The notes beneath the pieces are model-generated. The model saw only the letters and a program-made list of their open reading frames with translations. It did no database searches and was not told the origin of the DNA. A DNA stretch of 63,902 nucleotides, counting the filler, from Welwitschia mirabilis (lineage: Eukaryota): assembly GCA_051453625.1 (NCBI GenBank). It is 7 parts of one record of this genome, joined end to end, with 100 filler letters (N's around TTAATTAATTAA, not from the genome) between each part and the next. Parts side by side here need not be neighbours in the genome. Positions count along the whole stretch, not along the records: positions 24,547 to 41,050 come from JBOZIK010000001.1; positions 41,151 to 57,699 come from JBOZIK010000001.1; 5 more parts are not named here. The stretch is one strand, 5' to 3'. Positions within the stretch are counted from its first letter, which is position 1. Each line of letters starts with the position of its first letter. The translations under genes and the position numbers were made by a program. Positions 1 to 63,902 of the stretch are shown here, piece by piece.

Positions 1-1264
1 GGTATTTATAAGTGGTAAGATTGGATTTACCCAATCTTGAGACATTCCCATATCTATGGACTGTATTCATAGGAAGATACCTTATTTCTTGTGTTGTTTT
101 TTTTAATGGTGGCTAAATATTAAGTTATTAAGAAGTTTTATTTTATATCTTTTATTTTACTTATTCATTTTAGTCTTCTTAAGTGTGTGATCCTATGAGA
201 ATTATCCTTTTTATTTAAAAAAAAAAGAAACAAAAAAGAAAGAAAAGAAAAGAAAAAGAAGGAGAAGTAAAAAGCATGATGTCCTACTGNNNNNNNNNNN
301 NNNNNNNNNNNNNNNNNNNNNNNNNNNNNNNNNNNNNNNNNNNNNNNNNNNNNNNNNNNNNNNNNNNNNNNNNNNNNNNNNNNNNNNNNNNNNNNNNNNN
401 NNNNNNNNNNNNNNNNNNNNNNNNNNNNNNNNNNNNNNNNNNNNNNNNNNNNNNNCCACTTAATCATTTCACTTTTGAAGATTTTAACGAGTTTGTAAGT
501 AGAAATAGATCAGTTCATTTCTTAGTATCTTTTGATTTGATCTTCATTGTTCTACACACTTGAAACATTGGATATCATCATAACCACTGCCCTTTCGAAT
601 GAACTTTATCAAGTACATACATTTTGTTATGCATCTTTACTTGGGTAATGTTATAATGTTTTCCTTTAGAGTTTGCTACATTAGTACTTAGACTAGGTAA
701 ACATTCTTCTTGTTGTTCTTTGTGTCTATTTCTCCTCTGCTTTTCTTTTGTTTTTATGTCTACTATTTTCTAGTCATTTTCCCATTTTTTTGTTTCCTAG
801 TTTAGTAGTTAACATTTTAAGTAGGGGGCAGGATACACATATAATTTCAGTATTACATATCTCTGATATAATTTTTTTAATTATGAGTACATGATTGCAT
901 ATTTCTAAAATAGAATTCTTTGATTTTTGATGATCATTTTTTTATTTGAGAAATTATCATGGATAAGATCTAATATCAATACAAAATCTGATTTCTGTTA
1001 TAGGTTTCAGACTCTGAAAAACTTTTAAGAAGAGTGTTATCACCACTATTGTCTAGACGACACACCAGATAACATACAAACTTCTGATACTCTACAGGTA
1101 TTTTACTTAGTTTTTAAATATTTAGTAATTCAGTTTATTACTGCTATCTTTTTGTTAGATACTTTCCTTTACATATNNNNNNNNNNNNNNNNNNNNNNNN
1201 NNNNNNNNNNNNNNNNNNNNNNNNNNNNNNNNNNNAGGGACTGACAAGGCTAAGTGGGAAGTTA

Positions 1265-2945
1265 TGTTGCGATACCAAGTTAGATGTATTTGATAGGGTA
1301 TTTTGAGTTGTTTTATAGATAAACTAATAGATAATTGCCTAGTCCCTATGACAATCGAGAATCTAGGAACACAAGATGAAAACATGTAGTTTATCAGATA
1401 ATTCATAGGTATTTCATATAAATATGAATAAATTGTATTTCTAGATAATTATTCCTACAAATAACAAGTTATTAGACTAACAAATGATGAAGAAAAATCT
1501 GTCATCCTCTCTAACATCCACATGACATGTAGGACGACAACCTCAACTGAGCATATGGCAATTTCCTTTCCAGATAACTTGTAATTAAACTAAAGATCTT
1601 CTTATCAAACCTCATTGTCCACTTAATTATCCAGATGACATTAGTGAATAACATTTCCAAAAACAGTCGATGATAGTTTGCATGCAGTTTATAGACAGCT
1701 AAACTAGAAGCTAAGCAAATAACTCATTTTTAATTCCTGTCATTTTCTCCATCGTTTGGATGACCAGAAGGATGAAAATGTTCTCTATTACTTTTATAGA
1801 ATGTATTCCCGAGTTGTCTCCTGTTTATTGTGACTTTCTTATGCATGTTAGTTAGAGTTTCTTTTATGCTTTTCTGTCAGTTCTCTTTCCCTTTCTATCT
1901 ATAAATAAAGGTCTCTCCCTCGATCTCTAATCATCTTTGACAGTACCTGATATTTTCATGACAGGAGATTTTGGGACCGGAGATCCATCTTGTAATCCAG
2001 AGAGACATTACCTTGGTGTTGGATGGTATATCCTCCATTGAGGAATGAGTACTTTGTGATACAGATGATTTTTCTATTTTAATATGAGTTATCCCTTTTG
2101 TTAATAATTGCAGGAACTTATCCCTCATAGTTTATATTGTTCTAGATTCATGACAGGTTTCTTTAATTATTTAGATTATGAGGGCAGCCTTTGTTAAGGT
2201 TGAGCTTAATTAGTTTAGGTGCATCATTGTTTATTTTCTTAGATTAGTTTTACATTGTTATTTCAATTTCTATGCATTTTAATTTATTTCAGTAGAATAT
2301 AGTTACACATTTCTTTCTAGAAATTAACTCTTTATTATCCATACTATTGGCCTTNNNNNNNNNNNNNNNNNNNNNNNNNNNNNNNNNNNNNNNNNNNNNN
2401 NNNNNNNNNNNNNNNNNNNNNNNNNNNNNNNNNNNNNNNNNNNNNNNNNNNNNNNNNNNNNNNNNNNNNNNNNNNNNNNNNNNNNNNNNNNNNNNNNNNN
2501 NNNNNNNNNNNNNNNNNNNNNNNNNNNNNNNNNNNNNNNNNNNNNNNNNNNNNNNNNNNNNNNNNNNNNNNNNNNNNNNNNNNNNNNNNNNNNNNNNNNN
2601 NNNNNNNNNNNNNNNNNNNNNNNNNNNNNNNNNNNNNNNNNNNNNNNNNNNNNNNNNNNNNNNNNNNNNNNNNNNNNNNNNNNNNNNNNNNNNNNNNNNN
2701 NNNNNNNNNNNNNNNNNNNNNNNNNNNNNNNNNNNNNNNNNNNNNNNNNNNNNNNNNNNNNNNNNNNNNNNNNNNNNNNNNNNNNNNNNNNNNNNNNNNN
2801 NNNNNNNNNNNNNNNNNNNNNNNNNNNNNNNNNNNNNNNNNNNNNNNNNNNNNNNNNNCTATACTAGCATGCTATATTTGTGCATTTTATTTTAATTAAC
2901 AGGATTTAAATCAAGACGTTATACATTGCATAAAGTTGCACCGCA
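1265..2945 (+). repeat. 3' LTR of an Athila-type Gypsy element (bases 1-1264 are its 3' noncoding region and PPT)
   Basis: Starts TGTTGCG right after purine tract AAGGCTAAGTGGGAAG and ends CACCGCA. Similar termini recur at 12397, 19663, 20412, 27443-28488, 37682 and 61647. Contains an N gap. Confidence 0.8.
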
Positions 2946-5010
2946 AAACAAGCCTCTTCAATTTGTATTAACAAATCTTTAATGATGCTTAATAATTTCC
3001 TAATTGAAGTGTCTACTAATTTTAATACAATTGGAGTAGGCTCTATTCTATCCTTTAAATTAAGTCTTTTATAAATTTGAAGTGGCATAATGTTAACACT
3101 CACTCCTATGTTAATTAAGGCTTTTCTAATCTTTTTATTTCCATTTAAAGTAACATTCACCATTGCTTCTCCTGGATCTTTAAATTTGGGTGATTTTTAT
3201 AACACTAAATTTATAAGGGATTGTGCTAGGAAGGCTTCACTAGGAATAACTTATTTTTGTTTTCTTATTATTAAGTCTTTCTCTAATTTTAAGTACCTTG
3301 GATTTTATTGTAAAATTTTCCAAAAGGGTAATTTTATGCTCACATTTCTAATTAAGTCCTTAAGATGTTTGTTGAAAGTTGAATTGTTGCTAAGTCTATT
3401 AAGCCAAGGAGTAGTTTATTAAGAAGGATTTCTATTTTTTTTTTTTTTTTAATACCAAGAAAAGGGAAGTTATAATCTTTTAATATTTCAATGTCCCCTT
3501 CCTCTTCTTCCTTATCAATTCTAAGATCATTTTGGGAAGTTAAAGTTTCACATGGAGGAGGGTTTATTTCTTATTCACTTCTTGTTAGAACTTACAATAT
3601 TTTCTCATGTCATTGGGATTTAGTAAAGGTTGTGTAGCTAATTTTCTTTGAGGTTTTTAGTTTTTCAACATTATTTGTTAAAGGATGTTTACTAAGTTTT
3701 CTATGTTGGTATTTTATTTTCTAATCTCATCCATAAGTTTTACAAATTAATCATTTAAATGTTAAAAGTTTATTGGTCCTGGTTAAGAGTTAAAGTTTTT
3801 AAATCTATTTCTAAAAGGTTGAGAGTTATTTTGAAAATGAATGTTCAACCTAGGTTTGCCTAATTTTGATTTTTGAAGTTTTAATATGTTTAATTGAAAG
3901 CACAACTTTTTTTACATATTCTTTTTTTGTATATTGGTAAAAGAGGATAGTTTTTACCAATTTGATAATTATCCTTACATAAGTTACAAGTTGGCATAAC
4001 ATTTCTCTCAATTGCAGATTTATCATCTAAAATCATTTATGCATATTTCTCCAAAGTTTTTCTACCTCATTTTGTTTTACTTCATTTAAAAATTTAATGA
4101 GTTGGGCTACTGTTTTATTTTCTTTAGATGCTGACCAAGTTTGGCTAATTTTCATAAGTTCTTTTAATTTTTTCTAGGCATCATCTAGTGTAAGGTTTAT
4201 AAGGTTTTCATAATAAGAGAAATCTACAAGTTGTTTTGTATGTGGATTTAGTTCACTATAAAAGTAGATTACTAGTTCTATTTATGTGAAGTTATTTACT
4301 AGATTAGAGTGGACAACAATGAAGAAACATTCATGTGTTGAAGCATATATTCATTGGGTTTTTGTTGAGAATTTATTACCTACTGTTTCCTTTATTTTAT
4401 AGTTTCTTCACTTATGAATATTTTAATGGAGTTTTCCTAAACTTGTTTCCAAGTTTTTAAGATTTTGTAGGGTATGGATTTTAGCCAATTTTTTGCTCTA
4501 CCCTTTCATGTCATGAGAAAATTTATCATATATGTTCTATTAGTTCTTTTTTTCTTCCCATTTCCTAAGGTAAGGATTAATTATTCTATATCTACTATGT
4601 ATCAAAGGGGATCCTCATCATCTTTTCCACTAAAAGTTAGGTAAGCATTTAAATTTTTAAGTTCAACATCATCTCTTGAGGGTAGATCAAAAGGGGTTTA
4701 AATCTCTCATTTCTTGTTAGCTAATAATTCCCTTAGGGTAAGGTTTAAATTAAAATTAGAGATATAATATTTTATAACTTGTTTTTACTTATGGGTAACA
4801 TTCAACATTGTAGATTAGATCCCTCCTTCTATAGTATTTTCATTTAGAAAATCTGATTTAGAAAAAAGTAAAATGGATAGGAGGGTTAAGTGCACTTGGA
4901 GATTACTTTTTTAATTTGTTTTTTATATTCACAAGTTCTTCTTTAATGTTATTCTCTATTAGTAGCCTTTCTCTCTAATATCTCTTCTCAAGATTTACCC
5001 TATTATAACA
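2946..5010 (-). pseudogene. Decayed Athila-type gag and aspartic protease, interrupted at 2945 by the + strand LTR
   Basis: Minus strand reads TFSGKDDEDPL and KGRAKNWLKSIPYKILKTWKQV (retrotransposon gag) and KALINIGVSVNIMPL (protease ALxDxGASVNxMP). Many stops. Confidence 0.8.
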
Positions 5011-5473
5011 TCCTATAAATAAAAAACTAACAGAAAATAGATAAACAATATCACTATTATCCTAACTGTCATGGAAATGATAGAAGGAATAACATACAGA
5101 GAAAATAAAAAATAGAAGTAGAATTAGAAATTAAAAATAGAAATTAAAAAACTTAGAAAATAGGACTATTATTCAATTGTTCACCCATACCGCAAAGGAG
5201 ATGATAGAAAACTAATTTTAGTATAGAATAATTAAAATCTAAAAATAAAAGTAAAAACTAAAATTACACCTGTCGTTCTATTTATTATATGGATAAGAGA
5301 GGGGATGACCACTATTTTTCTACAAAAAATTGAATTTCAAAGACTAAAATGGAATATCTGCAAATAGAAACTCTATAGTTTCTAGTGAAAAACATCACTA
5401 TAGGTAAATAACCAAATAAAAATTTGATAAACTTACCCAAATGAAAAGAACCCTCATATCCCTTAGTATCTTT

Positions 5474-6476
5474 CCTTGGCAATGATGCCAATTTGTTGTA
5501 ATATGTATTTATGTAAGGTTTTATATTTAAAAAGATTTATCATTCATAAAATAAGATAAATTTCTCACACAATACAACAAACTAAAGTGAGTAGAAGTTA
5601 ACCCAAAATATCATATTCTCATTAAAAATTATGAGACAAGACTTAGATTACTTTTTACAAAGTAAATGGAAACTAGAAATAAAGAACAATGTAGAAAAAT
5701 AAATATGCAATGAAAATGAAAATGTAGTTTAATATAAATGCAAATGCAAATAATTCTAAGATACTTCCTTTCAGCCTTAACAAAGGCTGCCCTTAATGAT
5801 ATATATCATCTAAAAAATTGTCATTAGATCAAGGGTAATCATAAATCATAAGGGTCATCAGATAATATAATATGCAATAAAGAAAACAAATAAGTTTTAT
5901 ATTAAGAAGACTAATAAGCATCTAGATTACAAAATAGCCAGGCTTCAACAAAGGATGCACAGCCCTGTATCAAAGAAATATCTTTATACCACACTGGAGA
6001 TGGATCTCATGCCCTTTGATCTCCTATCACAAGAATTTATGGTGAAATAAAGATAAGATGGATATTCAAAGAGGGACTTATTTATAACCATCCATAGCAT
6101 AAAATGATAGAAGAATTGCTCCAAAAATTAACTCTATTATAAATAAGAAATAGACAAAATGGTTAAGTATTAGTAACTAGAGTTAGTTACATATCAGTCT
6201 CATCATGACTATCATTCAAACAACATGGGGAAGGACAACTCATTATAAAAGATGAATTAGAATAGTGACTCAGCAAGGATTCATCCATTTACATTAGTGA
6301 CTAATAGTGTCATTATCCTATCTATCATGAGGATGATAAATGGAACAATAGTTTTCTTTAATGATTTTGAAAAGAAAAAACTAGAATTTTTGTCAATAAT
6401 TATTTTCCAAGGTTGTGTGTATCAAAATGTATCTTAGTTACATTAAATCTATGTAATAATTACACATTTTTGAGAT
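5474..6476 (-). mobile_element. PBS (5474-5490) and 5' LTR (from 5494) of the minus-strand Athila element
   Basis: Reverse complement TGGCATCATTGCCAAGG resembles the Athila tRNA-Asp PBS TGGCGCCGTTGCCGGGG and lies 3 nt from an LTR end ...ACAACA. LTR body resembles 1950-2300 and 27443-28488. Confidence 0.7.
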
Positions 6477-7170
6477 NNNNNNNNNNNNNNNNNNNNNNNN
6501 NNNNNNNNNNNNNNNNNNNNNNNNNNNNNNNNNNNNNNNNNNNNNNNNNNNNNNNNNNNNNNNNNNNNNNNNNNNNATATTACTAAATGAGGTAGTAGAT
6601 GAAATTAAAAAATATTATGATGAAATATGTATTGAAAAACAAATTATTTCTCATATCATTTCCATAAGATCATCATTTGAAATTCTTAATTCTTTTCTTG
6701 TTAATATTGAAACTTAAGATCTTTAAATCTTAGTCTTGCCTTATCATGCATCATACTAGGGATGGTGAAGGTTATAGTTTTCACATCATGCTATTTGTAT
6801 TTAATACGTAATTAAGAAAAGTACAAAAAAAGGATAATTTATCTTGCCAAGAAGGGCATTTTGGAAATGTTGATTTTCCAGCTTGCACTTAAGAAAGTGT
6901 TATAACTTAATACTTTGTTCATTATTGTATCGTATAATATATTGCATCTTGTGATTTACCTTTGATATATGATGTCAATATAATACTTGAATTATCTTAA
7001 ACATAAAGAGGTATTTGTTTTCTCTCATTTTTAATCATTGTATGAGTTATTTACCTCCTTTATTTACAAACGTTACTTAAGAATGTATTTTTGGAATGCA
7101 TATAGAATTGATGTCTTAAATATTTAACATAATTATTTGTAAAAGTGAGCTTTTAGATGTGGAATTTTTT

Positions 7171-7196
7171 AGATATTACATTTTGTTATCAGAGCC
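7171..7196 (+). mobile_element. LTR 3' end and tRNA-iMet PBS relic
   Basis: ...GATATTACA followed by TGTTATCAGAGCC, one mismatch to TGGTATCAGAGCC. Confidence 0.45.
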
Positions 7197-7999
7197 CTAG
7201 ATTAATGATTCTTCTAAGCATAATCATTATGAATAACCTAGGTTATGATTTCACTAGGAATAATGCATATTAAGTTATTATACATTAGAGCCTAGATTGC
7301 AATTTGATTGGATAAAAGTGTTGTTTCACATGAGATTTAAAACTCTTAAATAAATAAAAATAATTAAAATATCTTAACCCTAGATCTATGAAATTAGAGT
7401 AAGGAACATAGGGATGACCCTCATTTCTGTACCTTTCCAATCTTCAAATGCTACTCTTTCATACTATTGATGTACAATGAATAACATAATCCTAAAAATG
7501 AGCACATGACATGATCAGAAGTATTCTATATCAAAATCTCTCTACAAATTTTACAAGCTAAAATTAATATGTTCAACATAATGTCTTTTACATTATAACT
7601 TAGTTAAGAGTCTTCTATTTATTTAAGAATATTCCTAAGAAAATTTTTCACACACTACACGAAGAAATGACAAGATGTAAAATAAGTAAAGCCTACAAAA
7701 ATTTAATATTGCATATGGTACATCAATTTCGAAACATGTACTTCACATTCTGAATGCTAAAAGAATTAAAACCCTATAAAATTTAATATTACATGTGGAA
7801 CATTAATATAGAATCTAACTAATCAATTATTATTAAGTAGCAAATATTTCAACATGCACCATTAGATTTTCTACAAGGATGAAACTATTGAATTATTATT
7901 TGCCAATTAATGTTAATGTTTTCAATGTAGTAAAATTTTTTGTAACATTTATAAAAAACATTAATTACTAATAGGTTAGAAGCTAAATTAACATTTGTT

Positions 8000-9560
8000 A
8001 CATTTTAATCCTAAAACCTATTAAGTTTTTTTATTCTCTTTAGGGGTCGACCATACTTCTAGGAGTTGACTGCACTTGAAGAAAACACTCAAAAATGAAT
8101 TGAATTTAGAGGTGTTAACTAGGCATTTAAGGTGTTAAACAGATCTATAAATCTAAGAACTAGTACTGCTGAATTAATTATTAAGGAATTGACCAAATAT
8201 CTAAGGGGTCGACTAGACTTGATCATTATGCATCTAGTACTTTTAAACTGATCATCAAGGAATTAACCAGACATCTAAGGTGTCAACTGGACCTAACCAA
8301 TGTGCACCCAGTACTTTCTAGATAATCATTAAGGGATCAATTAAATACTTAAGAGGTTAATCAGATCTAAGAACTAAGCATCAATACTTCATAGCTAATC
8401 ATCATGAGATCAATTAAATTCCTGAAGAGTTAATTGGATCTACAGCAGAAAAACTATCATGTATTTTATCAAGACCAAGCAGGTAACTAGATAGATATGT
8501 GAGCAATCAAATGAGTAGTTGACTAGACCCTAATAGATAAATTGTACATGAAGCCATAAGAAATTAGATCAACTCAAAATAATATAAGGGTGACTTATTT
8601 AAGTAATGGCAATAGGAGGAGTCAATTGAATGTTTAAGGAGTCGACTAGCTATGATGGAAACATAAATTTTATAACCATTATGTAGCTAATTTATGGCTG
8701 TTAGAAGAGAATTTTCACTTGTAAACATTCTAAAAGGATTTCACTATATATAGCTAAGAATTAAATCACTATTACACCTTTTATCAAATTTTTGAATCTT
8801 GTGGATTTATTATTGTACTTATTTGTAAACAAAAAACTGTGATATATTTACATATAAGGTCAAATCTATAGTACTCTTTATCTTTAGATTGTATTATCTT
8901 TAGGAAAAGTGCTTCAATACTTTCATTAAGTCAAAGATTAAGTGATACCTATGCATCTGGACATACTATCATCACTACTATGCTTTCTTGCAAAAGGCTG
9001 AGACTAAGCCTTCAAAAAAAGTTTGTTTGTAGAGGTTACAGGTGAAACTACAATACCTAGAAGAGATTAACAAAGATTTAAATTAGGATTAGTAAGAAGC
9101 TAATTTTTGAGAGTGGAGTAGGGGGTTTTCCTGAATCACTATAAATCTTGTGTACTTCTAATTAGTACTTTTATACTTTCTATTATTTTCATTTTATAGA
9201 ATATTTTCAGTTTTCATGCACAAGTTTTAAATGATTCATTTTCAAAAAAGTATTTTTATTTTAAAGATTATTTAATAAATTTATAGAATCCTATTCATCC
9301 ACCTCTAGGTTTTTCGATCCTATATTTGGTATTAGAGCTACATTAAGTCCATGTTAAGATTTTAATAAATCTAAACTTTGGAGCCCAAAGTGAGTAACCT
9401 TACTAATGCTTTTTCCACTTGTCATTCACCTATTTCAAGGGATCAAATTATTCTTATTAGAAGGCCTAAATGATAATATTCCTTAGATCCCTACATGTGG
9501 ACATTGAAAAGGTTATTTATAAAGGATATACTATTTCTATTTTAGCCAAAACTGATGCCA
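8000..9560 (+). mobile_element. Sirevirus-like Copia LTR, PBS (9327-9338) and start of gag
   Basis: Repeated GTCGAC/GTTGAC-centred motifs. LTR end CTATTCATCCACCTCTAG...CCTATA, then TGGTATTAGAGC, then FKGSNYSY*KA*MIIFLRSL (FDGxNYxYWKxRMxxFL). Left edge approximate. Confidence 0.7.
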
Positions 9561-9837
9561 ATGATAATATCATTTTAGTGTTAGATTATGTTTTTCCAAT
9601 TAATGTTTAAATAATGTTTTCTATATAGCAAATTTGGTGTATCTTATGCAAAAGATGTTAATCACTTGTAGGTATAAAGATAAATCTCAAACCATCAAAT
9701 TCTAATCACTAGAAACCTATTAAGTTCATTTACCCTCTGACTGCACCTAAAGTATACACTCATAAAATTAATTAAATTCAGAGGGATTAACCACATTTTT
9801 GATGAGGTTGACCAAACCTATAACCTCAAGAGATAGT

Positions 9838-11430
9838 TGACAGGATCAAGAATCCTAGGGGGGTGAATAGGTTCTTTTAAAAACTTATGCTCAAAACAAA
9901 ATTAAAACTATCTAATCACAGTTTACATATGAAAATAGTGGAATCAAGAAAGTGCATATAAAAAAGAAAAACAGTAAGTAAAGAATAAAAAAACAAAAAA
10001 AACACAAACTACCAATTTTATGCATGTCAGATTTATAGTGGTTTAGAAACTTTCCTACTCCACTCTGGATGATTAGCTTTTTCTAAGCTTGATCTCAAGT
10101 CTTTGTTACTCCATAGGTTTTGACAGGTTTACCTATAATCTTTACAAGTAGACTTTTATAGGCTAAGTCTCAACCTCAACAATAGAATTTTGTAGGCTAA
10201 GTCTCAAGCTCTGGAAATAATGAATGTATTGTGATAATGCCTTGATTGCTCAGATATCACACATTTTATAGTAGTATAATAAATGGAGTTCTTCTCTAAT
10301 AGATCATAATGATGATGCTCTTAGATCTGATTCTGAGTAAAGCTCTTTTGCTAAAGATAGATCTCCTTAATCAGATGTAAAGTAATATCATGATATGCTA
10401 ATGAAAATACAACTTGATCTTTTAGATCTACAATGATCATGTCAAATAGAAATAGTGCCAAAAAATTCTCTAGATCATTTATTACCTAGTTATTTATAAT
10501 GGAAAACTATTATGATTTATTACAAATGAATTATGCCTCCAACGGCTATAAATCGCTAGAAAACGACTAGGCAATGACTAGGAAATGAATATATAACTTT
10601 TAAATAAATTTCTTTTCTATGTCATCCAGTTGACCCCATAAAAATCTGGTCGACCTCATATGGTGCTGTGAATTACACAGGTCATCCAATAGAAGACTTC
10701 ATTTGCCCTAGGTTTTTACATCTCCAAGTCTGATTAACCTCATTTAGACCTGATTAACCCCAGTCCAGTTGACTCCATCCTGGGTCTGGTTGACTCTTTA
10801 TCTCTTAGTCTGAATCTAATATCTGTTAGGTCCTTAAATTTGGTCGACCCCATAAAAATCTAGTCAATCCCATGCCATTCAGTCCAAGGACACTAATTCT
10901 TTAGGTTATATGTTCGATCAATCTCATAAGAATCCAGTTGATTCCTCTGGGTTCAGTTCATTTCCTTGTGACTATTTTAGGTGTGGTTGATCCCTTTAGA
11001 ATCCGATCGACCCCTACTAGAGGTTAACATAACTTAGTAGTTTTTCCAGTACATTTTAGTCCAATTATTTCACCTATTAAGCTTAATCTCATCTGCACAC
11101 AAGATATAACATTTTTTGCACTACATAAGAGAAATTAATTTGATATCAATTAACAAATATAATCTAATAATCTCTCCCTTAACATTGATGGTAAAAAATT
11201 AATTTATTTCACAAAATATACATATTTAAGCTCTCTTACCAAAAATTTTGAGGCACATTATAATTAAAAACTCCTCCTTTTATTAATCCATATAAACATA
11301 TTAAGTAAACGGTAAAATTCCTCCTTTGATAAAATAATTTAAAAACACTATATTTTCTTTCCCTTTGACATCAATGGCAAAGAAAATATAATTTGAAATA
11401 TGTGTCTAGAAATGTGAAATTTTCTTCCCC
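9838..11430 (-). mobile_element. Sirevirus-like 3' LTR (9838-11169) with multiple upstream polypurine tracts
   Basis: Minus strand ends ATTCACCCCCCTAGG...CCTGTCA. PPT AAGGGAGAGA abuts the LTR start, with further purine tracts near 11275, 11320, 11360 and 11425. GTCGAC-type repeats at 10630-11010. Confidence 0.75.
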
Positions 11431-11999
11431 TATCCTAATATCATATGTAAAAAAAATAATCCAAATATTGATACAAGTTAAGGTATTTGAATAAACAAAA
11501 TTTTATGGTTTTAAATGTTATAAATTTTACTATGCATAATTCAAGAAAACATAATCATACCAAATGATAATCCAAATGTGATCAAGAATATTGATTTAAG
11601 TAGATTACATAGAAATCTATTTTGAAATGATAAAAATAATTTCAAGTTATCCAAAAGAGCACATATACTTAACTAAGATATGCCGGATAATACAAAACTT
11701 GTGCTAGAAAATATGATTGATTCGCATTATAATTAAAGTGAATATGTCAATAAGATAATGAGTTTTAAATGTATAATGTCTTTTAAAAAAATTAATATAA
11801 TAGAGTAAAACCTTAGAAAATTCAAGAGTGAGGATTCACAGAGAATATCAAAAAATAAATAACTCTCTTTTGTTCTACTACTGAAGCGGCTACAGAACTT
11901 TTTAAGGGACTAGGTGATAGGTATAAAATTAATCAATTGACCTATTCCGATTGACCAAATATGATTTAGTTGAGTGCCTTGCACTTAATGATAGGATGG

Positions 12000-13320
12000 T
12001 GAGAGAAACCCCAATTCATGTATGAGACAAATAAAGTATTAAAATTAAGGGGTTTAGTAAAAATATCTACTAATTATTGATCTGTAGAAATAAAATTCAT
12101 AGATATATGATCTTTTTCAACTTGATCATAAAGAAAATGATGTCTAAGTTCAATATGCTNNNNNNNNNNNNNNNNNNNNNNNNNNNNNNNNNNNNNNNNN
12201 NNNNNNNNNNNNNNNNNNNNNNNNNNNNNNNNNNNNNNNNNNNNNNNNNNNNNNNNNNNATTGTCCATACCATTGGCCTTCGACGGAATTACGACATTCG
12301 GATCACTCCGTCTATACTAGTGTGTTGTATTTTGCAACTTATTGATAATTAACAGGATTGAATTTGAACGTGAACTATTGCATAAATACACACCGCAACA
12401 TTGGACAAAAAGGCTATCCAAGTATATCTAGAGTAGTCATCAACCATTATAAGAAAATAATATTTTCCATCTATACTATGAGTTTGAGTAGGTCCAACTA
12501 AATTCATATGGATAAGTTCTAATAGCATTGAAGTGGAAACATGAGTTTTACTCTCATGATACGTTCTAATTTGTTTTCCCTTTTGACATGCATTACACAA
12601 CCCTTGTTTTTCTATATTTATCTTAGGAATTCTACTAATAATATTTTTACAAATAATCATTTTTAATTAATCATAGTTAACATGTCCTAAACATTTATGC
12701 CACAAATCATCTTAAGGAACATTTGAGAAATAGCAAGGAGAAATTGATTAATCTATGCTATAGACATTATCTATTTTGCTAGCTCTAAGAATTACATCAT
12801 TCAAATTTTCATGCATAATTTTACATTTCAATTTATCAAAAACTACTTTGTGTCCTTTGTTACAAATTTAACTAATGCTCAATAAATTGTACTTTAAACA
12901 ACTTACATATAAAACTTCATTAATTCTAGGAAGATTACCTCCATCAGTGCTTCTAATGCCTTCTATTTTTGCTCTTCTGTTATCTTCAAAGGTTACTTCT
13001 TGTTCATCAAAGTGGCTTAGATATTTAAATCTAGATTTATCTCCTATCATATGTCTTGAACATCCACTATCAAGATACCAGCTTGTGCTATTTAAGACTT
13101 TGAAATATGTCTGAATCAATAAACTTTTAAGACCATTAGCTTTCATTTACATAGTCTTTTTAGACTTAAGTGGTACATTCTTCTTAGGAATAAATTTAAA
13201 TGGAAAAAAATTAACAAAATTTGAAAATAACATTAATTTTCTAGCATTACACATAAGTTTTGAATAACCTATTTTTCCATAGAAATGACATGTAAGCTTT
13301 GAAAGAAAATTACCATAATT
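12000..13320 (-). pseudogene. Copia (Sirevirus-like) polyprotein relic: zinc knuckle, protease, GAG-pre-integrase, integrase N-terminus, RNase H end; Athila LTR end inserted at 12260-12397
   Basis: WYLDSGCSRHMIGDK; CNACQKGKQ; LELIHMNLVGP...VDDYSRYTW; HIELRHHFLYDQVEK...DIFTKPL. Confidence 0.88.
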
Positions 13321-13323
13321 GGT

Positions 13324-13423
13324 NNNNNNNNNNNNNNNNNNNNNNNNNNNNNNNNNNNNNNNNNNNNTTAATTAATTAANNNNNNNNNNNNNNNNNNNNN
13401 NNNNNNNNNNNNNNNNNNNNNNN
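13324..13423. other. Artificial 100-bp scaffold linker N44-TTAATTAATTAA-N44 (cores also at 18957, 24491, 41095, 57744, 61500)
   Basis: Identical six-frame-stop 12-mer centred in fixed-length N runs. Confidence 0.95.
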
Positions 13424-16400
13424 AAAAACTTAAGAAAAAATAAATACCAACATAGAAAGCCTTATGAGTACTTTATAAAAAATCATGCTTGCCAACCATA
13501 GACCACAAAGATCTCCTACCACTCAATCTTTATCAAACCCTAATGAAGTAAGAAAAAATTGTAAGGTAGTGATGAGAAGTGGAAGTGGTACAACTCCTCC
13601 AACTCATTAGGCTTTAACTTTATAAAGTGATCAAAATGATAAGGAAGGATACATAGAAATCTAGAAAATCATTCCTTCCCTTCNNNNNNNNNNNNNNNNN
13701 NNNNNNNNNNNNNNNNNNNNNNNNNNNNNNNNNNNNNNNNNNNNNNNNNNNNNNNNNNNNNNNNNNNNNNNNNNNNNNNNNNNNNNNNNNNNNNNNNNNN
13801 NNNNNNNNNNNNNNNNNNNNNNNNNNNNNNNNNNNNNNNNNNNNNNNNNNNNNNNNNNNNNNNNNNNNNNNNNNNNNNNNNNNNNNNNNNNNNNNNNNNN
13901 NNNNNNNNNNNNNNNNNNNNNNNNNNNNNNNNNNNNNNNNNNNNNNNNNNNNNNNNNNNNNNNNNNNNNNNNNNNNNNNNNNNNNNNNNNNNNNNNNNNN
14001 NNNNNNNNNNNNNNNNNNNNNNNNNNNNNNNNNNNNNNNNNNNNNNNNNNNNNNNNNNNNNNNNNNNNNNNNNNNNNNNNNNNNNNNNNNNNNNNNNNNN
14101 NNNNNNNNNNNNNNNNNNNNNNNNNNNNNNNNNNNNNNNNNNNNNNNNNNNNNNNNNNNNNNNNNNNNNNNNNNNNNNNNNNNNNNNNNNNNNNNNNNNN
14201 NNNNNNNNNNNNNNNNNNNNNNNNNNNNNNNNNNNNNNNNNNNNNNNNNNNNNNNNNNNNNNNNNNNNNNNNNNNNNNNNNNNNNNNNNNNNNNNNNNNN
14301 NNNNNNNNNNNNNNNNNNNNNNNNNNNNNNNNNNNNNNNNNNNNNNNNNNNNNNNNNNNNNNNNNNNNNNNNNNNNNNNNNNNNNNNNNNNNNNNNNNNN
14401 NNNNNNNNNNNNNNNNNNNNNNNNNNNNNNNNNNNNNNNNNNNNNNNNNNNNNNNNNNNNNNNNNNNNNNNNNNNNNNNNNNNNNNNNNNNNNNAAATAT
14501 TCAAAGTCTAAAGATCTAGGGGTAGAAACCGTGAGTGTCACTTTAAAGAAGAATCATAGAATAAAAAAGGCCTTGATAGATATTATAGCTAGTGTCAACA
14601 TTATGCCCTTGTACATTTGTCAACGTCTTAGTTTGAAAGAAAGAGTAGAACCCACATGCATTATCTTGGAGTTAGTTAATACATCTGTGAAGAAACCATT
14701 AGGTATGATCAAGGACTTGGTCATTTAGATAGAGAAAGCCTTCTACCCCATTAATGCAGTTGTTTTAGAAGTTAGGCATTATGATAGATATCCCTTACTT
14801 CTAGATAGAGCTTTCTATACAATAGTCCATTACATCATAGATATAATAACCAGATTGATAAAGTGTCATTTTGAGAATAAATAATTGTTGATAAGAGTGC
14901 TTGATNNNNNNNNNNNNNNNNNNNNNNNNNNNNNNNNNNNNNNNNNGTAAATTAAGTCAACCCTATTTTTTCAACATCGCCTACTTGAGGAAAGATGATT
15001 CATGCTTTATGAGTTAATCTTGTTTGATGATAAATTAGAAGTAGACTACCTTTATATTCTTAATGATCAACTTGAGTTTAACCATCTACCAATTGAGTTT
15101 TCTGATCTAGGAATTAGTGAGCCTAAGGTTATAAACTATGCTAAAGTATAAGAAATTAGTAACCTTGAGATTTCTTATTTTAAGAATAATCATTCACTAC
15201 TAACATCCAGACGATAGTCTGAGATAATAGTTAGTNNNNNNNNNNNNNNNNNNNNNNNNNNNNNNNNNNNNNNNNNNNNNNNAACCCTTAGACAATGGAC
15301 TGAAATACAATTTTTGGAATAAATATCTAAACATATCATTGATTATTAATGAAAACCTTTCCCATAAATAAGAGTCCAGTCTCATCTCTCTTTTAAAATT
15401 AAAGTTTCATGTGTATTTTTTTTTTTTTTTGTCTCATAATGATTTAATAGTCATACCCAGTTCTATTATACAATATAAAATCTACCTCAAAAAAATGCTA
15501 AACTTGTGAGACAAACCTAATGTAGACTCAATCAAGCTCTAAAGCAAATTATAATAGATGACATCATAACATGTATGGATGCTAGAATCATTTACTCCAT
15601 TACTAATAGTAAGTGGATTAGCCTCTTGACAGTAGTACCTAAAAAGGATGGGAAATCGTGTATGTGCATAGACTTCTAAAAACTAAATGGGTTAATTGAA
15701 AAATGTCATTGTCCTTTATCTTTTCTTAATCATATTCTTGATAGGATGTAGGGGCATGGTTTTTACTATTTTCTTAACTATTATAATAGTTATAATCAGA
15801 TTTTCATTGCCATTGAGGACTAATTCAAAACTATTTTCACTTCTTCTTTTAGTACCATTGCCTTTAGATACATGCCTATCAGACTTTATAATGCCCTCGA
15901 TACTTTTTAACATGCTATGATAGCTATCTTTTCTAATATGCTTAAGGATTTCATTGAATTTTCGTGGATGACTTTTCTATTTATACTAAAACTTTTGAAC
16001 AAATTTTAGATTATTTAGAGAGAGTCTTAGATCAATGCATTTTTAATGGCTTCCACTTGAGTTGGGAAAAGAATTATTTTCTTTTAGAGAGTGGTATTAT
16101 TTTAGATCACCATATTTTTTGGAAGTGGATTAGGATGAATGCTTTTAATTTGGTATTACTTAAAATTTTAGTCCTACAAATGTCAAATAGATCTGACTTT
16201 TTCTTGATCATTATGGTTTTTACCATTGGTTCATTCATAATTATGCTTCTATTTGTAAACCCCTTCACTCATTACTAAGAAAGATGTCAAATTTGAATAG
16301 AGTAAATCTTGTTAACTTGCTTTTAATAGGCTTAAACATAAATTATCTTATGCTCCTATAGTGATAGGACCTCATTGGGCACTTGATTTTGAGCTTATGT

Positions 16401-18128
16401 ATGATGTGAGTAACTTTGTTATGAGTAGGGTTCTTTGTTAAAAATATGAGAATTATTTTGAAGTTATATTTTACCATAGAAAATATTTATCTAAGTTTCA
16501 AATGAATTACATTACTACAAAGAAAGAAATGCTAGTTATTATCTTCTTTTTTTTAATTCTCTTAAATGTATATTTTAGGCTTTTACATGAATGTTTATAT
16601 TAACCATGTTATCATTCGTTACCTCATGATCAAGAAATATTTTGGTTCTCATTTGATTAAATAGATCCTTCTTATCCAAGAATTTAATTTAACCATCATA
16701 GATAAAGTAGAGAAGCATAATTCTATTGCTAATCATTTGTCTCAACTTCCTTCTCCTTTAGATGATATTATCATTGATGATTCCTTTCCTGATGAGCAGC
16801 CTTTCACTGTCTCTTCTTCTCATCCTCCTTTATGGTATGCCAACATTGTGAACTATCTTGTAACCATGAAAACACCACAACATTGGACCTATAGCCAATG
16901 CAACTCTNNNNNNNNNNNNNNNNNNNNNNNNNNNNNNNNNNNNNNNNNNNNNNNNNNNNNNNNNNNNNNNNNNNNNNNNNNNNNNNNNNNNNNNNNNNNN
17001 NNNNNNNNNNNNNNNNNNNNNNNNNNNNNNNNNNNNNNNNNNNNNNNNNNNNNNNNNNNNNNNNNNNNNNNNNNGTAGCCTTATTCATTCACAAGAAGTG
17101 CCTTTTAGATCTATTCTTGACTGTGAGCCTTTTGATTATTGGGTAATTAATTTTATAGGGCCTATTCACCCATCTTCTTTTAATAAAAATTACATTTTAG
17201 TGATTATTGATTATGTGACTAAAGGGTTGAAGCCATACTCACTTCTTTGAATAATGCTCGAACTTTCTATTATTTTATTAGAACTCATATCTTTTAGAGA
17301 TTTGGTTTTTCTAGAGTCATTATTAGTGATCAGGGTACTCATTTCACTAATGCAGACTTAACCCAATATCCTATGGCATGAGCTAATAATAGCCATGCAC
17401 CACCTATGTCTGTGTTTTCAAAGGTGCTTCTGCCTTTCAAGAGGATTCACGGCATGTTAATCCCTGATAAGGTTTTTTGCTTTACATTAAATTAGACTAC
17501 ATGCTCCACTACTTATCTGAGCCCTTGTCAATTCCCTTTTTAAGCAACTCCTTCTATTCATTTGTATTAAACATAGAGTAGCTTATGCTTATCATCCTCA
17601 GACTAATGGATAGGCTAAAAATGCCAATAGAGAAATAAAAAAAATGCTTGAAAAACTTGTTTATATTAATAAAAAGTTTTAGGATTCTAAGCTTAATGAT
17701 GTACTTTGTACTTACCGTATTACTTAGTATACTTATCTTAGTTTTTTACTTTACAAACTTGTTTATGGTAAAGTTTGTATCTTACTAGTTGATGTGTATT
17801 ACAATTCTTATCATGCATTTCATCAACTTAATTTTCTAGATTTTAATGAAAACATTATGCATAGATTATCCTAGTTAGATAATCTTAATGAAAAAAGAAC
17901 TAGTATCATACATTTTTAATTAATTCATAAAGCCTAAGCAAAGTTCAAACATGACAAAAGGATTTTTCATAAAAAGTTTGAACCTGGTTAACTTATCTTA
18001 TTATATAATACTAGAGTTTACCTTTTGAATAACAAGTTGATCTCTAAATGGGTAGGTTCTTATTTTGTAGAGAAAGTGCATTTTAATGGCTCAATTAAAA
18101 TTTTAAATTTGAAAACTAGAGAGATTTA
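13424..18128 (+). pseudogene. Decayed Athila-type Gypsy gag end, protease, RT, RNase H and integrase
   Basis: KALIDIIASVNIMPL; SKWISLLTVVPKKDGKSCMCIDF*KLN; FVDDFSIY; FELMYDVSNF; FPDEQ...WYANIVNYL; IISDQGTHF...AYHPQTNG; SKWVGSY. Gypsy domain order. Confidence 0.9.
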
Positions 18129-18229
18129 NNNNNNNNNNNNNNNNNNNNNNNNNNNNNNNNNNNNNNNNNNNNNNNNNNNNNNNNNNNNNNNNNNNNNNNN
18201 NNNNNNNNNNNNNNNNNNNNNNNNNNNNA

Positions 18230-18912
18230 GGTTTTTTTTGTAATGAATTTATCTTTTTATTGCTAAATGGAGGAGGGAACGAATGATTTTCTAAGATTTC
18301 TATGTCCTCTTCATCATCGTTCTTATTATTGTAGGAAGTTGAAGCCTCATGAGTAAGTGGAGTTGTATTGGTCCCACTCCTTGTCACTATCTTACAATCT
18401 TTTCGTACTTTGTTTGGGTTTGGTAAAGGTTGAGTAACAAGGGTCCCTTGTGGTCTTTGGTTTGAAAGCATAGCTTTTTGTAAAATGTTCACTAGATTTT
18501 CTATGTTTACATTGGTCTTTTCTTAAGTTTTTCTTAACTCCTTAATGAAATTTCTAAGAGGGTTACTATGGCTTTGGGAGTTGGAAGGATTTGCCAAGTT
18601 ATTTGGTTGATTGAGTTTAAAGTTTGAATGTTCGTATCAACTTTTGAAAGGTTGGAAGTTAGGACAAGATGTCTAAAAGTTTCTAGGGTTTGGTTGCTCA
18701 CTCATCTTATTTTGAAAATTATGACTTGGGACTTCTTTTTGGTTATAGTTTTGGTGTAGTTAGGAGATCTTTGCTTGAAATTACATACTTCCTCATAAAT
18801 TCTCTCTTTATAGGTGGAAAGTAAAGGATAATCTTTCATGTTATGGTAGCTATATTCACGCAAATCTCATGTTGAAACGATGACTTCACTTTTCTCGATT
18901 GCCACTTTAGCA
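18230..18912 (-). pseudogene. Athila gag C-terminal fragment
   Basis: RPQGTLVTQPLPNPNKVRKDCKIVTRSG matches 13490-13680 and the Athila PG-LPSQ-NP-C-TRSG motif. Confidence 0.7.
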
Positions 18913-19012
18913 NNNNNNNNNNNNNNNNNNNNNNNNNNNNNNNNNNNNNNNNNNNNTTAATTAATTAANNNNNNNNNNNNNNNNNNNNNNNNNNNNNNNN
19001 NNNNNNNNNNNN

Positions 19013-20412
19013 GAATACCTTTATTTATAGACAGAAAGGAAAAAGGAACTGATAGAAAAGTAAAGTAAAAACTCTAGCTAACATGTAAGGGAAAGTCACA
19101 AAGAATAGGTGATAACTCAAGAATACAATCTGTAAAAGTATGAGATAATAGTGTTGTCTATGTGGTCATCTGGATGATAAAGGAGACAACAGGGCTTTAT
19201 AATGAGTTATCTGTTTAGCTTCTAGTTCAACTATCTGTGATCCTGATGCGAAGTCCTGTCAACTAGTTCTGGAGATGTCATTCACTAGTGTCATCTAAAT
19301 GATGAGGTGGACGATGGAGTCTGATAATAAGATCTTCACTTCAATTGCAAGTCATCTAGAAATAAGTCTGTCATATGTCTAATTAAGGTTGTCGTCCTAA
19401 CTATCGTCTGGATGACATGGGGATGACAGTCTTCTATTCATCCTTTGTCAGTATGATATCTTGTTGTTTGTAGGGATAATCATCTGAAAATACAATTTAT
19501 CCATATCTATATAAAATCCTTGTGAATTATCTGATAACCTGCATGTTTTCATCTTGTGCTTCTAGATTCTCGATTGTCATAGGAATTGGGCATTTATCTG
19601 TTAGTTTATCTGTAAAACAACTCAAAAGACCCTATCAAATACATCTAAGTTGGCGTCGCAACACCCTTGATCACTAATCATCTTCAATAGTAACTAATAT
19701 TCTCGTGATAAGAGATCTTAGAACTGGAGAACCATCTAGCGATTACAGAGATATGTTTCCTTGGTGTTGGATGGTATTTCCTTCATTGAGAAATGGATAG
19801 TTTATAATGCAGATGCTTTAATGCTTTTAATATGAATTATCCTTTTTGCTTAATATTTTTAGGAACTTATCCCTCATAGTTTATAGTGTTTAAGATTTGT
19901 GACAAGTTTCTTTGATTATATAGATTATGAAGGCAGCCTTTGTTAAGGTTAAGCTTGAGTATATTAGTTGCATCGTTATTCCAATTTCATAGATTAGTTG
20001 CATTATTATTTCAATTTCATAGATCAGTTTTGCATCGTTATTTCAATTTCATACATTTGAATTTAATTCAGTAGATTAAGGTTATACATTTCTTTCTCGA
20101 AATTAACTCTTTGTTATCATACCATTGGCCTTCAACAGAATTACGACATTCGGATCACTCCGACTATACTNNNNNNNNNNNNNNNNNNNNNNNNNNNNNN
20201 NNNNNNNNNNNNNNNNNNNNNNNNNNNNNNNNNNNNNNNNNNNNNNNNNNNNNNNNNNNNNNNNNNNNNNTTATTATCCATACTATTGGCCTTCGATGGA
20301 ATTACGACATTTGGATCACTCCGACTATACTAGCGTGCTATATTTGTGCATCTTATTTGTAATTAACAGGATTTAAATCAAGGCATAAAACATTATATAA
20401 ATTCACACCACA
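19013..20412. repeat. Two nested Athila-family LTR pieces: minus-strand 5' part (19013-19663) abutting a plus-strand 3' part (19664-20412)
   Basis: Reverse complement from 19663 (TGTTGCGACGCCAACTTAGATG) matches 1265 onward. 19700-20412 matches 1950-2945 and ends CACACCACA. Confidence 0.75.
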
Positions 20413-21062
20413 ACTAATATAAATTATAGATATTATTTATTAAATCATGTACTTAATAGTAAAATACTTGCATTATGTTTTTCTTGCAAGAATGATATAA
20501 GAAATTCATGAGACCATGGATGAAGGGAATAATGTTATGATTGACTATTTTTAATATGTTTTATTTATAGATTATTCTTATAAACTCAATGTTTGATCTA
20601 TGAGTGTTATGTTTTTTTAGTTACTACTTGTTTTGATAATTCATGCACATCATTTATCTAAGTTATTATAGTTATATCTTATGATGATTATGTTTGTTAT
20701 AACATTTAATTTTTTTCTTTTTGATATGTTAAATGTTTTAATTGAGGGGCTAATGCATAGATAAGTATTTCTGTCTTATTTTCTAATGCATATGATTACA
20801 GGAAATTAATTTTATAGATTGATTTTTAAGTACTTTTCATCCCCATTATTGCCTAGGAAATAGTCTAAATGACATCATAGTCACTCCATCTATCAAGGTA
20901 AAACATTTTAGTTTATTTAATTTTGTGATTCACTCCTATATACTAAGATTTATAAACTTGAGTTACATATTCCTAGATAGTATTTTATCTTAGTCAATTT
21001 GGCTCACAGTTATAGTTGTTTGTCAACTTTATCAAGCACTGATAAGGCGAAGTAGAGCGCTA

Positions 21063-22244
21063 TGTTGTGATACTAAATTATATATTTTTGATGAGGTATT
21101 TTATGTAGTTTTGTATGACATTTAGATAAATTTAAGCACAAAATGATGATTATTGAGATCATGGAAATGCATAAACACCAATACTTTTAAAGGCATTTTG
21201 GATAAATTCTAATACTTCATATTTAAGGAGGAATTAATGAGCTTCAAGGCCAATTTAACTTAATAAAGAATTTCAAGAAGTCTGTCCTCCTCTCTATCAT
21301 TTGGATGACATACCAGAATGATACCACTTGCATGATAACTAAGATGCTAACTGGATAGATATGAAGGATAAATATAAAGCTCTATCGATATAGCATCATC
21401 CCCAGCCTCTTTCGGATGATAGTCAGGATGACCATCTAACTTTAGTAATTGTACCAAACTTCTGCAATGTATCATGTACTTTCTTACATGGTTATTAGGA
21501 TTTTGCCTATGCTTGTTAGTCTTATTTATTTGTAGTTTGTCTTTGTTAATAAATATTAACTCTATCCTCAATTTTAATCATCTTTATTACACCAGAAATT
21601 CTTATGATAGGAGATTGAAGAGCCAAAGGTCCATCTGATAGTTGTAGAAAGGGATCTTCCTTAGTATTGGGTTGTGTCTTCTTCATTGAGGTATTGCTAC
21701 TTTATAAAAGAATGTTGGTTTGACTTTTAATGAAAATCATCTTTTAGTTTTATTAATATTTATGTGCATCTCCCTTATGGCTTATGTTACTTTTGATTCT
21801 GTAACAGCATCATAAGGTTGAAATCATTAGTATAGGATCTTGCATTTTATTTTATATTCATAGATTAAATCATTGCATGTTTTTACATTCTATCCAATGC
21901 ACTTGATAGCTTATGTTAGTTTTGTTAGTAATAGTTTCCTTGATTGATTTAGGTTATGGAGGGTTAATCTTGGTGACAGAGATTTCATAGTTAAATAGAT
22001 ATTACATTTAAGGTGCTTTGCATTTGCATTTTCATTGTGTGTTTACTTTTTTTGCATTGTTGATTTTCATTTTTGAATCTTTATTTCATGAAAAGTAATT
22101 CTCTAACTTTGAGCCTAGTGTATTTGATGGATTATAACATTTGGATCCACTCTCATCTATATTGATGTGTTGTGTTTGTATATATATTTGTGATTGATAG
22201 GATTTGACTAAGGACATAACATTACATAAACATGCATAATAACA
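21063..22244 (+). repeat. Athila-family LTR with PPT upstream and PBS downstream (22248-22262)
   Basis: TGTTGTG start, ...AATAACA end, then TGGTGCCATTATG. 20413-21800 is a diverged copy of about 30290-31710. Confidence 0.7.
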
Positions 22245-23899
22245 TCTTGGTGCCATTATGAGAAAAGGCCATGAGAAGTTTGAGGATTGTCATTACCCAT
22301 ATAAGTGCTTTGGATTTTGATTTAGTTATCTATTTGTAGTAGTGTTGTATATTTACTATAAATATTGTAGTTTTTCTTTCTGTATTTTTTTTTTATGTTT
22401 TTTGATTTTTTGATTCTCATGTTTCTAGTCTATCATCTTGTCAGCCATCCCAATAATATTGTCAAATGATAGTTTAGAATTAGGGTTTTTTGTTATTTTT
22501 TCTTTGATAAGTTTATTTTTAGTTTTCCATCATGTAATAAGTCAATATTATCTCCTTTATCATTCGGATAACATTAGAAGATGACTGACATCATGTTTCT
22601 ATTCNNNNNNNNNNNNNNNNNNNNNNNNNNNNNNNNNNNNNNNNNNNNNNNNNNNNNNNNNNNNNNNNNNNNNNNNNNNNNNNNNNNNNNNNNNNNNNNN
22701 NNNNNNNNNNNNNNNNNNNNNNNNNNNNNNNNNNNNNNNNNNNNNNNNNNNNNNNNNNNNNNNNNNNNNNNNNNNNNNNNNNNNNNNNNNNNNNNNNNNN
22801 NNNNNNNNNNNNNNNNNNNNNNNNNNNNNNNNNNNNNNNNNNNNNNNNNNNNNNNNNNNNNNNNNNNNNNNNNNNNNNNNNNNNNNNNNNNNNNNNNNNN
22901 NNNNNNNNNNNNNNNNNNNNNNNNNNNNNNNNNNNNNNNNNNNNNNNNNNNNNNNNNNNNNNNNNNNNNNNNNNNNNNNNNNNNNNNNNNNNNNNNNNNN
23001 NNNNNNNNNNNNNNNNNNNNNNNNNNNNNNNNNNNNNNNNNNNNNNNNNNNNNNNNNNNNNNNNNNNNNNNNNNNNNNNNNNNNNNNNNNNNNNNNNNNN
23101 NNNNNNNNNNNNNNNNNNNNNNNNNNNNNNNNNNNNNNNNNNNNNNNNGATAACGAATAGATAGACATTTTATTAAGCATGCAAAAACATGATAAAATAT
23201 GGTAAAAAGCTTAAATATTCAAGGGAATTAATCTTAATCAAGAAAAAATCATAAAGGGCTTACTCAACAAAAAATAAAAAATAGGTATGCACACCCCAGG
23301 TATGTAATTTCCAAGATTTGAAAAAACAAATTTACATTTATGATTTTTGAACCAAATATTTCAATTAGAAATAGGGAAAATATTAGAATACGAGAAAAAT
23401 TATTTTATTCCCTTTTTATTAATGAGTAGAATCACTTAATACAAATATGATAAAACCTCTAGTTCAAATGAAAACATTATCATAAGAGAGATAATTTCTA
23501 GACAGAGATGTAAAAGACAAAAATCTTATAACTTATCTTCTAATGATGATCTACAACTTAAAACCATGAATTCTTCTTATTCATCCTTTTCATCCACTAT
23601 TAAAAATAATGATAAAAATCCACTATGAGAAATATTAGCTAAAATAAAAGCTAAAGAAAGAAGGAAAAAACATAGAAATTCTAAGAATGATGAAAATAAA
23701 ACTATTAGTGAAATATTTGAAGAGCAATTTTGGGGAACTTCAAATGATGTTAAGACTAGGACCCTTTCTCCTTTTCAAAATTCTTATTTTCCCCTCCTTC
23801 TTTTCAAACTTTAAATGAAAATGACAATGATTTACAATATTTTAGTGATTCTAGCTCATCTCGTAAAACATCCTACAATTATTTTAGTGAATTTGAATA

Positions 23900-24017
23900 A
23901 TCTTCCATGATTCATTATGAAGAACAACTATCTTCCATGAGTTATTATGAAGAACAACCATCTGCCATCCATTATTATGAAGAATAAAATCCATCTACCA
24001 TAAGTTACTATGAAGAA
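23900..24017 (+). repeat. About 30-bp tandem repeat, about 4 copies, in a decayed gag-like region
   Basis: Unit resembles TTATTATGAAGAACAACCATCTTCCATGAG. Confidence 0.7.
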
Positions 24018-24921
24018 AAAAAATAACTCAATAATAGAAATGCTTAAACAAATGAAAATGAGACAAGAAAATACCAATAAGAACTTAGAAAATTTGATTG
24101 AAATGTTTCAATAAAATTTATTACAAATTCACTGATCTCAAGGTTATTTTACACAAAAAGCCTATCCTACTACATTCCACCTTAATAATCATGAGGAGAA
24201 ATTTGAAATAATGAGTAATAATAATTCTTGTTTCAATATAAAACATGAAAGTATAGATCAACCTACAACATCATACTTATTAAGAGATGGACAACAAAAG
24301 AAAAATAGTAATAATTCAACTCCATTATTCAACAATAAGGATGAAGATAATTATTTCTTAGATGATGAGCTAGGTTATAATCCCATTTAATTCTTATTAT
24401 AAAATGAAGATAAAACAAAAGAAATAACTCATGCAAAATTTGAAAANNNNNNNNNNNNNNNNNNNNNNNNNNNNNNNNNNNNNNNNNNNNTTAATTAATT
24501 AANNNNNNNNNNNNNNNNNNNNNNNNNNNNNNNNNNNNNNNNNNNNTATCATCTTAAGGAATCTACTCCAAAAATCTCTCAACCTTTTCCCTTTAAAACT
24601 TCATGTGCTACAAACAATAACATCTTTTCATCTTTTACAAAGTCCACTCTATTTTACTATTTAAATTATTATTCTTTTCAAAAATAAGACTTGAGATATT
24701 TTGGAACTCTAAATTGAGGTAAATCTTATCTTATTGGTTCAAATCCATGCTTAGAATTAAACATTAAGAAGCTTCTTAAGTATGTTAAACCTATCTTATT
24801 CACTCATTCTAAGAAGTTTCTTTTAAGGCCTTGGATCCCAAATTATACCATTAATGTCTCCCATGTTCAATATCAAGCTTTAAATGCAATTTATGTTTTA
24901 AATCCGTTATATCATGAGTTT

Positions 24922-26203
24922 TAAAATACAGATCAACCCTATAGAGGGGTGAATAGGTCATAAGACAAATATTCATTCACTTTAAAGACTTGCAAAGAAA
25001 ATACAAACACTCCACTTAATACTCACAAAATATTTTTAGTGGTAGATAGACATCACCCTTTAGCTCTTAGACAACCTATCTCTAGCTAGCATAGGTTAAT
25101 CTCAAATGTTAATTTTTGGACCCACCATAAACCTATACAATCACTAGTGGATTTTGGGACTAATCCATAATCATGGAAGAAAGTATTTAAGCAAAGTGCA
25201 CAAATGCACACTTATGCTCTATAGGAATAAAATGCACAACAAGCTCTGATAAGCATAGGTATGAAGAGATGCTCCCAAAATAAATTTAAACTCATGGTCT
25301 TTTAAGTATAATGCACACAAAACTTGTAATAATGATTGATGTAATGTGTCAATATCAAAAGTAGTAGCCTTCACTATTGAGAGGAAGATACTTAAATAAA
25401 GAAGCCAAAAAAATTAGCAATTTAGAGATAAAAAGTAGTCCATTATAACTAATCTAGCCTTTTTCTGATGAACTATGAAAGTATAATGATTATATTTGAA
25501 ATACATTAGGTTGACTTCATATTAATCTTAGTTACCTTAGTATTTGGTCATCCTTGTCCATTTTGTTTGATCACCCTTTCATGACTCATATTTGATAGTC
25601 TACTTATTAGATCGCCCTTACAGAAATATTTGATCACCCTTGTCAGATTCAGTTTTGATAGTGCTACATTAGAACATTTGGTTACCCTTTAATAAATATG
25701 AAGTTAACCTTATTGCAGTCACCCTAAACTTGAAATTTGAGTTGACCTCTTGACAGTCGTTTCTAGGTAGTATGCGGTCACCCTTAATTATATCTTTAAT
25801 CGTCCTCACTATTAGTAGACTGAAATTTACAGAATGCAGTTTGGTCACCCTTGAGCATAAGACAGGTTACACACTTTTATCTCTATCTGTAACTAATTTA
25901 AAAATTAGTTACCCTACATGATATACATGGTCACACATGCTGAAACTGATCTTCATCTGAGTAGCAGTTCGGTCACTTCAATCTAAAGCCATGATCACCT
26001 GATCCTAAAGTAGCTTTACCTTACTAACAGTCTAGTTGCCCTTTGTTTATCATAGGGTTACTTGCTTATTATTTAGTATATGTTCATATAACAGGTTGGT
26101 CACCCGTATTTATATAGTGATCACCCAGTGCTAGAAAATCTCTACAAAATAAATAACTCCATAAAAACTTGTTAATTTGATCAATGACAATAGGTTATCA
26201 ACA
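24922..26203 (-). mobile_element. Solo LTR, Sirevirus-like, with 5-bp target-site duplication
   Basis: Minus strand begins TGTTGATAACC and ends ATTCACCCCTCTATAGG...TTTTA. AGTTT flanks both sides (24917-24921, 26204-26208). Internal GGTCACCC-type repeats. Confidence 0.8.
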
Positions 26204-27442
26204 AGTTTGATAAGAGATTTTTTTTTTATGAGTTATATGAACTTTTTATCTTTTTTATTACTACTAAATCTTGTGAAGATAAAATGTCATGTGGTTATGA
26301 TAAATGGAAAAAGCTTCATGTCCTTATTAAAAATCCATATCTTAAATTGAATGATAGAAATCTTCTTAATCTTATTAGACATTCGAAAGAGCTCTCAAAA
26401 TCTTATTGGATACTTTCTTTAAATACTTTTTTGCATGAATTATATAATGATATTCATTATTTATATTGTTTTAATAAGAGATCATTATTCAACGAGATTT
26501 ATCAATTGGTAAATATTTGGTTTGATCCTTATTTTTCTAAGAGAATGAAATATCCTAGGACCATAACCTTAGGAATAAATCTCTCTTTTTCTTTTTATTT
26601 TTTTTTAAAATGTGTTAAATAGATTTTAGGATTTCAATAAAACTTATTTTTATTTTTCTTTGGTATTTTCTTTTTGCTCTTATGTTTTTATGATTTTGAC
26701 TTTGATTTTTATTTTAAGCAATAAATTAATCTCTATATGGTTAGGTCCTTATCTTTTAGAAAAATTACATTTTTATGACTCAGTTAAAATTTTTTATTTA
26801 AATACTAGAGAAATTCAAAAAAAAGAATAAAGGTTAAAAATCCATGAATTATTAAATATTTAACATGATAAAAGAAATTGTTTTGAAAGTCATCATACCA
26901 TTATTTAAATTATTTCTTAGCTTATTCTTTTGATGGACGTCATGCTATAACTTGAGCATCTTTAATTTTAAACTTGACTAATGTTTTACTTTATGAAGTT
27001 ACTATAACTAGTAATTTTTACTTGGGCATTAAAGTAATAAGATTTGATTCATCCAATCTTAAAACATTCAAATATCTATAAATTTTATTTGAAATAAGAT
27101 GCTTTAGTTTTTAGTATTTTCTCTTAATGGTATGAGGTTTTGATTGTTGAGGGTGTTCTTTCTTATTTTGCATCTCATTTCTTCATCTTCATCTTTATGA
27201 GTGTGTGGTTATGTAGGATTTATTTTGAAGAAGTATATTAAAAAAAGATAAAAAAAGAGAGAGAATAATAATCATAATATATAATTTTTATGCTAAATAC
27301 ATAATCACTATGATGTCCTATCACACTAAGGTAAATTTTTTTGAGAGAGGCCTTTCTTAGTATTAGTAGTTATGGGAACTCCACTAGGAGAGTCAGTCAG
27401 CCATGCTTTATGGGTTTTTACTTCTGTAATTGTGATTACTAT

Positions 27443-28507
27443 TGTGGTGCATATTTATACAATGTTTATGTCTTAAGTTGAATCCTATTAATCACAAATA
27501 ATAATGCATAAACATAAGACACTAATATAGATGGGAGTTGACTTGAATGTCATAATTTGTCGAAGGCTAAAATAGGAAATAAGAGAGTTGCTTTCAAAAG
27601 AGAAATTCTTGTTTCCTAATCTATAGAAATAACTTGTAATGCATGAAAGAAAAGTAAAACACTCTTATGCAAAGCTAATTTAGAAAAATAAAATAGCAAT
27701 GCACTTAACCTAAACTAATCAAGCACAACCTTGACAAAGGTTACCCTTATAACCTATATCATAAAAGAAACTATCACTGAATCCTAAGCAACATAAGCTA
27801 TAAGGGAGAGAAACATTTACATATTGAAGCATAAAAAGGAAATGTTTTATATTAACAATTGAACTACATTCATGTTACAAAGTAGCCCTACCTTAATGGA
27901 GGAAACTTTGCCAACATTGAGAAAACATCTTTCTGGAACTACAAGATGGATCTCTAACCCTTTGATCTCCTGTCATGAGAATTTTAGGTGTAAATAAAGA
28001 CAAGTAAGAGTCTAGAATAAGATCTCTATTTATTGACTAAAACACATAATAACAAGAATAGAAAGGCAAGGCTAAAATTGTAATAGTCACACAAGGAGGA
28101 AACAGAAATACAAGTGGTAATAATTTGGTGAATGTTTAGTACAGACATTTGCCACCTCATAATTGATTCACATTAGCTACTAGTCAGACTTTAGTCAGCA
28201 TCTAATTGACATGGACATGCGTACAGTCATTCAGACGATGAGGTGGATGATAGACTTTAATAATTCTTTAGTCATTACATTATCCTCAATGCTTGTGGGA
28301 AGTTATCTTCAGAAATATAAAACGTTCATATTTGTTTAGAACACTTGTAAATTATTATGAAGATTACATATTTTCATCCTTTTCATCCTAGATCTCCATT
28401 ATCATGAAAAATAAGCATTTACTTATCTATTTATCTATAAAACAACTTAGAATACCCTATTAAATATGCATAAGTTAGTAGCACAACATAGCTCCCCCAC
28501 TTAGCCT
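27443..28507 (-). repeat. Athila-family 3' LTR (27443-28488) with PPT
   Basis: Minus strand AAGGCTAAGTGGGGGAGCTA then TGTTGTGC, ending TGCACCACA. Inserted in a 3' UTR-like sequence similar to 28790-29100. Confidence 0.78.
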
Positions 28508-28789
28508 TATCAATCCTTGATAAAACTAGGCAGTAAACCACATTTTTGAGTCAACTTATTAAACAATAAAACAACTAGAATATTAGAGGAAATTATCTTA
28601 GAAATATTTGTATAATATTTTAGAAATATAAAACTAACTTTTAAAATATCAAAAACACTAAACAAAACACCTATATAAGCTCAGCAGTNNNNNNNNNNNN
28701 NNNNNNNNNNNNNNNNNNNNNNNNNNNNNNNNNNNNNNNNNNNNNNNNNNNNNNNNNNNNNNNNNNNNNNNNNNNNNNNNNNNNNNNNA

Positions 28790-31734
28790 TGTTTTTTCTT
28801 ATTGTTCATCTCATTTATTCACCTTTGTCTTTATGAGTATATGGTTATGTGGGATTTATTTTGAATAAGCATGTGTTCAAAAAAAAAAAAAAGAAAGAAA
28901 GAAAGAAAGAAAAAAAAGAGAGAATAATGATCATTATCTATTGTTTCTGTGCTTAAATACATAGTCACCATGATGTCTTATCATACTAGGGTAAATTTTT
29001 CCAAAAAAAAAAAAAACCTTTAATAGTATTAGGAGTTGTTGAATCTCCACTGAGGGATTAGTTTACCATGCTTCATAGGTTCTTACTTCTTTGACTATGG
29101 TTTCACTTCCATCATCATGGATTAAAATAAAATATTTTAAGGCTATGAGATCAATGGTGTTTTTGGTGTTATTAGAGGAATTGCTTATTTTCTAGAATCA
29201 TTGTCCTTATGATATTCCTACATGCTCATTTCACTTTTAAGGATTTGAGTGTTTTTTATATTGTTAGCAAGTGAGTTCATTTCTAGTAACTTTTGATCTT
29301 ATTATTTATTATTTGAAAACATTAGTTACTTAGCATCATCATAATCATTGCTTATTTGAGTGATACTTTATAGAGTTTTTGCATTCTGTTATGTATCCTT
29401 CATCAAGTGATTTTATGATTTATTTCATGAGGATTTTCTAGGTTTGAATTTAGGGTAGGTACACAATACTATTCATATTCCTAAGTTATCCATTTCTGTT
29501 TTGTTTTCCTTATTTGTTTTCTTATTTATTTCAAAGTCTTTTCCATATTTTTTCATTATAAATGCTTAAGACTTAATTATTTATAATTTTTCTAGTTAAT
29601 TTTTGTTTTTTTATAATTTTTATTTTTAGAAGATAATTTTCATTTTACACATCAATTTTCTTTAGTTTATGATGATCATTTTTCCCATCTTTTTTGAGTA
29701 TTTGTTATTTAATTTTATTCTTTAGTTTTAATGCATGCAGTACTATTTTTCAATAATTATGAGTTCATGGAACATTTATCTTTCTTAGCTTGGTGCATTC
29801 ACCTTCTTTATCATGCCTTTGTTTATCATGATTCTTAGTCACTTTTTATCTCTTAGACTTTTTGCTACTTTTCTTAAACCTTTATGATATTCTCTGAGCT
29901 TAATGGATTTTGCTGATATTTCTAATTTTTTAATCTTTTGAAAGACCTTGTCCTTCTATCTATCATCTAGATGATAATGTGGATGACACATAGATATTTT
30001 TTAATAATCATCATTTTCATGTTTCATCTTTTTTAGATTAGATCTAACCCTTTTTTTCCTACATAGAATATTATTTCCAGCCTATCTGTATTGCTTATTT
30101 ATATTTAAACTTTAATATTAATATTTTTAATCTTAACTTAGTGCAATACAAGATGTATTAATTCATATATGGGAGGGATAAGACATATATTTTGAAATAT
30201 TTTAAGCAAATTTTAAATTTTTAAGGGTTATTTTTACATTTTCATGAGACATATCTATAATGCACTAATCTTATTTTGAATGCTTACTATTTGAGTGATA
30301 TACATTATATATATTTTTTATTAAATCATGTACTTAACAATAAAATACTTGCATTATATTTTTCTTTCAAGAATAATACAAGCAATTCATAAGATCCTAG
30401 ATGAAGGGAATAATGTTATGATTGATTATTTTATATATATATTTACCTTGTAGATTATTCTTATAAACTCAATTTTTGATCTATAAGTATTTTTTTTTTT
30501 TTGAGTTATTAATTATTTTGATAATACATGCATATCATTTATCTAAGTTATTATGGTTATACCTTTTGATGATTATGTTTGTTATAACATCCAATTTCTA
30601 TCTTTTTAATGTGCTAAATGTTTTAAGTAAAGGACTAATGCACAAGTAAGTATTTTTAACTTATTTTTTGATGAGTATGATCGCAAGTAATTAATTTTAC
30701 AGATTGATTTTTAAGTAGCTATCATCCCCACTATCATTCAGAAATAGTCTAGATGAATCATAGTCACTTCATCTGCCAAGGTAAAACATTTTTGTTTATT
30801 TAATTTTGTGATTTATTCCTGCATACTGAGATTTATGAATTTGAGTTACATATCCCTAGATAGGATTTTATCTTATCTATTTTGGCTCATAATTATAGTC
30901 ATTCACCAACTTTGTTAAGACTGATAAGGTTAAGTGGGAAACTATGTTGTGATGCCAAATTATATGTTTTTGAAGGGGTATTCTGAGTAGTCTTGTAGAA
31001 CATTTAGATAAGTTTAAGCACAAAATAATGATTATTCAGAGTTAAGAGAAAATCATAGAAATAAAAAATACCAATATTTTTTAAGTAATTTTGGATAAAT
31101 TCTAATACTTCATATTTTGAAAAGGAAATAATGAGATTCAAGCCTAATTCAAGTTAATAAAGAGTTTCAAGAAGCCTGTTGTCCTCTCCATCATCTATAT
31201 GACATACTAGGATGATACCACTTGCATGATGAATAGGATGCTGATTGGACTGACGTGAAGGATAAATATAAAACTCTGTTGATATGGCATCATCCCTACC
31301 CTCATCTAAATAATAGCTAGGATGACCATCTAACTTTAGCAATTGTACCAAACTCTACCAAACTTCTATAATATGTAATGCACTTTCTTGTGTGGCTATT
31401 ATAATTTTATCTATGCCTATTAGTCTTATTTGTTTGTGAGTCTATTTTTGTTAATAAATATCAACTCTGCCTTTAACTTTGATCATCTTTGTTATACCAT
31501 AAATTCTCATAACAAGAGATCGAAGGGCCAAAGATCTATTTGATAGTTGCAGAGAGGGGTCTTCCTTAGTATTGGGTTGTGTCTCCTTCATTAAGGTATT
31601 ACTGCTTTGTAACAGGATGTTGGTTTGACTTTTAATGGAAATATTCTTTTTGTTTTATTCATATTTGTGTGCATATCCCTCATGATTTATGTTACTTTTG
31701 ATTCCATAATAGCTTCATATTTGTGTGCATATCC
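28790..31734 (+). mobile_element. Athila-family 3' noncoding region, PPT and truncated LTR (from 30945)
   Basis: Similar to 100-840, 27120-27440 and 20413-21800. AAGGTTAAGTGGGAAACTA-TGTTGTG junction. LTR breaks off at the PLE-derived sequence. Confidence 0.7.
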
Positions 31735-32669
31735 ATCTAGTTGCAATAATACAACACTTAGACCATAAAAGCATAAAGAAATAGACTTAGTGATGAGATG
31801 TCAAAAATAGGAATGTTTTTATAGAAATAGATTGAATTTAGGATTTAGGATAATCCCAAGGCCTAAGAGTCTTGTTAAAGCTTAAAGACCAAGGGGATTT
31901 CCTTTATAACGTTCATCACTAATGCTATAAGACACCCTTCAATTTTAAATGCAAGCTTTTTCTATACCAATTTGCTAGTTCTTCTATAAAAATAATGCAA
32001 GTACTATAACCATATTTTGTATGGTTTTGTATAGTTATCATAATTTTTAAAAATTTTCAAGAAATAAATTTCTTAAAAACTTTTTGAAAAATACTGCATT
32101 GATTTTTACTTCTAACCCAAGAATTAATGTTTCTAATGCATGAAATAATGCTCCTATGCATGGAAAAATGCCTCTGCCAAAAAGATTAATATCTCTACCT
32201 CAAAACTGATACTTGAAATAAAGTCTCTACCAAAAAGATTAATGTCTCTGCCTCAAAACTAATACTTGAAATAATGTGTTTGCCACTTGGCATAAAGTAT
32301 CACTAGCTTGAATTAATGCCTTTGACTTCTCCATTAACATTGATGCTATCATGCTTAGCTAGCTGAGCATTGACCAAATATGTATGGATAAAGCTTGAGA
32401 CCTTATAAGTAATTGCATTAATGGCCCCATCGGTGATCGCATCTATGAGAGCATGGTCAGAGGCTGCAGAGTACATGGTAGGTGGCATGGAGGGTTAAGC
32501 TAGTCATGCCTGACTAAGGATGATTGCATAGGCAATAGGTGATGTGGATCACTAAATTGATAGCACAAGCTCAGATTACATTGGCTTCGTGTGAGGCTGT
32601 GTTGATGAACTAGAAGCAGAGAAGCCGAAGGCAAAAAGAGCACAAAAAAGCGCTAACTGACAAACCATG

Positions 32670-34831
32670 AAAAAGTTTAGTGATCGTAGAGTAGATAGAG
32701 CAAAAACAATTTAATTTTGGTGAAGTTGTCCTAAATCCACACCAGATGGCCCATAATCCCCTAAAGCACTCTTCATCTTCAACATATTATTTTTTCCACC
32801 ATTTATTTTATCATTTTTATTACCATTCAAAGTATTTTCAAATTGATCTTTTGCAAAATTATCAATATTGGAATCTGAAAAATATTCAACTTCATTTGAA
32901 AAATTTTTAGCTTTATAATTTGAAAAGATTTTTAGCTTTATAATTTGAAAAGGTTGAAATGTTACCTACTTCTTCATCCTGAAAACCTGCTCCAAATCTC
33001 ATGAAAATCAGTGGGGCTATGTGGGCAGTTGCGATGACGTGGGTAGCTATGTGGATGGCTGTGTTGATGACCATCGGCATGGCTATGTTGGCAGCCATCG
33101 ACACAGTTGGCAGGATTGGCAGTTGAACTACAGGAAATACGGTTGAACCTACGTTGAGCTGGCAGTGTAAGTCTATCATGGTAGCGTCTGTTTGCTACAA
33201 GCACAAGGTGGCGTCTGTTCGCTATCGAAAAAAGGTGGTGTTTGGTTGCTACGGGCGTAGGTCTAGCACAGGCACTGCTTACTAGGACGAGAACTGCAGG
33301 CGTACAAGCCAAGTAGGAGCTACTGTCACTATGGTTTATGGCTCTATCAGTGCGCTTGGGCTGGCACTACCGATTCTCATAGGCAGTTTTGCAGGAAACA
33401 AGCAGGCAGGAGAGGAGGAAGAGGTAGGCAAGTAGGAAGAAGCAGGGGAGCGCGAGGCAGAAGATGCAAAGAAAGAGTCACTAGAATGAGAGCACACAAA
33501 GAGAGAAGAAGACGCAGAGAAAGAAGAGCTGGAACGTGAGAAATCACAGGGCCGCGAATTTAGGTCGCGAGACTGCGGACACCGCAGATGTAAGCACAGT
33601 GAGCAGGACTACGGGTGCCGTGGATGTGCGTATAGGAAGTTGGACTATGGCCACTGCGGATTAAGCCAGACCTGCATGTATCTTCATGACCGAGAGCATG
33701 TTTGAATGTGCAGTTGTGATCACAAGTAGTGAGGAGCAACCAAAGAAGGATGAGGGGTAGGAGAAGGGCCGTGAATAGGGAAGGAATTATAGTCAAAACC
33801 CATGCCATTAGAGAAAATGTCGTCAGAAAGATCTGAAGCAACGGCATCAGAATTTATTTTTGCATTGGCGAGACTGACATGGATTAATGTTGTTTTCATG
33901 CTAATGGAGATCATTTGCAGTGTCATTCAAAATTGATTCAAGTTCATCATGTGGTATAATTTTTCCCAGAACCTTGTGAAGGATTTAGAGAATAGAATTC
34001 TCTATTGGCATGACGTCGACAAAATCTTGGGCCTCCGTCTTTCATTGTAGCGTGATTTTTTTGGCCTCCTTTTTTGCTTGTTATTTCATTAACCAATCGG
34101 CACGTATGGCCGAAACCTTAAAGTCAAAAGAATAGATAATGTATTACAATACTGTTTCTTTATCTAGGATCTCAGCTTCAGGAGAAGATATAAGCGAGTT
34201 GAGATTACCTTTAGTTTTTAAAATAAGATGATTTATTTTATTTTCGAAATCTTGAACACCAACAGTAAGAACATCAATATATGTAGTCATGAAATTTGAA
34301 TTATAGTGTTCTTAGATTTGAGTTGCCGTTTTGTAAAAAAGTAGAGCAAACTCCTTTCCAGAGAGTTTAATGGCTTCAAGAATATGCTCTGGTAGCTCTA
34401 ATAGTGGTTGTTTAGAAATCAAATCTTGAACTCAATCCTCCAAAAGTGTCTTCTCATTGACTAGAGCTTGAACACGATTTTTAGAATCCATGTTTTCATT
34501 ACCAAAAGAATCGATTTGAGAACAAAAATCATTTTTCTTAATATCCTTTTCATAAGTAAGAGAGGAAAACGCTTTACCAAGATTTGTAACTTGTTCCGAG
34601 TTATCTAAAGGCATGTTTGCTATGATCTCTCTCTTTTGACTGATTTGCACATTGTAATAAAAATTCTTCAATTTGAATTCTACTTTCCTTGTAAATATTT
34701 GACTTTCATAAAGTGGGAATGAGATCATTAACCTTCCTAGAGATAGATCTTGCATGAAGAGATGACGATGCAAGTTGCCTGAAAGGGGACAAAGTTGGCA
34801 TTTCATTAGCAGGATCTAAAGTTCTGACCAT
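32670..34831 (-). pseudogene. PLE ORF1 relic (Cys/His N-terminus, probable coiled coil, Ser/Pro/Arg low-complexity region, conserved Trp/Cys block)
   Basis: ATG at 34831 just after the pseudo-LTR: MVRTLDPA/MKCQLCPLSGNLHRH...KNRVQALVNEKTLLED*VQDLIS...AKKEAKK...FRGLWAIWCGFRTTSPKLNCFCSI. A homologous ATG and N-terminus occur at 46082 (+). Confidence 0.65.
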
Positions 34832-34967
34832 TGTGACAAGAAGAAACTTAGGTTTAGGTTAAACGTAGGAAGCAATCGCTGGTTGCTAGAAAACTCTAAG
34901 AAAGAACAGAAGGAAATTTACAAGGAGAAAAAAAAATTCTAAAAAACAAGTATTCATTAGCAAAGAA

Positions 34968-35017
34968 ATAACAAAAATGCTTTCAGAGGAATTTCACCTC
35001 CCTATCAGTTGTCTTGG
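34968..35017 (-). ncRNA. Hammerhead ribozyme motif, copy A (degenerate)
   Basis: Sense strand: gacaa CTGATAG GGAGG tgaaatt CCTCT GAAA gcat TT ttgtt. Confidence 0.65.
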
Positions 35018-35099
35018 ACTTGCTTACAAATGAATGAAAAAGAGCATCAAAGCTGTAGTTTATATAAGATGGGTGAGTGGGGCTACACCTCTTAAAATT

Positions 35100-35592
35100 A
35101 AATAAAAAGAGGTATTTTATTAAAAAATAAGGTTTTATTAAAAAAGGGGTATTTTATTAAAAAAAGTGGATATTTTATTAAAAGGAGTATTTTATTAAAA
35201 GGCTTATCTTATTTTGAAAAAAAGGGGGTATTTTATTAAAATAAATGGGGTTTTTTATTTAGAAAAGGGGTATTTTAATTAAAAAAAGGGTCTTTTATAA
35301 AAAGGGTATTTTATTTTAAAAAAGGGGTATTTTATTTAAAAAAGGGGTATTTTATTTAAAAATAGATGCATTTTATTTTAAAAAGGGGTATTTTATTTAA
35401 AAAGTTGTATTTTATTTAAAAAAGGGTATTTTATTTAAAAAGGGTTATTTTATTAAAAAATAAAAGGGTATTTTATTAAAAAAGGGGTATTTTATTAAAA
35501 AATAAAAGGGGTATTTTATTAAAAACAATAAAAGGAGTCTTTTATTAAAAAGGGGGTATTTTATTAAAATAAAAGGGGTATTTTATTAAAAA
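35100..35592. repeat. About 20-bp AT-rich minisatellite expanded inside pseudo-LTR A
   Basis: More than 20 copies of about AAAAGGGGTATTTTATT(T)A. Only one unit at the matching position of pseudo-LTR B (36128-36155). Confidence 0.9.
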
Positions 35593-35785
35593 ACATCACC
35601 CATTTGATTGCTAGGTTGTAACACTTAACCCCATGAATTACAATGATAACATTACCAATTGTCTCAGAAATGGAAATGAGTCCTACATAAGTAAGAGTTT
35701 AGTGGATGTGAACTCCTTAGCTAAGTAATCGGTCTCGTGATGGCATGTCGTAAATAGGAATGTTTCTATAGGAATAGTTGGAATT

Positions 35786-35901
35786 TAGGATTCAGGGTTT
35801 AGGGTTTAAGATTTAGTTTAAAGTTAGGTTTAGGTTAAACTTAGGTTAGACTTAGGTTTAGGTTAAACTTGGGTTTAGGTTAAACTTAGGTTAATCTTAG
35901 G
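35786..35901 (+). repeat. Degenerate telomere-like tract (TTTAGGG/TTAGGT variants) between two pseudo-LTRs
   Basis: TTCAGGGTTTAGGGTTTAAG followed by repeated TTAGGTTTAGGTTAAAC. Confidence 0.75.
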
Positions 35902-36357
35902 AAATGGTCATTAGCTACTAGAAAACTCTAGGAAAAAATGGAAGGAGATTTACAAGGACAAAAAGATGCTTAAAAATAAATATTCATTAGTAAAGAAGTA
36001 AGAGAAGCACTTTTAGAGGAATTACACCTCCTCATCATCTGTCTTGGTTACAAATGAATGAAATGAACTAAGCATAAGAGTTGTGGTTTATATAGGATGG
36101 GTGGATGGGGCTATACCTGTTAAAATTAAATAAAAGGAGGTTTTTATTAAAAATACCATCCACTCCATTTGCTACGTTACAATACTTTAACCACATGAAT
36201 TACAATGATAACATTACTAATTGTTTTGAAAATGAAAATGAGTCCTACATAAGTAAGTAAGATCTTAGTGGATGTGGATTCCTTTAGCAAGTAACCGATC
36301 TCGTGATGGCACATTATAAATGGGAATGTTTCTGCAAAAATAGTTAGAATTTAGGAT
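35900..36357 (-). repeat. 3' pseudo-LTR (copy B) of the RT-bearing PLE
   Basis: Direct repeat of 34845-35793. Homologous to 45622-46066 and 48707-49095. Overlaps the last RT codons. No TG...CA ends, PBS or PPT. Confidence 0.8.
35999..36047 (-). ncRNA. Hammerhead ribozyme motif, copy B (degenerate)
   Basis: Sense strand: gacag ATGATGA GGAGG tgtaatt CCTCT AAAA gtgc TT ctctt. Confidence 0.6.
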
Positions 36358-37675
36358 TGAGGATATCCCCAAGCCCTAAGTTCCTTATCAAAGGAGAATA
36401 ATTAAGCTTGATGATCAAGGGGATTTCCTTCTTATTAATTCCACCACAAGTGCAAAGAAGCCTTAAACGGATCATCGATGAAACCTATGAGAAGCACAGC
36501 ATGAGAAAATAAGTAGGATAGCCTCATGTAGATAATCGCTAAAAGAACAAATGTTTATAAAGAGCAAATTGTCCTAAAGAGGACTTCCAAATAAGAAATC
36601 TTGTGAGCTCTCCTCTAATGAATGCTTTCTTCTAATGCGGTGGGTGGCATGACTGGAAGGAAATATATTGAAATGCATTAAGAGGCTTTTAATAATAGCT
36701 AGTGGAAAGAATTCCATTAGTAGGGAAACATGGGTTCTTAAAGATGGTTAAATCAAGGAAGCCTATTGTTTTATCAGAAACAACATGAGAAATGCAAATG
36801 TGGTTATACATAACACCATGACAAATATCAAAGGTATCATCAATATAGTGGTAGCATAAGATGAGATGCTAAGAAAAAATTGGTAATATTTTGTCTTCCA
36901 AATCATAAAGAAAATAATAGGCATAGATGACCACAAAGTTGCTACCCATTGGTATGCCACAAATTTATCTGTAAAAGGAACCATTAAATTCTAAATAAGG
37001 CTAAAGAAGAATGAGATGTATTAATGCCTTAATTACTTCAATAAATCTTTCATGATTTTTATTAGGAAGAGGATACTTTCTGAAATATCAAAACATATTC
37101 TTGTTTAAAGAATTCAAGACATTATGATTGGGAATGCTAGGATATAGGGACTCAACATCAAAAGTTAAAAAAAATGATGTTAAGGAAAAGTTTTAAGTTA
37201 GAGAGAGAATGAATGAGGGGGAGAGGGAATCGAAGAGATAATTTGGATGGTTTTTAAGGATGGGAAATAGGAGAACATGAAGAACTTTGGAGGCTAGTTC
37301 TAGGATGTAACATTTGTAGGAGCAAATTAGGCATTCTACTAAGGTAGGATTTTTGGTAAGAGGTAGAAGGTACAAGGGTTTCTTTTGAAATGAGAGTTTG
37401 GGTGATGAATTTTGAGTAGGGTTGTAAAATATCTGAGAAATAGGTTATGATAGCTTAAAGCTTAGAGTGGATCAAAAACCAAGGCACCTCATCAACCTTC
37501 TCATAAACATCATGATCATTAAGCTACTAGAGATCTTCATTCAAATACTAAATGACATCAAAACATAGATTTCCAAGTTTTTATTCGATGGTTTGATAAT
37601 GATGCTTGAATCTCATCTCAAATTTTTTAAGGCTGAAAGAAGATGAGGTAAAAGCATCCATTTGTTAGAAAAAAT
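36225..37675 (-). pseudogene. Penelope-like reverse transcriptase, decayed, with no C-terminal GIY-YIG endonuclease
   Basis: Motifs in order: IIKPSNKNL; FYLLPK; FLTFDVESLYPSIP (A); EFNGSFYR*ICGIPMGS (B); YHYIDDTF (C); FLDLTI (E); Y*KPLNAFQYISFQSCHP; FIRGELTR; RLST*GYP; RNPHPLRSY, then UTR. Confidence 0.92.
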
Positions 37676-37681
37676 CACCAC

Positions 37682-38367
37682 TGCAGTGTGAATTTATGCA
37701 ATCCTTAAGTCCTTTTAGCAAATCTTGTAAATCACAATACTTACAGAAAACACACACTAGTATAGACAAGAGTCAACCCAAATGTCATAATCCATTGAAG
37801 GCACTATGCTAAAAGTTAGAGAATTTATTTCATAAAGTATTTTAGTCTTTTATCTTTTAGTAAAAAATATAAAATTAAAAAAAAATGCAATGTAATGCAA
37901 AATCAAGATGATGAAGTGAAATGGATTAAATGCAAGTGTAATGAATTCTATTTGGATTCCAATACTCTTATCATAAGAATTAGTTCTTACAACTTAGATC
38001 AATTAGGAAGAGTTCATCACTTATTCTTAACCAACATAAACTATAATATATGCCAAACAGAATATAGATAGTACAAATATGGACATGAAATAAAATAAAG
38101 TACAATGCAAAATCTAAACTAACAAAGTTAATCTTAACAAAGATTACCCTTATGATCTAAATAAATTTATGAGCTATTACCAAATTACAATCAACTTAAA
38201 TCATAAGGGACATTTACACAATAGGATTAAAAAGCGTAATTGAATTAATCATCAACTTTACATCCAATTATAATAAAGTAGCAGCACCTCAATGGAGGAT
38301 ACTTAGTCTAATACCAAGGTAAATGTCTCTTTGTAGCTACTAGATGGACTTGTTATTCTTTAATATT
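37682..38367 (-). repeat. Athila-family LTR 3' end interrupting the PLE RT
   Basis: TGCAGTGTGAATTTATGCAAT is the reverse complement of the family LTR end; body resembles 27443-27960. Confidence 0.7.
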
Positions 38368-39289
38368 NNNNNNNNNNNNNNNNNNNNNNNNNNNNNNNNN
38401 NNNNNNNNNNNNNNNNNNNNNNNNNNNNNNNNNNNNNNNNNNNNNNNNNNNNNNNNNNNNNNNNNNNNNNNNNNNNNNNNNNNNNNNNNNNNNNNNNNNN
38501 NNNNNNNNNNNNNNNNNNNNNNNNNNNNNNNNNNNNNNNNNNNNNNNNNNNNNNNNNNNNNNNNNNNNNNNNNNNNNNNNNNNNNNNNNNNNNNNNNNNN
38601 NNNNNNNNNNNNNNNNNNNNNNNNNNNNNNNNNNNNNNNNNNNNNNNNNNNNNNNNNNNNNNNNNNNNNNNNNNNNNNNNNNNNNNNNNNNNNNNNNNNN
38701 NNNNNNNNNNNNNNNNNNNNNNNNNNNNNNNNNNNNNNNNNNNNNNNNNNNNNNNNNNNNNNNNNNNNNNNNNNNNNNNNNNNNNNNNNNNNNNNNNNNN
38801 NNNNNNNNNNNNNNNNNNNNNNNNNNNNNNNNNNNNNNNNNNNNNNNNNNNNNNNNNNNNNNNNNNNNNNNNNNNNNNNNNNNNNNNNNNNNNNNNNNNN
38901 NNNNNNNNNNNNNNNNNNNNNNNNNNNNNNNNNNNNNNNNNNNNNNNNNNNNNNNNNNNNNNNNNNNNNNNNNNNNNNNNNNNNNNNNNNNNNNNNNNNN
39001 NNNNNNNNNNNNNNNNNNNNNNNNNNNNNNNNNNNNNNNNNNNNNNNNNNNNNNNNNNNNNNNNNNNNNNNNNNNNNNNNNNNNNNNNNNNNNNNNACAC
39101 TCACAGAATTTTCTTATAGTGATGTTTTAGATTATCTAAAGGGAAAGTAATGTAATATTTACTATTGTACTTTGCCCTTGTAGAATACATTAATGAACTT
39201 TTCATGCATCATTCTTAAGATTATTACTACTTAGGTTTTACACATCAGTTTTAATATCACTGTCTCACATTATGCATACACATTATCAT

Positions 39290-40335
39290 TTTCTGCCCAT
39301 GGATGATGTCATTTTTCCCGTGCAGTTCTCCATCCCTCCTCTTCTCTTGCTCACGGCTCCTCTCCCGCTCGCGGTTGTTCTCCTACCCGTGGCTCTTCAC
39401 CTACTTGCGGCTCTCCTCCTACTCGTCGTTCTCCTACCCATGGCTTTTCACCTGCTCGCGGCTCCCCTCTTGTTCGTGGCTCTCCTCTCGCTCGCGGCCG
39501 TTTTGCCCACGACGCTTCTTCTTTTGCTCGGGGCCTTTCTCATGCCCATAGCTCTACTCTCGCTCGCCTGTCCGTCATTCTTCCTGCTCGCCTATTTGTT
39601 AGTTTCCTTACTCTCCTGACCGTATCATGTTTCCCAGCCGTGCTCACAGACACTTCAACCAAAAACACGGCAGCCATCACCGTGCTTATCAGAATGCAGC
39701 AGCTAATGCAGCAGTTAACACGGACCAGCTCAATGCAGACCAGCACAACCATGGCTTGCTCAGCCGCCTCCTTCATCAAAATCACCAGCACATCGGCCCT
39801 CGCAGACCCACTGACCATCAACCTGACAAACAGCCCACTAACCACCAACTCAACAGAAAATGAAGCGGTCCTCATGGGCCCACCAATCCTCACAGGCACG
39901 CCGACCTTTACGCACTTCAAACAAAAGTCCGCTTCCACAAAAAGCCGGTAATTTTTTAGAGACTGAATTTTTTTCGGATTCTGAATTTGAATATTTTTCT
40001 TTTCTTGAAAAAGAGTTTTCAAATCCTTCAAAAAATAGATTTGAAAATAGCTTTGGAAATAGAAAAAATGGCAGAAAAAATGGCAGGAATTTTGGCAAAA
40101 AAATGATTTTTTAAGGAAGAGGAAGAATATTTTAAAGGATTATGGACCATCTGGTGTGGCTTCAAGAAAATCTCACCAAAACTAAATTGCTCCTGCTCTA
40201 TTTGTTCAACTGTCACAAAACTTTTCCGTGACATCTTCCATGAACATCCTTCTCAACCTAGAAGGCGTTTCAATTTTTGGGGCTCTTGTGTAAATTTCAA
40301 CCTGTTCTCTCTTATTTTATTCATTAAGATGACTC
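39290..40335 (+). pseudogene. PLE ORF1 C-terminal half (5'-truncated), including an 18-bp tandem repeat at about 39352-39500
   Basis: HGSSPARGCSPTRGSSPTCGSPPTRRSPTHGFSPARGSP; EFEYFS; FKGLWTIWCGFKKISPKLNCSCSICSTVTKLF, homologous to 32670-33560 (-). Confidence 0.7.
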
Positions 40336-40345
40336 NNNNNNNNNN

Positions 40346-41050
40346 GTTCATAATTTTTCACAGAGAGAGCTCAGTTATAATGAAATCAGATTACTTGGTT
40401 ACGGCCTAAAATTTAGGCCTTGTCCTCATTCTATGGCTTATGGGGATATTATGGATGAATTTCGTAGTTTTATCAGGTGGGTACATCTTAGAGCTTATTT
40501 TGGCACTACTCCAGACCCTTCCTCCTTGGGTCATCCTTTTCTAGATCATCTATAGTATATTCGTCTTAAATTCAGAATAGCCTCCCCTTGGAATCCTCTA
40601 GTTGATGATGATATAGGTCATTTTTGTCAGCATTTGAATGATGTCATTTTAGAGAAATTCTCTTTAATGGATTTTTCTAATAAACGCATGTTTCCGCCTT
40701 ATCTTCTTTCAGCCTTAAAAAATTTAAGGCGATATTCTAGTATTGTTATCAAACCATCAGATAAAAACCTCGGAATTTATGTTTTGGATGCTATTTGATA
40801 TTTGAATGAAGGTCTCTGGCAGCTTAATGATCATGATGTTTATGAGCAGGTTAATGAGGTGCCTTGGTCCTTGATCCATTCTAAGCTTTAAGCCATTGTC
40901 ACCCGATTTTCAGACATTTTACAATCCTACTCAAAATTCATCACCCAAATTTCTATTTCTAAAGCTAAGCCTTGCACCTTCTACCTGTTGCCAAAAATCC
41001 ATAAACCCACCTTAGTAGGACGCCCAATTTGCTCCTACACAGGTGACATC
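40346..41050 (+). pseudogene. Penelope-like RT N-terminal part (second copy), cut by a scaffold linker
   Basis: One 235-codon frame with 3 stops: VHNFSQRELSYNEIRLLGYGLKFRPCP; IVIKPSDKNLGIYVLD; QLNDHDVY; FYLLPKIHKPTLVGRPICS. 40667-41050 aligns with 37675-37310 (-). Confidence 0.93.
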
Positions 41051-41194
41051 NNNNNNNNNNNNNNNNNNNNNNNNNNNNNNNNNNNNNNNNNNNNTTAATT
41101 AATTAANNNNNNNNNNNNNNNNNNNNNNNNNNNNNNNNNNNNNNNNNNNNTTCTAATATAATTTTACATAGGGCTACCTCTTTAAGCTATTCTA

Positions 41195-41507
41195 GGCCTT
41201 CTCCTTGTCCTTGATTCATTCCACAGGGATTCACATCTTGGAAACATTTTTGCTATATGTGATGGTCACATTACCTATGTGGACTTTGGGAGCATTATAG
41301 TCCTTAGTTAGCAAAACAAGAAAATATTTATTAATGTAGTAGTGCACACTGTAAATGAGGATTATGTTGAGATTGCAAATGATTTTACAAGGCTAGGGTT
41401 TGTTTCTTCTGGCACAAACATAGCTTCAATCATCCCAGCATTAGAAGTAATATGGCAAAATGCAATTGGAAAGGAACTAGCTGATTTTAATTTTAAAAGT
41501 ATCAGTG
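41195..41507 (+). pseudogene. ABC1K1: ABC1/UbiB atypical kinase ABC1K1-like fragment (catalytic loop and downstream)
   Basis: FHRDSHLGNIFAICDGHITYVDFG...S*QNKKIFINVVVHTVNEDYVEIANDFTRLGF...PALEVIWQN...LADFNFKS, recognised as plastoglobule ABC1K1 (FHGDPHPGN...VHAVNEDY...ANDFTRLGF). Stop at 41309. Confidence 0.88.
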
Positions 41508-41751
41508 ATAAGGCTAAGTGCAAGGTAGATGCATCTAAGGATGATGTTGTAAAGATTAGGAGGAAGTTTGATGTGTTCATATCTAGTTTTTTAAAACATT
41601 CTAGTAGCTTGCATTAGATGCCTAAAATGAACCTAAGTGGTCTACTCTTTTCCCTTCTGGGTTGACATCAAGTCAGCAAGGCATTATGTAGATTAGAAAG
41701 ACAGGTAAGAAAAAAATAAATATTTTTTAATTTCCTTTTTTCATATTATAG

Positions 41752-42432
41752 AATTCTAGCTTCTCTGATGTCCTATGGATCAGTGTAAAAAATGCCATTA
41801 ATCCATTTCATTACAAGAACCTGTGAAATGGAAAATTCTTTATATACTGTCAGAATTTTAACAGTGGAATCATTTTTAAAATTCTCTATGAAGTATTTTA
41901 TATTCTATTCCTCAAGTTTGTGATTAGGTCCTCAAAAGGCTTCTCACCAAATTCATCAATAATAAGCTCTCCATTATAATCTAATTCTTTTAGATTAATG
42001 TCGTTCAATAATGAAGGAAAAAAAAACTGTTCAAGAGGCATCCCAACCTCTTCTTCTCTATTTGAAAATGCGATCTGGTTTGGAAAGAAGAACATCATCT
42101 TGAAAGGTATAAAGTTCTTTCATGTAAAACTCCTAAATGATGTTTTTCCTATTTGCTAAAACGTGGTGATCTTAGATAAAAAGGGGATCCAAATTACAAA
42201 GAAGATTATGTAGTTTCTTCACATAAAATGGAACAACCTCAGAACCTCTTCCAATGACATGATTATATAGAAGACTAACCCAGTATATTCCTGGCTTCCA
42301 TAAGATATCTATGCCTTGACCAACAAAAGAAACAACTGCACCTCTTAAAGAAAAAATAGTTTCCCTCACTGTTTGTGGGGTGTATTTACAAAATAAAAAT
42401 AGATTCTATGCTTCAAATCTAACACCTCTAGT
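41752..42432 (-). pseudogene. ABC1K1: ABC1K1-like N-terminal fragment, apparently intronless, with an internal deletion
   Basis: KYTPQTVRE...RGAVVSFVGQGIDILW...EVVPFYVKKLHNLLCNLDPLFI*DHHVLANR...QDDV; NGELIIDEFGEK; DSTVKILTVYKEFSISQVLVMKWINGIFYTDP. Confidence 0.85.
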
Positions 42433-45371
42433 AAGATTCTGAAAACCAAGCATGAAGTCTCATTCTTTGCTTCATCCTTTTGACTCTGTTTCTACAAGTG
42501 TACTTTTGATTTTTTTACTAGTGTCTAGACTACAACGTTTCTTTTCCCATTCAAACAAGATAAAGGGAAGCAATCCACTGAGGAGACGGTTGGCTTCTAG
42601 GGTGCCTACAATGAATGATTATTGCAACTAAAACATGGAATTACATCTATCTAATGTTTTCATTGAAAATAATCTCTATTTCTTGAAATTTTATGAGCTT
42701 TATGAGGCTACTCATATTGACGTTACTGGCAAGATTAAACTACAAGATTCATAAACCTAAACCACAATGCATTTAAATCCTACTAAAAAGAGAATCATGC
42801 ATGCCATTTGCTAGGGATTGGCTGATACTGGTTCTAGTGACAAACAGATACCACTTTAGCAGGAGTAATGGATGCCTCTTAATGAAACTCCAATTGGGGA
42901 AAAAAAAAGGATTGTCGCTAAAAGCCTATGGATTATGTTAAGATAGACCCTTTTTATTTCTGGATTCTTGAAAGCATTTGAAGTTTCGTATTGTTCACCA
43001 CTCTTGGCTGTAGAGGAGCTTTTCAAATTTAATTTACATTTAGAAATTTGTAGCTTGAAGCATGATGCTTCTTCTTCATTACACTCCTATCCTCTCTCAT
43101 GGAATAATTCCCCATCGAGTGCTATCTTTTCCCTATTTTTCTTAATAGATGTAGGAATACCTTATCTCGCTCTAGAGCTATTGAAAGGAAAATATTACTA
43201 GACATGTATGATCTAGAGACCTAGAAATAAATTATGCTCTGCCTTTGAACAATTGCAGCAAGGTCATAATGGATCTTTTCTTTTTTAGAAATAGGGTAAA
43301 CAATATTTTCAGAAAATAGGAACATTTAAATCAAGCTCATATGATTCCTCTACGTGAGAGCTATTTCAAATCTCTTCAATTTGCTATTTTCCCATCTTTT
43401 TTTGAGAGTGAATTCTTCCTAAATGCTATAAAGTAATCTCTCATAGATCCTTTTGTAATATTTTTCATATTGGATTAGATTAAGTCTGAGAATGACTTTG
43501 CACCAAGATGTTTTCTTCTGAGAGTCAAGAGGCCAAATGCACACTAAAAGAAAGCGTGTCTGGTTTCATGTGTCCACGATGAAGATGTAAATCGTGTATC
43601 TCCACACAAGAACAAGGCATTGCTTGACATAAAGGGAAATCTGATGGCGAATGAGGAATTTGATCTATGAAGATTAAAAAAACAACATTTGAAAAGCTAG
43701 ATTCCCCTCCAATTTCCCCAAATCTTTTTTAAACACCCCCTCCTCCCCCCCATCACCCCTCCCCCCCGCTACTCATTTGTTATCCTTGATCACTTGGAGA
43801 GGAAGAGAATCATGATGGACTTCTCTTCTTCCTTTGTCCTCATCACCCACCACTCCAGCCATTCATACCTCCCATTACTTCTGCCTTAGACTAGCTTAAA
43901 TAAATGCCTTTTATCAGGCTGTCATTTTGTGAAGTGTAGTGGCCATCTTGAAGGGACTCGGGAGAAAGCAGGAGGCCTTTTAATTGCTGCATTCTTGAGA
44001 AAAATTAATTTTGAGAATCTTTCATGATGATGCTNNNNNNNNNNNNNNNNNNNNNNNNNNNNNNNNNNNNNNNNNNNNNNNNNNNNNNNNNNNNNNNNNN
44101 NNNNNNNNNNNNNNNNNNNNNNNNNNNNNNNNNNNNNNNNNNNNNNNNNNNNNNNNNNNNNNNNNNNNNNNNNNNNNNNNNNNNNNNNNNNNNNNNNNNN
44201 NNNNNNNNNNNNNNNNNNNNNNNNNNNNNNNNNNNNNNNNNNNNNNNNNNNNNNNNNNNNNNNNNNNNNNNNNNNNNNNNNNNNNNNNNNNNNNNNNNNN
44301 NNNNNNNNNNNNNNNNNNNNNNNNNNNNNNNNNNNNNNNNNNNNNNNNNNNNNNNNNNNNNNNNNNNNNNNNNNNNNNNNNNNNNNNNNNNNNNNNNNNN
44401 NNNNNNNNNNNNNNNNNNNNNNNNNNNNNNNNNNNNNNNNNNNNNNNNNNNNNNNNNNNNNNNNNNNNNNNNNNNNNNNNNNNNNNNNNNNNNNNNNNNN
44501 NNNNNNNNNNNNNNNNNNNNNNNNNNNNNNNNNNNNNNNNNNNNNNNNNNNNNNNNNNNNNNNNNNNNNNNNNNNNNNNNNNNNNNNNNNNNNNNNNNNN
44601 NNNNNNNNNNNNNNNNNNNNNNNNNNNNNNNNNNNNNNNNNNNNNNNNNNNNNNNNNNNNNNNNNNNNNNNNNNNNNNNNNNNNNNNNNNNNNNNNNNNN
44701 NNNNNNNNNNNNNNNNNNNNNNNNNNNNNNNNNNNNNNNNNNNNNNNNNNNNNNNAATTTTGAGAATCTTTCATGATGATGCTTCATTAACTACTTTTTT
44801 ATCATCCACTTAACCTTTATCTTACATTAAAACCCTTACCAAAACCTCCTCCTTCCATGATCACATATATACTTATTACTTATATGATTAAACATTTACA
44901 TACATAATGATATGTTTATCATTTATTATTATTACATTTTTTTCCTTTCAAGTATTCAGCACATAAAGAAAAATTTTATAAAATTTAAGTTTGCTTTGAG
45001 AGATTACCACAAGGGGTAAGGATGCAAATAATTAGTTCACTAATTGAGTGCATTTTACATTAGCATAAAAAAGATATAAAGAACTTAAACCAAGGATTTA
45101 CACAGGATATATTAATTAATGAGTCCAATCATAAAAATTATTTAATCCACATAAAATCACTATAGAATTTATAAATTCATTGCACATTCATTATACAATT
45201 AAAAATAAGTCATCAAGGCCATCTAGAGGGGCATAAAACAGGGGTATAAATTAAATATATTTAAAATTTAATACTTGAATTAACTTGAGTTTTAAAGCCA
45301 TCACACAGATAAATGTGAAACATTAATAATAATCATAAAAAAAATTATATGCTAAAATTTGGGATATTATA

Positions 45372-45627
45372 CTAAACCTTAAATCCTAAAATGTAAAAAC
45401 TAAAACCATGCATCCTAAACACTAAACCTCAAATCCCAAACTACAAAAAACCCCTAAATCCTAAACCTCTAAACCGTAAATCCTAAACCCTAAACTTAAT
45501 ATACCTAAACCCTAAATTTAGTTTACTTAAATCCTAAATCCTAAACCTTAAATAGTAAATCCTAAATTTAATCTACTTAAACTCTAAATCCTAAATTTAA
45601 TCTAAACCCTAAATCCTAAAGCCTAAA
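45372..45627 (+). repeat. Degenerate interstitial plant telomeric tract, (CCCTAAA)n-like
   Basis: Several exact CCCTAAA units and many TCCTAAA/ACCTAAA/CCTTAAA variants. Confidence 0.85.
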
Positions 45628-45906
45628 TTCAATCTGCTTTTGCAAAAACATTTTCATTTTTGACATGTCATCACTAAATGTGTTACTTTATGCTTTTATG
45701 GTTTAAGTGCTGCATTATTGAAATCAGATGGATAATGTTTTCTATTATAATTAGTTTTATTTATATTCTATTTAGTTTTATATTATAGTTAGTTTTATTT
45801 TATTTTGTAAATGGTGTAATGACACCCATCCATCATCGATATATATACACACATACACACCCCACTATTAAGATGCTTTTAGTCATTCATTTCAGCAAAA
45901 TGTAAT

Positions 45907-45948
45907 ATAGTTGATGAGGAGGTGGAAGCCCTCTGAAAGTGCTTTTGT
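45907..45948 (+). ncRNA. Hammerhead ribozyme motif, copy C (near-intact core)
   Basis: atag TTGATGA GGAGG tggaagc CCTCT GAAA gtgc TT ttgt. Confidence 0.7.
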
Positions 45949-48935
45949 TGTTTTGCTAATGAATCTCTATTTTTGAGCATCTCTTTATTTCTTTGAAAAA
46001 TTGTTTTTTGTTTTTTCTAGAGTTTTCCAATAGCTAGTGACCATTACTTATGATTAAGAAACCCAAGATTTTTTCATTATGATGGTTGGATATTTAAATT
46101 CTACTAAGGAAATGTGGGATTTGGTCTATTTTAGATAACTTGCAACTTCATATCTGATGGCTGAATTTATCTCTAGCAAAGTTAATGTTTTCATTGCTTT
46201 TCTACAAAAAGCTTACATTTGTATGTTGTCAATATAGATTATAGAGTTTTGGTATGATATTGTTTTTTTGTGAAGACTGAACATAGCTTTAAGAGTAACC
46301 CACTCTTCCTCTAAAACTGACTTTAATTAGAGAGTGTTTTGGGACACCAGTGTAAAGGTATTTCTTTCTTTCTCTGAAGTTGAAATTAATATCACAACCA
46401 TTCTCACTATTTGGCCATTAAAAAAGAAACCCATAAAAAAGCAAGCTATAATGGAAATAATAAAAACAAGCCAAAATAAAAGTAAAAATAGAAGTTGAAA
46501 TTTTTTGCAGATATTAAAGAATCAAGCAGAAAAAGAAAAGTTATCAAATATGCAATTTTCTCCATTTTTACAGATGTCTTTCTTGAACTACACTATCTCA
46601 TTTCTATATGATAGTAGTCCAATTACTACCTTCATTATTTTCTTAAGAAATAACAACCCCTTACAGTTGCCTTTCTACCCTTGTTCATGTCCCTGTGAGT
46701 GTACTTATTTACAGGTTTACTCGCCATCACTCCCATGCCTTTTCCTCATAGTCATGTTGTCTTTGTATGTATCTGCATCTCAAGCACCCTACTCTTTGGC
46801 ATGTTCCTTAATGAAGCATGTCATTTTCTGCACACTATAGGCATGCTCACGTTGCTCGCATCTTTCATATTTCACTTCATACTATTTGGTCTCTGTGCAC
46901 CCACAGCCTTACTTACAACTGCGTTCTTGCCCGTAGCTCATCTCATAACCACATTTCTAGCTTTTGTGTTTTACTTTCATGCTGCTTCTGGTGTTCTTTC
47001 TTGCATTCGTAACACTCATTATCATGCATGTAGTCACGCCATTTTTAAACTTGCTCGCAGTTGCGCTAATGCCAATGTTTCTAATGCACTTTTAGTCCTA
47101 CGTGGAGAACCTTTCTCTATGCATAACAACATGCCTTTCTCCACATGCAAAAACTCACTTTTATGCATTTTCAATTCTAGCTCTATTGTTCCACTAGGAC
47201 TGTGTTTGAATCAAATAAATGCAGAGCTAGAGCTTAACATGCTTGTCACACCTGCCACTCTCTGTAGGTGAATCTAGGTAGACTATTTTGTTTCTATCAA
47301 TATATGCACAAACTAGAGAGCCCGTATATTGCGGTACTCTACGTGAAATGTCAATAGAAGTATTCTATTATGTAGCGCATATGTGTTAGCACCATGTCCC
47401 GCGATCCAACATTTAGTTGAATATGTCGAGCTAATAGTGAAATGCACCCTTGGGGACCTCACGTATGGTTGAAGCTGATAGTTTCATATAAAATGGATAA
47501 GTGTGCCATTCCACCACACCTAACATATATATATTTGTTGTAGTTATTGTTGTAGTTGTTATTGCCACAAGCGATGCCATTGCATTCTGTAGAACACTCT
47601 CACATGGATGCCACACGTGCTGTCAACTTAACCAAGAGCATCACTAGTTACTTGTGAAGCCATCCATTTAAGCATAGTTCTCATCTTTTGTTTTAATACT
47701 TGGCCTCTTATCCTGTTGGACCTTACCCTTTTCTATCTGCTAGCTATGCCTTCCCTTGTGTTTTTTACCAGCTAGACCTTCCCTATGTACCTATAGTTCT
47801 AAGCGTGTTGCCTTGTCGCACTTGCACTTTTATTTTTGTGCCCTTTTTTAACATACTCCTCTTCTTCTTTTGTGGTAACTTCTTCTTTGATGCACTCCTG
47901 TTAATTCTGTGTATTTCTTAGTCAATGCTTTCTATGCTCTTTTTTCCTTCGGCTTCTTCACTTCCGGTTCTTTAACACAGCCTTATGTGATGCTAATGCA
48001 ATTTGAGCTTGCGCTATCACTTTAGCGATCTGCACCACTTACTATCTATGTAGTTATTCTTAGCCAAACACGACTAGCTCAGCGTTCCACATTGCCTGCT
48101 ATATACTTTGTAACCTTCGACCATGCTCTCATAGATACAATCACCCATGGAGCCATTAACGTAGTCACCCATGAGGCCTCAAGCTTTATCCACACATATT
48201 TTGTCAGTGCTCAGCTAGCTAAGCATAACATCATTAGTATTAATGGAGAAGTCAGAGGTATTAATTCAAGTCAGTGGCACTTTATGCCAAGTGGAAGGTA
48301 CATTATTTCAAGTATTAGTTTTGAGGTAGAGATATTATTTCACGTGTCAGTTTTAAGGCAGAGAATTAATTTTTTTTTTTTTACAAAGGCATTATTCCAT
48401 GCGTAGGAGCATTATTTCATGCATCAAAAACATTAATTCTTATGTTAGAGGTAAAAATCAAGGTAGTATTTTTTAAAAAATATCTAAAAATTTTTAATTC
48501 TTGAAAATTTTTAAAAATTATAAAAATCATACAAAATATGGTTATAGTACCTGCATTATTTTTAAAGAAGAACTAGCAAATTAGTATAAAAAAGGCTTGC
48601 ATTTAAATTGAAGGGTGTCTTATAGCTTTAGTAATGAACTTTGTAAAGGGAATTCCCTTGGTCTTTAAGCTTTGGTGAGATGCTTAGTCCTTGGGGTTAT
48701 CTTAAACCTTAAATTCCATCTACTTCTATAAAACCATTCTCATTTTTAACATGTCTTCACTAAATCTGTTACTTTATGCTTTTATGGTCTAAGTATTACA
48801 TTATTATAACCGAATGAATAATGTTTTATATTATATTTAGTTTCACTTTATTTTGTAAGTGGTGTAATCACATCCACCCATTGTATATATACCACTATTG
48901 AGATTCTTTTAGTCATTCATTTCAACAAAATGTAA

Positions 48936-48979
48936 AGTAGCTGATGAGGAGGTGGAATCCCTTCGATAGTGCTTCTATT
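48936..48979 (+). ncRNA. Hammerhead ribozyme motif, copy D (near-intact core)
   Basis: agtag CTGATGA GGAGG tggaatc CCTTC GATA gtgc TT ctatt; stems I and II pair with G-U wobbles. Confidence 0.72.
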
Positions 48980-49269
48980 ATTTTGCTAATGAACCTCTAT
49001 TTTTTAGCATCTCTTTATCTCTTTGTAAAATTATTTTTCATTTTTATTAGACTTTTCTAGTAGTCAGTGATCATTACATAAGATTAAAAACCCTAAACGC
49101 TAACTGTAAACATTAAAGAAACCGTAAACCCTAAAGAAATCCTAAGAAACCCTAAACCTTAAAGAAACCTTAGGAGATCCTAAACCCTAAACCCTCTTTT
49201 TTTTATTATAAAAACCTCTTTTCATAAAATGCTTATTCTTAATTAAGAAAACCCCTTTTCATTACAAGA

Positions 49270-49660
49270 AATATAGGCTTTTAAGGCATTTCTAAAATTC
49301 ATTAAAAGGCCTTAAAAAAATGCCTTAAAAGTTTTTAAGACATTTTTTTCATAAAATTCTTTAAAAAACATTGCCTTAAAAGCTTACATGCTTTTAAAGA
49401 ATTTCTAAGGCATTTTTATTAGGATGCCTCAAAAGACATTTTAAGGTATTTTTATAATAAACACAAAAGGCTTTTTAGGTGTGTTTTTGTGAGAAATACC
49501 TTAAAAGGATTTTGAGGCCTTTTATCAAATAAACATCTAAAAATCCTTTTGAGACATTTTACAAGTTGAATGACTTTTGAGGCATTTTAGAAACTAAACA
49601 CCTTAAAAGCCTTCTGAGGTATTTTATCTAATAAATACCTTGAAAGCCTTTCTCATGAGA
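49270..49660. repeat. Degenerate quasi-palindromic repeat array
   Basis: Recurrent AAATGCCTTAAAAGGCTTTTAAGGCATTTT-like units in both orientations. Confidence 0.6.
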
Positions 49661-50819
49661 ATATATATATAAAAAGCCAAACTCTATATTTAAACCTACT
49701 CATATTCCAAAATAATAAAACCAGATAATTTGGAAAAGGAATTCTTTAATACATTACTCATTATCCTTATGAAATTTCTTCAAGAATGATCATTATGCTC
49801 TACAAAGATCAAAAATTGTAAAACTATCTCTTCAACATTGATTGATGTGAATACAACTTTCTACTATTTACTTCCACATGAACTATACTATTTTTGGTTT
49901 TTTTAAATATACCATAACTTTTTAGTTATGACTTTTTTTAATTATATTTTCACCAATCATCTATATAAAGTTACTAAATAAGATGAAAGAGATCACTAAA
50001 ATATAGAATAGCGAGTAAGTTATTTATAAACTTGTAATGTTCTCATAGAAGCAACCAATAGATCAATTCAATAATTATATCATAAAATAACATTGAAAAA
50101 GCAGACTCTAAGATAAATATCTTTTACCTTAAACATTTTTGGGCCATTTTCTGAGATATTTTAAACTCTAGATTCAAAAAAATCAAATAATCATAAAATA
50201 TAATTTTCAAAAATTAGCAGATTACAAGTTTACCTTTGATCCATTCATCACTTGAGAAGATTTCCTTTTATTACTATTTACCAATTGGGATTCTTTAGTA
50301 GCTCCTGCTTTTAATTTCTTTAAATTTTCATAATTATCATGCATCTTTTGTATCTCTTCTTAATAACAAATTAATATAACTTGATATTTGCTTAGGGAAA
50401 TATAACATAGAATAAATTGTATTCATGGAATATTATTTAAAGATTTTCAAATAATTACATTCTAAGAGAAGTAAGAACTATCACAACTAATGATCAATAT
50501 ATCATGATAAAACATTTTCATGAAAATGATAGTTTTTTCTATTGTGAATAATGTTAGATCATTATCCACAACATTTTTCCCTTATTGATTGAAAATTAAT
50601 CTTGTGATTCCATAGCGAGTTATGCATAATTAAATCTGTCATCCTTGTCTTAATGTTTTGATTAAAAGTTATAGTTTCAAATATTATTTGATGTATCAGT
50701 TAAAGAATATGAGAAACAGGTAATGTACTATACATAATTTTCAATACATATCAAAAGAATTTAAAATAAAGTCAATAAATTCCATGTGAATTAAATTATA
50801 AAATTAGTTAGATGTAGGA

Positions 50820-51350
50820 AAGAAATTCAAAGATCCTCAAATGTCAAGACCATAGTTAGATCATTTTTAGATTGTTGAACCCCTTTCAAACCACTAGATA
50901 GAACTCTATTTAGAATACAACATTACATCTCCACATATTTTGTTTAAAAGAGTTTTGACACTATTATATTGCATATAGAATATCTAATCATTTTAACAAT
51001 GGTTTAGTTATTTCTTTCTATAACAACATCTTGATATAGAGAGTATGAATAATATCTGAATTCTTAATGTCATGTTCTTTAAGATAGTTCTCAAATTCAA
51101 TACTAAAATACTCTCAATCTCATCACATAACTTTCAATGACTTATTCTAAACAAAAGGTTTAAATTCAATGAATTCTTTATAGGCCTATAATTTATATCT
51201 CAAGACTTGTGCTTCCTTTTCTTCTCTAAATATTGATGGGTATAATTGATAGCAAAGGCATTTCATGAGATACTCTTCTCATGCTGCATTGTTACTTATT
51301 AAACTTGTGCACAAAGTTCCTCGATGTAGAACAAGATCCAGAGTATTTGA
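50820..51350 (-). pseudogene. Highly decayed Copia integrase relic
   Basis: FSIEFENYLKEHDI; ERNN*TIVKMIR; CILNRVLS; HLRIFE, in the order of the Copia integrase core and C-terminus. Confidence 0.55.
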
Positions 51351-54300
51351 TAGATACTTTAAGCACATTAAATTTTGAGGGTTAAGATCTTAGCAAGTGA
51401 ATTTTTTATGATAATTTTTATAAACACATTATCCTATGTCTTCAAGTTATTCTCTAGTTATGACATCTTCTTAATTGATTGAGCAATAGCTCCTATTCCC
51501 CAAGTTTGTAATTGCCTAGTTTGAGACATTCTGTTCTAGGAAAATATTCTCCAAATAGAGAGTTCCATTACATTGGTTTAGGCTTTCCATACTGAAGTGC
51601 ATTCATCCATCATGCAACAAACCTCTTCTATGAGACTTCTGACCAATTATTTACAAGAAAGATTATTTCTTTTCTCAGTGGTATTAGTTTCACTTTTCAC
51701 CTAATGAAAACTTTTCAATATCTAACAAAATCTGTGATGGGAGAGAGTCGAATTCATCCTAAAAGCCTAAAACATTAGTGTGGCCAAGCCCATACTTCTT
51801 GGACAAGTAAGCAACCATTTTATGCTTCCTATAAGAGTATAATATCATGTTTAAGATTATGTGTTAAGAATATAAAAACAGGAATACAATATCAAACATA
51901 AAGTTTTAATTGACCATTTAAAACTTGTATAGACAGTAGTGAATACTTAATATAAAGTATAAAATTATAAATATTAAACTATTAAAAAATGCAATCACAT
52001 TCATCTTACAAGCAAACCTTACTAGAATGATCCTTTCTAAAAGATAGGATTCTGTTTCAATAAAGTTGGGTAGATGTCCTTTTTTTCCTCCTCCTTCTTA
52101 ATTTCCTCTTTATAGAATCCCTTCATTGTATATCCTATGGAATACTATGTGATTATTTATAGTACTATAATGATTTCTGATATGAACAGAATGATTCATA
52201 AGCAAGTTTGTTAGCATTGCAGAATTATCTTGCAATAGGGCATTTGATTCCCTAATAAATGTTATGTAGATGATTATTTATTATAGAAAGCATTAATTTT
52301 CCTATTTGTGGTCTTACAACTAAAGTTTACCAAGATAAGTTACCCTCCTTTGAGCTAATAAGTGATGATTCTATTCAGGTAAGGGATTTCATATAGTCAG
52401 TCAGTCACTCTAGTTTTTTCTACTTTCAAAGTTATTATTGAGATCATACTTTCAAATTGAATAGAAATAACTAGATAAAATACAATATTTTACATGTTTA
52501 ATTTTCTAACCTTGTTTTCTTTTAAAAAAAATGATTTAACATCTTTATCCATATATATTTACTAATACATCATCTATTAATGTCAATGTATGTAGTAGTT
52601 TAAAATTTTTATTATTTTACAAAGACAACATAACATGTTTGCTAGTTTATACAAATAAGAACATGCACCTCCTTTTCATACACTAATAAGACTTGGTTGT
52701 GTTTTCAGATTTTCTATGAAGATCTCAATTTTGAAGCAACTTGGTGTCATTGTGAAATATGTATAGATATAAAATGTGTTAAAAATACAAAAATAAAAAG
52801 ATTCTTATAAAGAATTTTAGAGAGCAATGTTTCAACAAGGAGACTAGTTTATACACTATGGAATATTATACTCAAATTACTAGAACAACTAAGGTAAGTT
52901 TATGCACTATCTTTTATAATTGATAATGTATCCATATTTTTCATAAAGATCACACACTAAAAATTTTTGTGTGTCAATGAAGAGATATCTTGTTAGTCTT
53001 CAAAATATTTTCATTAAACACAAGGGAGTTTCGAGTATCTCAATCAATTCAAATTTATCAATAAAAAACCATTCACATTGCACAATAAATAAATTCAAAA
53101 TAATGTCATACCTATTAGTCCTTTACAAGGGATGCATGGTTGACAAACATTACTTGAAATTCAACTTCTAACTTTTGTAGTCTTTGAATTTCTCCTTTAT
53201 ACCACTTAAGCTACATGCAAAAGCAAATGAAGAGACTATCTCACAGCATATATATAATTCTTACAAATATAGATAACTAATAGATGGAGTCGTTTTAATA
53301 TAGATGCATAACATCTATTAGAGAAACCTACATTGTGGTAATTTAACTTAGTTAATAAACATGTAGATTATGGCATGTCTACCTTAAAAAAGTTAAGAAA
53401 TCCTAGTATTTCTTATGTAAAGTTATTGCCAGCCTCTGCATCCATAAAACTAAAAATATTTATAACTTCTAGAATTTGGCATTTAGAAACTGATTTTTTG
53501 GTTATGTGAAGATTAATTTTTGAACACATAAAAATGTGAAAAAAATTCATATATGATTCATTATAATTAAAAAACTAAAATAGCAAAGATAAATTAAAAA
53601 TTATAAGTAGATGAAATTAAATAAGTTATACATCCAAACTACCAACATTTTATCCTCCATCATGAAGTAAATAATAAGAGCATAGCTTTTCCAAATAAAG
53701 TTGCTCATCTTATAGACAAATTTCTCTTGACAATTTGAAAGCATTTTGTGTTTAAATTTCAAATTTTAGTTAGAAACTTAAAGTCTTCTTACCATTTCAA
53801 GCATAAAAGGCACTAAAGTATTATTTTTTTAATTTGTTAAAGATTGACCACATTTTTCCTTATTTGATCAGATTTCACTTAAGAGTCAAGAAATTATATA
53901 AGAAAAAGTGGCATAAGCATAGCCATATACTCAAAAAAATAATGCAGTTGATTAAAAATAAAAATAAAAAACTTATGTGACCTAACTTGAGATAATTAAG
54001 AGAGCACAGGAGTTATCTTTAGTGTCTTACTTAGAACAAAAGCTAGCATGAAAATTGGTCATAAGACTAAGTTGGTGCTATCTAATTAAATGGGTATATT
54101 ACATTTTTCAATTTTTAGACAAATAAGAACTGGTTTGAAGTAATAGAATACAAAATCCCCAAATGCCACATAAAATTCTTAACAATGCAATCATTTGGAT
54201 AAAATATCTAAGCAATTATCAATTCCTTAATTAATTCATGTAAACATTTAAATTAAATAAAACAAATTGATCATTATTTTTCCATTCTGATTTTTGTCTA

Positions 54301-57300
54301 AGCACTGCACTTAGTAATAACTTGATAATTTAAATTAGGATCTTCTAGTAAAGGGGAACTTGTTTATGTTGTGATAGGAAATGCTCTAATAAGACATGAA
54401 TCCTTAAAATTGTTCAAATGAGTTTTTAATTTCAAAGGTTTGTCATCGAGAAGGATTTTTGGAATTAAAAATTTTACAGAAGCCTTAAAATTCCAAAATA
54501 ACAAGCTTATAAAAGAATGGAGTAATAGATTAAAGTGAGTTTTACCTCTACTTTGACATTGTCATTTAATCCATTAACATTGATAAACTTTTATTCCATG
54601 GATCTATCCACAGAAGCATTAGTATTAGAGATTCATATCCTTGGTCTTCTTCCTCCAATTTTAATGTTGAGTTCCTAGGTTATATCCTAGACATCCGAAG
54701 TAATTTGCAAAAGATTTTCTTTGAATGTTGTAATTTTAGCCCACATAGTTATAGCTTCTTGAAATTGGTAGAAATTGCTTCAAAATCACAAGAAAAAAAT
54801 GTTACCAAAGAAGTTTGTAATGGTATATTCGAAATTTGAAAAAAGATTTATGATGGATTATGAAAATGANNNNNNNNNNNNNNNNNNNNNNNNNNNNNNN
54901 NNNNNNNNNNNNNNNNNNNNNNNNNNNNNNNNNNNNNNNNNNNNNNNNNNNNNNNNNNNNNNNNNNNNNNNNNNNNNNNNNNNNNNNNNNNNNNNNNNNN
55001 NNNNNNNNNNNNNNNNNNNNNNNNNNNNNNNNNNNNNNNNNNNNNNNNNNNNNNNNNNNNNNNNNNNNNNNNNNNNNNNNNNNNNNNNNNNNNNNNNNNN
55101 NNNNNNNNNNNNNNNNNNNNNNNNNNNNNNNNNNNNNNNNAGCAAAAAATGTTACCAAAGAAGTTTGTAATGGTATATTCGAAATTTGAAAAAAGATTTA
55201 TGATGGATTATGAAAATGAGCATAACACACTGTAGTTTGATAAAAAATTTCCAAAATTTGTATGGTTTTTTATCTATCATCTAATGAGAATGGAGTGCAG
55301 TTGAGATCTAAACTCAGCATAAAAGATTAAGACATCCTAGATAGTTATTCTGCCTCAATTTACAGTCAGAGTGATTTACAAGAAATATAGAATAACCCAT
55401 TACATAGGATAATTAAAAATAAAGCAATAAGAAAATACCTTTTGGGTGGATCAAGAAACTAACAATAATTTTCATTACTTTTCTTTGGTACAGAAAATTA
55501 GTTAAAAAAGAGGAAAAAAATAATAAAAATGTAGATGATAAGGACATTAATTTTCTTTCTTTTCTCTGAAAGTATAAAATTAGGTGTAAAAATAGAAAAA
55601 GCGATGAAGATGCAGACATACTAGTGTGGTTGATGTAAAGCAGCAACTAGTGGAGAAAAGTGTATGCAACTTTTCTATGGAAGGCAATGCATTGAACTTA
55701 TAGCATCAATGACATCTTTTGCAATCTTGAAATGATAATATTACTACTGATACAATTTTAGACAAAGAGCAATACCACCTAAGAAAATTTTAGTAGTCGA
55801 TAATTTAGAGCCTCTGTTAGGGTTTTTGTTGTTAATAGAAATCAAAATCTTTACTCCAAAAGAAGTGTGAATAAGAGATCTTATTCAATGCATGAAGGAA
55901 ATTCCTCCTCCTCCATCATCACTACCTGTTACAACCTACAACTTTACCATGGACATGAGCTTGATAGCCATTAGTCTATCACAGTTGATGAGCTTNNNNN
56001 NNNNNNNNNNNNNNNNNNNNNNNNNNNNNNNNNNNNNNNNNNNNNNNNNNNNNNNNNNNNNNNNNNNNNNNNNNNNNNNNNNNNNNNNNNNNNNNNNNNN
56101 NNNNNNNNNNNNNNNNNNNNNNNNNNNNNNNNNNNNNNNNNNNNNNNNNNNNNNNNNNNNNNNNNNNNNNNNNNNNNNNNNNNNNNNNNNNNNNNNNNNN
56201 NNNNNNNNNNNNNNNNNNNNNNNNNNNNNNNNNNNNNNNNNNNNNNNNNNNNNNNNNNNNNNNNNNNNNNNNNNNNNNNNNNNNNNNNNNNNNNNNNNNN
56301 NNNNNNNNNNNNNNNNNNNNNNNNNNNNNNNNNNNNNNNNNNNNNNNNNNNNNNNNNNNNNNNNNNNNNNNNNNNNNNNNNNNNNNNNNNNNNNNNNNNN
56401 NNNNNNNNNNNNNNNNNNNNNNNNNNNNNNNNNNNNNNNNNNNNNNNNNNNNNNNNNNNNNNNNNNNNNNNNNNNNNNNNNNNNNNNNNNNNNNNNNNNN
56501 NNNNNNNNNNNNNNNNNNNNNNNNNNNNNNNNNNNNNNNNNNNNNNNNNNNNNNNNNNNNNNNNNNNNNNNNNNNNNNNNNNNNNNNNNNNNNNNNNNNN
56601 NNNNNNNNNNNNNNNNNNNNNNNNNNNNNNNNNNNNNNNNNNNNNNNNNNNNNNNNNNNNNNNNNNNNNNNNNNNNNNNNNNNNNNNNNNNNNNNNNNNN
56701 NNNNNNNNNNNNNNNNNNNNNNNNNNNNNNNNNNNNNNNNNNNNNNNNNNNNNNNNNNNNNNNNNNNNNNNNNNNNNNNNNNNNNNNNNNNNNNNNNNNN
56801 NNNNNNNNNNNNNNNNNNNNNNNNNNNNNNNNNNNNNNNAAAAGAAGTATCACTCTCCAAAGAAATGCTTAGAAGGCCGTTATAACTTGATGCTTTAAAG
56901 GTTCTTTTATTTTCCAAAATAAAGGATATTACAATAAAATATTTAAGGATCTTTTATAGGAAAAGATGGAGATGGAATTGGTTACAATCCTTAGGCTTGT
57001 AGAATTAGATGAGTGGTTATAAAATAATGGCATTAGGTAGGGTGTTTGTGATATTTTATTAAGTAGAGATCATTATCATAATGAGGTTAAAACTTAGCTC
57101 TTAGATGCTATGACTTTTGATAACCAATGTCATTTTCATGTGTCTTCACTATCATCCACCTCGGTAATACCACATGTTGCAACTACATGTCATCATCATC
57201 ATCATCATATGTCATCAAGGATGCAAGTTAATTCTAAGTTAAAATATAATTAAGNNNNNNNNNNNNNNNNNNNNNNNNNNNNNNNNNNNNNNNNNNNNNN

Positions 57301-59419
57301 NNNNNNNNNNNNNNNNNNNNNNNNNNNNNNNNNNNNNNNNNNNNNNNNNNNNNNNNNNNNNNNNNNNNNNNNNNNNNNNNNNNNNNNNNNNNNNNNNNNN
57401 NNNNNNNNNNNNNNNNNNNNNNNNNNNNNNNNNNNNNNNNNNNNNNNNNNNNNNNNNATTATAGAAAATCAATAGAAGATATGTTTTTATAATAAATTAA
57501 TTATACTAATGTCTTCTATTTGTGTTGAAATTTAGCTATGCTCATATCTATCGTTAATATATTGTAATTCATAATATCATCCTAGGATACAAATCATACA
57601 TGGTTAAATCCGACTTTTACAAAATGTACTTGAATTTTCATTTGTAGTATAGTTCCAATGGCATTATTTCTCAGAGATAAATGATGAAATCTATCAATAN
57701 NNNNNNNNNNNNNNNNNNNNNNNNNNNNNNNNNNNNNNNNNNNTTAATTAATTAANNNNNNNNNNNNNNNNNNNNNNNNNNNNNNNNNNNNNNNNNNNNT
57801 GATGCTGGTTTACTCCAAGAAACTTGTGTCACTGTGTATGTTCCACATAGATCAATCTCGTACCATGATGCTTTTGATGTTATATTTAACCTATAAAATG
57901 ATAGTATTTAAGTATATTAGTAGTAAAATAGGACTTTCATTCTTAAGTGAAATAAATACATAAAAGCATCATGATGATTAATTAAACTAGCTAATAATAC
58001 TTTAATTGCTTAATATAAATGTTAATTTTTATGTTATCATACCTTCTAAGCAGGAATTTGCTAGTTCCTTAGCTAAAAAGTATGTTAAAAAGTTAGATAA
58101 CANNNNNNNNNNNNNNNNNNNNNNNNNNNNNNNNNNNNNNNNNNNNNNNNNNNNNNNNNNNNNNNNNNNNNNNNNNNNNNNNNNNNNNNNNNNNNNNNNN
58201 NNNNNNNNNNNNNNNNNNNNNNNNNNNNNNNNNNNNNNNNNNNNNNNNNNNNNNNNNNNNNNNNNNNNNNNNNNNNNNNNNNNNNNNNNNNNNNNNNNNN
58301 NNNNNNNNNNNNNNNNNNNNNNNNNNNNNNNNNNNNNNNNNNNNNNNNNNNNNNNNNNNNNNNNNNNNNNNNNNNNNNNNNNNNNNNNNNNNNNNNNNNN
58401 NNNNNNNNNNNNNNNNNNNNNNNNNNNNNNNNNNNNNNNNNNNNNNNNNNNNNNNNNNNNNNNNNNNNNNNNNNNNNNNNNNNNNNNNNNNNNNNNNNNN
58501 NNNNNNNNNNNNNNNNNNNNNNNNNNNNNNNNNNNNNNNNNNNNNNNNNNNNNNNNNNNNNNNNNNNNNNNNNNNNNNNNNNNNNNNNNNNNNNNNNNNN
58601 NNNNNNNNNNNNNNNNNNNNNNNNNNNNNNNNNNNNNNNNNNNNNNNNNNNNNNNNNNNNNNNNNNNNNNNNNNNNNNNNNNNNNNNNNNNNNNNNNNNN
58701 NNNNNNNNNNNNNNNNNNNNNNNNNNNNNNNNNNNNNNNNNNNNNNNNNNNNNNNNNNNNNNNNNNNNNNNNNNNNNNNNNNNNNNNNNNNNNNNNNNNN
58801 NNNNNNNNNNNNNNNNNNNNNNNNNNNNNNNNNNNNNNNNNNNNNNNNNNNNNNNNNNNNNNNNNNNNNNNNNNATATAATGCATTAAAAATTTAGTTGT
58901 AATGTCTTAAATTTTAAAAGCTAAAATATATGGCTATAAAATTTTAGAAATGACTAAAATAAGTTGGAAAAATGAGGGGTGAATATGATGATTTTGAAAT
59001 GGAAATGTGAAAGATGAATTTGAATTAGTGTATTTCTATGACTTTTTAATAGAAATAAAAGTTTTAAAAATATAGTAAATGTAATCAAGAGCATCTATGA
59101 AAAATGAAGNNNNNNNNNNTCTTATATTTCAGAGCCTAATAGTCAAATTAAGATGTTTGAAGTTTTGTGACAGTTTAGAATAAAATTTAGTTTTTTGAAA
59201 ATAAAACTTCACATTGATTTTCTATTAAACTCAAAAGACGTTATAATAAAGCAAGATGCAAGTACAATGTAGCTATTACAACCAAAAAATATAGAAGAAT
59301 AAGAGTGAGAGAGGGAGAAGATAAAGATGCCTTAATATAATAGATATTTATAAAAATAAATTTTGATATTTATAGAAACTTAAATTCTTGGTAGTTACCA
59401 TGATGATGCCATATACATG

Positions 59420-61456
59420 TGTTGGAAAATCTAGTTTTAATGATTTCACTTGTCAAATATTTTATGTCATTATGTAAGATAGGTCATTATAAATATCATT
59501 AGACTTTAATAAGCACTAGAGGATGATGGATCTTCAAACTCAATATCTCATGAAAAGGATTTTGTAAAATTAGCTANNNNNNNNNNNNNNNNNNNNNNNN
59601 NNNNNNNNNNNNNNNNNNNNNNNNNNNNNNNNNNNNNNNNNNNNNNNNNNNNNNNNNNNNNNNNNNNNNNNNNNNNNNNNNNNNNNNNNNNNNNNNNNNN
59701 NNNNNNNNNNNNNNNNNNNNNNNNNNNNNNNNNNNNNNNNNNNNNNNNNNNNNNNNNNNNNNNNNNNNNNNNNNNNNNNNNNNNNNNNNNNNNNNNNNNN
59801 NNNNNACATTTTAGACAAGCTATCAACTTATACATTATGATTTCATGATCACAGTGGCTCAAGGATTATATAGAATAAGTTTCATCAAAATCTAGGTAAG
59901 TTCACTAAAGACATCTATAAAGTAAAGATGTCTGACTGTTAGTAGACATCTACAAATGTGAAGACGTCTTTAATCAAAGTTCACATCAATGAAATTTGAA
60001 GATATTTTTCCAATGCTTAGATGTTTCCTATCTATTGTATGATGATTAAAAGTTAAATAACTATCTTTTAAGCTCAAATGTCTAGATTCTCTTTCACCAT
60101 ATAAAGGCTTAACATCATGGAATAAATCATAACTTTGTGTGCTTTACAAAAATAGAAGGAATAAATCTAGCTTAAAGAACAAACACACGAGTAATTGAAA
60201 CATCTCATAAAGAATTAAAGTTATCATCCTAATGGATCTTTCAGTGCTATATTATTTGTTCTTGGATCCTACATTGTTGCATCATTCTTTTACACTCATG
60301 ACAATAATAACAATAAGGACTTCAAGTCTTCATCAAAGTTACATCTTCAGGTTTGTTGTTACTGTATTTATAGCACTTACGTTGTTGAACTATCTTATTT
60401 TTAAATATTTTTGTATGTCCATTAATAAATCAACCTTTTTTCAATATAACTCTTCTACAGGTGTGCATTTGAAGTATTGCCTGTGAGTACATGCTTGTTA
60501 TAAGGTTATTGGTGAGCCAGAAAACCATTATTTCCTTGTAGGGAAAAAAGTGCTACCTTATGAGGAGAGTCTGATTATCATAAGATTTGTGGTATACCTA
60601 TGAAAACCATTATTTTATTATGGAGAATAGAGCACTACCTTACGAGAAAACTCTCATTATTGTAAGTTTTGTAATATGCTTATGAAAACCACTACTTTCC
60701 TATGGAGAAGAGAGTGCTATCTTAAGAGGAGACTCATACTTATTATAAGGTTGGTGGTGTGATAGAAAACCACTATTTTCTTATAGGTTAAGAATATCTA
60801 GAGGTGTAAAAGAAAACTATCCTCTATGTATGAATGTAATCAAATTGGAAAATCATATTATCTTGGTAAGGTGCTTTTTACTGTTCATTTTCATTCTACT
60901 ATTGGTTAAAAAGTTTTATTTGATGGAACTCATCCACCCCTTCCCTTTGATTGGAACAATCCTTAAGTGGTAGGAGAGTGGGTACTCATGAAAAGAAGCA
61001 ATTTTATTAAGGGAAAAATGGAAGGGATGCCATCCATTAAACCTTTACTCTTCAATTAGACTAACTATGCCTATTGCAAGATTAGGATATGGATGTTCTT
61101 ACAGTCTTATAAGTTTTAGATTTGGTGAATAAAGATAAAGAATACTAAAAATCTACAATAAGTCAAATAGGAATAAATACCTCTAGTCAAGAATTTCATC
61201 CTTCACTCATGGTTATTGTACATTCTCAAGAAGAAAACAATGTTATGAAAGAAGAAGATGAATTAGAAAGTGAAGATGACACAGGTATGAATCATAAAGA
61301 AAGGTATGATCTAATTTTTGAGGAGTTAATTAAGCTAGAAAAGTAATGTTTTAAAATGAAAAGATTATTTCATACTCATGAAGAAGCATATAAATAAGAA
61401 AAGAGTGTTTGCAAGAAACTATCCTCTAAAAACTCAGCCCTTAAGGTTAGTGGACN
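59420..61456 (+). mobile_element. Sirevirus-like Copia 5' LTR (about 59420-60965), decayed PBS and gag start
   Basis: TGTTGG start; CATCCACCCCTTCCC near the end; TGGTAGGAGAG; then MEGMPSIKPLLFN*TNYAYCKIRIWMFLQS. About 82-bp tandem repeat (3.5 copies) at 60502-60788. Confidence 0.68.
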
Positions 61457-61723
61457 NNNNNNNNNNNNNNNNNNNNNNNNNNNNNNNNNNNNNNNNNNNT
61501 TAATTAATTAANNNNNNNNNNNNNNNNNNNNNNNNNNNNNNNNNNNNNNNNNNNNTCCGTCTATACTAGCGTGTTGTATTTTGCATCTTATTGATAATTA
61601 ACAGGATTGAAATTGAAACATGAACTATTGCACAAATACACATCGCAATAATGTTCTCCACTTGTAGGTAACTTTAAGCTTAGTACCAAGAAAATTCCTA
61701 TAGGTAAGAAATGAAAGAAAGAA

Positions 61724-62400
61724 ATGAAAGGCATGCCCTATGCATCTACTGTTGATAACTTACTATATGTCTTGGTATGCATTGGACCAAATATTACTCA
61801 TGCTATTTGAGTTATTAGTTAGTTCCTTGCAAATCCTGACAAAGAACATTGGAAGAAGTGAAATGGATTCTTAGATATGTTAGAGATACTTCTAAGCTAT
61901 AGTTGTGTTTTAACCATGAAAAACCTATGCTTATTGGATACAAATATGAAGATATGGCTAAAGATATTGATTCCAAAAAATCCACATTAGAATACCTGAT
62001 GACCTTTGTAAAGGATTCTATCTCATGGTAATCAAAGCTACAAAAATGTGTTTTCTTTTTCACCACTAAGGCCAAATATATTGCAATTACTGAGGCTAGT
62101 AAGGAGTTGTTATGGATGAAGAAATTTCTATTAGAACTAGGACATGAACAAGATAAGTTTATCCTTCACTGCAATAGTTAAAGCATCATCCATCTCAATA
62201 AAATTCCACCTTTCATGTGAGGGCCAAACATATTAATGTAAGGTATCATTGGATTCAAGATGTATAATGACTAAGACTAGGTTGTATATGATGACCAAAC
62301 CATTGCCTCAAGAAAAACTTGATACATCTAAAAGGAAGTCATGGTTGCTAGGATCCTCCACATAAATCAGGAGGAGAAGATTGTTGAATTATCCATCCTT
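61724..62400 (+). pseudogene. Copia RT C-terminus and RNase H relic, PPT and LTR start (62382); preceded by an Athila LTR end (61556-61647)
   Basis: MPYASTVDNLLY; NPDKEHWKKVKWILRYV; ISW*SKLQKCV; YIAITEASKELLWMKKFLLELG; KHINVRYHWI; PPT AGGAGGAGAAGA then TGTTG. Confidence 0.88.
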
Positions 62401-63546
62401 ATGTGGAGGAGATTTTTCATTTGCTGAATGTAGTTAGCATTTAGCATTGAAGAGGCAACTGACACTTAGCATTAAAGAATGTTAGGTTATCCAATGGCTA
62501 TAAATTCAGCTAGATTGTAAGCAATAGATGCAAGAGCAAGAAGTAGAGACAAGTTACCTTCTATGTGTGTCTGAATCGTGGCAGACTCAAAATTTGTATC
62601 TTGAGATGCAAGCCGAACATTCCTACCCCTTTTTAAAAGTTCGAGGGAAAGAATCCCATGTTCAATCTATTTGCAATTTAATTATTCGTGAATCAAAAGA
62701 GAGTAAGAAAAATCGAAAAAGAATTGTATCTCAAAATGTAACATTATTATCTATATTTTTTTATTCATTTTTTGCTAGTCTTTCATAATGAAGGAGCTAG
62801 ATAACAAGATGCTTAACATGCTAAGGTGATCCCACATTCTTTTTTCGATAACCCTTAATGTTATAGATTTTCTTCCCCACCACATAAGGTCTTCTACGGG
62901 AAGAGGTGGAGGGGATAGAAAAGAAAAGAAAAGAGAGAGAGAGAGGGAAGAAAGAGAAAAAGAAAAAAAGAAATAAAGTAGCAATTACTTGATAGCCATG
63001 AGAATGCATTAAAAATAAGATGGTTTCATCCTCAATGCCATCCTAGTTAGGATTGTTTCACATTTAATGCAACTTTGTATTTGGATGTACTAGCTACAAT
63101 AGAAACTACTACTTGACTTGTTGAAAAGTAAATAAATATAAAAAGATAGGGTACACTTTATGATATGAAAATATTGGTTTCATGTGGTTAATTCTCCAAG
63201 TAAATTATTGTTCGATTGTGTAAGTAAATTAGTATTTAAAGCATGTAAATGTTGCATAATAGTGCTCCATCTCCGTTGAAATAAAAAATTCATAGTATCC
63301 TTTAGTTGCTTTCTCCGAAAACCTTGATGCCATCTGCGTTCTTATGTGCTGCATAAGCCTTCAGCTCAATTAAAGCTTATACTCCTGTTGTTATGTAAAC
63401 TTGAATTACCAAAGTCCAACAGTAGGGTAATTCCATTTGTGGCTCTGTGACGCTGAAAGTTGTGCTCCGGATATGCATCTCCACACGCTTTCCGGTGGCT
63501 GTATTTTATCCCGCGATATCGTCTGCAGTTTTTTTAATTCAATACC

Positions 63547-63677
63547 ATGGTTTTAATAAGTCCTAGCAGGCAGCCCAAAATGAAGACGGAAGAAGCGCCC
63601 AAAGGACGGATTCAGGCGGAGGGATGGGCAGCCAGAGATCCCTCTGGCTTTCTCTCGCCCTTTCGATTCTCTCGCAG
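63547..63677 (+). CDS. CAD: Cinnamyl alcohol dehydrogenase-like (MDR family), exon 1; alternative start ATG at 63580
   Basis: GWAARDPSGFLSPFRFSRR is the typical CAD/SAD-like N-terminus. AG|GT donor at 63677/63678, phase 2. Confidence 0.92.
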
Positions 63678-63786
63678 GTTTCTTTTCTTTTTTTTTTTCC
63701 TCCTGCCCACAAGTCTCTTCATTGCTCATATTTTTCTTTTGAAGGAGTTAATTGATCTAAAGGCAATACGAAATGGTCTTTCACAG

Positions 63787-63900
63787 GAAAACCGGCGCGC
63801 AGGACGTGACAGTGAAGATATTGTATTGCGGAATCTGTCACTCGGATCTTTGTCACTGCAGGAATGAGTGGGGCATAACCATCTATCCTCTTGTTCCCGG
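63787..63900 (+). CDS. CAD: CAD-like exon 2 (114 bp); the gene continues beyond the window
   Basis: CAG acceptor at 63784-63786; (R)[40 protein letters not shown] donor at 63901. Includes the catalytic-zinc Cys. Confidence 0.95.
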
Positions 63901-63902
63901 GT

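Follow-up and report, generated by a model that had tools for sequence, protein, structure and literature searches.

Probable long-dead copies of one endonuclease-free Penelope-like family in the Welwitschia mirabilis assembly

The 63,902-nt stretch of Welwitschia mirabilis DNA analysed here (GenBank assembly GCA_051453625.1; hereafter the window) most probably harbours long-dead copies of one Penelope-like element (PLE) family that lacks an endonuclease (EN) and represents a Coprina/Athena-type lineage of land plants. All copies in the window are dead and inactive, and gene fragments and further repeats surround them. Elements of this kind have been described before, among plants in only a few groups, to which the host may not belong. 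An EN-deficient PLE in a plant-like genome had been proposed from a sequence-only reading, and this core holds on the reverse transcriptase (RT) tree and on the lack of an EN downstream of the RT. The same reading had placed all copies in one physical cluster; the span instead consists of two unlinked scaffolds, 24547–41050 (scaffold A) and 41151–57699, joined by an artificial linker (Table 1).

Table 1. Features of the PLE copies and their surroundings, by position in the window
Feature	Position	Strand	Remarks
RT-less copy E1	31730–32853	−	200-nt block, 0.8-kb module and start of 3′ module
Short C-rich tail of module A	34833–34877	−	C-strand on the sense strand
3′ module A of truncated copy	34854–35126	−	Eroded hammerhead; ends in the short C-rich tail 34833–34877
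Minisatellite	35104–35593		19–20-nt unit, ~24 copies; within the 3′ UTR of the truncated copy
RT C-terminus scrap of 5′-truncated copy	35567–35819	−	Third RT piece; the truncated copy's scrap, delimited at 35567–35796, has 81% identity with 36128–36362
C-strand telomere-like tail of module B	35783–35901	−	CCTAAA/CCTAAG variants, period 17/28; runs into the next truncated copy
3′ module B	35886–36250	−	Directly after RT relic 1; TATA box 36096–36086; eroded hammerhead
RT relic 1	36248–37684	−	5′-truncated; covers residues 128–618 of a 626-aa Cryptomeria protein
Region before RT relic 2	39197–40230	+	Where relatives carry ORF1; no detectable homology
RT relic 2	40334–41050	+	N-terminal 240 residues; covers residues 19–257 of the relative; ends with the scaffold end
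Artificial linker	41051–41150		N44-TTAATTAATTAA-N44 between two scaffolds; one of six such linkers
C-strand telomere-like array	45380–45630	+	Consensus CCTAAAT, ~25 units, 4 exact CCCTAAA; caps the 5′ end of copy C
3′ module C	45613–46064	+	Truncated at the ILNPKF codons; eroded hammerhead; ends in one degenerate telomere unit
RT-less copy E3, body	46064–48620	+	1.9 kb, then a 0.7–0.8-kb non-coding module common to E1 (47929–48700)
3′ module D	48620–49087	+	RT C-terminal remnant, TATA-like box, best-kept hammerhead
C-strand telomere-like tail of module D	49088–49195	+	4 exact CCCTAAA; 28-nt higher-order period

RT relics and the region ahead of them

Two stretches are read as PLE-type RT from the DKN motif, the RT motifs, the thumb and the scores given by a hidden Markov model of intact relatives (315 bits, iE 2e-97, for relic 1; 205 bits for relic 2), and both RT relics of the earlier reading were thus recovered. 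Relic 1 retains the motifs FDVESLYPSIP, PMGSNF and YIDD and the thumb-region KPLNAFQY..HP, and the DKN motif is intact in relic 2 (SDKNLG); where they overlap, the two relics are 81.5% identical. Over its 479 codons relic 1 is interrupted by 17 in-frame stops, its reading frame shifts at least once, and a Pfam scan of the relic itself returned no family. Its 5′ break adjoins a very high-copy repeat, telomere repeats being absent there.

Intact relatives carry an ORF1 of 600–900 aa ahead of the RT, and ORF1 had been claimed in the window in three partial copies, a claim that we could not support. Only ~200 nt are common to two of the places (40029–40225 and 32671–32853), with no coding signal, and the third has nothing in common with the other two. 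The claimed regions matched no Pfam family and resembled neither the ORF1 of the intact relatives nor the N-terminal portions of the proteins from Ginkgo and Closterium. The region before relic 2 contains an open 214-codon Ser/Pro/Arg-rich frame with 18-nt repeats (39307–39948).

The 3′ end: hammerhead motif, telomere-like tracts and RT-less copies

The part formerly called a pseudo-LTR is better named the 3′ end of the element; it comprises the last 40–60 RT codons, a 3′ UTR with TATA box and hammerhead motif, a spacer of ~113 nt and a C-rich tail. This 3′ module was found in four copies, at 34854–35126 and 35886–36153 on the minus strand and at 45613–46064 and 48699–49093 on the plus strand. 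The RT C-terminal remnant of module D (~48630–48720) reads ..IPLVFKL..LGL..LN.., and the minisatellite of the truncated copy is an expansion of a unit that module B has only once.

The four modules can be aligned on a single CUGAUGA...GAAA motif, situated ~95–115 nt upstream of C-strand telomere-like repeats. The majority consensus of the aligner contains the hammerhead core at 11 of 11 positions, and each single copy bears one to three core changes. Copy D (48938–48977) has CUGAUGA at 48941–48947, a 5-bp helix II, GAUA for GAAA at 48965–48968, a core of 10/11 and a predicted cut after 48974; copy C (45911–45938, UUGAUGA ... GAAA) also keeps 10/11 core bases, and the cores of copies B (36038–36011, AUGAUGA ... 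AAAA) and A (35008–34981, CUGAUAG ... GAAA) are eroded. A family model of 38 positions, built on 24 distinct hammerheads of related loci, gave its best match over both strands of the whole window at copy D, at full length (13.6 bits, E ~0.026), with 3.9 at copy C, 3.0 at copy A and no match at the motif of copy B. An earlier model that included the flanks found 0 of the four sites. Rfam detected no hammerhead in the window, 151-nt pieces included, at E ≤ 10, and none at gathering score in 20 related loci, though at least nine of the latter hold textbook cores. In the window copies, the drawn structure pairs in 69 of 72 cells, as against 42–58% with one strand slid, and two pairs are compensatory (n = 4, with the structure drawn from the same sequences); the shuffle control was not significant, 150 of 500 shuffles reaching the observed value. 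In the relatives, the RT is followed at 250–1100 nt by a TATA box and a type I hammerhead, and their hammerhead alignment pairs in 99% of 216 cells, with 7 of 9 pairs covarying and 0 of 500 shuffles reaching that value, the helix II pairing being partly selected by the regular expression used. The claim of a hammerhead in each of the four modules therefore stands only in part: the motif aligns in all of them and copy D fits the model, but three are eroded and Rfam is negative.

The telomere-like tracts reported at the module edges were confirmed. There are four of them, all C-strand on the sense strand, located after modules D, B and A and before the two truncated copies. CCCTAAA occurs ten times on the plus strand of the window, eight of them in 49088–49195 and 45380–45630, with ~2.8 per strand expected from base composition; no run of two exact units is present in the window, and the tracts are degenerate. 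Telomere-repeat tracts in 13 printed related loci are likewise all C-strand on the sense strand, and in one related locus the hammerhead is followed by ~70 nt and then by (CCCTAA)15 at the contig end. Two 5′-truncated copies, of different subfamilies, begin at one CCTAAAT dimer that corresponds to the ILNPKF codons (ATCCTnAATCCTAAATTC) of the RT C-terminus.

At the junction, the RT coding sequence contains two occurrences of the 7-mer that forms the consensus of the array preceding copy C, and the neighbouring 19-nt unit has expanded ~24-fold by slippage, so the tracts could alternatively represent microsatellite expansion of the RT's own dimer, or common interstitial telomere-like repeats, with the elements inserted internally by some other route. 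The degeneracy of the tracts, and the unplaced state of the scaffolds, would also accord with such an origin. We nevertheless consider it unlikely, because modules D, B and A also end in tracts, with no CCTAAAT dimer ahead of these, all tracts share one orientation, and relatives show the same layout with clean (CCCTAA)n; moreover, CCTAAAT is the plant repeat with one C-to-T change, in a window whose CpG observed/expected ratio is 0.27.

From the anatomy of the copies and the literature, we infer priming on telomeres. On the sense strand, a copy would consist of an EN-less RT, a 3′ UTR of ~100–200 nt with a TATA box, a putative type I hammerhead with a 2-bp helix III, a spacer of ~95–115 nt and a degenerate CCCTAAA run. 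Following the published model for EN(−) PLEs, where a chromosome end is exposed, its G-rich overhang would base-pair with the C-rich 3′ repeats of the RNA; the element RT would copy the RNA from the 3′-OH of the overhang, and telomerase would then recap the new end. The expected outcome would be head-to-tail stacks of copies, often 5′-truncated, with telomere repeats between them, a pattern matched by the order on the minus strand of scaffold A (RT, module B, telomere-like tail, truncated copy with module A, short tail, RT-less E1). A cDNA that stops at the CCTAAAT dimer of the RT C-terminus would probably resemble a telomere G-strand and receive a telomerase cap.

The RT-less derivatives were partly upheld, as two pieces with a common 0.9-kb 3′ part at 79% identity; one of them, E1, is cut off and has no hammerhead, because an unrelated repeat (30298–31719) truncates it at 31730. 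E1 comprises a block common to the region before RT relic 2 (32671–32853), a 0.8-kb non-coding module (31851–32648) common to 47929–48700, and a fifth, cut copy of the 3′ module with an RT C-terminal remnant (31730–31851, minus strand). The first 1.9 kb of E3 have no match elsewhere in the window. RT-less and RT-bearing copies have only the last 0.47 kb in common, and the former would thus have depended on the RT of the latter. As for the proposed overall structure, pLTR-ORF1-RT-pLTR(HHR)-telomeric tail, its RT-bearing and RT-less copies, 3′ module and telomere repeats were retained, but its ORF1 and its pseudo-LTR naming were not.

Relationship to known PLEs and authenticity of the DNA

Relic 1, read through with X at the stops, was used as the query against 6093 candidate proteins (E ≤ 1e-3) and matched 49 of them, of which only two contain GIY-YIG; it is the distant matches that carry this domain. 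The best named match was the 626-aa Cryptomeria protein (E 6e-70, 37% identity, 84% coverage). With this intact protein as the query, 261 relatives were obtained, the named ones being from Cryptomeria, Ginkgo, Selaginella, Closterium, Microbotryum and Acropora. The relatives contain the domains DUF8422, HTH_animal and RVT_1, as do the nearest Atlas clusters, whose commonest phylum is Rotifera. Relic 1 aligns to within eight residues of the C-terminus of the EN-less relatives (580–626 aa), GIY-YIG was found in 0 of 14 aligned close relatives, and no Pfam family was detected in three frames of 35600–36300 (minus), the 700 nt that follow the RT, or of 48600–49200 (plus). With no GIY-YIG after the RT, the relics are assigned to the EN(−) kind.

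In an RT tree of 39 rows, built with neither a TERT outgroup or root nor curated Athena, Coprina or Neptune references, relic 1 groups with Selaginella, Ginkgo and Cryptomeria proteins in a clade of 17 rows (support 100/99); the seven GIY-YIG-bearing rows form a separate clade (98/97). Relic 1 is not nested among the Cryptomeria rows, and the tree gives it no settled place within the 16-row group; Microbotryum has no supported join to the plant clade. In the tree, Closterium is followed by Selaginella and then by Ginkgo/Cryptomeria with the Welwitschia relic. Tentatively, the relics could derive from an ancient lineage of telomere-attaching EN-free PLEs that streptophytes inherited vertically; this lineage would have reached the host's plant group, one with a mid-sized, AT-rich genome and no reported PLE, and later become extinct there. 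Under this possible history, unfinished cDNAs ending at the CCTAAAT dimer that encodes ILNPKF would resemble telomere G-strands and be capped by telomerase, which would account for the shared start of the two independent truncated copies.

Descent of the RTs from an EN-bearing PLE (conifer Dryad, Penelope/Poseidon, or Chlamys/PLE-X), with the endonuclease decayed or deleted, seems very improbable. EN loss inside EN(+) clades is documented in the accessible part of PMC8557442, the copies are badly decayed, and relic 2 is cut before the C-terminus; relic 1, however, reaches the very C-terminus of its EN-less relatives, with the UTR and hammerhead module within ~100 nt, GIY-YIG is in no frame downstream of the RT, the seven EN(+) rows form a separate clade, and the N-terminal CxC motif of PLE-X was not seen in the aligned relatives (alignment read by eye, no formal test). 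Dryad, of the EN(+) Penelope/Poseidon group in conifers, resembles the present copies in its plant PLE RT and its hammerhead-bearing pseudo-LTRs, but has GIY-YIG and inserts genome-wide; in our case there is no C-terminal GIY-YIG and the RT is outside the EN(+) clade, and membership of that group was rejected.

As an EN-free family, the copies most resemble elements already described. According to the available excerpts of PMC13159263, PMC8557442 and PMC4209133, which cite Gladyshev & Arkhipova 2007, Coprina EN(−) PLEs are present in fungi, the diatom Phaeodactylum and Selaginella moellendorffii (Repbase Sm1/Sm2), and the Microbotryum element is called Coprina in that of PMC8557442. The copies share with Coprina a PLE RT with DKN and thumb and no GIY-YIG, flanking telomere repeats and, as a motif eroded in three of four copies, a putative hammerhead in the flanking repeat; their RT groups with the Selaginella protein, the likeness to Sm1/Sm2 being by description and not by sequence. 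Canonical type I hammerheads, as in the relatives found here, are reported for plant members in the excerpt of PMC4209133. In contrast, Coprina is said to have one ORF (PMC13159263, in part) and intact relatives here have ORF1 plus RT, Microbotryum does not join the plant clade with support, and the Welwitschia copies are dead and lie on unplaced scaffolds. Athena and the Terminons of bdelloid rotifers, as presented in the excerpts of PMC8557442 and PMC12477314, are similar in the EN-free RT, the ORF1 plus RT of the intact relatives, the head-to-tail 5′-truncated stacks and a 3′ end in which a hammerhead, putative in the present copies, precedes a short spacer and telomere repeats in reverse complement; the Atlas clusters nearest to the relic are mostly of rotifers, which is a lead only, and the tree includes no named Athena sequence. 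They differ in being described there as rotifer-specific and basal, and in our case the spacer is ~95–115 nt and giant composite units are absent. The EN(−) kind has been described for Selaginella and two conifers in the parts seen of PMC12477314, PMC4209133 and PMC9033089 (Table 1 therein), the conifers, Pinus taeda and Picea abies, being credited to Lin, Faridi & Casola 2016 in the latter. The conifer/Ginkgo EN(−) set, including unannotated Cryptomeria and Ginkgo proteins, provides the best named relatives, at 37% identity, of the same length class and EN-less, though the relic does not nest within the Cryptomeria rows. As a rough estimate, read depth points to a host genome much smaller than that of a conifer. 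Animal non-LTR retrozymes have been proposed, in the excerpt of bioRxiv 10.64898/2026.07.22.740005, as non-autonomous derivatives of PLE pseudo-LTRs; the RT-less copies here similarly share with an RT-bearing element the 3′ module that bears the putative hammerhead, but form no tandem short units, being two decayed copies only, of ~3 kb.

The scaffolds are 16.5 kb long and unplaced, with gene fragments and other transposons within a few kb of the relics. The stretch was found in 13 rows from four studies under two organism labels, and Logan contigs of three runs matched 35764–36141, 36193–36633 and 36969–37711 with 0–1 differences. Contamination or misassembly of a region foreign to the plant genome is hardly credible. 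The assembly is indeed very fragmented (34 N runs in 64 kb), no contig spans the whole stretch, and its two halves are joined by the artificial linker alone. Against this, pieces of 295–441 nt recur with 0–1 differences in DNA runs of three studies under two organism labels, at a low depth like that of other exact pieces of the same stretch; moreover, remnants of plant-type copia and gypsy elements surround the relics, which are as low in GC and as depleted in CpG as the window.

Meaning for plant telomere biology

No other mobile elements are as closely related to telomerase as EN-free PLEs, which are rare in plants. In the literature consulted, available in part, plant reports of them come only from Selaginella and two conifers, and one paper states that neither angiosperms nor the remaining gymnosperms contain Penelope (PMC10473749). 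Alongside the intact but unannotated relatives found in Cryptomeria, Ginkgo and Closterium, relics from a further plant lineage would mean that a telomere-attaching lineage ran through much of streptophyte evolution. Because the copies are dead, their value is historical and comparative rather than functional. The common truncation point at a telomere-like dimer would offer a simple, testable handle on how the cDNA is finished, and plant telomere biology would gain a native example of chromosome ends capped by a retroelement.

Scaffold layout and the decayed reverse transcriptases

The window contained 34 runs of N and six copies of a linker made of a 12-mer six-frame stop linker (TTAATTAATTAA) with 44 N on either side, so it is seven scaffolds concatenated, and features crossing a linker are not physically linked. 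The "cluster" of the sequence-only reading therefore does not hold as one locus: its span comprises parts of two scaffolds, A and B, separated by the linker at 41051-41150, and nothing in the window shows that these are neighbours. GC content was ~27%, with a CpG observed/expected ratio of 0.27, and the host telomere repeat type is CCCTAAA.

Features of the window and their positions (strand where assigned)
Feature	Position	Strand	Remark
Linkers N44-TTAATTAATTAA-N44	13324-13423, 18913-19012, 24447-24546, 41051-41150, 57700-57799, 61456-61555		six
Scaffold A	24547-41050		both RT relics, two 3′ modules
Scaffold B	41151-57699		remaining two 3′ modules
RT relic 1	36248-37684	-	decayed reverse transcriptase (RT)
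RT relic 2	40334-41050	+	decayed RT
Scrap	35567-35796	-	5′-truncated copy, RT C-terminus
Third RT piece	35673-35819	-	faint
E1	31730-32853 and upstream	-	RT-less copy
E3	46064-49195	+	RT-less copy
Module A	34854-35126	-	copy of element's 3′ end
Module B	35886-36153	-	copy of element's 3′ end
Module C	45613-46064	+	copy of element's 3′ end
Module D	48699-49093	+	copy of element's 3′ end
Cut fifth module copy	31730-31851	-	
Degenerate 7-mer array	45453-45628		consensus CCTAAAT, 25 copies; Tandem Repeats Finder
Degenerate 7-mer arrays	49088-49191; 35783-35901		Tandem Repeats Finder
Open frame	39307-39948		214 codons
19-20-nt unit array	35104-35593		~24 copies
Very high-copy repeat	37682-38367; 22082-22230 (partial copy)		
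Unclassified 1.4-kb repeat	20417-21814; 30298-31719		two copies, 82% identical
ABC1-like pseudo-exons	41151-41614	+	atypical-kinase-like
Ty1/copia integrase remnant	12352-12666	-	
Gypsy-type RT remnant	15958-16275	+	identified by eye only
Retropepsin-like frame remnant	2909-3196	-	identified by eye only
Long hairpin	49417-49526		AT-rich
CAD-like first exon (presumed)	~63580-63680		

The REVERSE TRANSCRIPTASES relic 1 carried 22 stops across 566 translated codons (17 across the 479 of the RT match proper). Read with X at stops, it matched 49 of 6093 candidate proteins at E <= 1e-3, the top one being an "uncharacterized protein" of Cryptomeria japonica (626 aa, E 6e-70, 37% identity, 84% coverage). 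In tblastn with 11 relatives, relic 1 ran over 36251-37684 (-), corresponding to residues 128-618 of 626, and relic 2 covered residues 19-257; an HMM of 14 intact relatives scored them at 315 and 205 bits, and also detected the faint third piece. Relic 1 keeps the motifs FDVESLYPSIP, PMGSNF and YIDD together with the thumb-region KPLNAFQY..HP, relic 2 keeps the DKN motif, and the two are 81.5% identical where they overlap. Local Pfam on both relics read through gave no RT family (the sole weak match was ABC1, beyond the linker), and a PDB sequence search with the relic gave no match. The tblastn, HMM and motif evidence bears out the earlier recognition of two RT relics of Penelope-like element (PLE) type. 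Their description as endonuclease-deficient is upheld as well: the relic 1 alignment stops no more than 8 residues short of the C-terminus in relatives lacking the GIY-YIG endonuclease (EN), and neither the 700 nt after relic 1 (three frames, X at stops) nor the frames of module D read likewise contained a Pfam family. GIY-YIG occurred in two of the 49 relic 1 matches, both distant.

Used as a query, the intact Cryptomeria protein retrieved 261 relatives at E <= 1e-5. Among the 120 listed of these, the names were Closterium (8), Cryptomeria (5) and Ginkgo, Selaginella, Microbotryum and Acropora (1 each), with no angiosperm, fern or moss names. In a protein atlas the common families were DUF8422, HTH_animal and RVT_1, and the nearest clusters were mostly from rotifers. 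A maximum-likelihood tree of 39 rows, built without a TERT root or curated Athena, Coprina or Neptune sequences, grouped relic 1 with Selaginella, Ginkgo and Cryptomeria in a clade of 17 rows (100/99) and, inside it, among the 16 rows excluding Selaginella (94/94); because of its long branch (2.1) and odd composition, the placement is firm to the 16-row group only. Two named proteins from Closterium formed, together with two unnamed relatives, a separate, strongly supported clade, whose tie to the 17-row clade was weak (78/42), and the seven GIY-YIG-bearing rows, a frog protein included, formed a clade of their own (98/97). Microbotryum, called Coprina in PMC8557442, was not joined with support to the plant clade in this tree.

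Other remnants were seen across the window. Across the linker from relic 2, on the other scaffold, ABC1 atypical-kinase-like pseudo-exons gave a weak Pfam match (E 0.006, below cutoff) and read FHRDSHLGN at a motif usually conserved as the FHADPHPGN type. The best named matches of the copia integrase fragment were Cajanus (54%) and Tanacetum (~46%), which points to a plant-type host and nothing finer. The copia integrase and gypsy RT remnants, the CCCTAAA-type telomere repeat, the low GC and the CpG depletion all make the host look like a plant. One copy of the unclassified 1.4-kb repeat (30298-31719) truncates the RT-less copy E1 at 31730. The AT-rich hairpin weakly resembled the MIR9486 precursor (38.7 bits versus a gathering score of 100) and matched it on both strands, like a MITE-like palindrome. 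Near the end of the window lies what we take to be a CAD-like first exon.

The 3′ module, its hammerhead-like motif and the RT-less copies

What had been called four pseudo-LTRs are indeed four copies of one module (A-D, with the cut fifth copy; identities 69-84%), better read as the element's 3′ end. Modules C, D and the cut copy start with a remnant of the last RT codons (..IPLVFKL..LGL..LN.. in one frame of 48601-49200). Next in the module come a TATA box, the hammerhead-like motif, a spacer (~113 nt in D, ~95 nt in B) and the C-rich tail. The TATA box CCTATATAAAC is exact in module B, and intact relatives have the same box ~33-40 nt upstream of their hammerhead; with <=1 mismatch the word had four matches in the window, a number reached by 14 of 100 shuffles, so it is not enriched and is descriptive only. 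A 19-20-nt unit, AAAAAGGGGTATTTTATTA, occurs once in module B and as an array in the truncated copy's 3′ UTR.

All four modules align over the motif, with the majority consensus CTGATGA-GGAGG-loop-CCTCT-GAAA-GTGC-TT, and every core is damaged: CUGAUAG in A, AUGAUGA and AAAA in B, UUGAUGA in C, and GAUA instead of GAAA in D. In a hand-drawn structure (7-bp outer and 5-bp inner helix I, 5-bp helix II, an A-U pair in helix III), 69 of 72 cells pair, against 42-58% with the 3′ strand slid by 1-3 columns, and compensatory changes (G-C to A-U, C-G to U-A) are seen at two pairs of helix I. In a control on these four sequences, from which the structure itself was derived, 150 of 500 shuffles did as well. 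Helix III here (A-GUGC-U) has the 2-bp, 2-nt-loop build seen as ACUAGU in relatives, and PMC4209133 connects dimeric action with helix III forms that are short and palindromic.

Rfam found no hammerhead in the whole window at E <= 1, nor in two 151-nt pieces at E <= 10. This is a weak test here, since at gathering score it also found none in 20 related loci, at least nine of which have textbook cores. As an independent check, 24 distinct hammerheads were taken from related loci by a regular expression (CTGATGA...GAAA plus a 4-bp helix II), which makes helix II pairing partly a matter of construction, unlike helices I and III. In their alignment 99% of 216 cells pair, seven of nine pairs covary and none of 500 shuffles equalled it. 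A model including flanks (R1) yielded 36 AT-rich chance matches, none at the four sites, and was replaced by a core-only model (R2). The window-best match of R2 on both strands was the motif at 48938-48977 (+), at full length (13.6 bits, E ~0.026, a rough value from a short calibration); searched on their own small stretches, C scored 3.9 bits and A 3.0 bits, and B gave no match at the motif. The claim of a hammerhead in each module thus survives in part: the motif aligns in all, and D is still recognisable as a putative family hammerhead, while A, B and C are eroded.

The RT-less copies E1 and E3 have a common 0.9-kb 3′ part (79% identity), which is non-coding because all six of its frames are equally similar. 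An RT origin of the 0.8-kb module of these copies was considered and was not detectable, save for the last 65-100 nt. The region ahead of relic 2 has a 200-nt block in common with E1, to which it also shows weak, collinear similarity of low complexity; nothing else in the window resembles the first 1.9 kb of E3. An upstream ORF1 "in three partial copies" found no backing: comparing the three upstream regions by blastn and tblastx gave nothing usable, Pfam on 10 frames gave no family, N-terminal segments of the Ginkgo and Closterium proteins as tblastn queries reached a best E of 2.1, and the long ORFs (>=200 aa; ORF1 and RT) of 19 related loci, used likewise, gave no non-RT match below E 0.5. 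The 214-codon open frame, Ser/Pro/Arg-rich and built on 18-nt repeats, had no Pfam family and resembled neither the ORF1 of relatives nor these N-terminal segments; by its position it is a candidate ORF1.

Telomere-like tracts, junctions and intact relatives

The reported telomere-like tracts at module edges were confirmed by Tandem Repeats Finder. The + strand has 10 CCCTAAA words, eight of them within 45452-45607 and 49091-49185, with ~2.8 expected per strand from base composition. All tracts are C-rich on the elements' sense strand; they follow modules D, B and A at their 3′ ends and lie ahead of the truncated copies. On the minus strand, scaffold A reads RT relic 1, module B, tail, RT C-terminal scrap, 19-nt minisatellite (~24 copies), module A, short tail and RT-less copy E1, which is a head-to-tail stack.

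In an alignment of five junctions, the full forms (relic 1, D, E1) continue through the last RT codons; up to ATCCTnAATCCTAAATTC, copy C and the scrap resemble telomere repeats, and beyond it they are homologous. Translated, this word gives I-L-N-P-K-F, and its sequence consists of two CCTAAAT units. The scrap most resembles relic 1 and copy C most resembles D, so the two look like separate events at one site. A cDNA halting at the ILNPKF dimer would end like a telomere G-strand and could thereby be capped; alternatively, the shared truncation point could reflect local slippage of the same CCTAAAT dimer. No telomere repeats were found at the 5′ break of relic 1.

A single search over metagenome contigs yielded 80 related loci, of which 47 were tabulated. 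Many contained an ORF1 of 600-900 aa abutting or overlapping an intact RT of ~660 aa. CTGATGA...GAAA followed the RT in 21 of the 47 (many others had <500 nt of flank), and CCCTAA or CCCTAAA runs occurred in 15 of the 47; in the 13 loci listed, every such run was C-strand on the sense strand. In a distant relative (L049), the RT was followed after 1.2 kb by a hammerhead whose helix III is long and, ~70 nt further on, by (CCCTAA)15 at the contig end. Another locus, L019, held two head-to-tail units 4.94 kb apart and 72-75% alike, with a hammerhead between one RT and the next ORF1. Tracts of (CCCTAA)n were also observed inside long ORF1s, read as Asn-Pro repeats (L019:5358-5660, 751-838; L014:5101-5160; L018:2492-2527, 7263-7286). 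Between two units the ORF1 protein is conserved in the same frame on both sides of the tract, and any copy number of the 6-nt unit keeps that frame. Either ORF1 contains a telomere-complementary tract, or it is complete only across the unit junction.

Read evidence and standing among EN-free PLEs

The stretch 31731-38360 was present in 13 rows from four studies under two organism labels, and six of these rows contained at least half of its words. Logan contigs of depth 3-7 from three DNA runs matched 35764-36141, 36193-36633 and 36969-37711, differing at 0-1 positions, and none of these pieces spanned the whole stretch. In a 3.6-gigabase run, a depth of ~5 would put the genome very roughly at 0.5-1 Gb, which speaks against conifers and Ginkgo; the low GC is at odds with Selaginella moellendorffii. 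From 37682 on, the summed depth rose to 10^3-10^4 versus ~3-7 for the exact-matching pieces, and many contigs diverged exactly there, indicating that a very high-copy repeat adjoins the 5′ break of relic 1. No RNA was listed among the 13 rows. An RNA run (X17) contained 46 reads, all partial on the stretch and 90-95% alike; its poly(A)-selected reads matched relic 36737-36793 (-) over 57 nt with two differences. By hand translation, the differing but homologous read flanks stay in the RT frame and have the same internal deletion as the relic, and the loose ends continue that frame (FPTDGIL versus FPTNGIL in the relic). The reads are thus assigned to a diverged paralogue and are not evidence for expression of the relic 1 locus; on these translated read ends, the paralogue is therefore apparently transcribed somewhere in the genome.

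Athena and Coprina are two clades of EN-free PLEs described in PMC8557442 and PMC12477314; their elements attach to G-rich telomere overhangs, aided by reverse-complement telomere repeats adjoining the hammerhead. PMC13159263 gives fungi, a diatom, a shrimp and Selaginella (Repbase Sm1, Sm2) as hosts of Coprina, and models RNA-telomere homology, then reverse transcription with the element's RT and telomerase recapping. Selaginella elements have canonical type I hammerheads according to PMC4209133, and Table 1 of PMC9033089 adds Pinus taeda and Picea abies as hosts of EN(-) PLEs. Penelope has been reported absent from other gymnosperms and from angiosperms (PMC10473749). In the literature searched we found no report of EN-free PLEs in plants outside Selaginella and conifers; supplementary lists, Repbase and Dfam may already include plant EN(-) families. 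The copies in Welwitschia are decayed but real EN-free PLE copies, which the sequence-only reading recognised correctly; they belong to a known kind of element, in a host lineage that is probably new for EN-free PLEs.

Follow-up and report, generated by a model that had tools for sequence, protein, structure and literature searches.

The 63,902-nt stretch of DNA from the seed plant Welwitschia mirabilis analysed here (hereafter the window, joined from seven parts of one genome record) raises the question of whether four short, decayed sequences within it descend from a complete minimal type I hammerhead ribozyme and, if so, what kind of element carried it. A sequence-only reading had reconstructed such a ribozyme from the four copies and placed it in a Penelope-like element (PLE), and its interpretation is supported by our analyses. 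All four copies are present, at coordinates that shift slightly when they are aligned in register (46 nt per copy, without indels), and they carry, as had been claimed, one or two differing core mutations each (Table 1). These changes are inactivating, an intact catalytic core is found in 0/4 of the window copies, and all four are predicted to be dead as ribozymes.

Table 1. Features identified in the window, with positions counted along its full length
Feature	Coordinates	Strand	Characteristics
Hammerhead-like copy c1	34969..35014	-	Core changes G8A and A9G; CTGATAG; loop 3 is GCAT
Hammerhead-like copy c2	35999..36044	-	Core changes C3A and G12A; ATGATGA, AAAA; helix I with one C-C mismatch
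Hammerhead-like copy c3	45905..45950	+	Sole core change C3U; TTGATGA; passes the 1-mismatch descriptor
Hammerhead-like copy c4	48935..48980	+	Sole core change A13U; GATA; run contigs pile up here
High-depth differences from c4	48937 G>A, 48938 T>C, 48958 T>G, 48963 T>C		X4 and X3 contigs
High-depth differences from c4, continued	48967 T>A, 48970 T>C, 48977 A>G		X4 and X3 contigs
Decayed, probably PLE-type reverse transcriptase	36317..37693	-	tblastn; residues 155-599 of the 604-aa relative P0003, 37% identity, E 8e-59
Second, probably PLE-type reverse transcriptase, N-terminal part	40334..41044	+	One frame, 3 in-frame stops
3' unit with c2, directly after RT stop	35798..36362	-	No endonuclease domain between; segment X' 36187-36362, TATA box 36087-36094, c2, ~90-nt tail, CCTAAA-type repeats 35798-35909
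Second unit, with c1, ORF-less	34833..35796	-	Head to tail with c2 unit; segment X 35625-35796, ~20-nt minisatellite 35098-35600, TATA box 35058-35065, c1, tail, telomere-like 34833-34877
Degenerate CCCTAAA repeats (45360-45620), immediately followed by ORF-less unit c3	45360..46066	+	Unit order: X, degenerate TATA region, motif, tail
Unit c4	48699..49195	+	X, TATA box 48884-48891, motif, ~107-nt tail, CCCTAAA-type repeats 49088-49195
Partial copy of segment upstream of and including X	31730..31948	-	Matches 48602-48805 with 84% identity; TATA and motif parts not found

The pairing of the motif is well preserved among these copies. Helix II (GGAGG with CCTCT or CCTTC) is paired in 20/20 cells and helix I in 18 of 20, with two pairs changed on both sides, bearing out the earlier claims that stem II is kept and that the variants of stem I still pair; over all helices the model is satisfied in 42/44 cells, and an A15.1-U16.1 pair followed by U17 is present in all four copies. 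A minimal-hammerhead descriptor allowing at most one core mismatch matches only c3 and c4 in the entire window (c1 and c2 fail it) and gives 0 matches in 20 shuffles. The copies are contained in one ~450-nt repeat (67–84% identity) and they therefore represent a single ancestral event, not four independent ones. Covariation among the four copies alone is not significant, the observed level being reached by 120/500 shuffles. The folding energy of the majority motif is likewise ordinary (the monomer is matched by 37/300 shuffles and the dimer by 40/300); the monomer minimum free energy structure has 10 of the 11 model pairs in common, and that of the homodimer includes an intermolecular AAGCGCUU helix. 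The proposed Rfam check was uninformative, since the hammerhead models miss this variant: they gave no match in the window at the gathering score, none at E<=10 in 34000-50000 and none in 48915-49000, and their silence weighs little because they are equally silent on 20 related loci (L001-L020) in which our descriptor finds clean, complete motifs.

The letters of the wider family are provided by sequencing runs. A simple majority vote over c1-c4 gives CCTCT and GTGC, and not the CCTCC and GCGC of the earlier consensus, which were deduced from CpG decay (GCGC has decayed to GTGC or GCAT, and G10.1-C11.1 to G-U in c1-c3); the family letters from contigs and RNA reads agree with that deduction. 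In two DNA runs, X4 and X3, which have two organism labels and come from two studies, the contig pile-up is confined to the 42-nt motif at 48936-48977, where the summed contig depth, which is not a copy number, is 366/322 (X4) and 934/732 (X3), as against 0.96-54 (X4) and 18-229 (X3) in the bins that flank the motif on each side and ~10-30 farther away. Seven high-depth differences (Table 1) convert c4 into the sequence-only consensus; the one at 48967 restores GAAA, and no further core difference is listed over the CTGATGA of c4. The C at 48970 accounts for 293/304 and 603/655 of the depth; the family letters at 48958, 48963 and 48967 are carried by 7 X4 contigs and 9-10 X3 contigs, and those at the remaining four sites (48937, 48938, 48970 and 48977) in fewer contigs (2-6). 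In the RNA run X16 (oligo-dT, poly(A)), 15 reads lie on the motif, with the family letters in 10/11 to 11/11 of them at 48958-48970 and in 10/10 at 48977. The full consensus is thus matched letter for letter in the high-depth contigs of both DNA runs and in RNA reads, and reads from the same species show that the motif is both abundant and transcribed in its intact form. The family majority keeps the CTGATGA/GAAA core, CCTCC, GCGC and the stem I letters ACAG/CTGT, and hence the very features whose loss from a genome-wide consensus had been named as evidence against a hammerhead. The X16 reads span the predicted cleavage site at a depth of ~10, too shallow to show or exclude cleavage, and no read-end pile-up is listed there.

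Judged from these letters, the intact family motif is of type I topology (helices I and II flank the core and helix I is open), with a full catalytic core, a helix I of 4-5 bp, and a helix II of 5 bp that is closed by G10.1-C11.1 without an unpaired nucleotide between A9 and 10.1. Its predicted helix III consists of the A15.1-U16.1 pair alone, enclosing the palindromic GCGC, and a stable helix would consequently be formed only in a dimer. The tiny palindromic stem III and the dimer logic that had been proposed for this motif fit the description of PLE hammerheads, their action as dimers and their palindromic helix III in PMC4209133 (Cervera and de la Pena, 2014).

The surroundings of the motif point to its carrier. 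The frame of the decayed reverse transcriptase (RT) is terminated at 36344-36346, where P0003 also reaches its C-terminus, and c2 starts ~306 nt past the end of this frame on the same strand, in agreement with the PLE pseudo-LTR context that had been suggested. The second RT copy is head-to-head with the first and is truncated at 41051 by a scaffold gap. When the read-through N-terminal frame was compared by HMMER with a set of 1.84 billion proteins, 1999 matches at E<=1e-3 were obtained, the best with 44% identity (E 1.6e-48); among 10 matches that were looked up, the two that are named are both Ginkgo gene models (38-43% identity), and a domain scan of the 10 found a weak RVT_1 in P0003, a clear RVT_1 in P0013 and a GIY-YIG in P0030. 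Among 16 close relatives, GIY-YIG is present in 0/16 and RVT_1 in 10/16, and tblastn of 150 relatives on the window detected nothing outside the two RT regions. N-terminal GxKF and DKG-like (here DKN) motifs, both named in PMC8557442, are visible in the window RT. By homology and motifs, it is probably of the endonuclease-less (EN-) PLE type.

Further characteristics recur among the units. A TATA box located 48-51 nt 5' of the motif is common to c1, c2, c4 and four related loci (L002-L005). CCCTAAA clusters lie on the sense strand at 45452-45607 (c3) and 49091-49185 (c4), and the TTTAGG clusters at 35500-36000 are the sense C-strand for c2; degenerate repeats of this type are found after c2 and c4 and, in weaker form, after c1, with a spacing of ~90-110 nt downstream of the motif and not immediately next to it, and they precede the c3 and c1 units. 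The copies c2 and c1 are head to tail, 1030 nt apart, and the c1 unit and c3 start within 2 nt of one point, ~16-18 nt 5' of the RT stop codon, with telomere-like repeats directly preceding each. The window copies are old, and they lie inside a gap-ridden scaffold amid copia and gypsy remnants.

This RT type is carried by 80 metagenome loci, of which 36 harbor a total of 39 type I hammerheads detected by the descriptor. As the descriptor demands pairing and the catalytic core, only strand, position and excess over shuffles serve as independent evidence. All 39 are in RT sense and none is antisense, with an average of 0.05 in shuffles; relative to the RT match, 25 are located downstream at 202-927 nt and 14 upstream at 1.0-2.0 kb. 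In 39/39 the loop is palindromic and helix III is a single base pair (a G-U wobble in two of the distinct motifs), and among the 29 distinct motifs the palindromic loop 3 is present in 29, G10.1-C11.1 in 28, and U17, the U that had been predicted at the cleavage position, in 11, while the bulge between A9 and 10.1 is absent in 25/29. The stem letters of the window family and L002-L005 are wholly unlike, yet pairing is still kept. C-strand telomeric repeat dimers occur on the sense strand in 14/80 loci and G-strand dimers in 0/80; in L011 and L071, the C-strand repeats lie 130-170 nt past the hammerhead.

These observations are best explained, with a probability that we put at roughly four in five, by c1-c4 being old, CpG-decayed type I hammerhead copies of an EN-, telomere-associated PLE in a low-GC land-plant genome. 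The sense strand of this element would read, in order, RT ORF, a ~300-nt 3' UTR (segment X), TATA box, hammerhead 50 nt further on, ~100-nt tail and reverse-complement plant-type telomeric repeats, and the ORF-less units would represent the 3' part alone, arranged head to tail or dispersed. A lone motif would be inactive; a pair of motifs, carried by separate RNAs or by a single read-through transcript, could form helix III through AGCGCU, with cleavage 3' of CUU as the next step, so that multimeric or pseudo-LTR transcripts would be processed. Self-cleavage of the family motif is a prediction from its sequence, and cleavage is less efficient with U at position 17 than with C or A. As has been proposed for Athena and Coprina elements, the C-rich 3' repeats may anneal to telomeric G-overhangs, where they would serve to prime reverse transcription. 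Since cleavage at the 3' hammerhead would leave the ORF without its telomeric tail, it is unclear what the element would gain from it; PMC8557442 calls hammerhead function in such PLEs unresolved.

That the resemblance to a hammerhead arose by chance in an ordinary dispersed repeat is very improbable. The defective core of each window copy, the absence of an Rfam match and the ordinary fold stability would agree with it, but every core and stem position is restored in the family majority, the motif follows a PLE RT in sense orientation, as do those of 25 related loci, and the relatives (39 sense versus 0 antisense, with 0.05 expected) and the 20 window shuffles (0 descriptor matches) both indicate an excess; chance resemblance is disfavoured on these grounds. 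A motif that is kept as an RNA fold and not as a nuclease, viz. a 3'-terminal structure for recognition by the PLE RT or for presenting the repeats to the telomeric overhang, with negligible cleavage in vivo, is quite unlikely. It would agree with the uncut X16 RNA reads across the predicted site, with the separation of ORF from repeats that cleavage here would cause, with the inactivity expected of a monomer that has a 1-bp helix III and the low in vitro activity reported for such motifs (PMC4209133), and with the description in PMC6431247 of the telomeric-PLE hammerhead as a 3'-terminal fold exposing the repeats. However, a protein-binding fold alone does not need C3, G5, G8, G12, A13 and A14 to be unchanged, and the family majority keeps every catalytic-core nucleotide; in the relatives, where the core is required by the descriptor, the dimer-required palindromic loop 3 is kept in 29/29 distinct motifs.

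It is also unlikely, in our judgment, that the ORF-less units constitute a non-autonomous family of their own, a plant counterpart of the animal type I 'non-LTR retrozymes' with its own TATA box, unit-length cutting by two hammerheads and PLE RT supplied in trans. The shared start of the c1 unit and c3 after telomere-like repeats, the head-to-tail c2 and c1, the conserved position of the TATA box and the contig depth of the motif, which is far above that of its flanks, are in keeping with such a family, and animal retrozymes have been argued to derive from PLEs (preprint 10.64898/2026.07.22.740005). Nevertheless, the tandem here is of two units only, segmental duplication of one array could give the shared start points, circular or unit-length joints are not listed in the run contigs and reads at the motif, and 5'-truncated copies capped by telomeric repeats are normal in telomeric PLE arrays (PMC6431247). 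A more far-reaching proposal, which we hold to be unlikely, is that a seed-plant genome, of a lineage in which PLEs are little known or thought absent, contains a still-transcribed, high-copy EN- PLE family whose 3'-UTR-only units are autonomous transcription units, with the 3'-end promoter driving the next unit and paired hammerheads trimming the transcripts to unit length. A 3'-end promoter that drives the next unit resembles that of Drosophila HeT-A. If true, the animal type I retrozymes would have their first plant counterpart in these units, and a seed plant would have a retroelement system that targets telomeres.

Under the preferred reading of an EN-, telomere-associated PLE, the window family can be compared with several known systems. 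With the PLE hammerheads described in PMC4209133 it shares the type I form, the helix I of 4-5 bp, G10.1-C11.1, a helix III of one pair around a 4-nt palindrome (and hence the need for a dimer), the location on the sense strand of a PLE terminal repeat or 3' region, and the many diverged genomic copies. It differs in lacking an unpaired nucleotide between A9 and 10.1, in its helix II of 5 bp instead of 6-8, in U17 as cleavage nucleotide, and in its plant host, the minimal palindromic form being described there from metazoan PLEs and the canonical type I from the plant Selaginella. Retrozymes comprise a plant LTR type with type III hammerheads and an animal non-LTR type with type I hammerheads; the window units are similarly short, non-coding, transcribed and partly tandem, but there are two tandem units and no long tandem array in the window, and the units lack both LTR/PBS/PPT features and the type III topology, hence they are not plant LTR retrozymes. 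EN- PLEs with reverse-complement telomeric repeats and an adjacent hammerhead have been described (PMC8557442; PMC6431247), and the window element resembles the telomeric EN- PLEs (PMC8557442; PMC6431247; PMC12477314) in its RT-only ORF without GIY-YIG, in reverse-complement telomeric repeats that lie 3'-terminally on the sense strand, in having its hammerhead close to that end, in the head-to-tail and inverted arrangement, and in the telomeric repeats before ORF-less units. Unlike in these elements, the repeats are plant-type (CCCTAAA-like, degenerate) and the copies are old and within a scaffold among copia/gypsy remnants, and the repeats begin ~90-110 nt past the hammerhead, whereas in Athena they are immediately adjacent (PMC6431247). 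EN- PLEs are also reported from Selaginella and conifers (Lin et al., 2016, as described in the review PMC9033089), and on that description they have in common with the window element a plant host and, if its probable assignment holds, an endonuclease-less PLE RT. The motif identified here is a plant addition to the already known PLE hammerheads.

The motif family analyzed here in Welwitschia mirabilis is most probably a dimeric Penelope-like element (PLE) hammerhead with a palindromic helix III, carried by an endonuclease-less (EN-) PLE that bears telomeric repeats. Its four copies in the window (c1 to c4) are dead relics. They lie where a sequence-only reading had placed them, in a register that we have adjusted to 46 nt apiece with zero indels, and they carry the core defects that this reading had listed. 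Each copy is embedded in a repeat of ~450 nt, the copies of which are 67–84% identical, and hence the four motifs represent one ancestor and not four independent observations. Pairing according to the hammerhead model is seen in 42 of 44 cells (helix I, 18/20; helix II, 20/20; A15.1-U16.1, 4/4) and two pairs of helix I are altered on both sides; covariation among these four related sequences is not significant, being reached by 120 of 500 shuffles. Across the whole window, a minimal-hammerhead descriptor allowing at most one core mismatch matches c3 and c4 only (c1 and c2 fail), while the same descriptor gives 0 matches in 20 shuffles of the window. A small ORF starting from ATGATG within the motif was rejected, as its stop positions vary among the four copies. 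A covariance model built from c1–c4 (R1) was likewise set aside as too sequence-specific; it matches four metagenome loci with a related reverse transcriptase (L030, L031, L044, and L045) at E 0.015–0.04, and its match at 31155–31200(-) in the window (E 0.88) is at chance level and does not look homologous by eye.

Intact forms of the motif were identified in sequencing runs labeled as the same or a sister organism, viz. two DNA contig sets (X3 and X4) and two RNA read sets (X13 and X16), which were aligned at 80% likeness to the c4 unit (48600–49200). Summed contig depth, a measure that does not equal copy number and in which rare variants are dropped by the contigs, is about 10–30 along most of the unit and jumps only in the two motif bins 48936–48977 (366 and 322 in X4, 934 and 732 in X3); a second, smaller peak is present over the TATA region 48852–48893. 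The high-depth contigs differ from c4 by seven changes, which reproduce letter for letter the consensus proposed in the sequence-only reading. The changes at 48958, 48963, and 48967 are carried by 7 contigs in X4 and 9–10 in X3, those at the other four places by 2–6. The CTGATGA/GAAA core and the stem pairing expected of the family-wide form are kept intact in the high-depth contigs of both DNA runs. The letters CCTCC and GCGC had been inferred from CpG-site transitions; as a majority of c1–c4 they do not hold, since that majority reads CCTCT and GTGC, but the high-depth contigs do read CCTCC and GCGC. CpG-decayed sites rebuilt from a few old copies correctly predicted the live sequence.

Most of the contigs resemble c4 over the motif alone and are unlike it beyond, which indicates that the motif is the best-kept part of a family with diverged flanks. 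The oligo-dT RNA run X16 contributed 15 reads with the same letters as the high-depth contigs, and hence intact-core transcripts exist; these reads run through the predicted cleavage site (corresponding to 48974/48975) with no end pile-up listed, which at a depth of ~10 reads says nothing on cleavage. Run X13 had 0 reads on 48600–49200 and provides no test. Across these runs, the intact motif is abundant in both of the DNA data sets and also occurs in poly(A) RNA.

Positions of the features in the window and of the changes between c4 and the high-depth contigs
Feature	Position	Strand or change	Characteristics
PLE reverse transcriptase (RT), N-terminal part	40346-41050	(+)	one frame, three in-frame stops
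Second decayed RT copy	37693-36317	(-)	by tblastn with relatives; extends to relatives' C-terminus
Segment X'	36362-36187	(-)	first part after minus-strand RT
TATA box	36094-36087	(-)	after X', before c2
Motif c2	35999-36044	(-)	core changes C3A, G12A
Tail after c2 (~90 nt)		(-)	followed by CCTAAA-type repeats, 35909-35798
TATA box of c1 unit	35058-35065	(-)	5' of c1
Motif c1	34969-35014	(-)	core changes G8A, A9G
Motif c3	45905-45950	(+)	core change C3U
Motif c4	48935-48980	(+)	core change A13U
c4 vs contigs	48937	G>A	helix I becomes ACAG
c4 vs contigs	48938	T>C	helix I becomes ACAG
c4 vs contigs	48958	T>G	loop 2
c4 vs contigs	48963	T>C	helix II strand becomes CCTCC
c4 vs contigs	48967	T>A	restores GAAA
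c4 vs contigs	48970	T>C	GCGC; depth 293/304 and 603/655
c4 vs contigs	48977	A>G	CTGT; minority share in DNA, 10/10 RNA reads
ABC1K1 (chloroplast ABC1 kinase)-like exon	41186-41614	(+)	in-frame stop 41309-41311; altered catalytic-loop word
Ty1/copia remnants	12352-13146 (-), 2909-3196 (-), 14495-14725 (+), 15958-16275 (+), 16665-16907 (+)		Pol_BBD, gag_pre-integrs, rve by Pfam
Six identical 100-nt linkers	13324-13423, 18913-19012, 24447-24546, 41051-41150, 57700-57799, 61456-61555		44 N, TTAATTAATTAA, 44 N

The Rfam check of the window gave no hammerhead match at the gathering score, and at E<=10, in 34000–50000, only miRNA- and snoRNA-like chance matches were obtained. Rfam also returned no match on the metagenome loci L001–L020, though the descriptor detects hammerheads among them; because these are missed as well, the silence of Rfam on the window is no evidence against a hammerhead. 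Rfam-based screens overlook this hammerhead variant.

The element is identified by its RT, which is present in two decayed copies arranged head to head, an arrangement that passages of one study describe as common for PLEs (PMC8557442). The plus-strand frame contains GxKF and DKG-like motifs of the kind named there (PMC8557442), and an exhaustive HMMER search with it (E<=1e-3) yielded 1999 relatives, headed by a 604-aa protein (44% identity, E 1.6e-48); among 10 matches that were looked up, the two named proteins are both Ginkgo gene models. A word-based homology search of longer proteins with an 80-aa PLE piece had found none before the exhaustive search succeeded, and in a protein-cluster search the PLE piece was matched to DUF8422 clusters of flatworms and arthropods, a sub-threshold recognition that serves only as a lead. 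In close relatives of the RT, GIY-YIG was detected in 0/16 and RVT_1 in 10/16. The minus-strand copy has its frame stop at 36344–36346 and no endonuclease follows it. Tblastn with 150 RT relatives gave no window match outside the two RT regions; Pfam identified copia pieces only among 46 ORFs of at least 75 aa, and had no match on short PLE ORF pieces. An 18-nt GC-rich tandem repeat lies upstream of the plus-strand copy at 39342–39570; it has 8 copies in its repeat family, 61–78% identical to the reference copy, and yields long ORFs on both strands without a Pfam match.

Motif c2 begins 306 nt past the end of the minus-strand RT frame, on the same strand, and is preceded by X', the RT-linked copy of the 3' UTR segment X. 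Its repeats are followed by a second unit without an ORF, consisting of X, a ~20-nt minisatellite, the TATA box, c1, a tail and a short telomere-like stretch. The minisatellite (AAAAGGGGTATTTTATT-like on the plus strand) is expanded at 35098–35600, between X and the TATA box; in L002 and L004 an unrelated minisatellite is found downstream of their hammerheads. Another unit without an ORF, that of c3, is directly preceded by a 260-nt stretch of degenerate CCCTAAA repeats, and about 110 nt of such repeats lie downstream of c4. Exact CCCTAAA and CCTAAA words are clustered at the repeat stretches of c2–c4 in the sense orientation of the element. Neither ORF reading nor tblastn revealed an RT remnant in the interval between c3 and c4 (46067–48698), and therefore c3 and c4 are not two pseudo-LTRs of one recognizable element. 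A partial copy at 31730–31948(-) resembles segment X of c4 together with 100 nt upstream of it (48600–48698(+)); the absence of these 100 nt from c3 and the RT-linked unit hints at a subfamily with another 5' part. Just after the c4 unit, a long hairpin in an AT-rich repeat (49417–49526; sub-threshold for the plant miRNA family MIR9486, 38.7 bits vs gathering 100) is probably a MITE-like inverted repeat.

A profile of 16 RT relatives identified 80 metagenome loci with the same RT type. By the hammerhead descriptor, 36 of these loci contain type I hammerheads, 39 in total; every one lies on the RT sense strand, with 0 antisense (shuffle expectation 0.05). Of the 39, 25 are 202–927 nt downstream of the RT match and 14 are 1.0–2.0 kb upstream of it, which is the pseudo-LTR pattern. 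Helix III consists in 39/39 of A15.1-U16.1 around a 2–6-nt palindrome (loop palindromes CTAG, TGCA, CG, CGCG, CCGG, CTGG, and TGGCCA), and among 29 distinct motifs 28 have G10.1-C11.1 and 11, including the closest loci L001–L005, have U at position 17. The stems of L002–L005 and of the window family share zero sequence and both still pair, loop 3 being palindromic in both (TGCA and GCGC, respectively). A TATA box 48–51 nt upstream of the hammerhead is conserved in the window (c1, c2, and c4) and in L002–L005, with a TTCATCAYTTGTA-like word between box and motif in both; together with the smaller depth peak, it points to a promoter located at the element's 3' end. C-strand telomeric repeat dimers occur on the sense strand of 14/80 loci and G-strand dimers in 0/80; in L011 and L071 the C-strand repeats lie 130–170 nt past the hammerhead, as in the window. 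In L029, L080, and L044 they lie between RT and hammerhead, 140–190 nt before the latter, and the order of hammerhead and telomeric repeats thus varies within the RT clade.

The family retains its entire catalytic core together with both stems and a loop 3 that is palindromic. Its motif is placed after the RT of an EN- PLE, between a conserved TATA box upstream and reverse-complement telomeric repeats downstream, and is transcribed. On the model described in passages of PMC4209133, a single motif would be unable to form helix III, and two motifs would pair via AGCGCU, each of them then cutting after CUU. The minimum free energy homodimer of the majority motif includes an intermolecular AGCGCU helix, the energy of which is not unusual. 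The conserved TATA box suggests that transcription starts ~25–30 nt beyond the box and ~20 nt ahead of the hammerhead, which would place the ribozyme at the extreme 5' end of a transcript running into the next unit. As parts of two studies imply (PMC8557442, PMC6431247), annealing of the C-rich 3' repeats to telomeric G-overhangs may allow reverse transcription to be primed with no endonuclease involved. Cleavage at the 3' motif would separate the ORF from the telomeric tail, and dimer dependence could be what blocks this separation in unit-length RNA. The units without an ORF might act like retrozymes.

The surrounding window has a GC content of 21–35% per 4-kb bin, with one bin, mostly assembly gap, at 12%. 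Besides the six linkers it contains 22 further runs of N, and because it consists of joined contigs, adjacency across linkers and N runs is not certain. The ABC1K1-like exon, which lies just downstream of a linker, shows 52–57% identity to many angiosperms alike and is probably a pseudogene fragment; a protein-cluster search with it gave nothing useful. For one copia piece, identity to plant polyproteins does not exceed 58%, and Ty3/gypsy-like protease, RT and integrase pieces were seen by eye. Exon, retrotransposon remnants and low GC content are those of a land plant, with no finer placing.

PLE hammerheads are well documented from animals. On plants, passages of the earlier literature report canonical PLE hammerheads in Selaginella (PMC4209133), list EN- PLEs of conifers (PMC9033089), and call PLEs absent from angiosperms (PMC8557442); telomere-associated transposons are called rare in plants (2025 review, PMC12477314). 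No paper joining PLE, hammerhead and gymnosperm was found in the library searched; the hammerhead sequences listed in the supplementary files of PMC4209133 and PMC8557442 could already include this variant. Our analyses have identified in one plant the full package of EN- RT, TATA box, dimer-type hammerhead and reverse-complement plant telomeric repeats, providing a plant system for two testable questions, viz. the role of the PLE hammerhead and telomere-primed retrotransposition in plants; its interest lies in an abundant, transcribed intact form alongside ORF-less units for which retrozyme-like action is possible. Compared with PLE hammerheads in the consulted parts of PMC4209133, the host here is a plant, whereas the plant example of that paper has canonical hammerheads; and in comparison to PLE hammerheads as described in such passages, the present family has ~100 nt between the motif and the telomeric repeats, U17 as its predicted cleavage nucleotide, and no bulge after A9.
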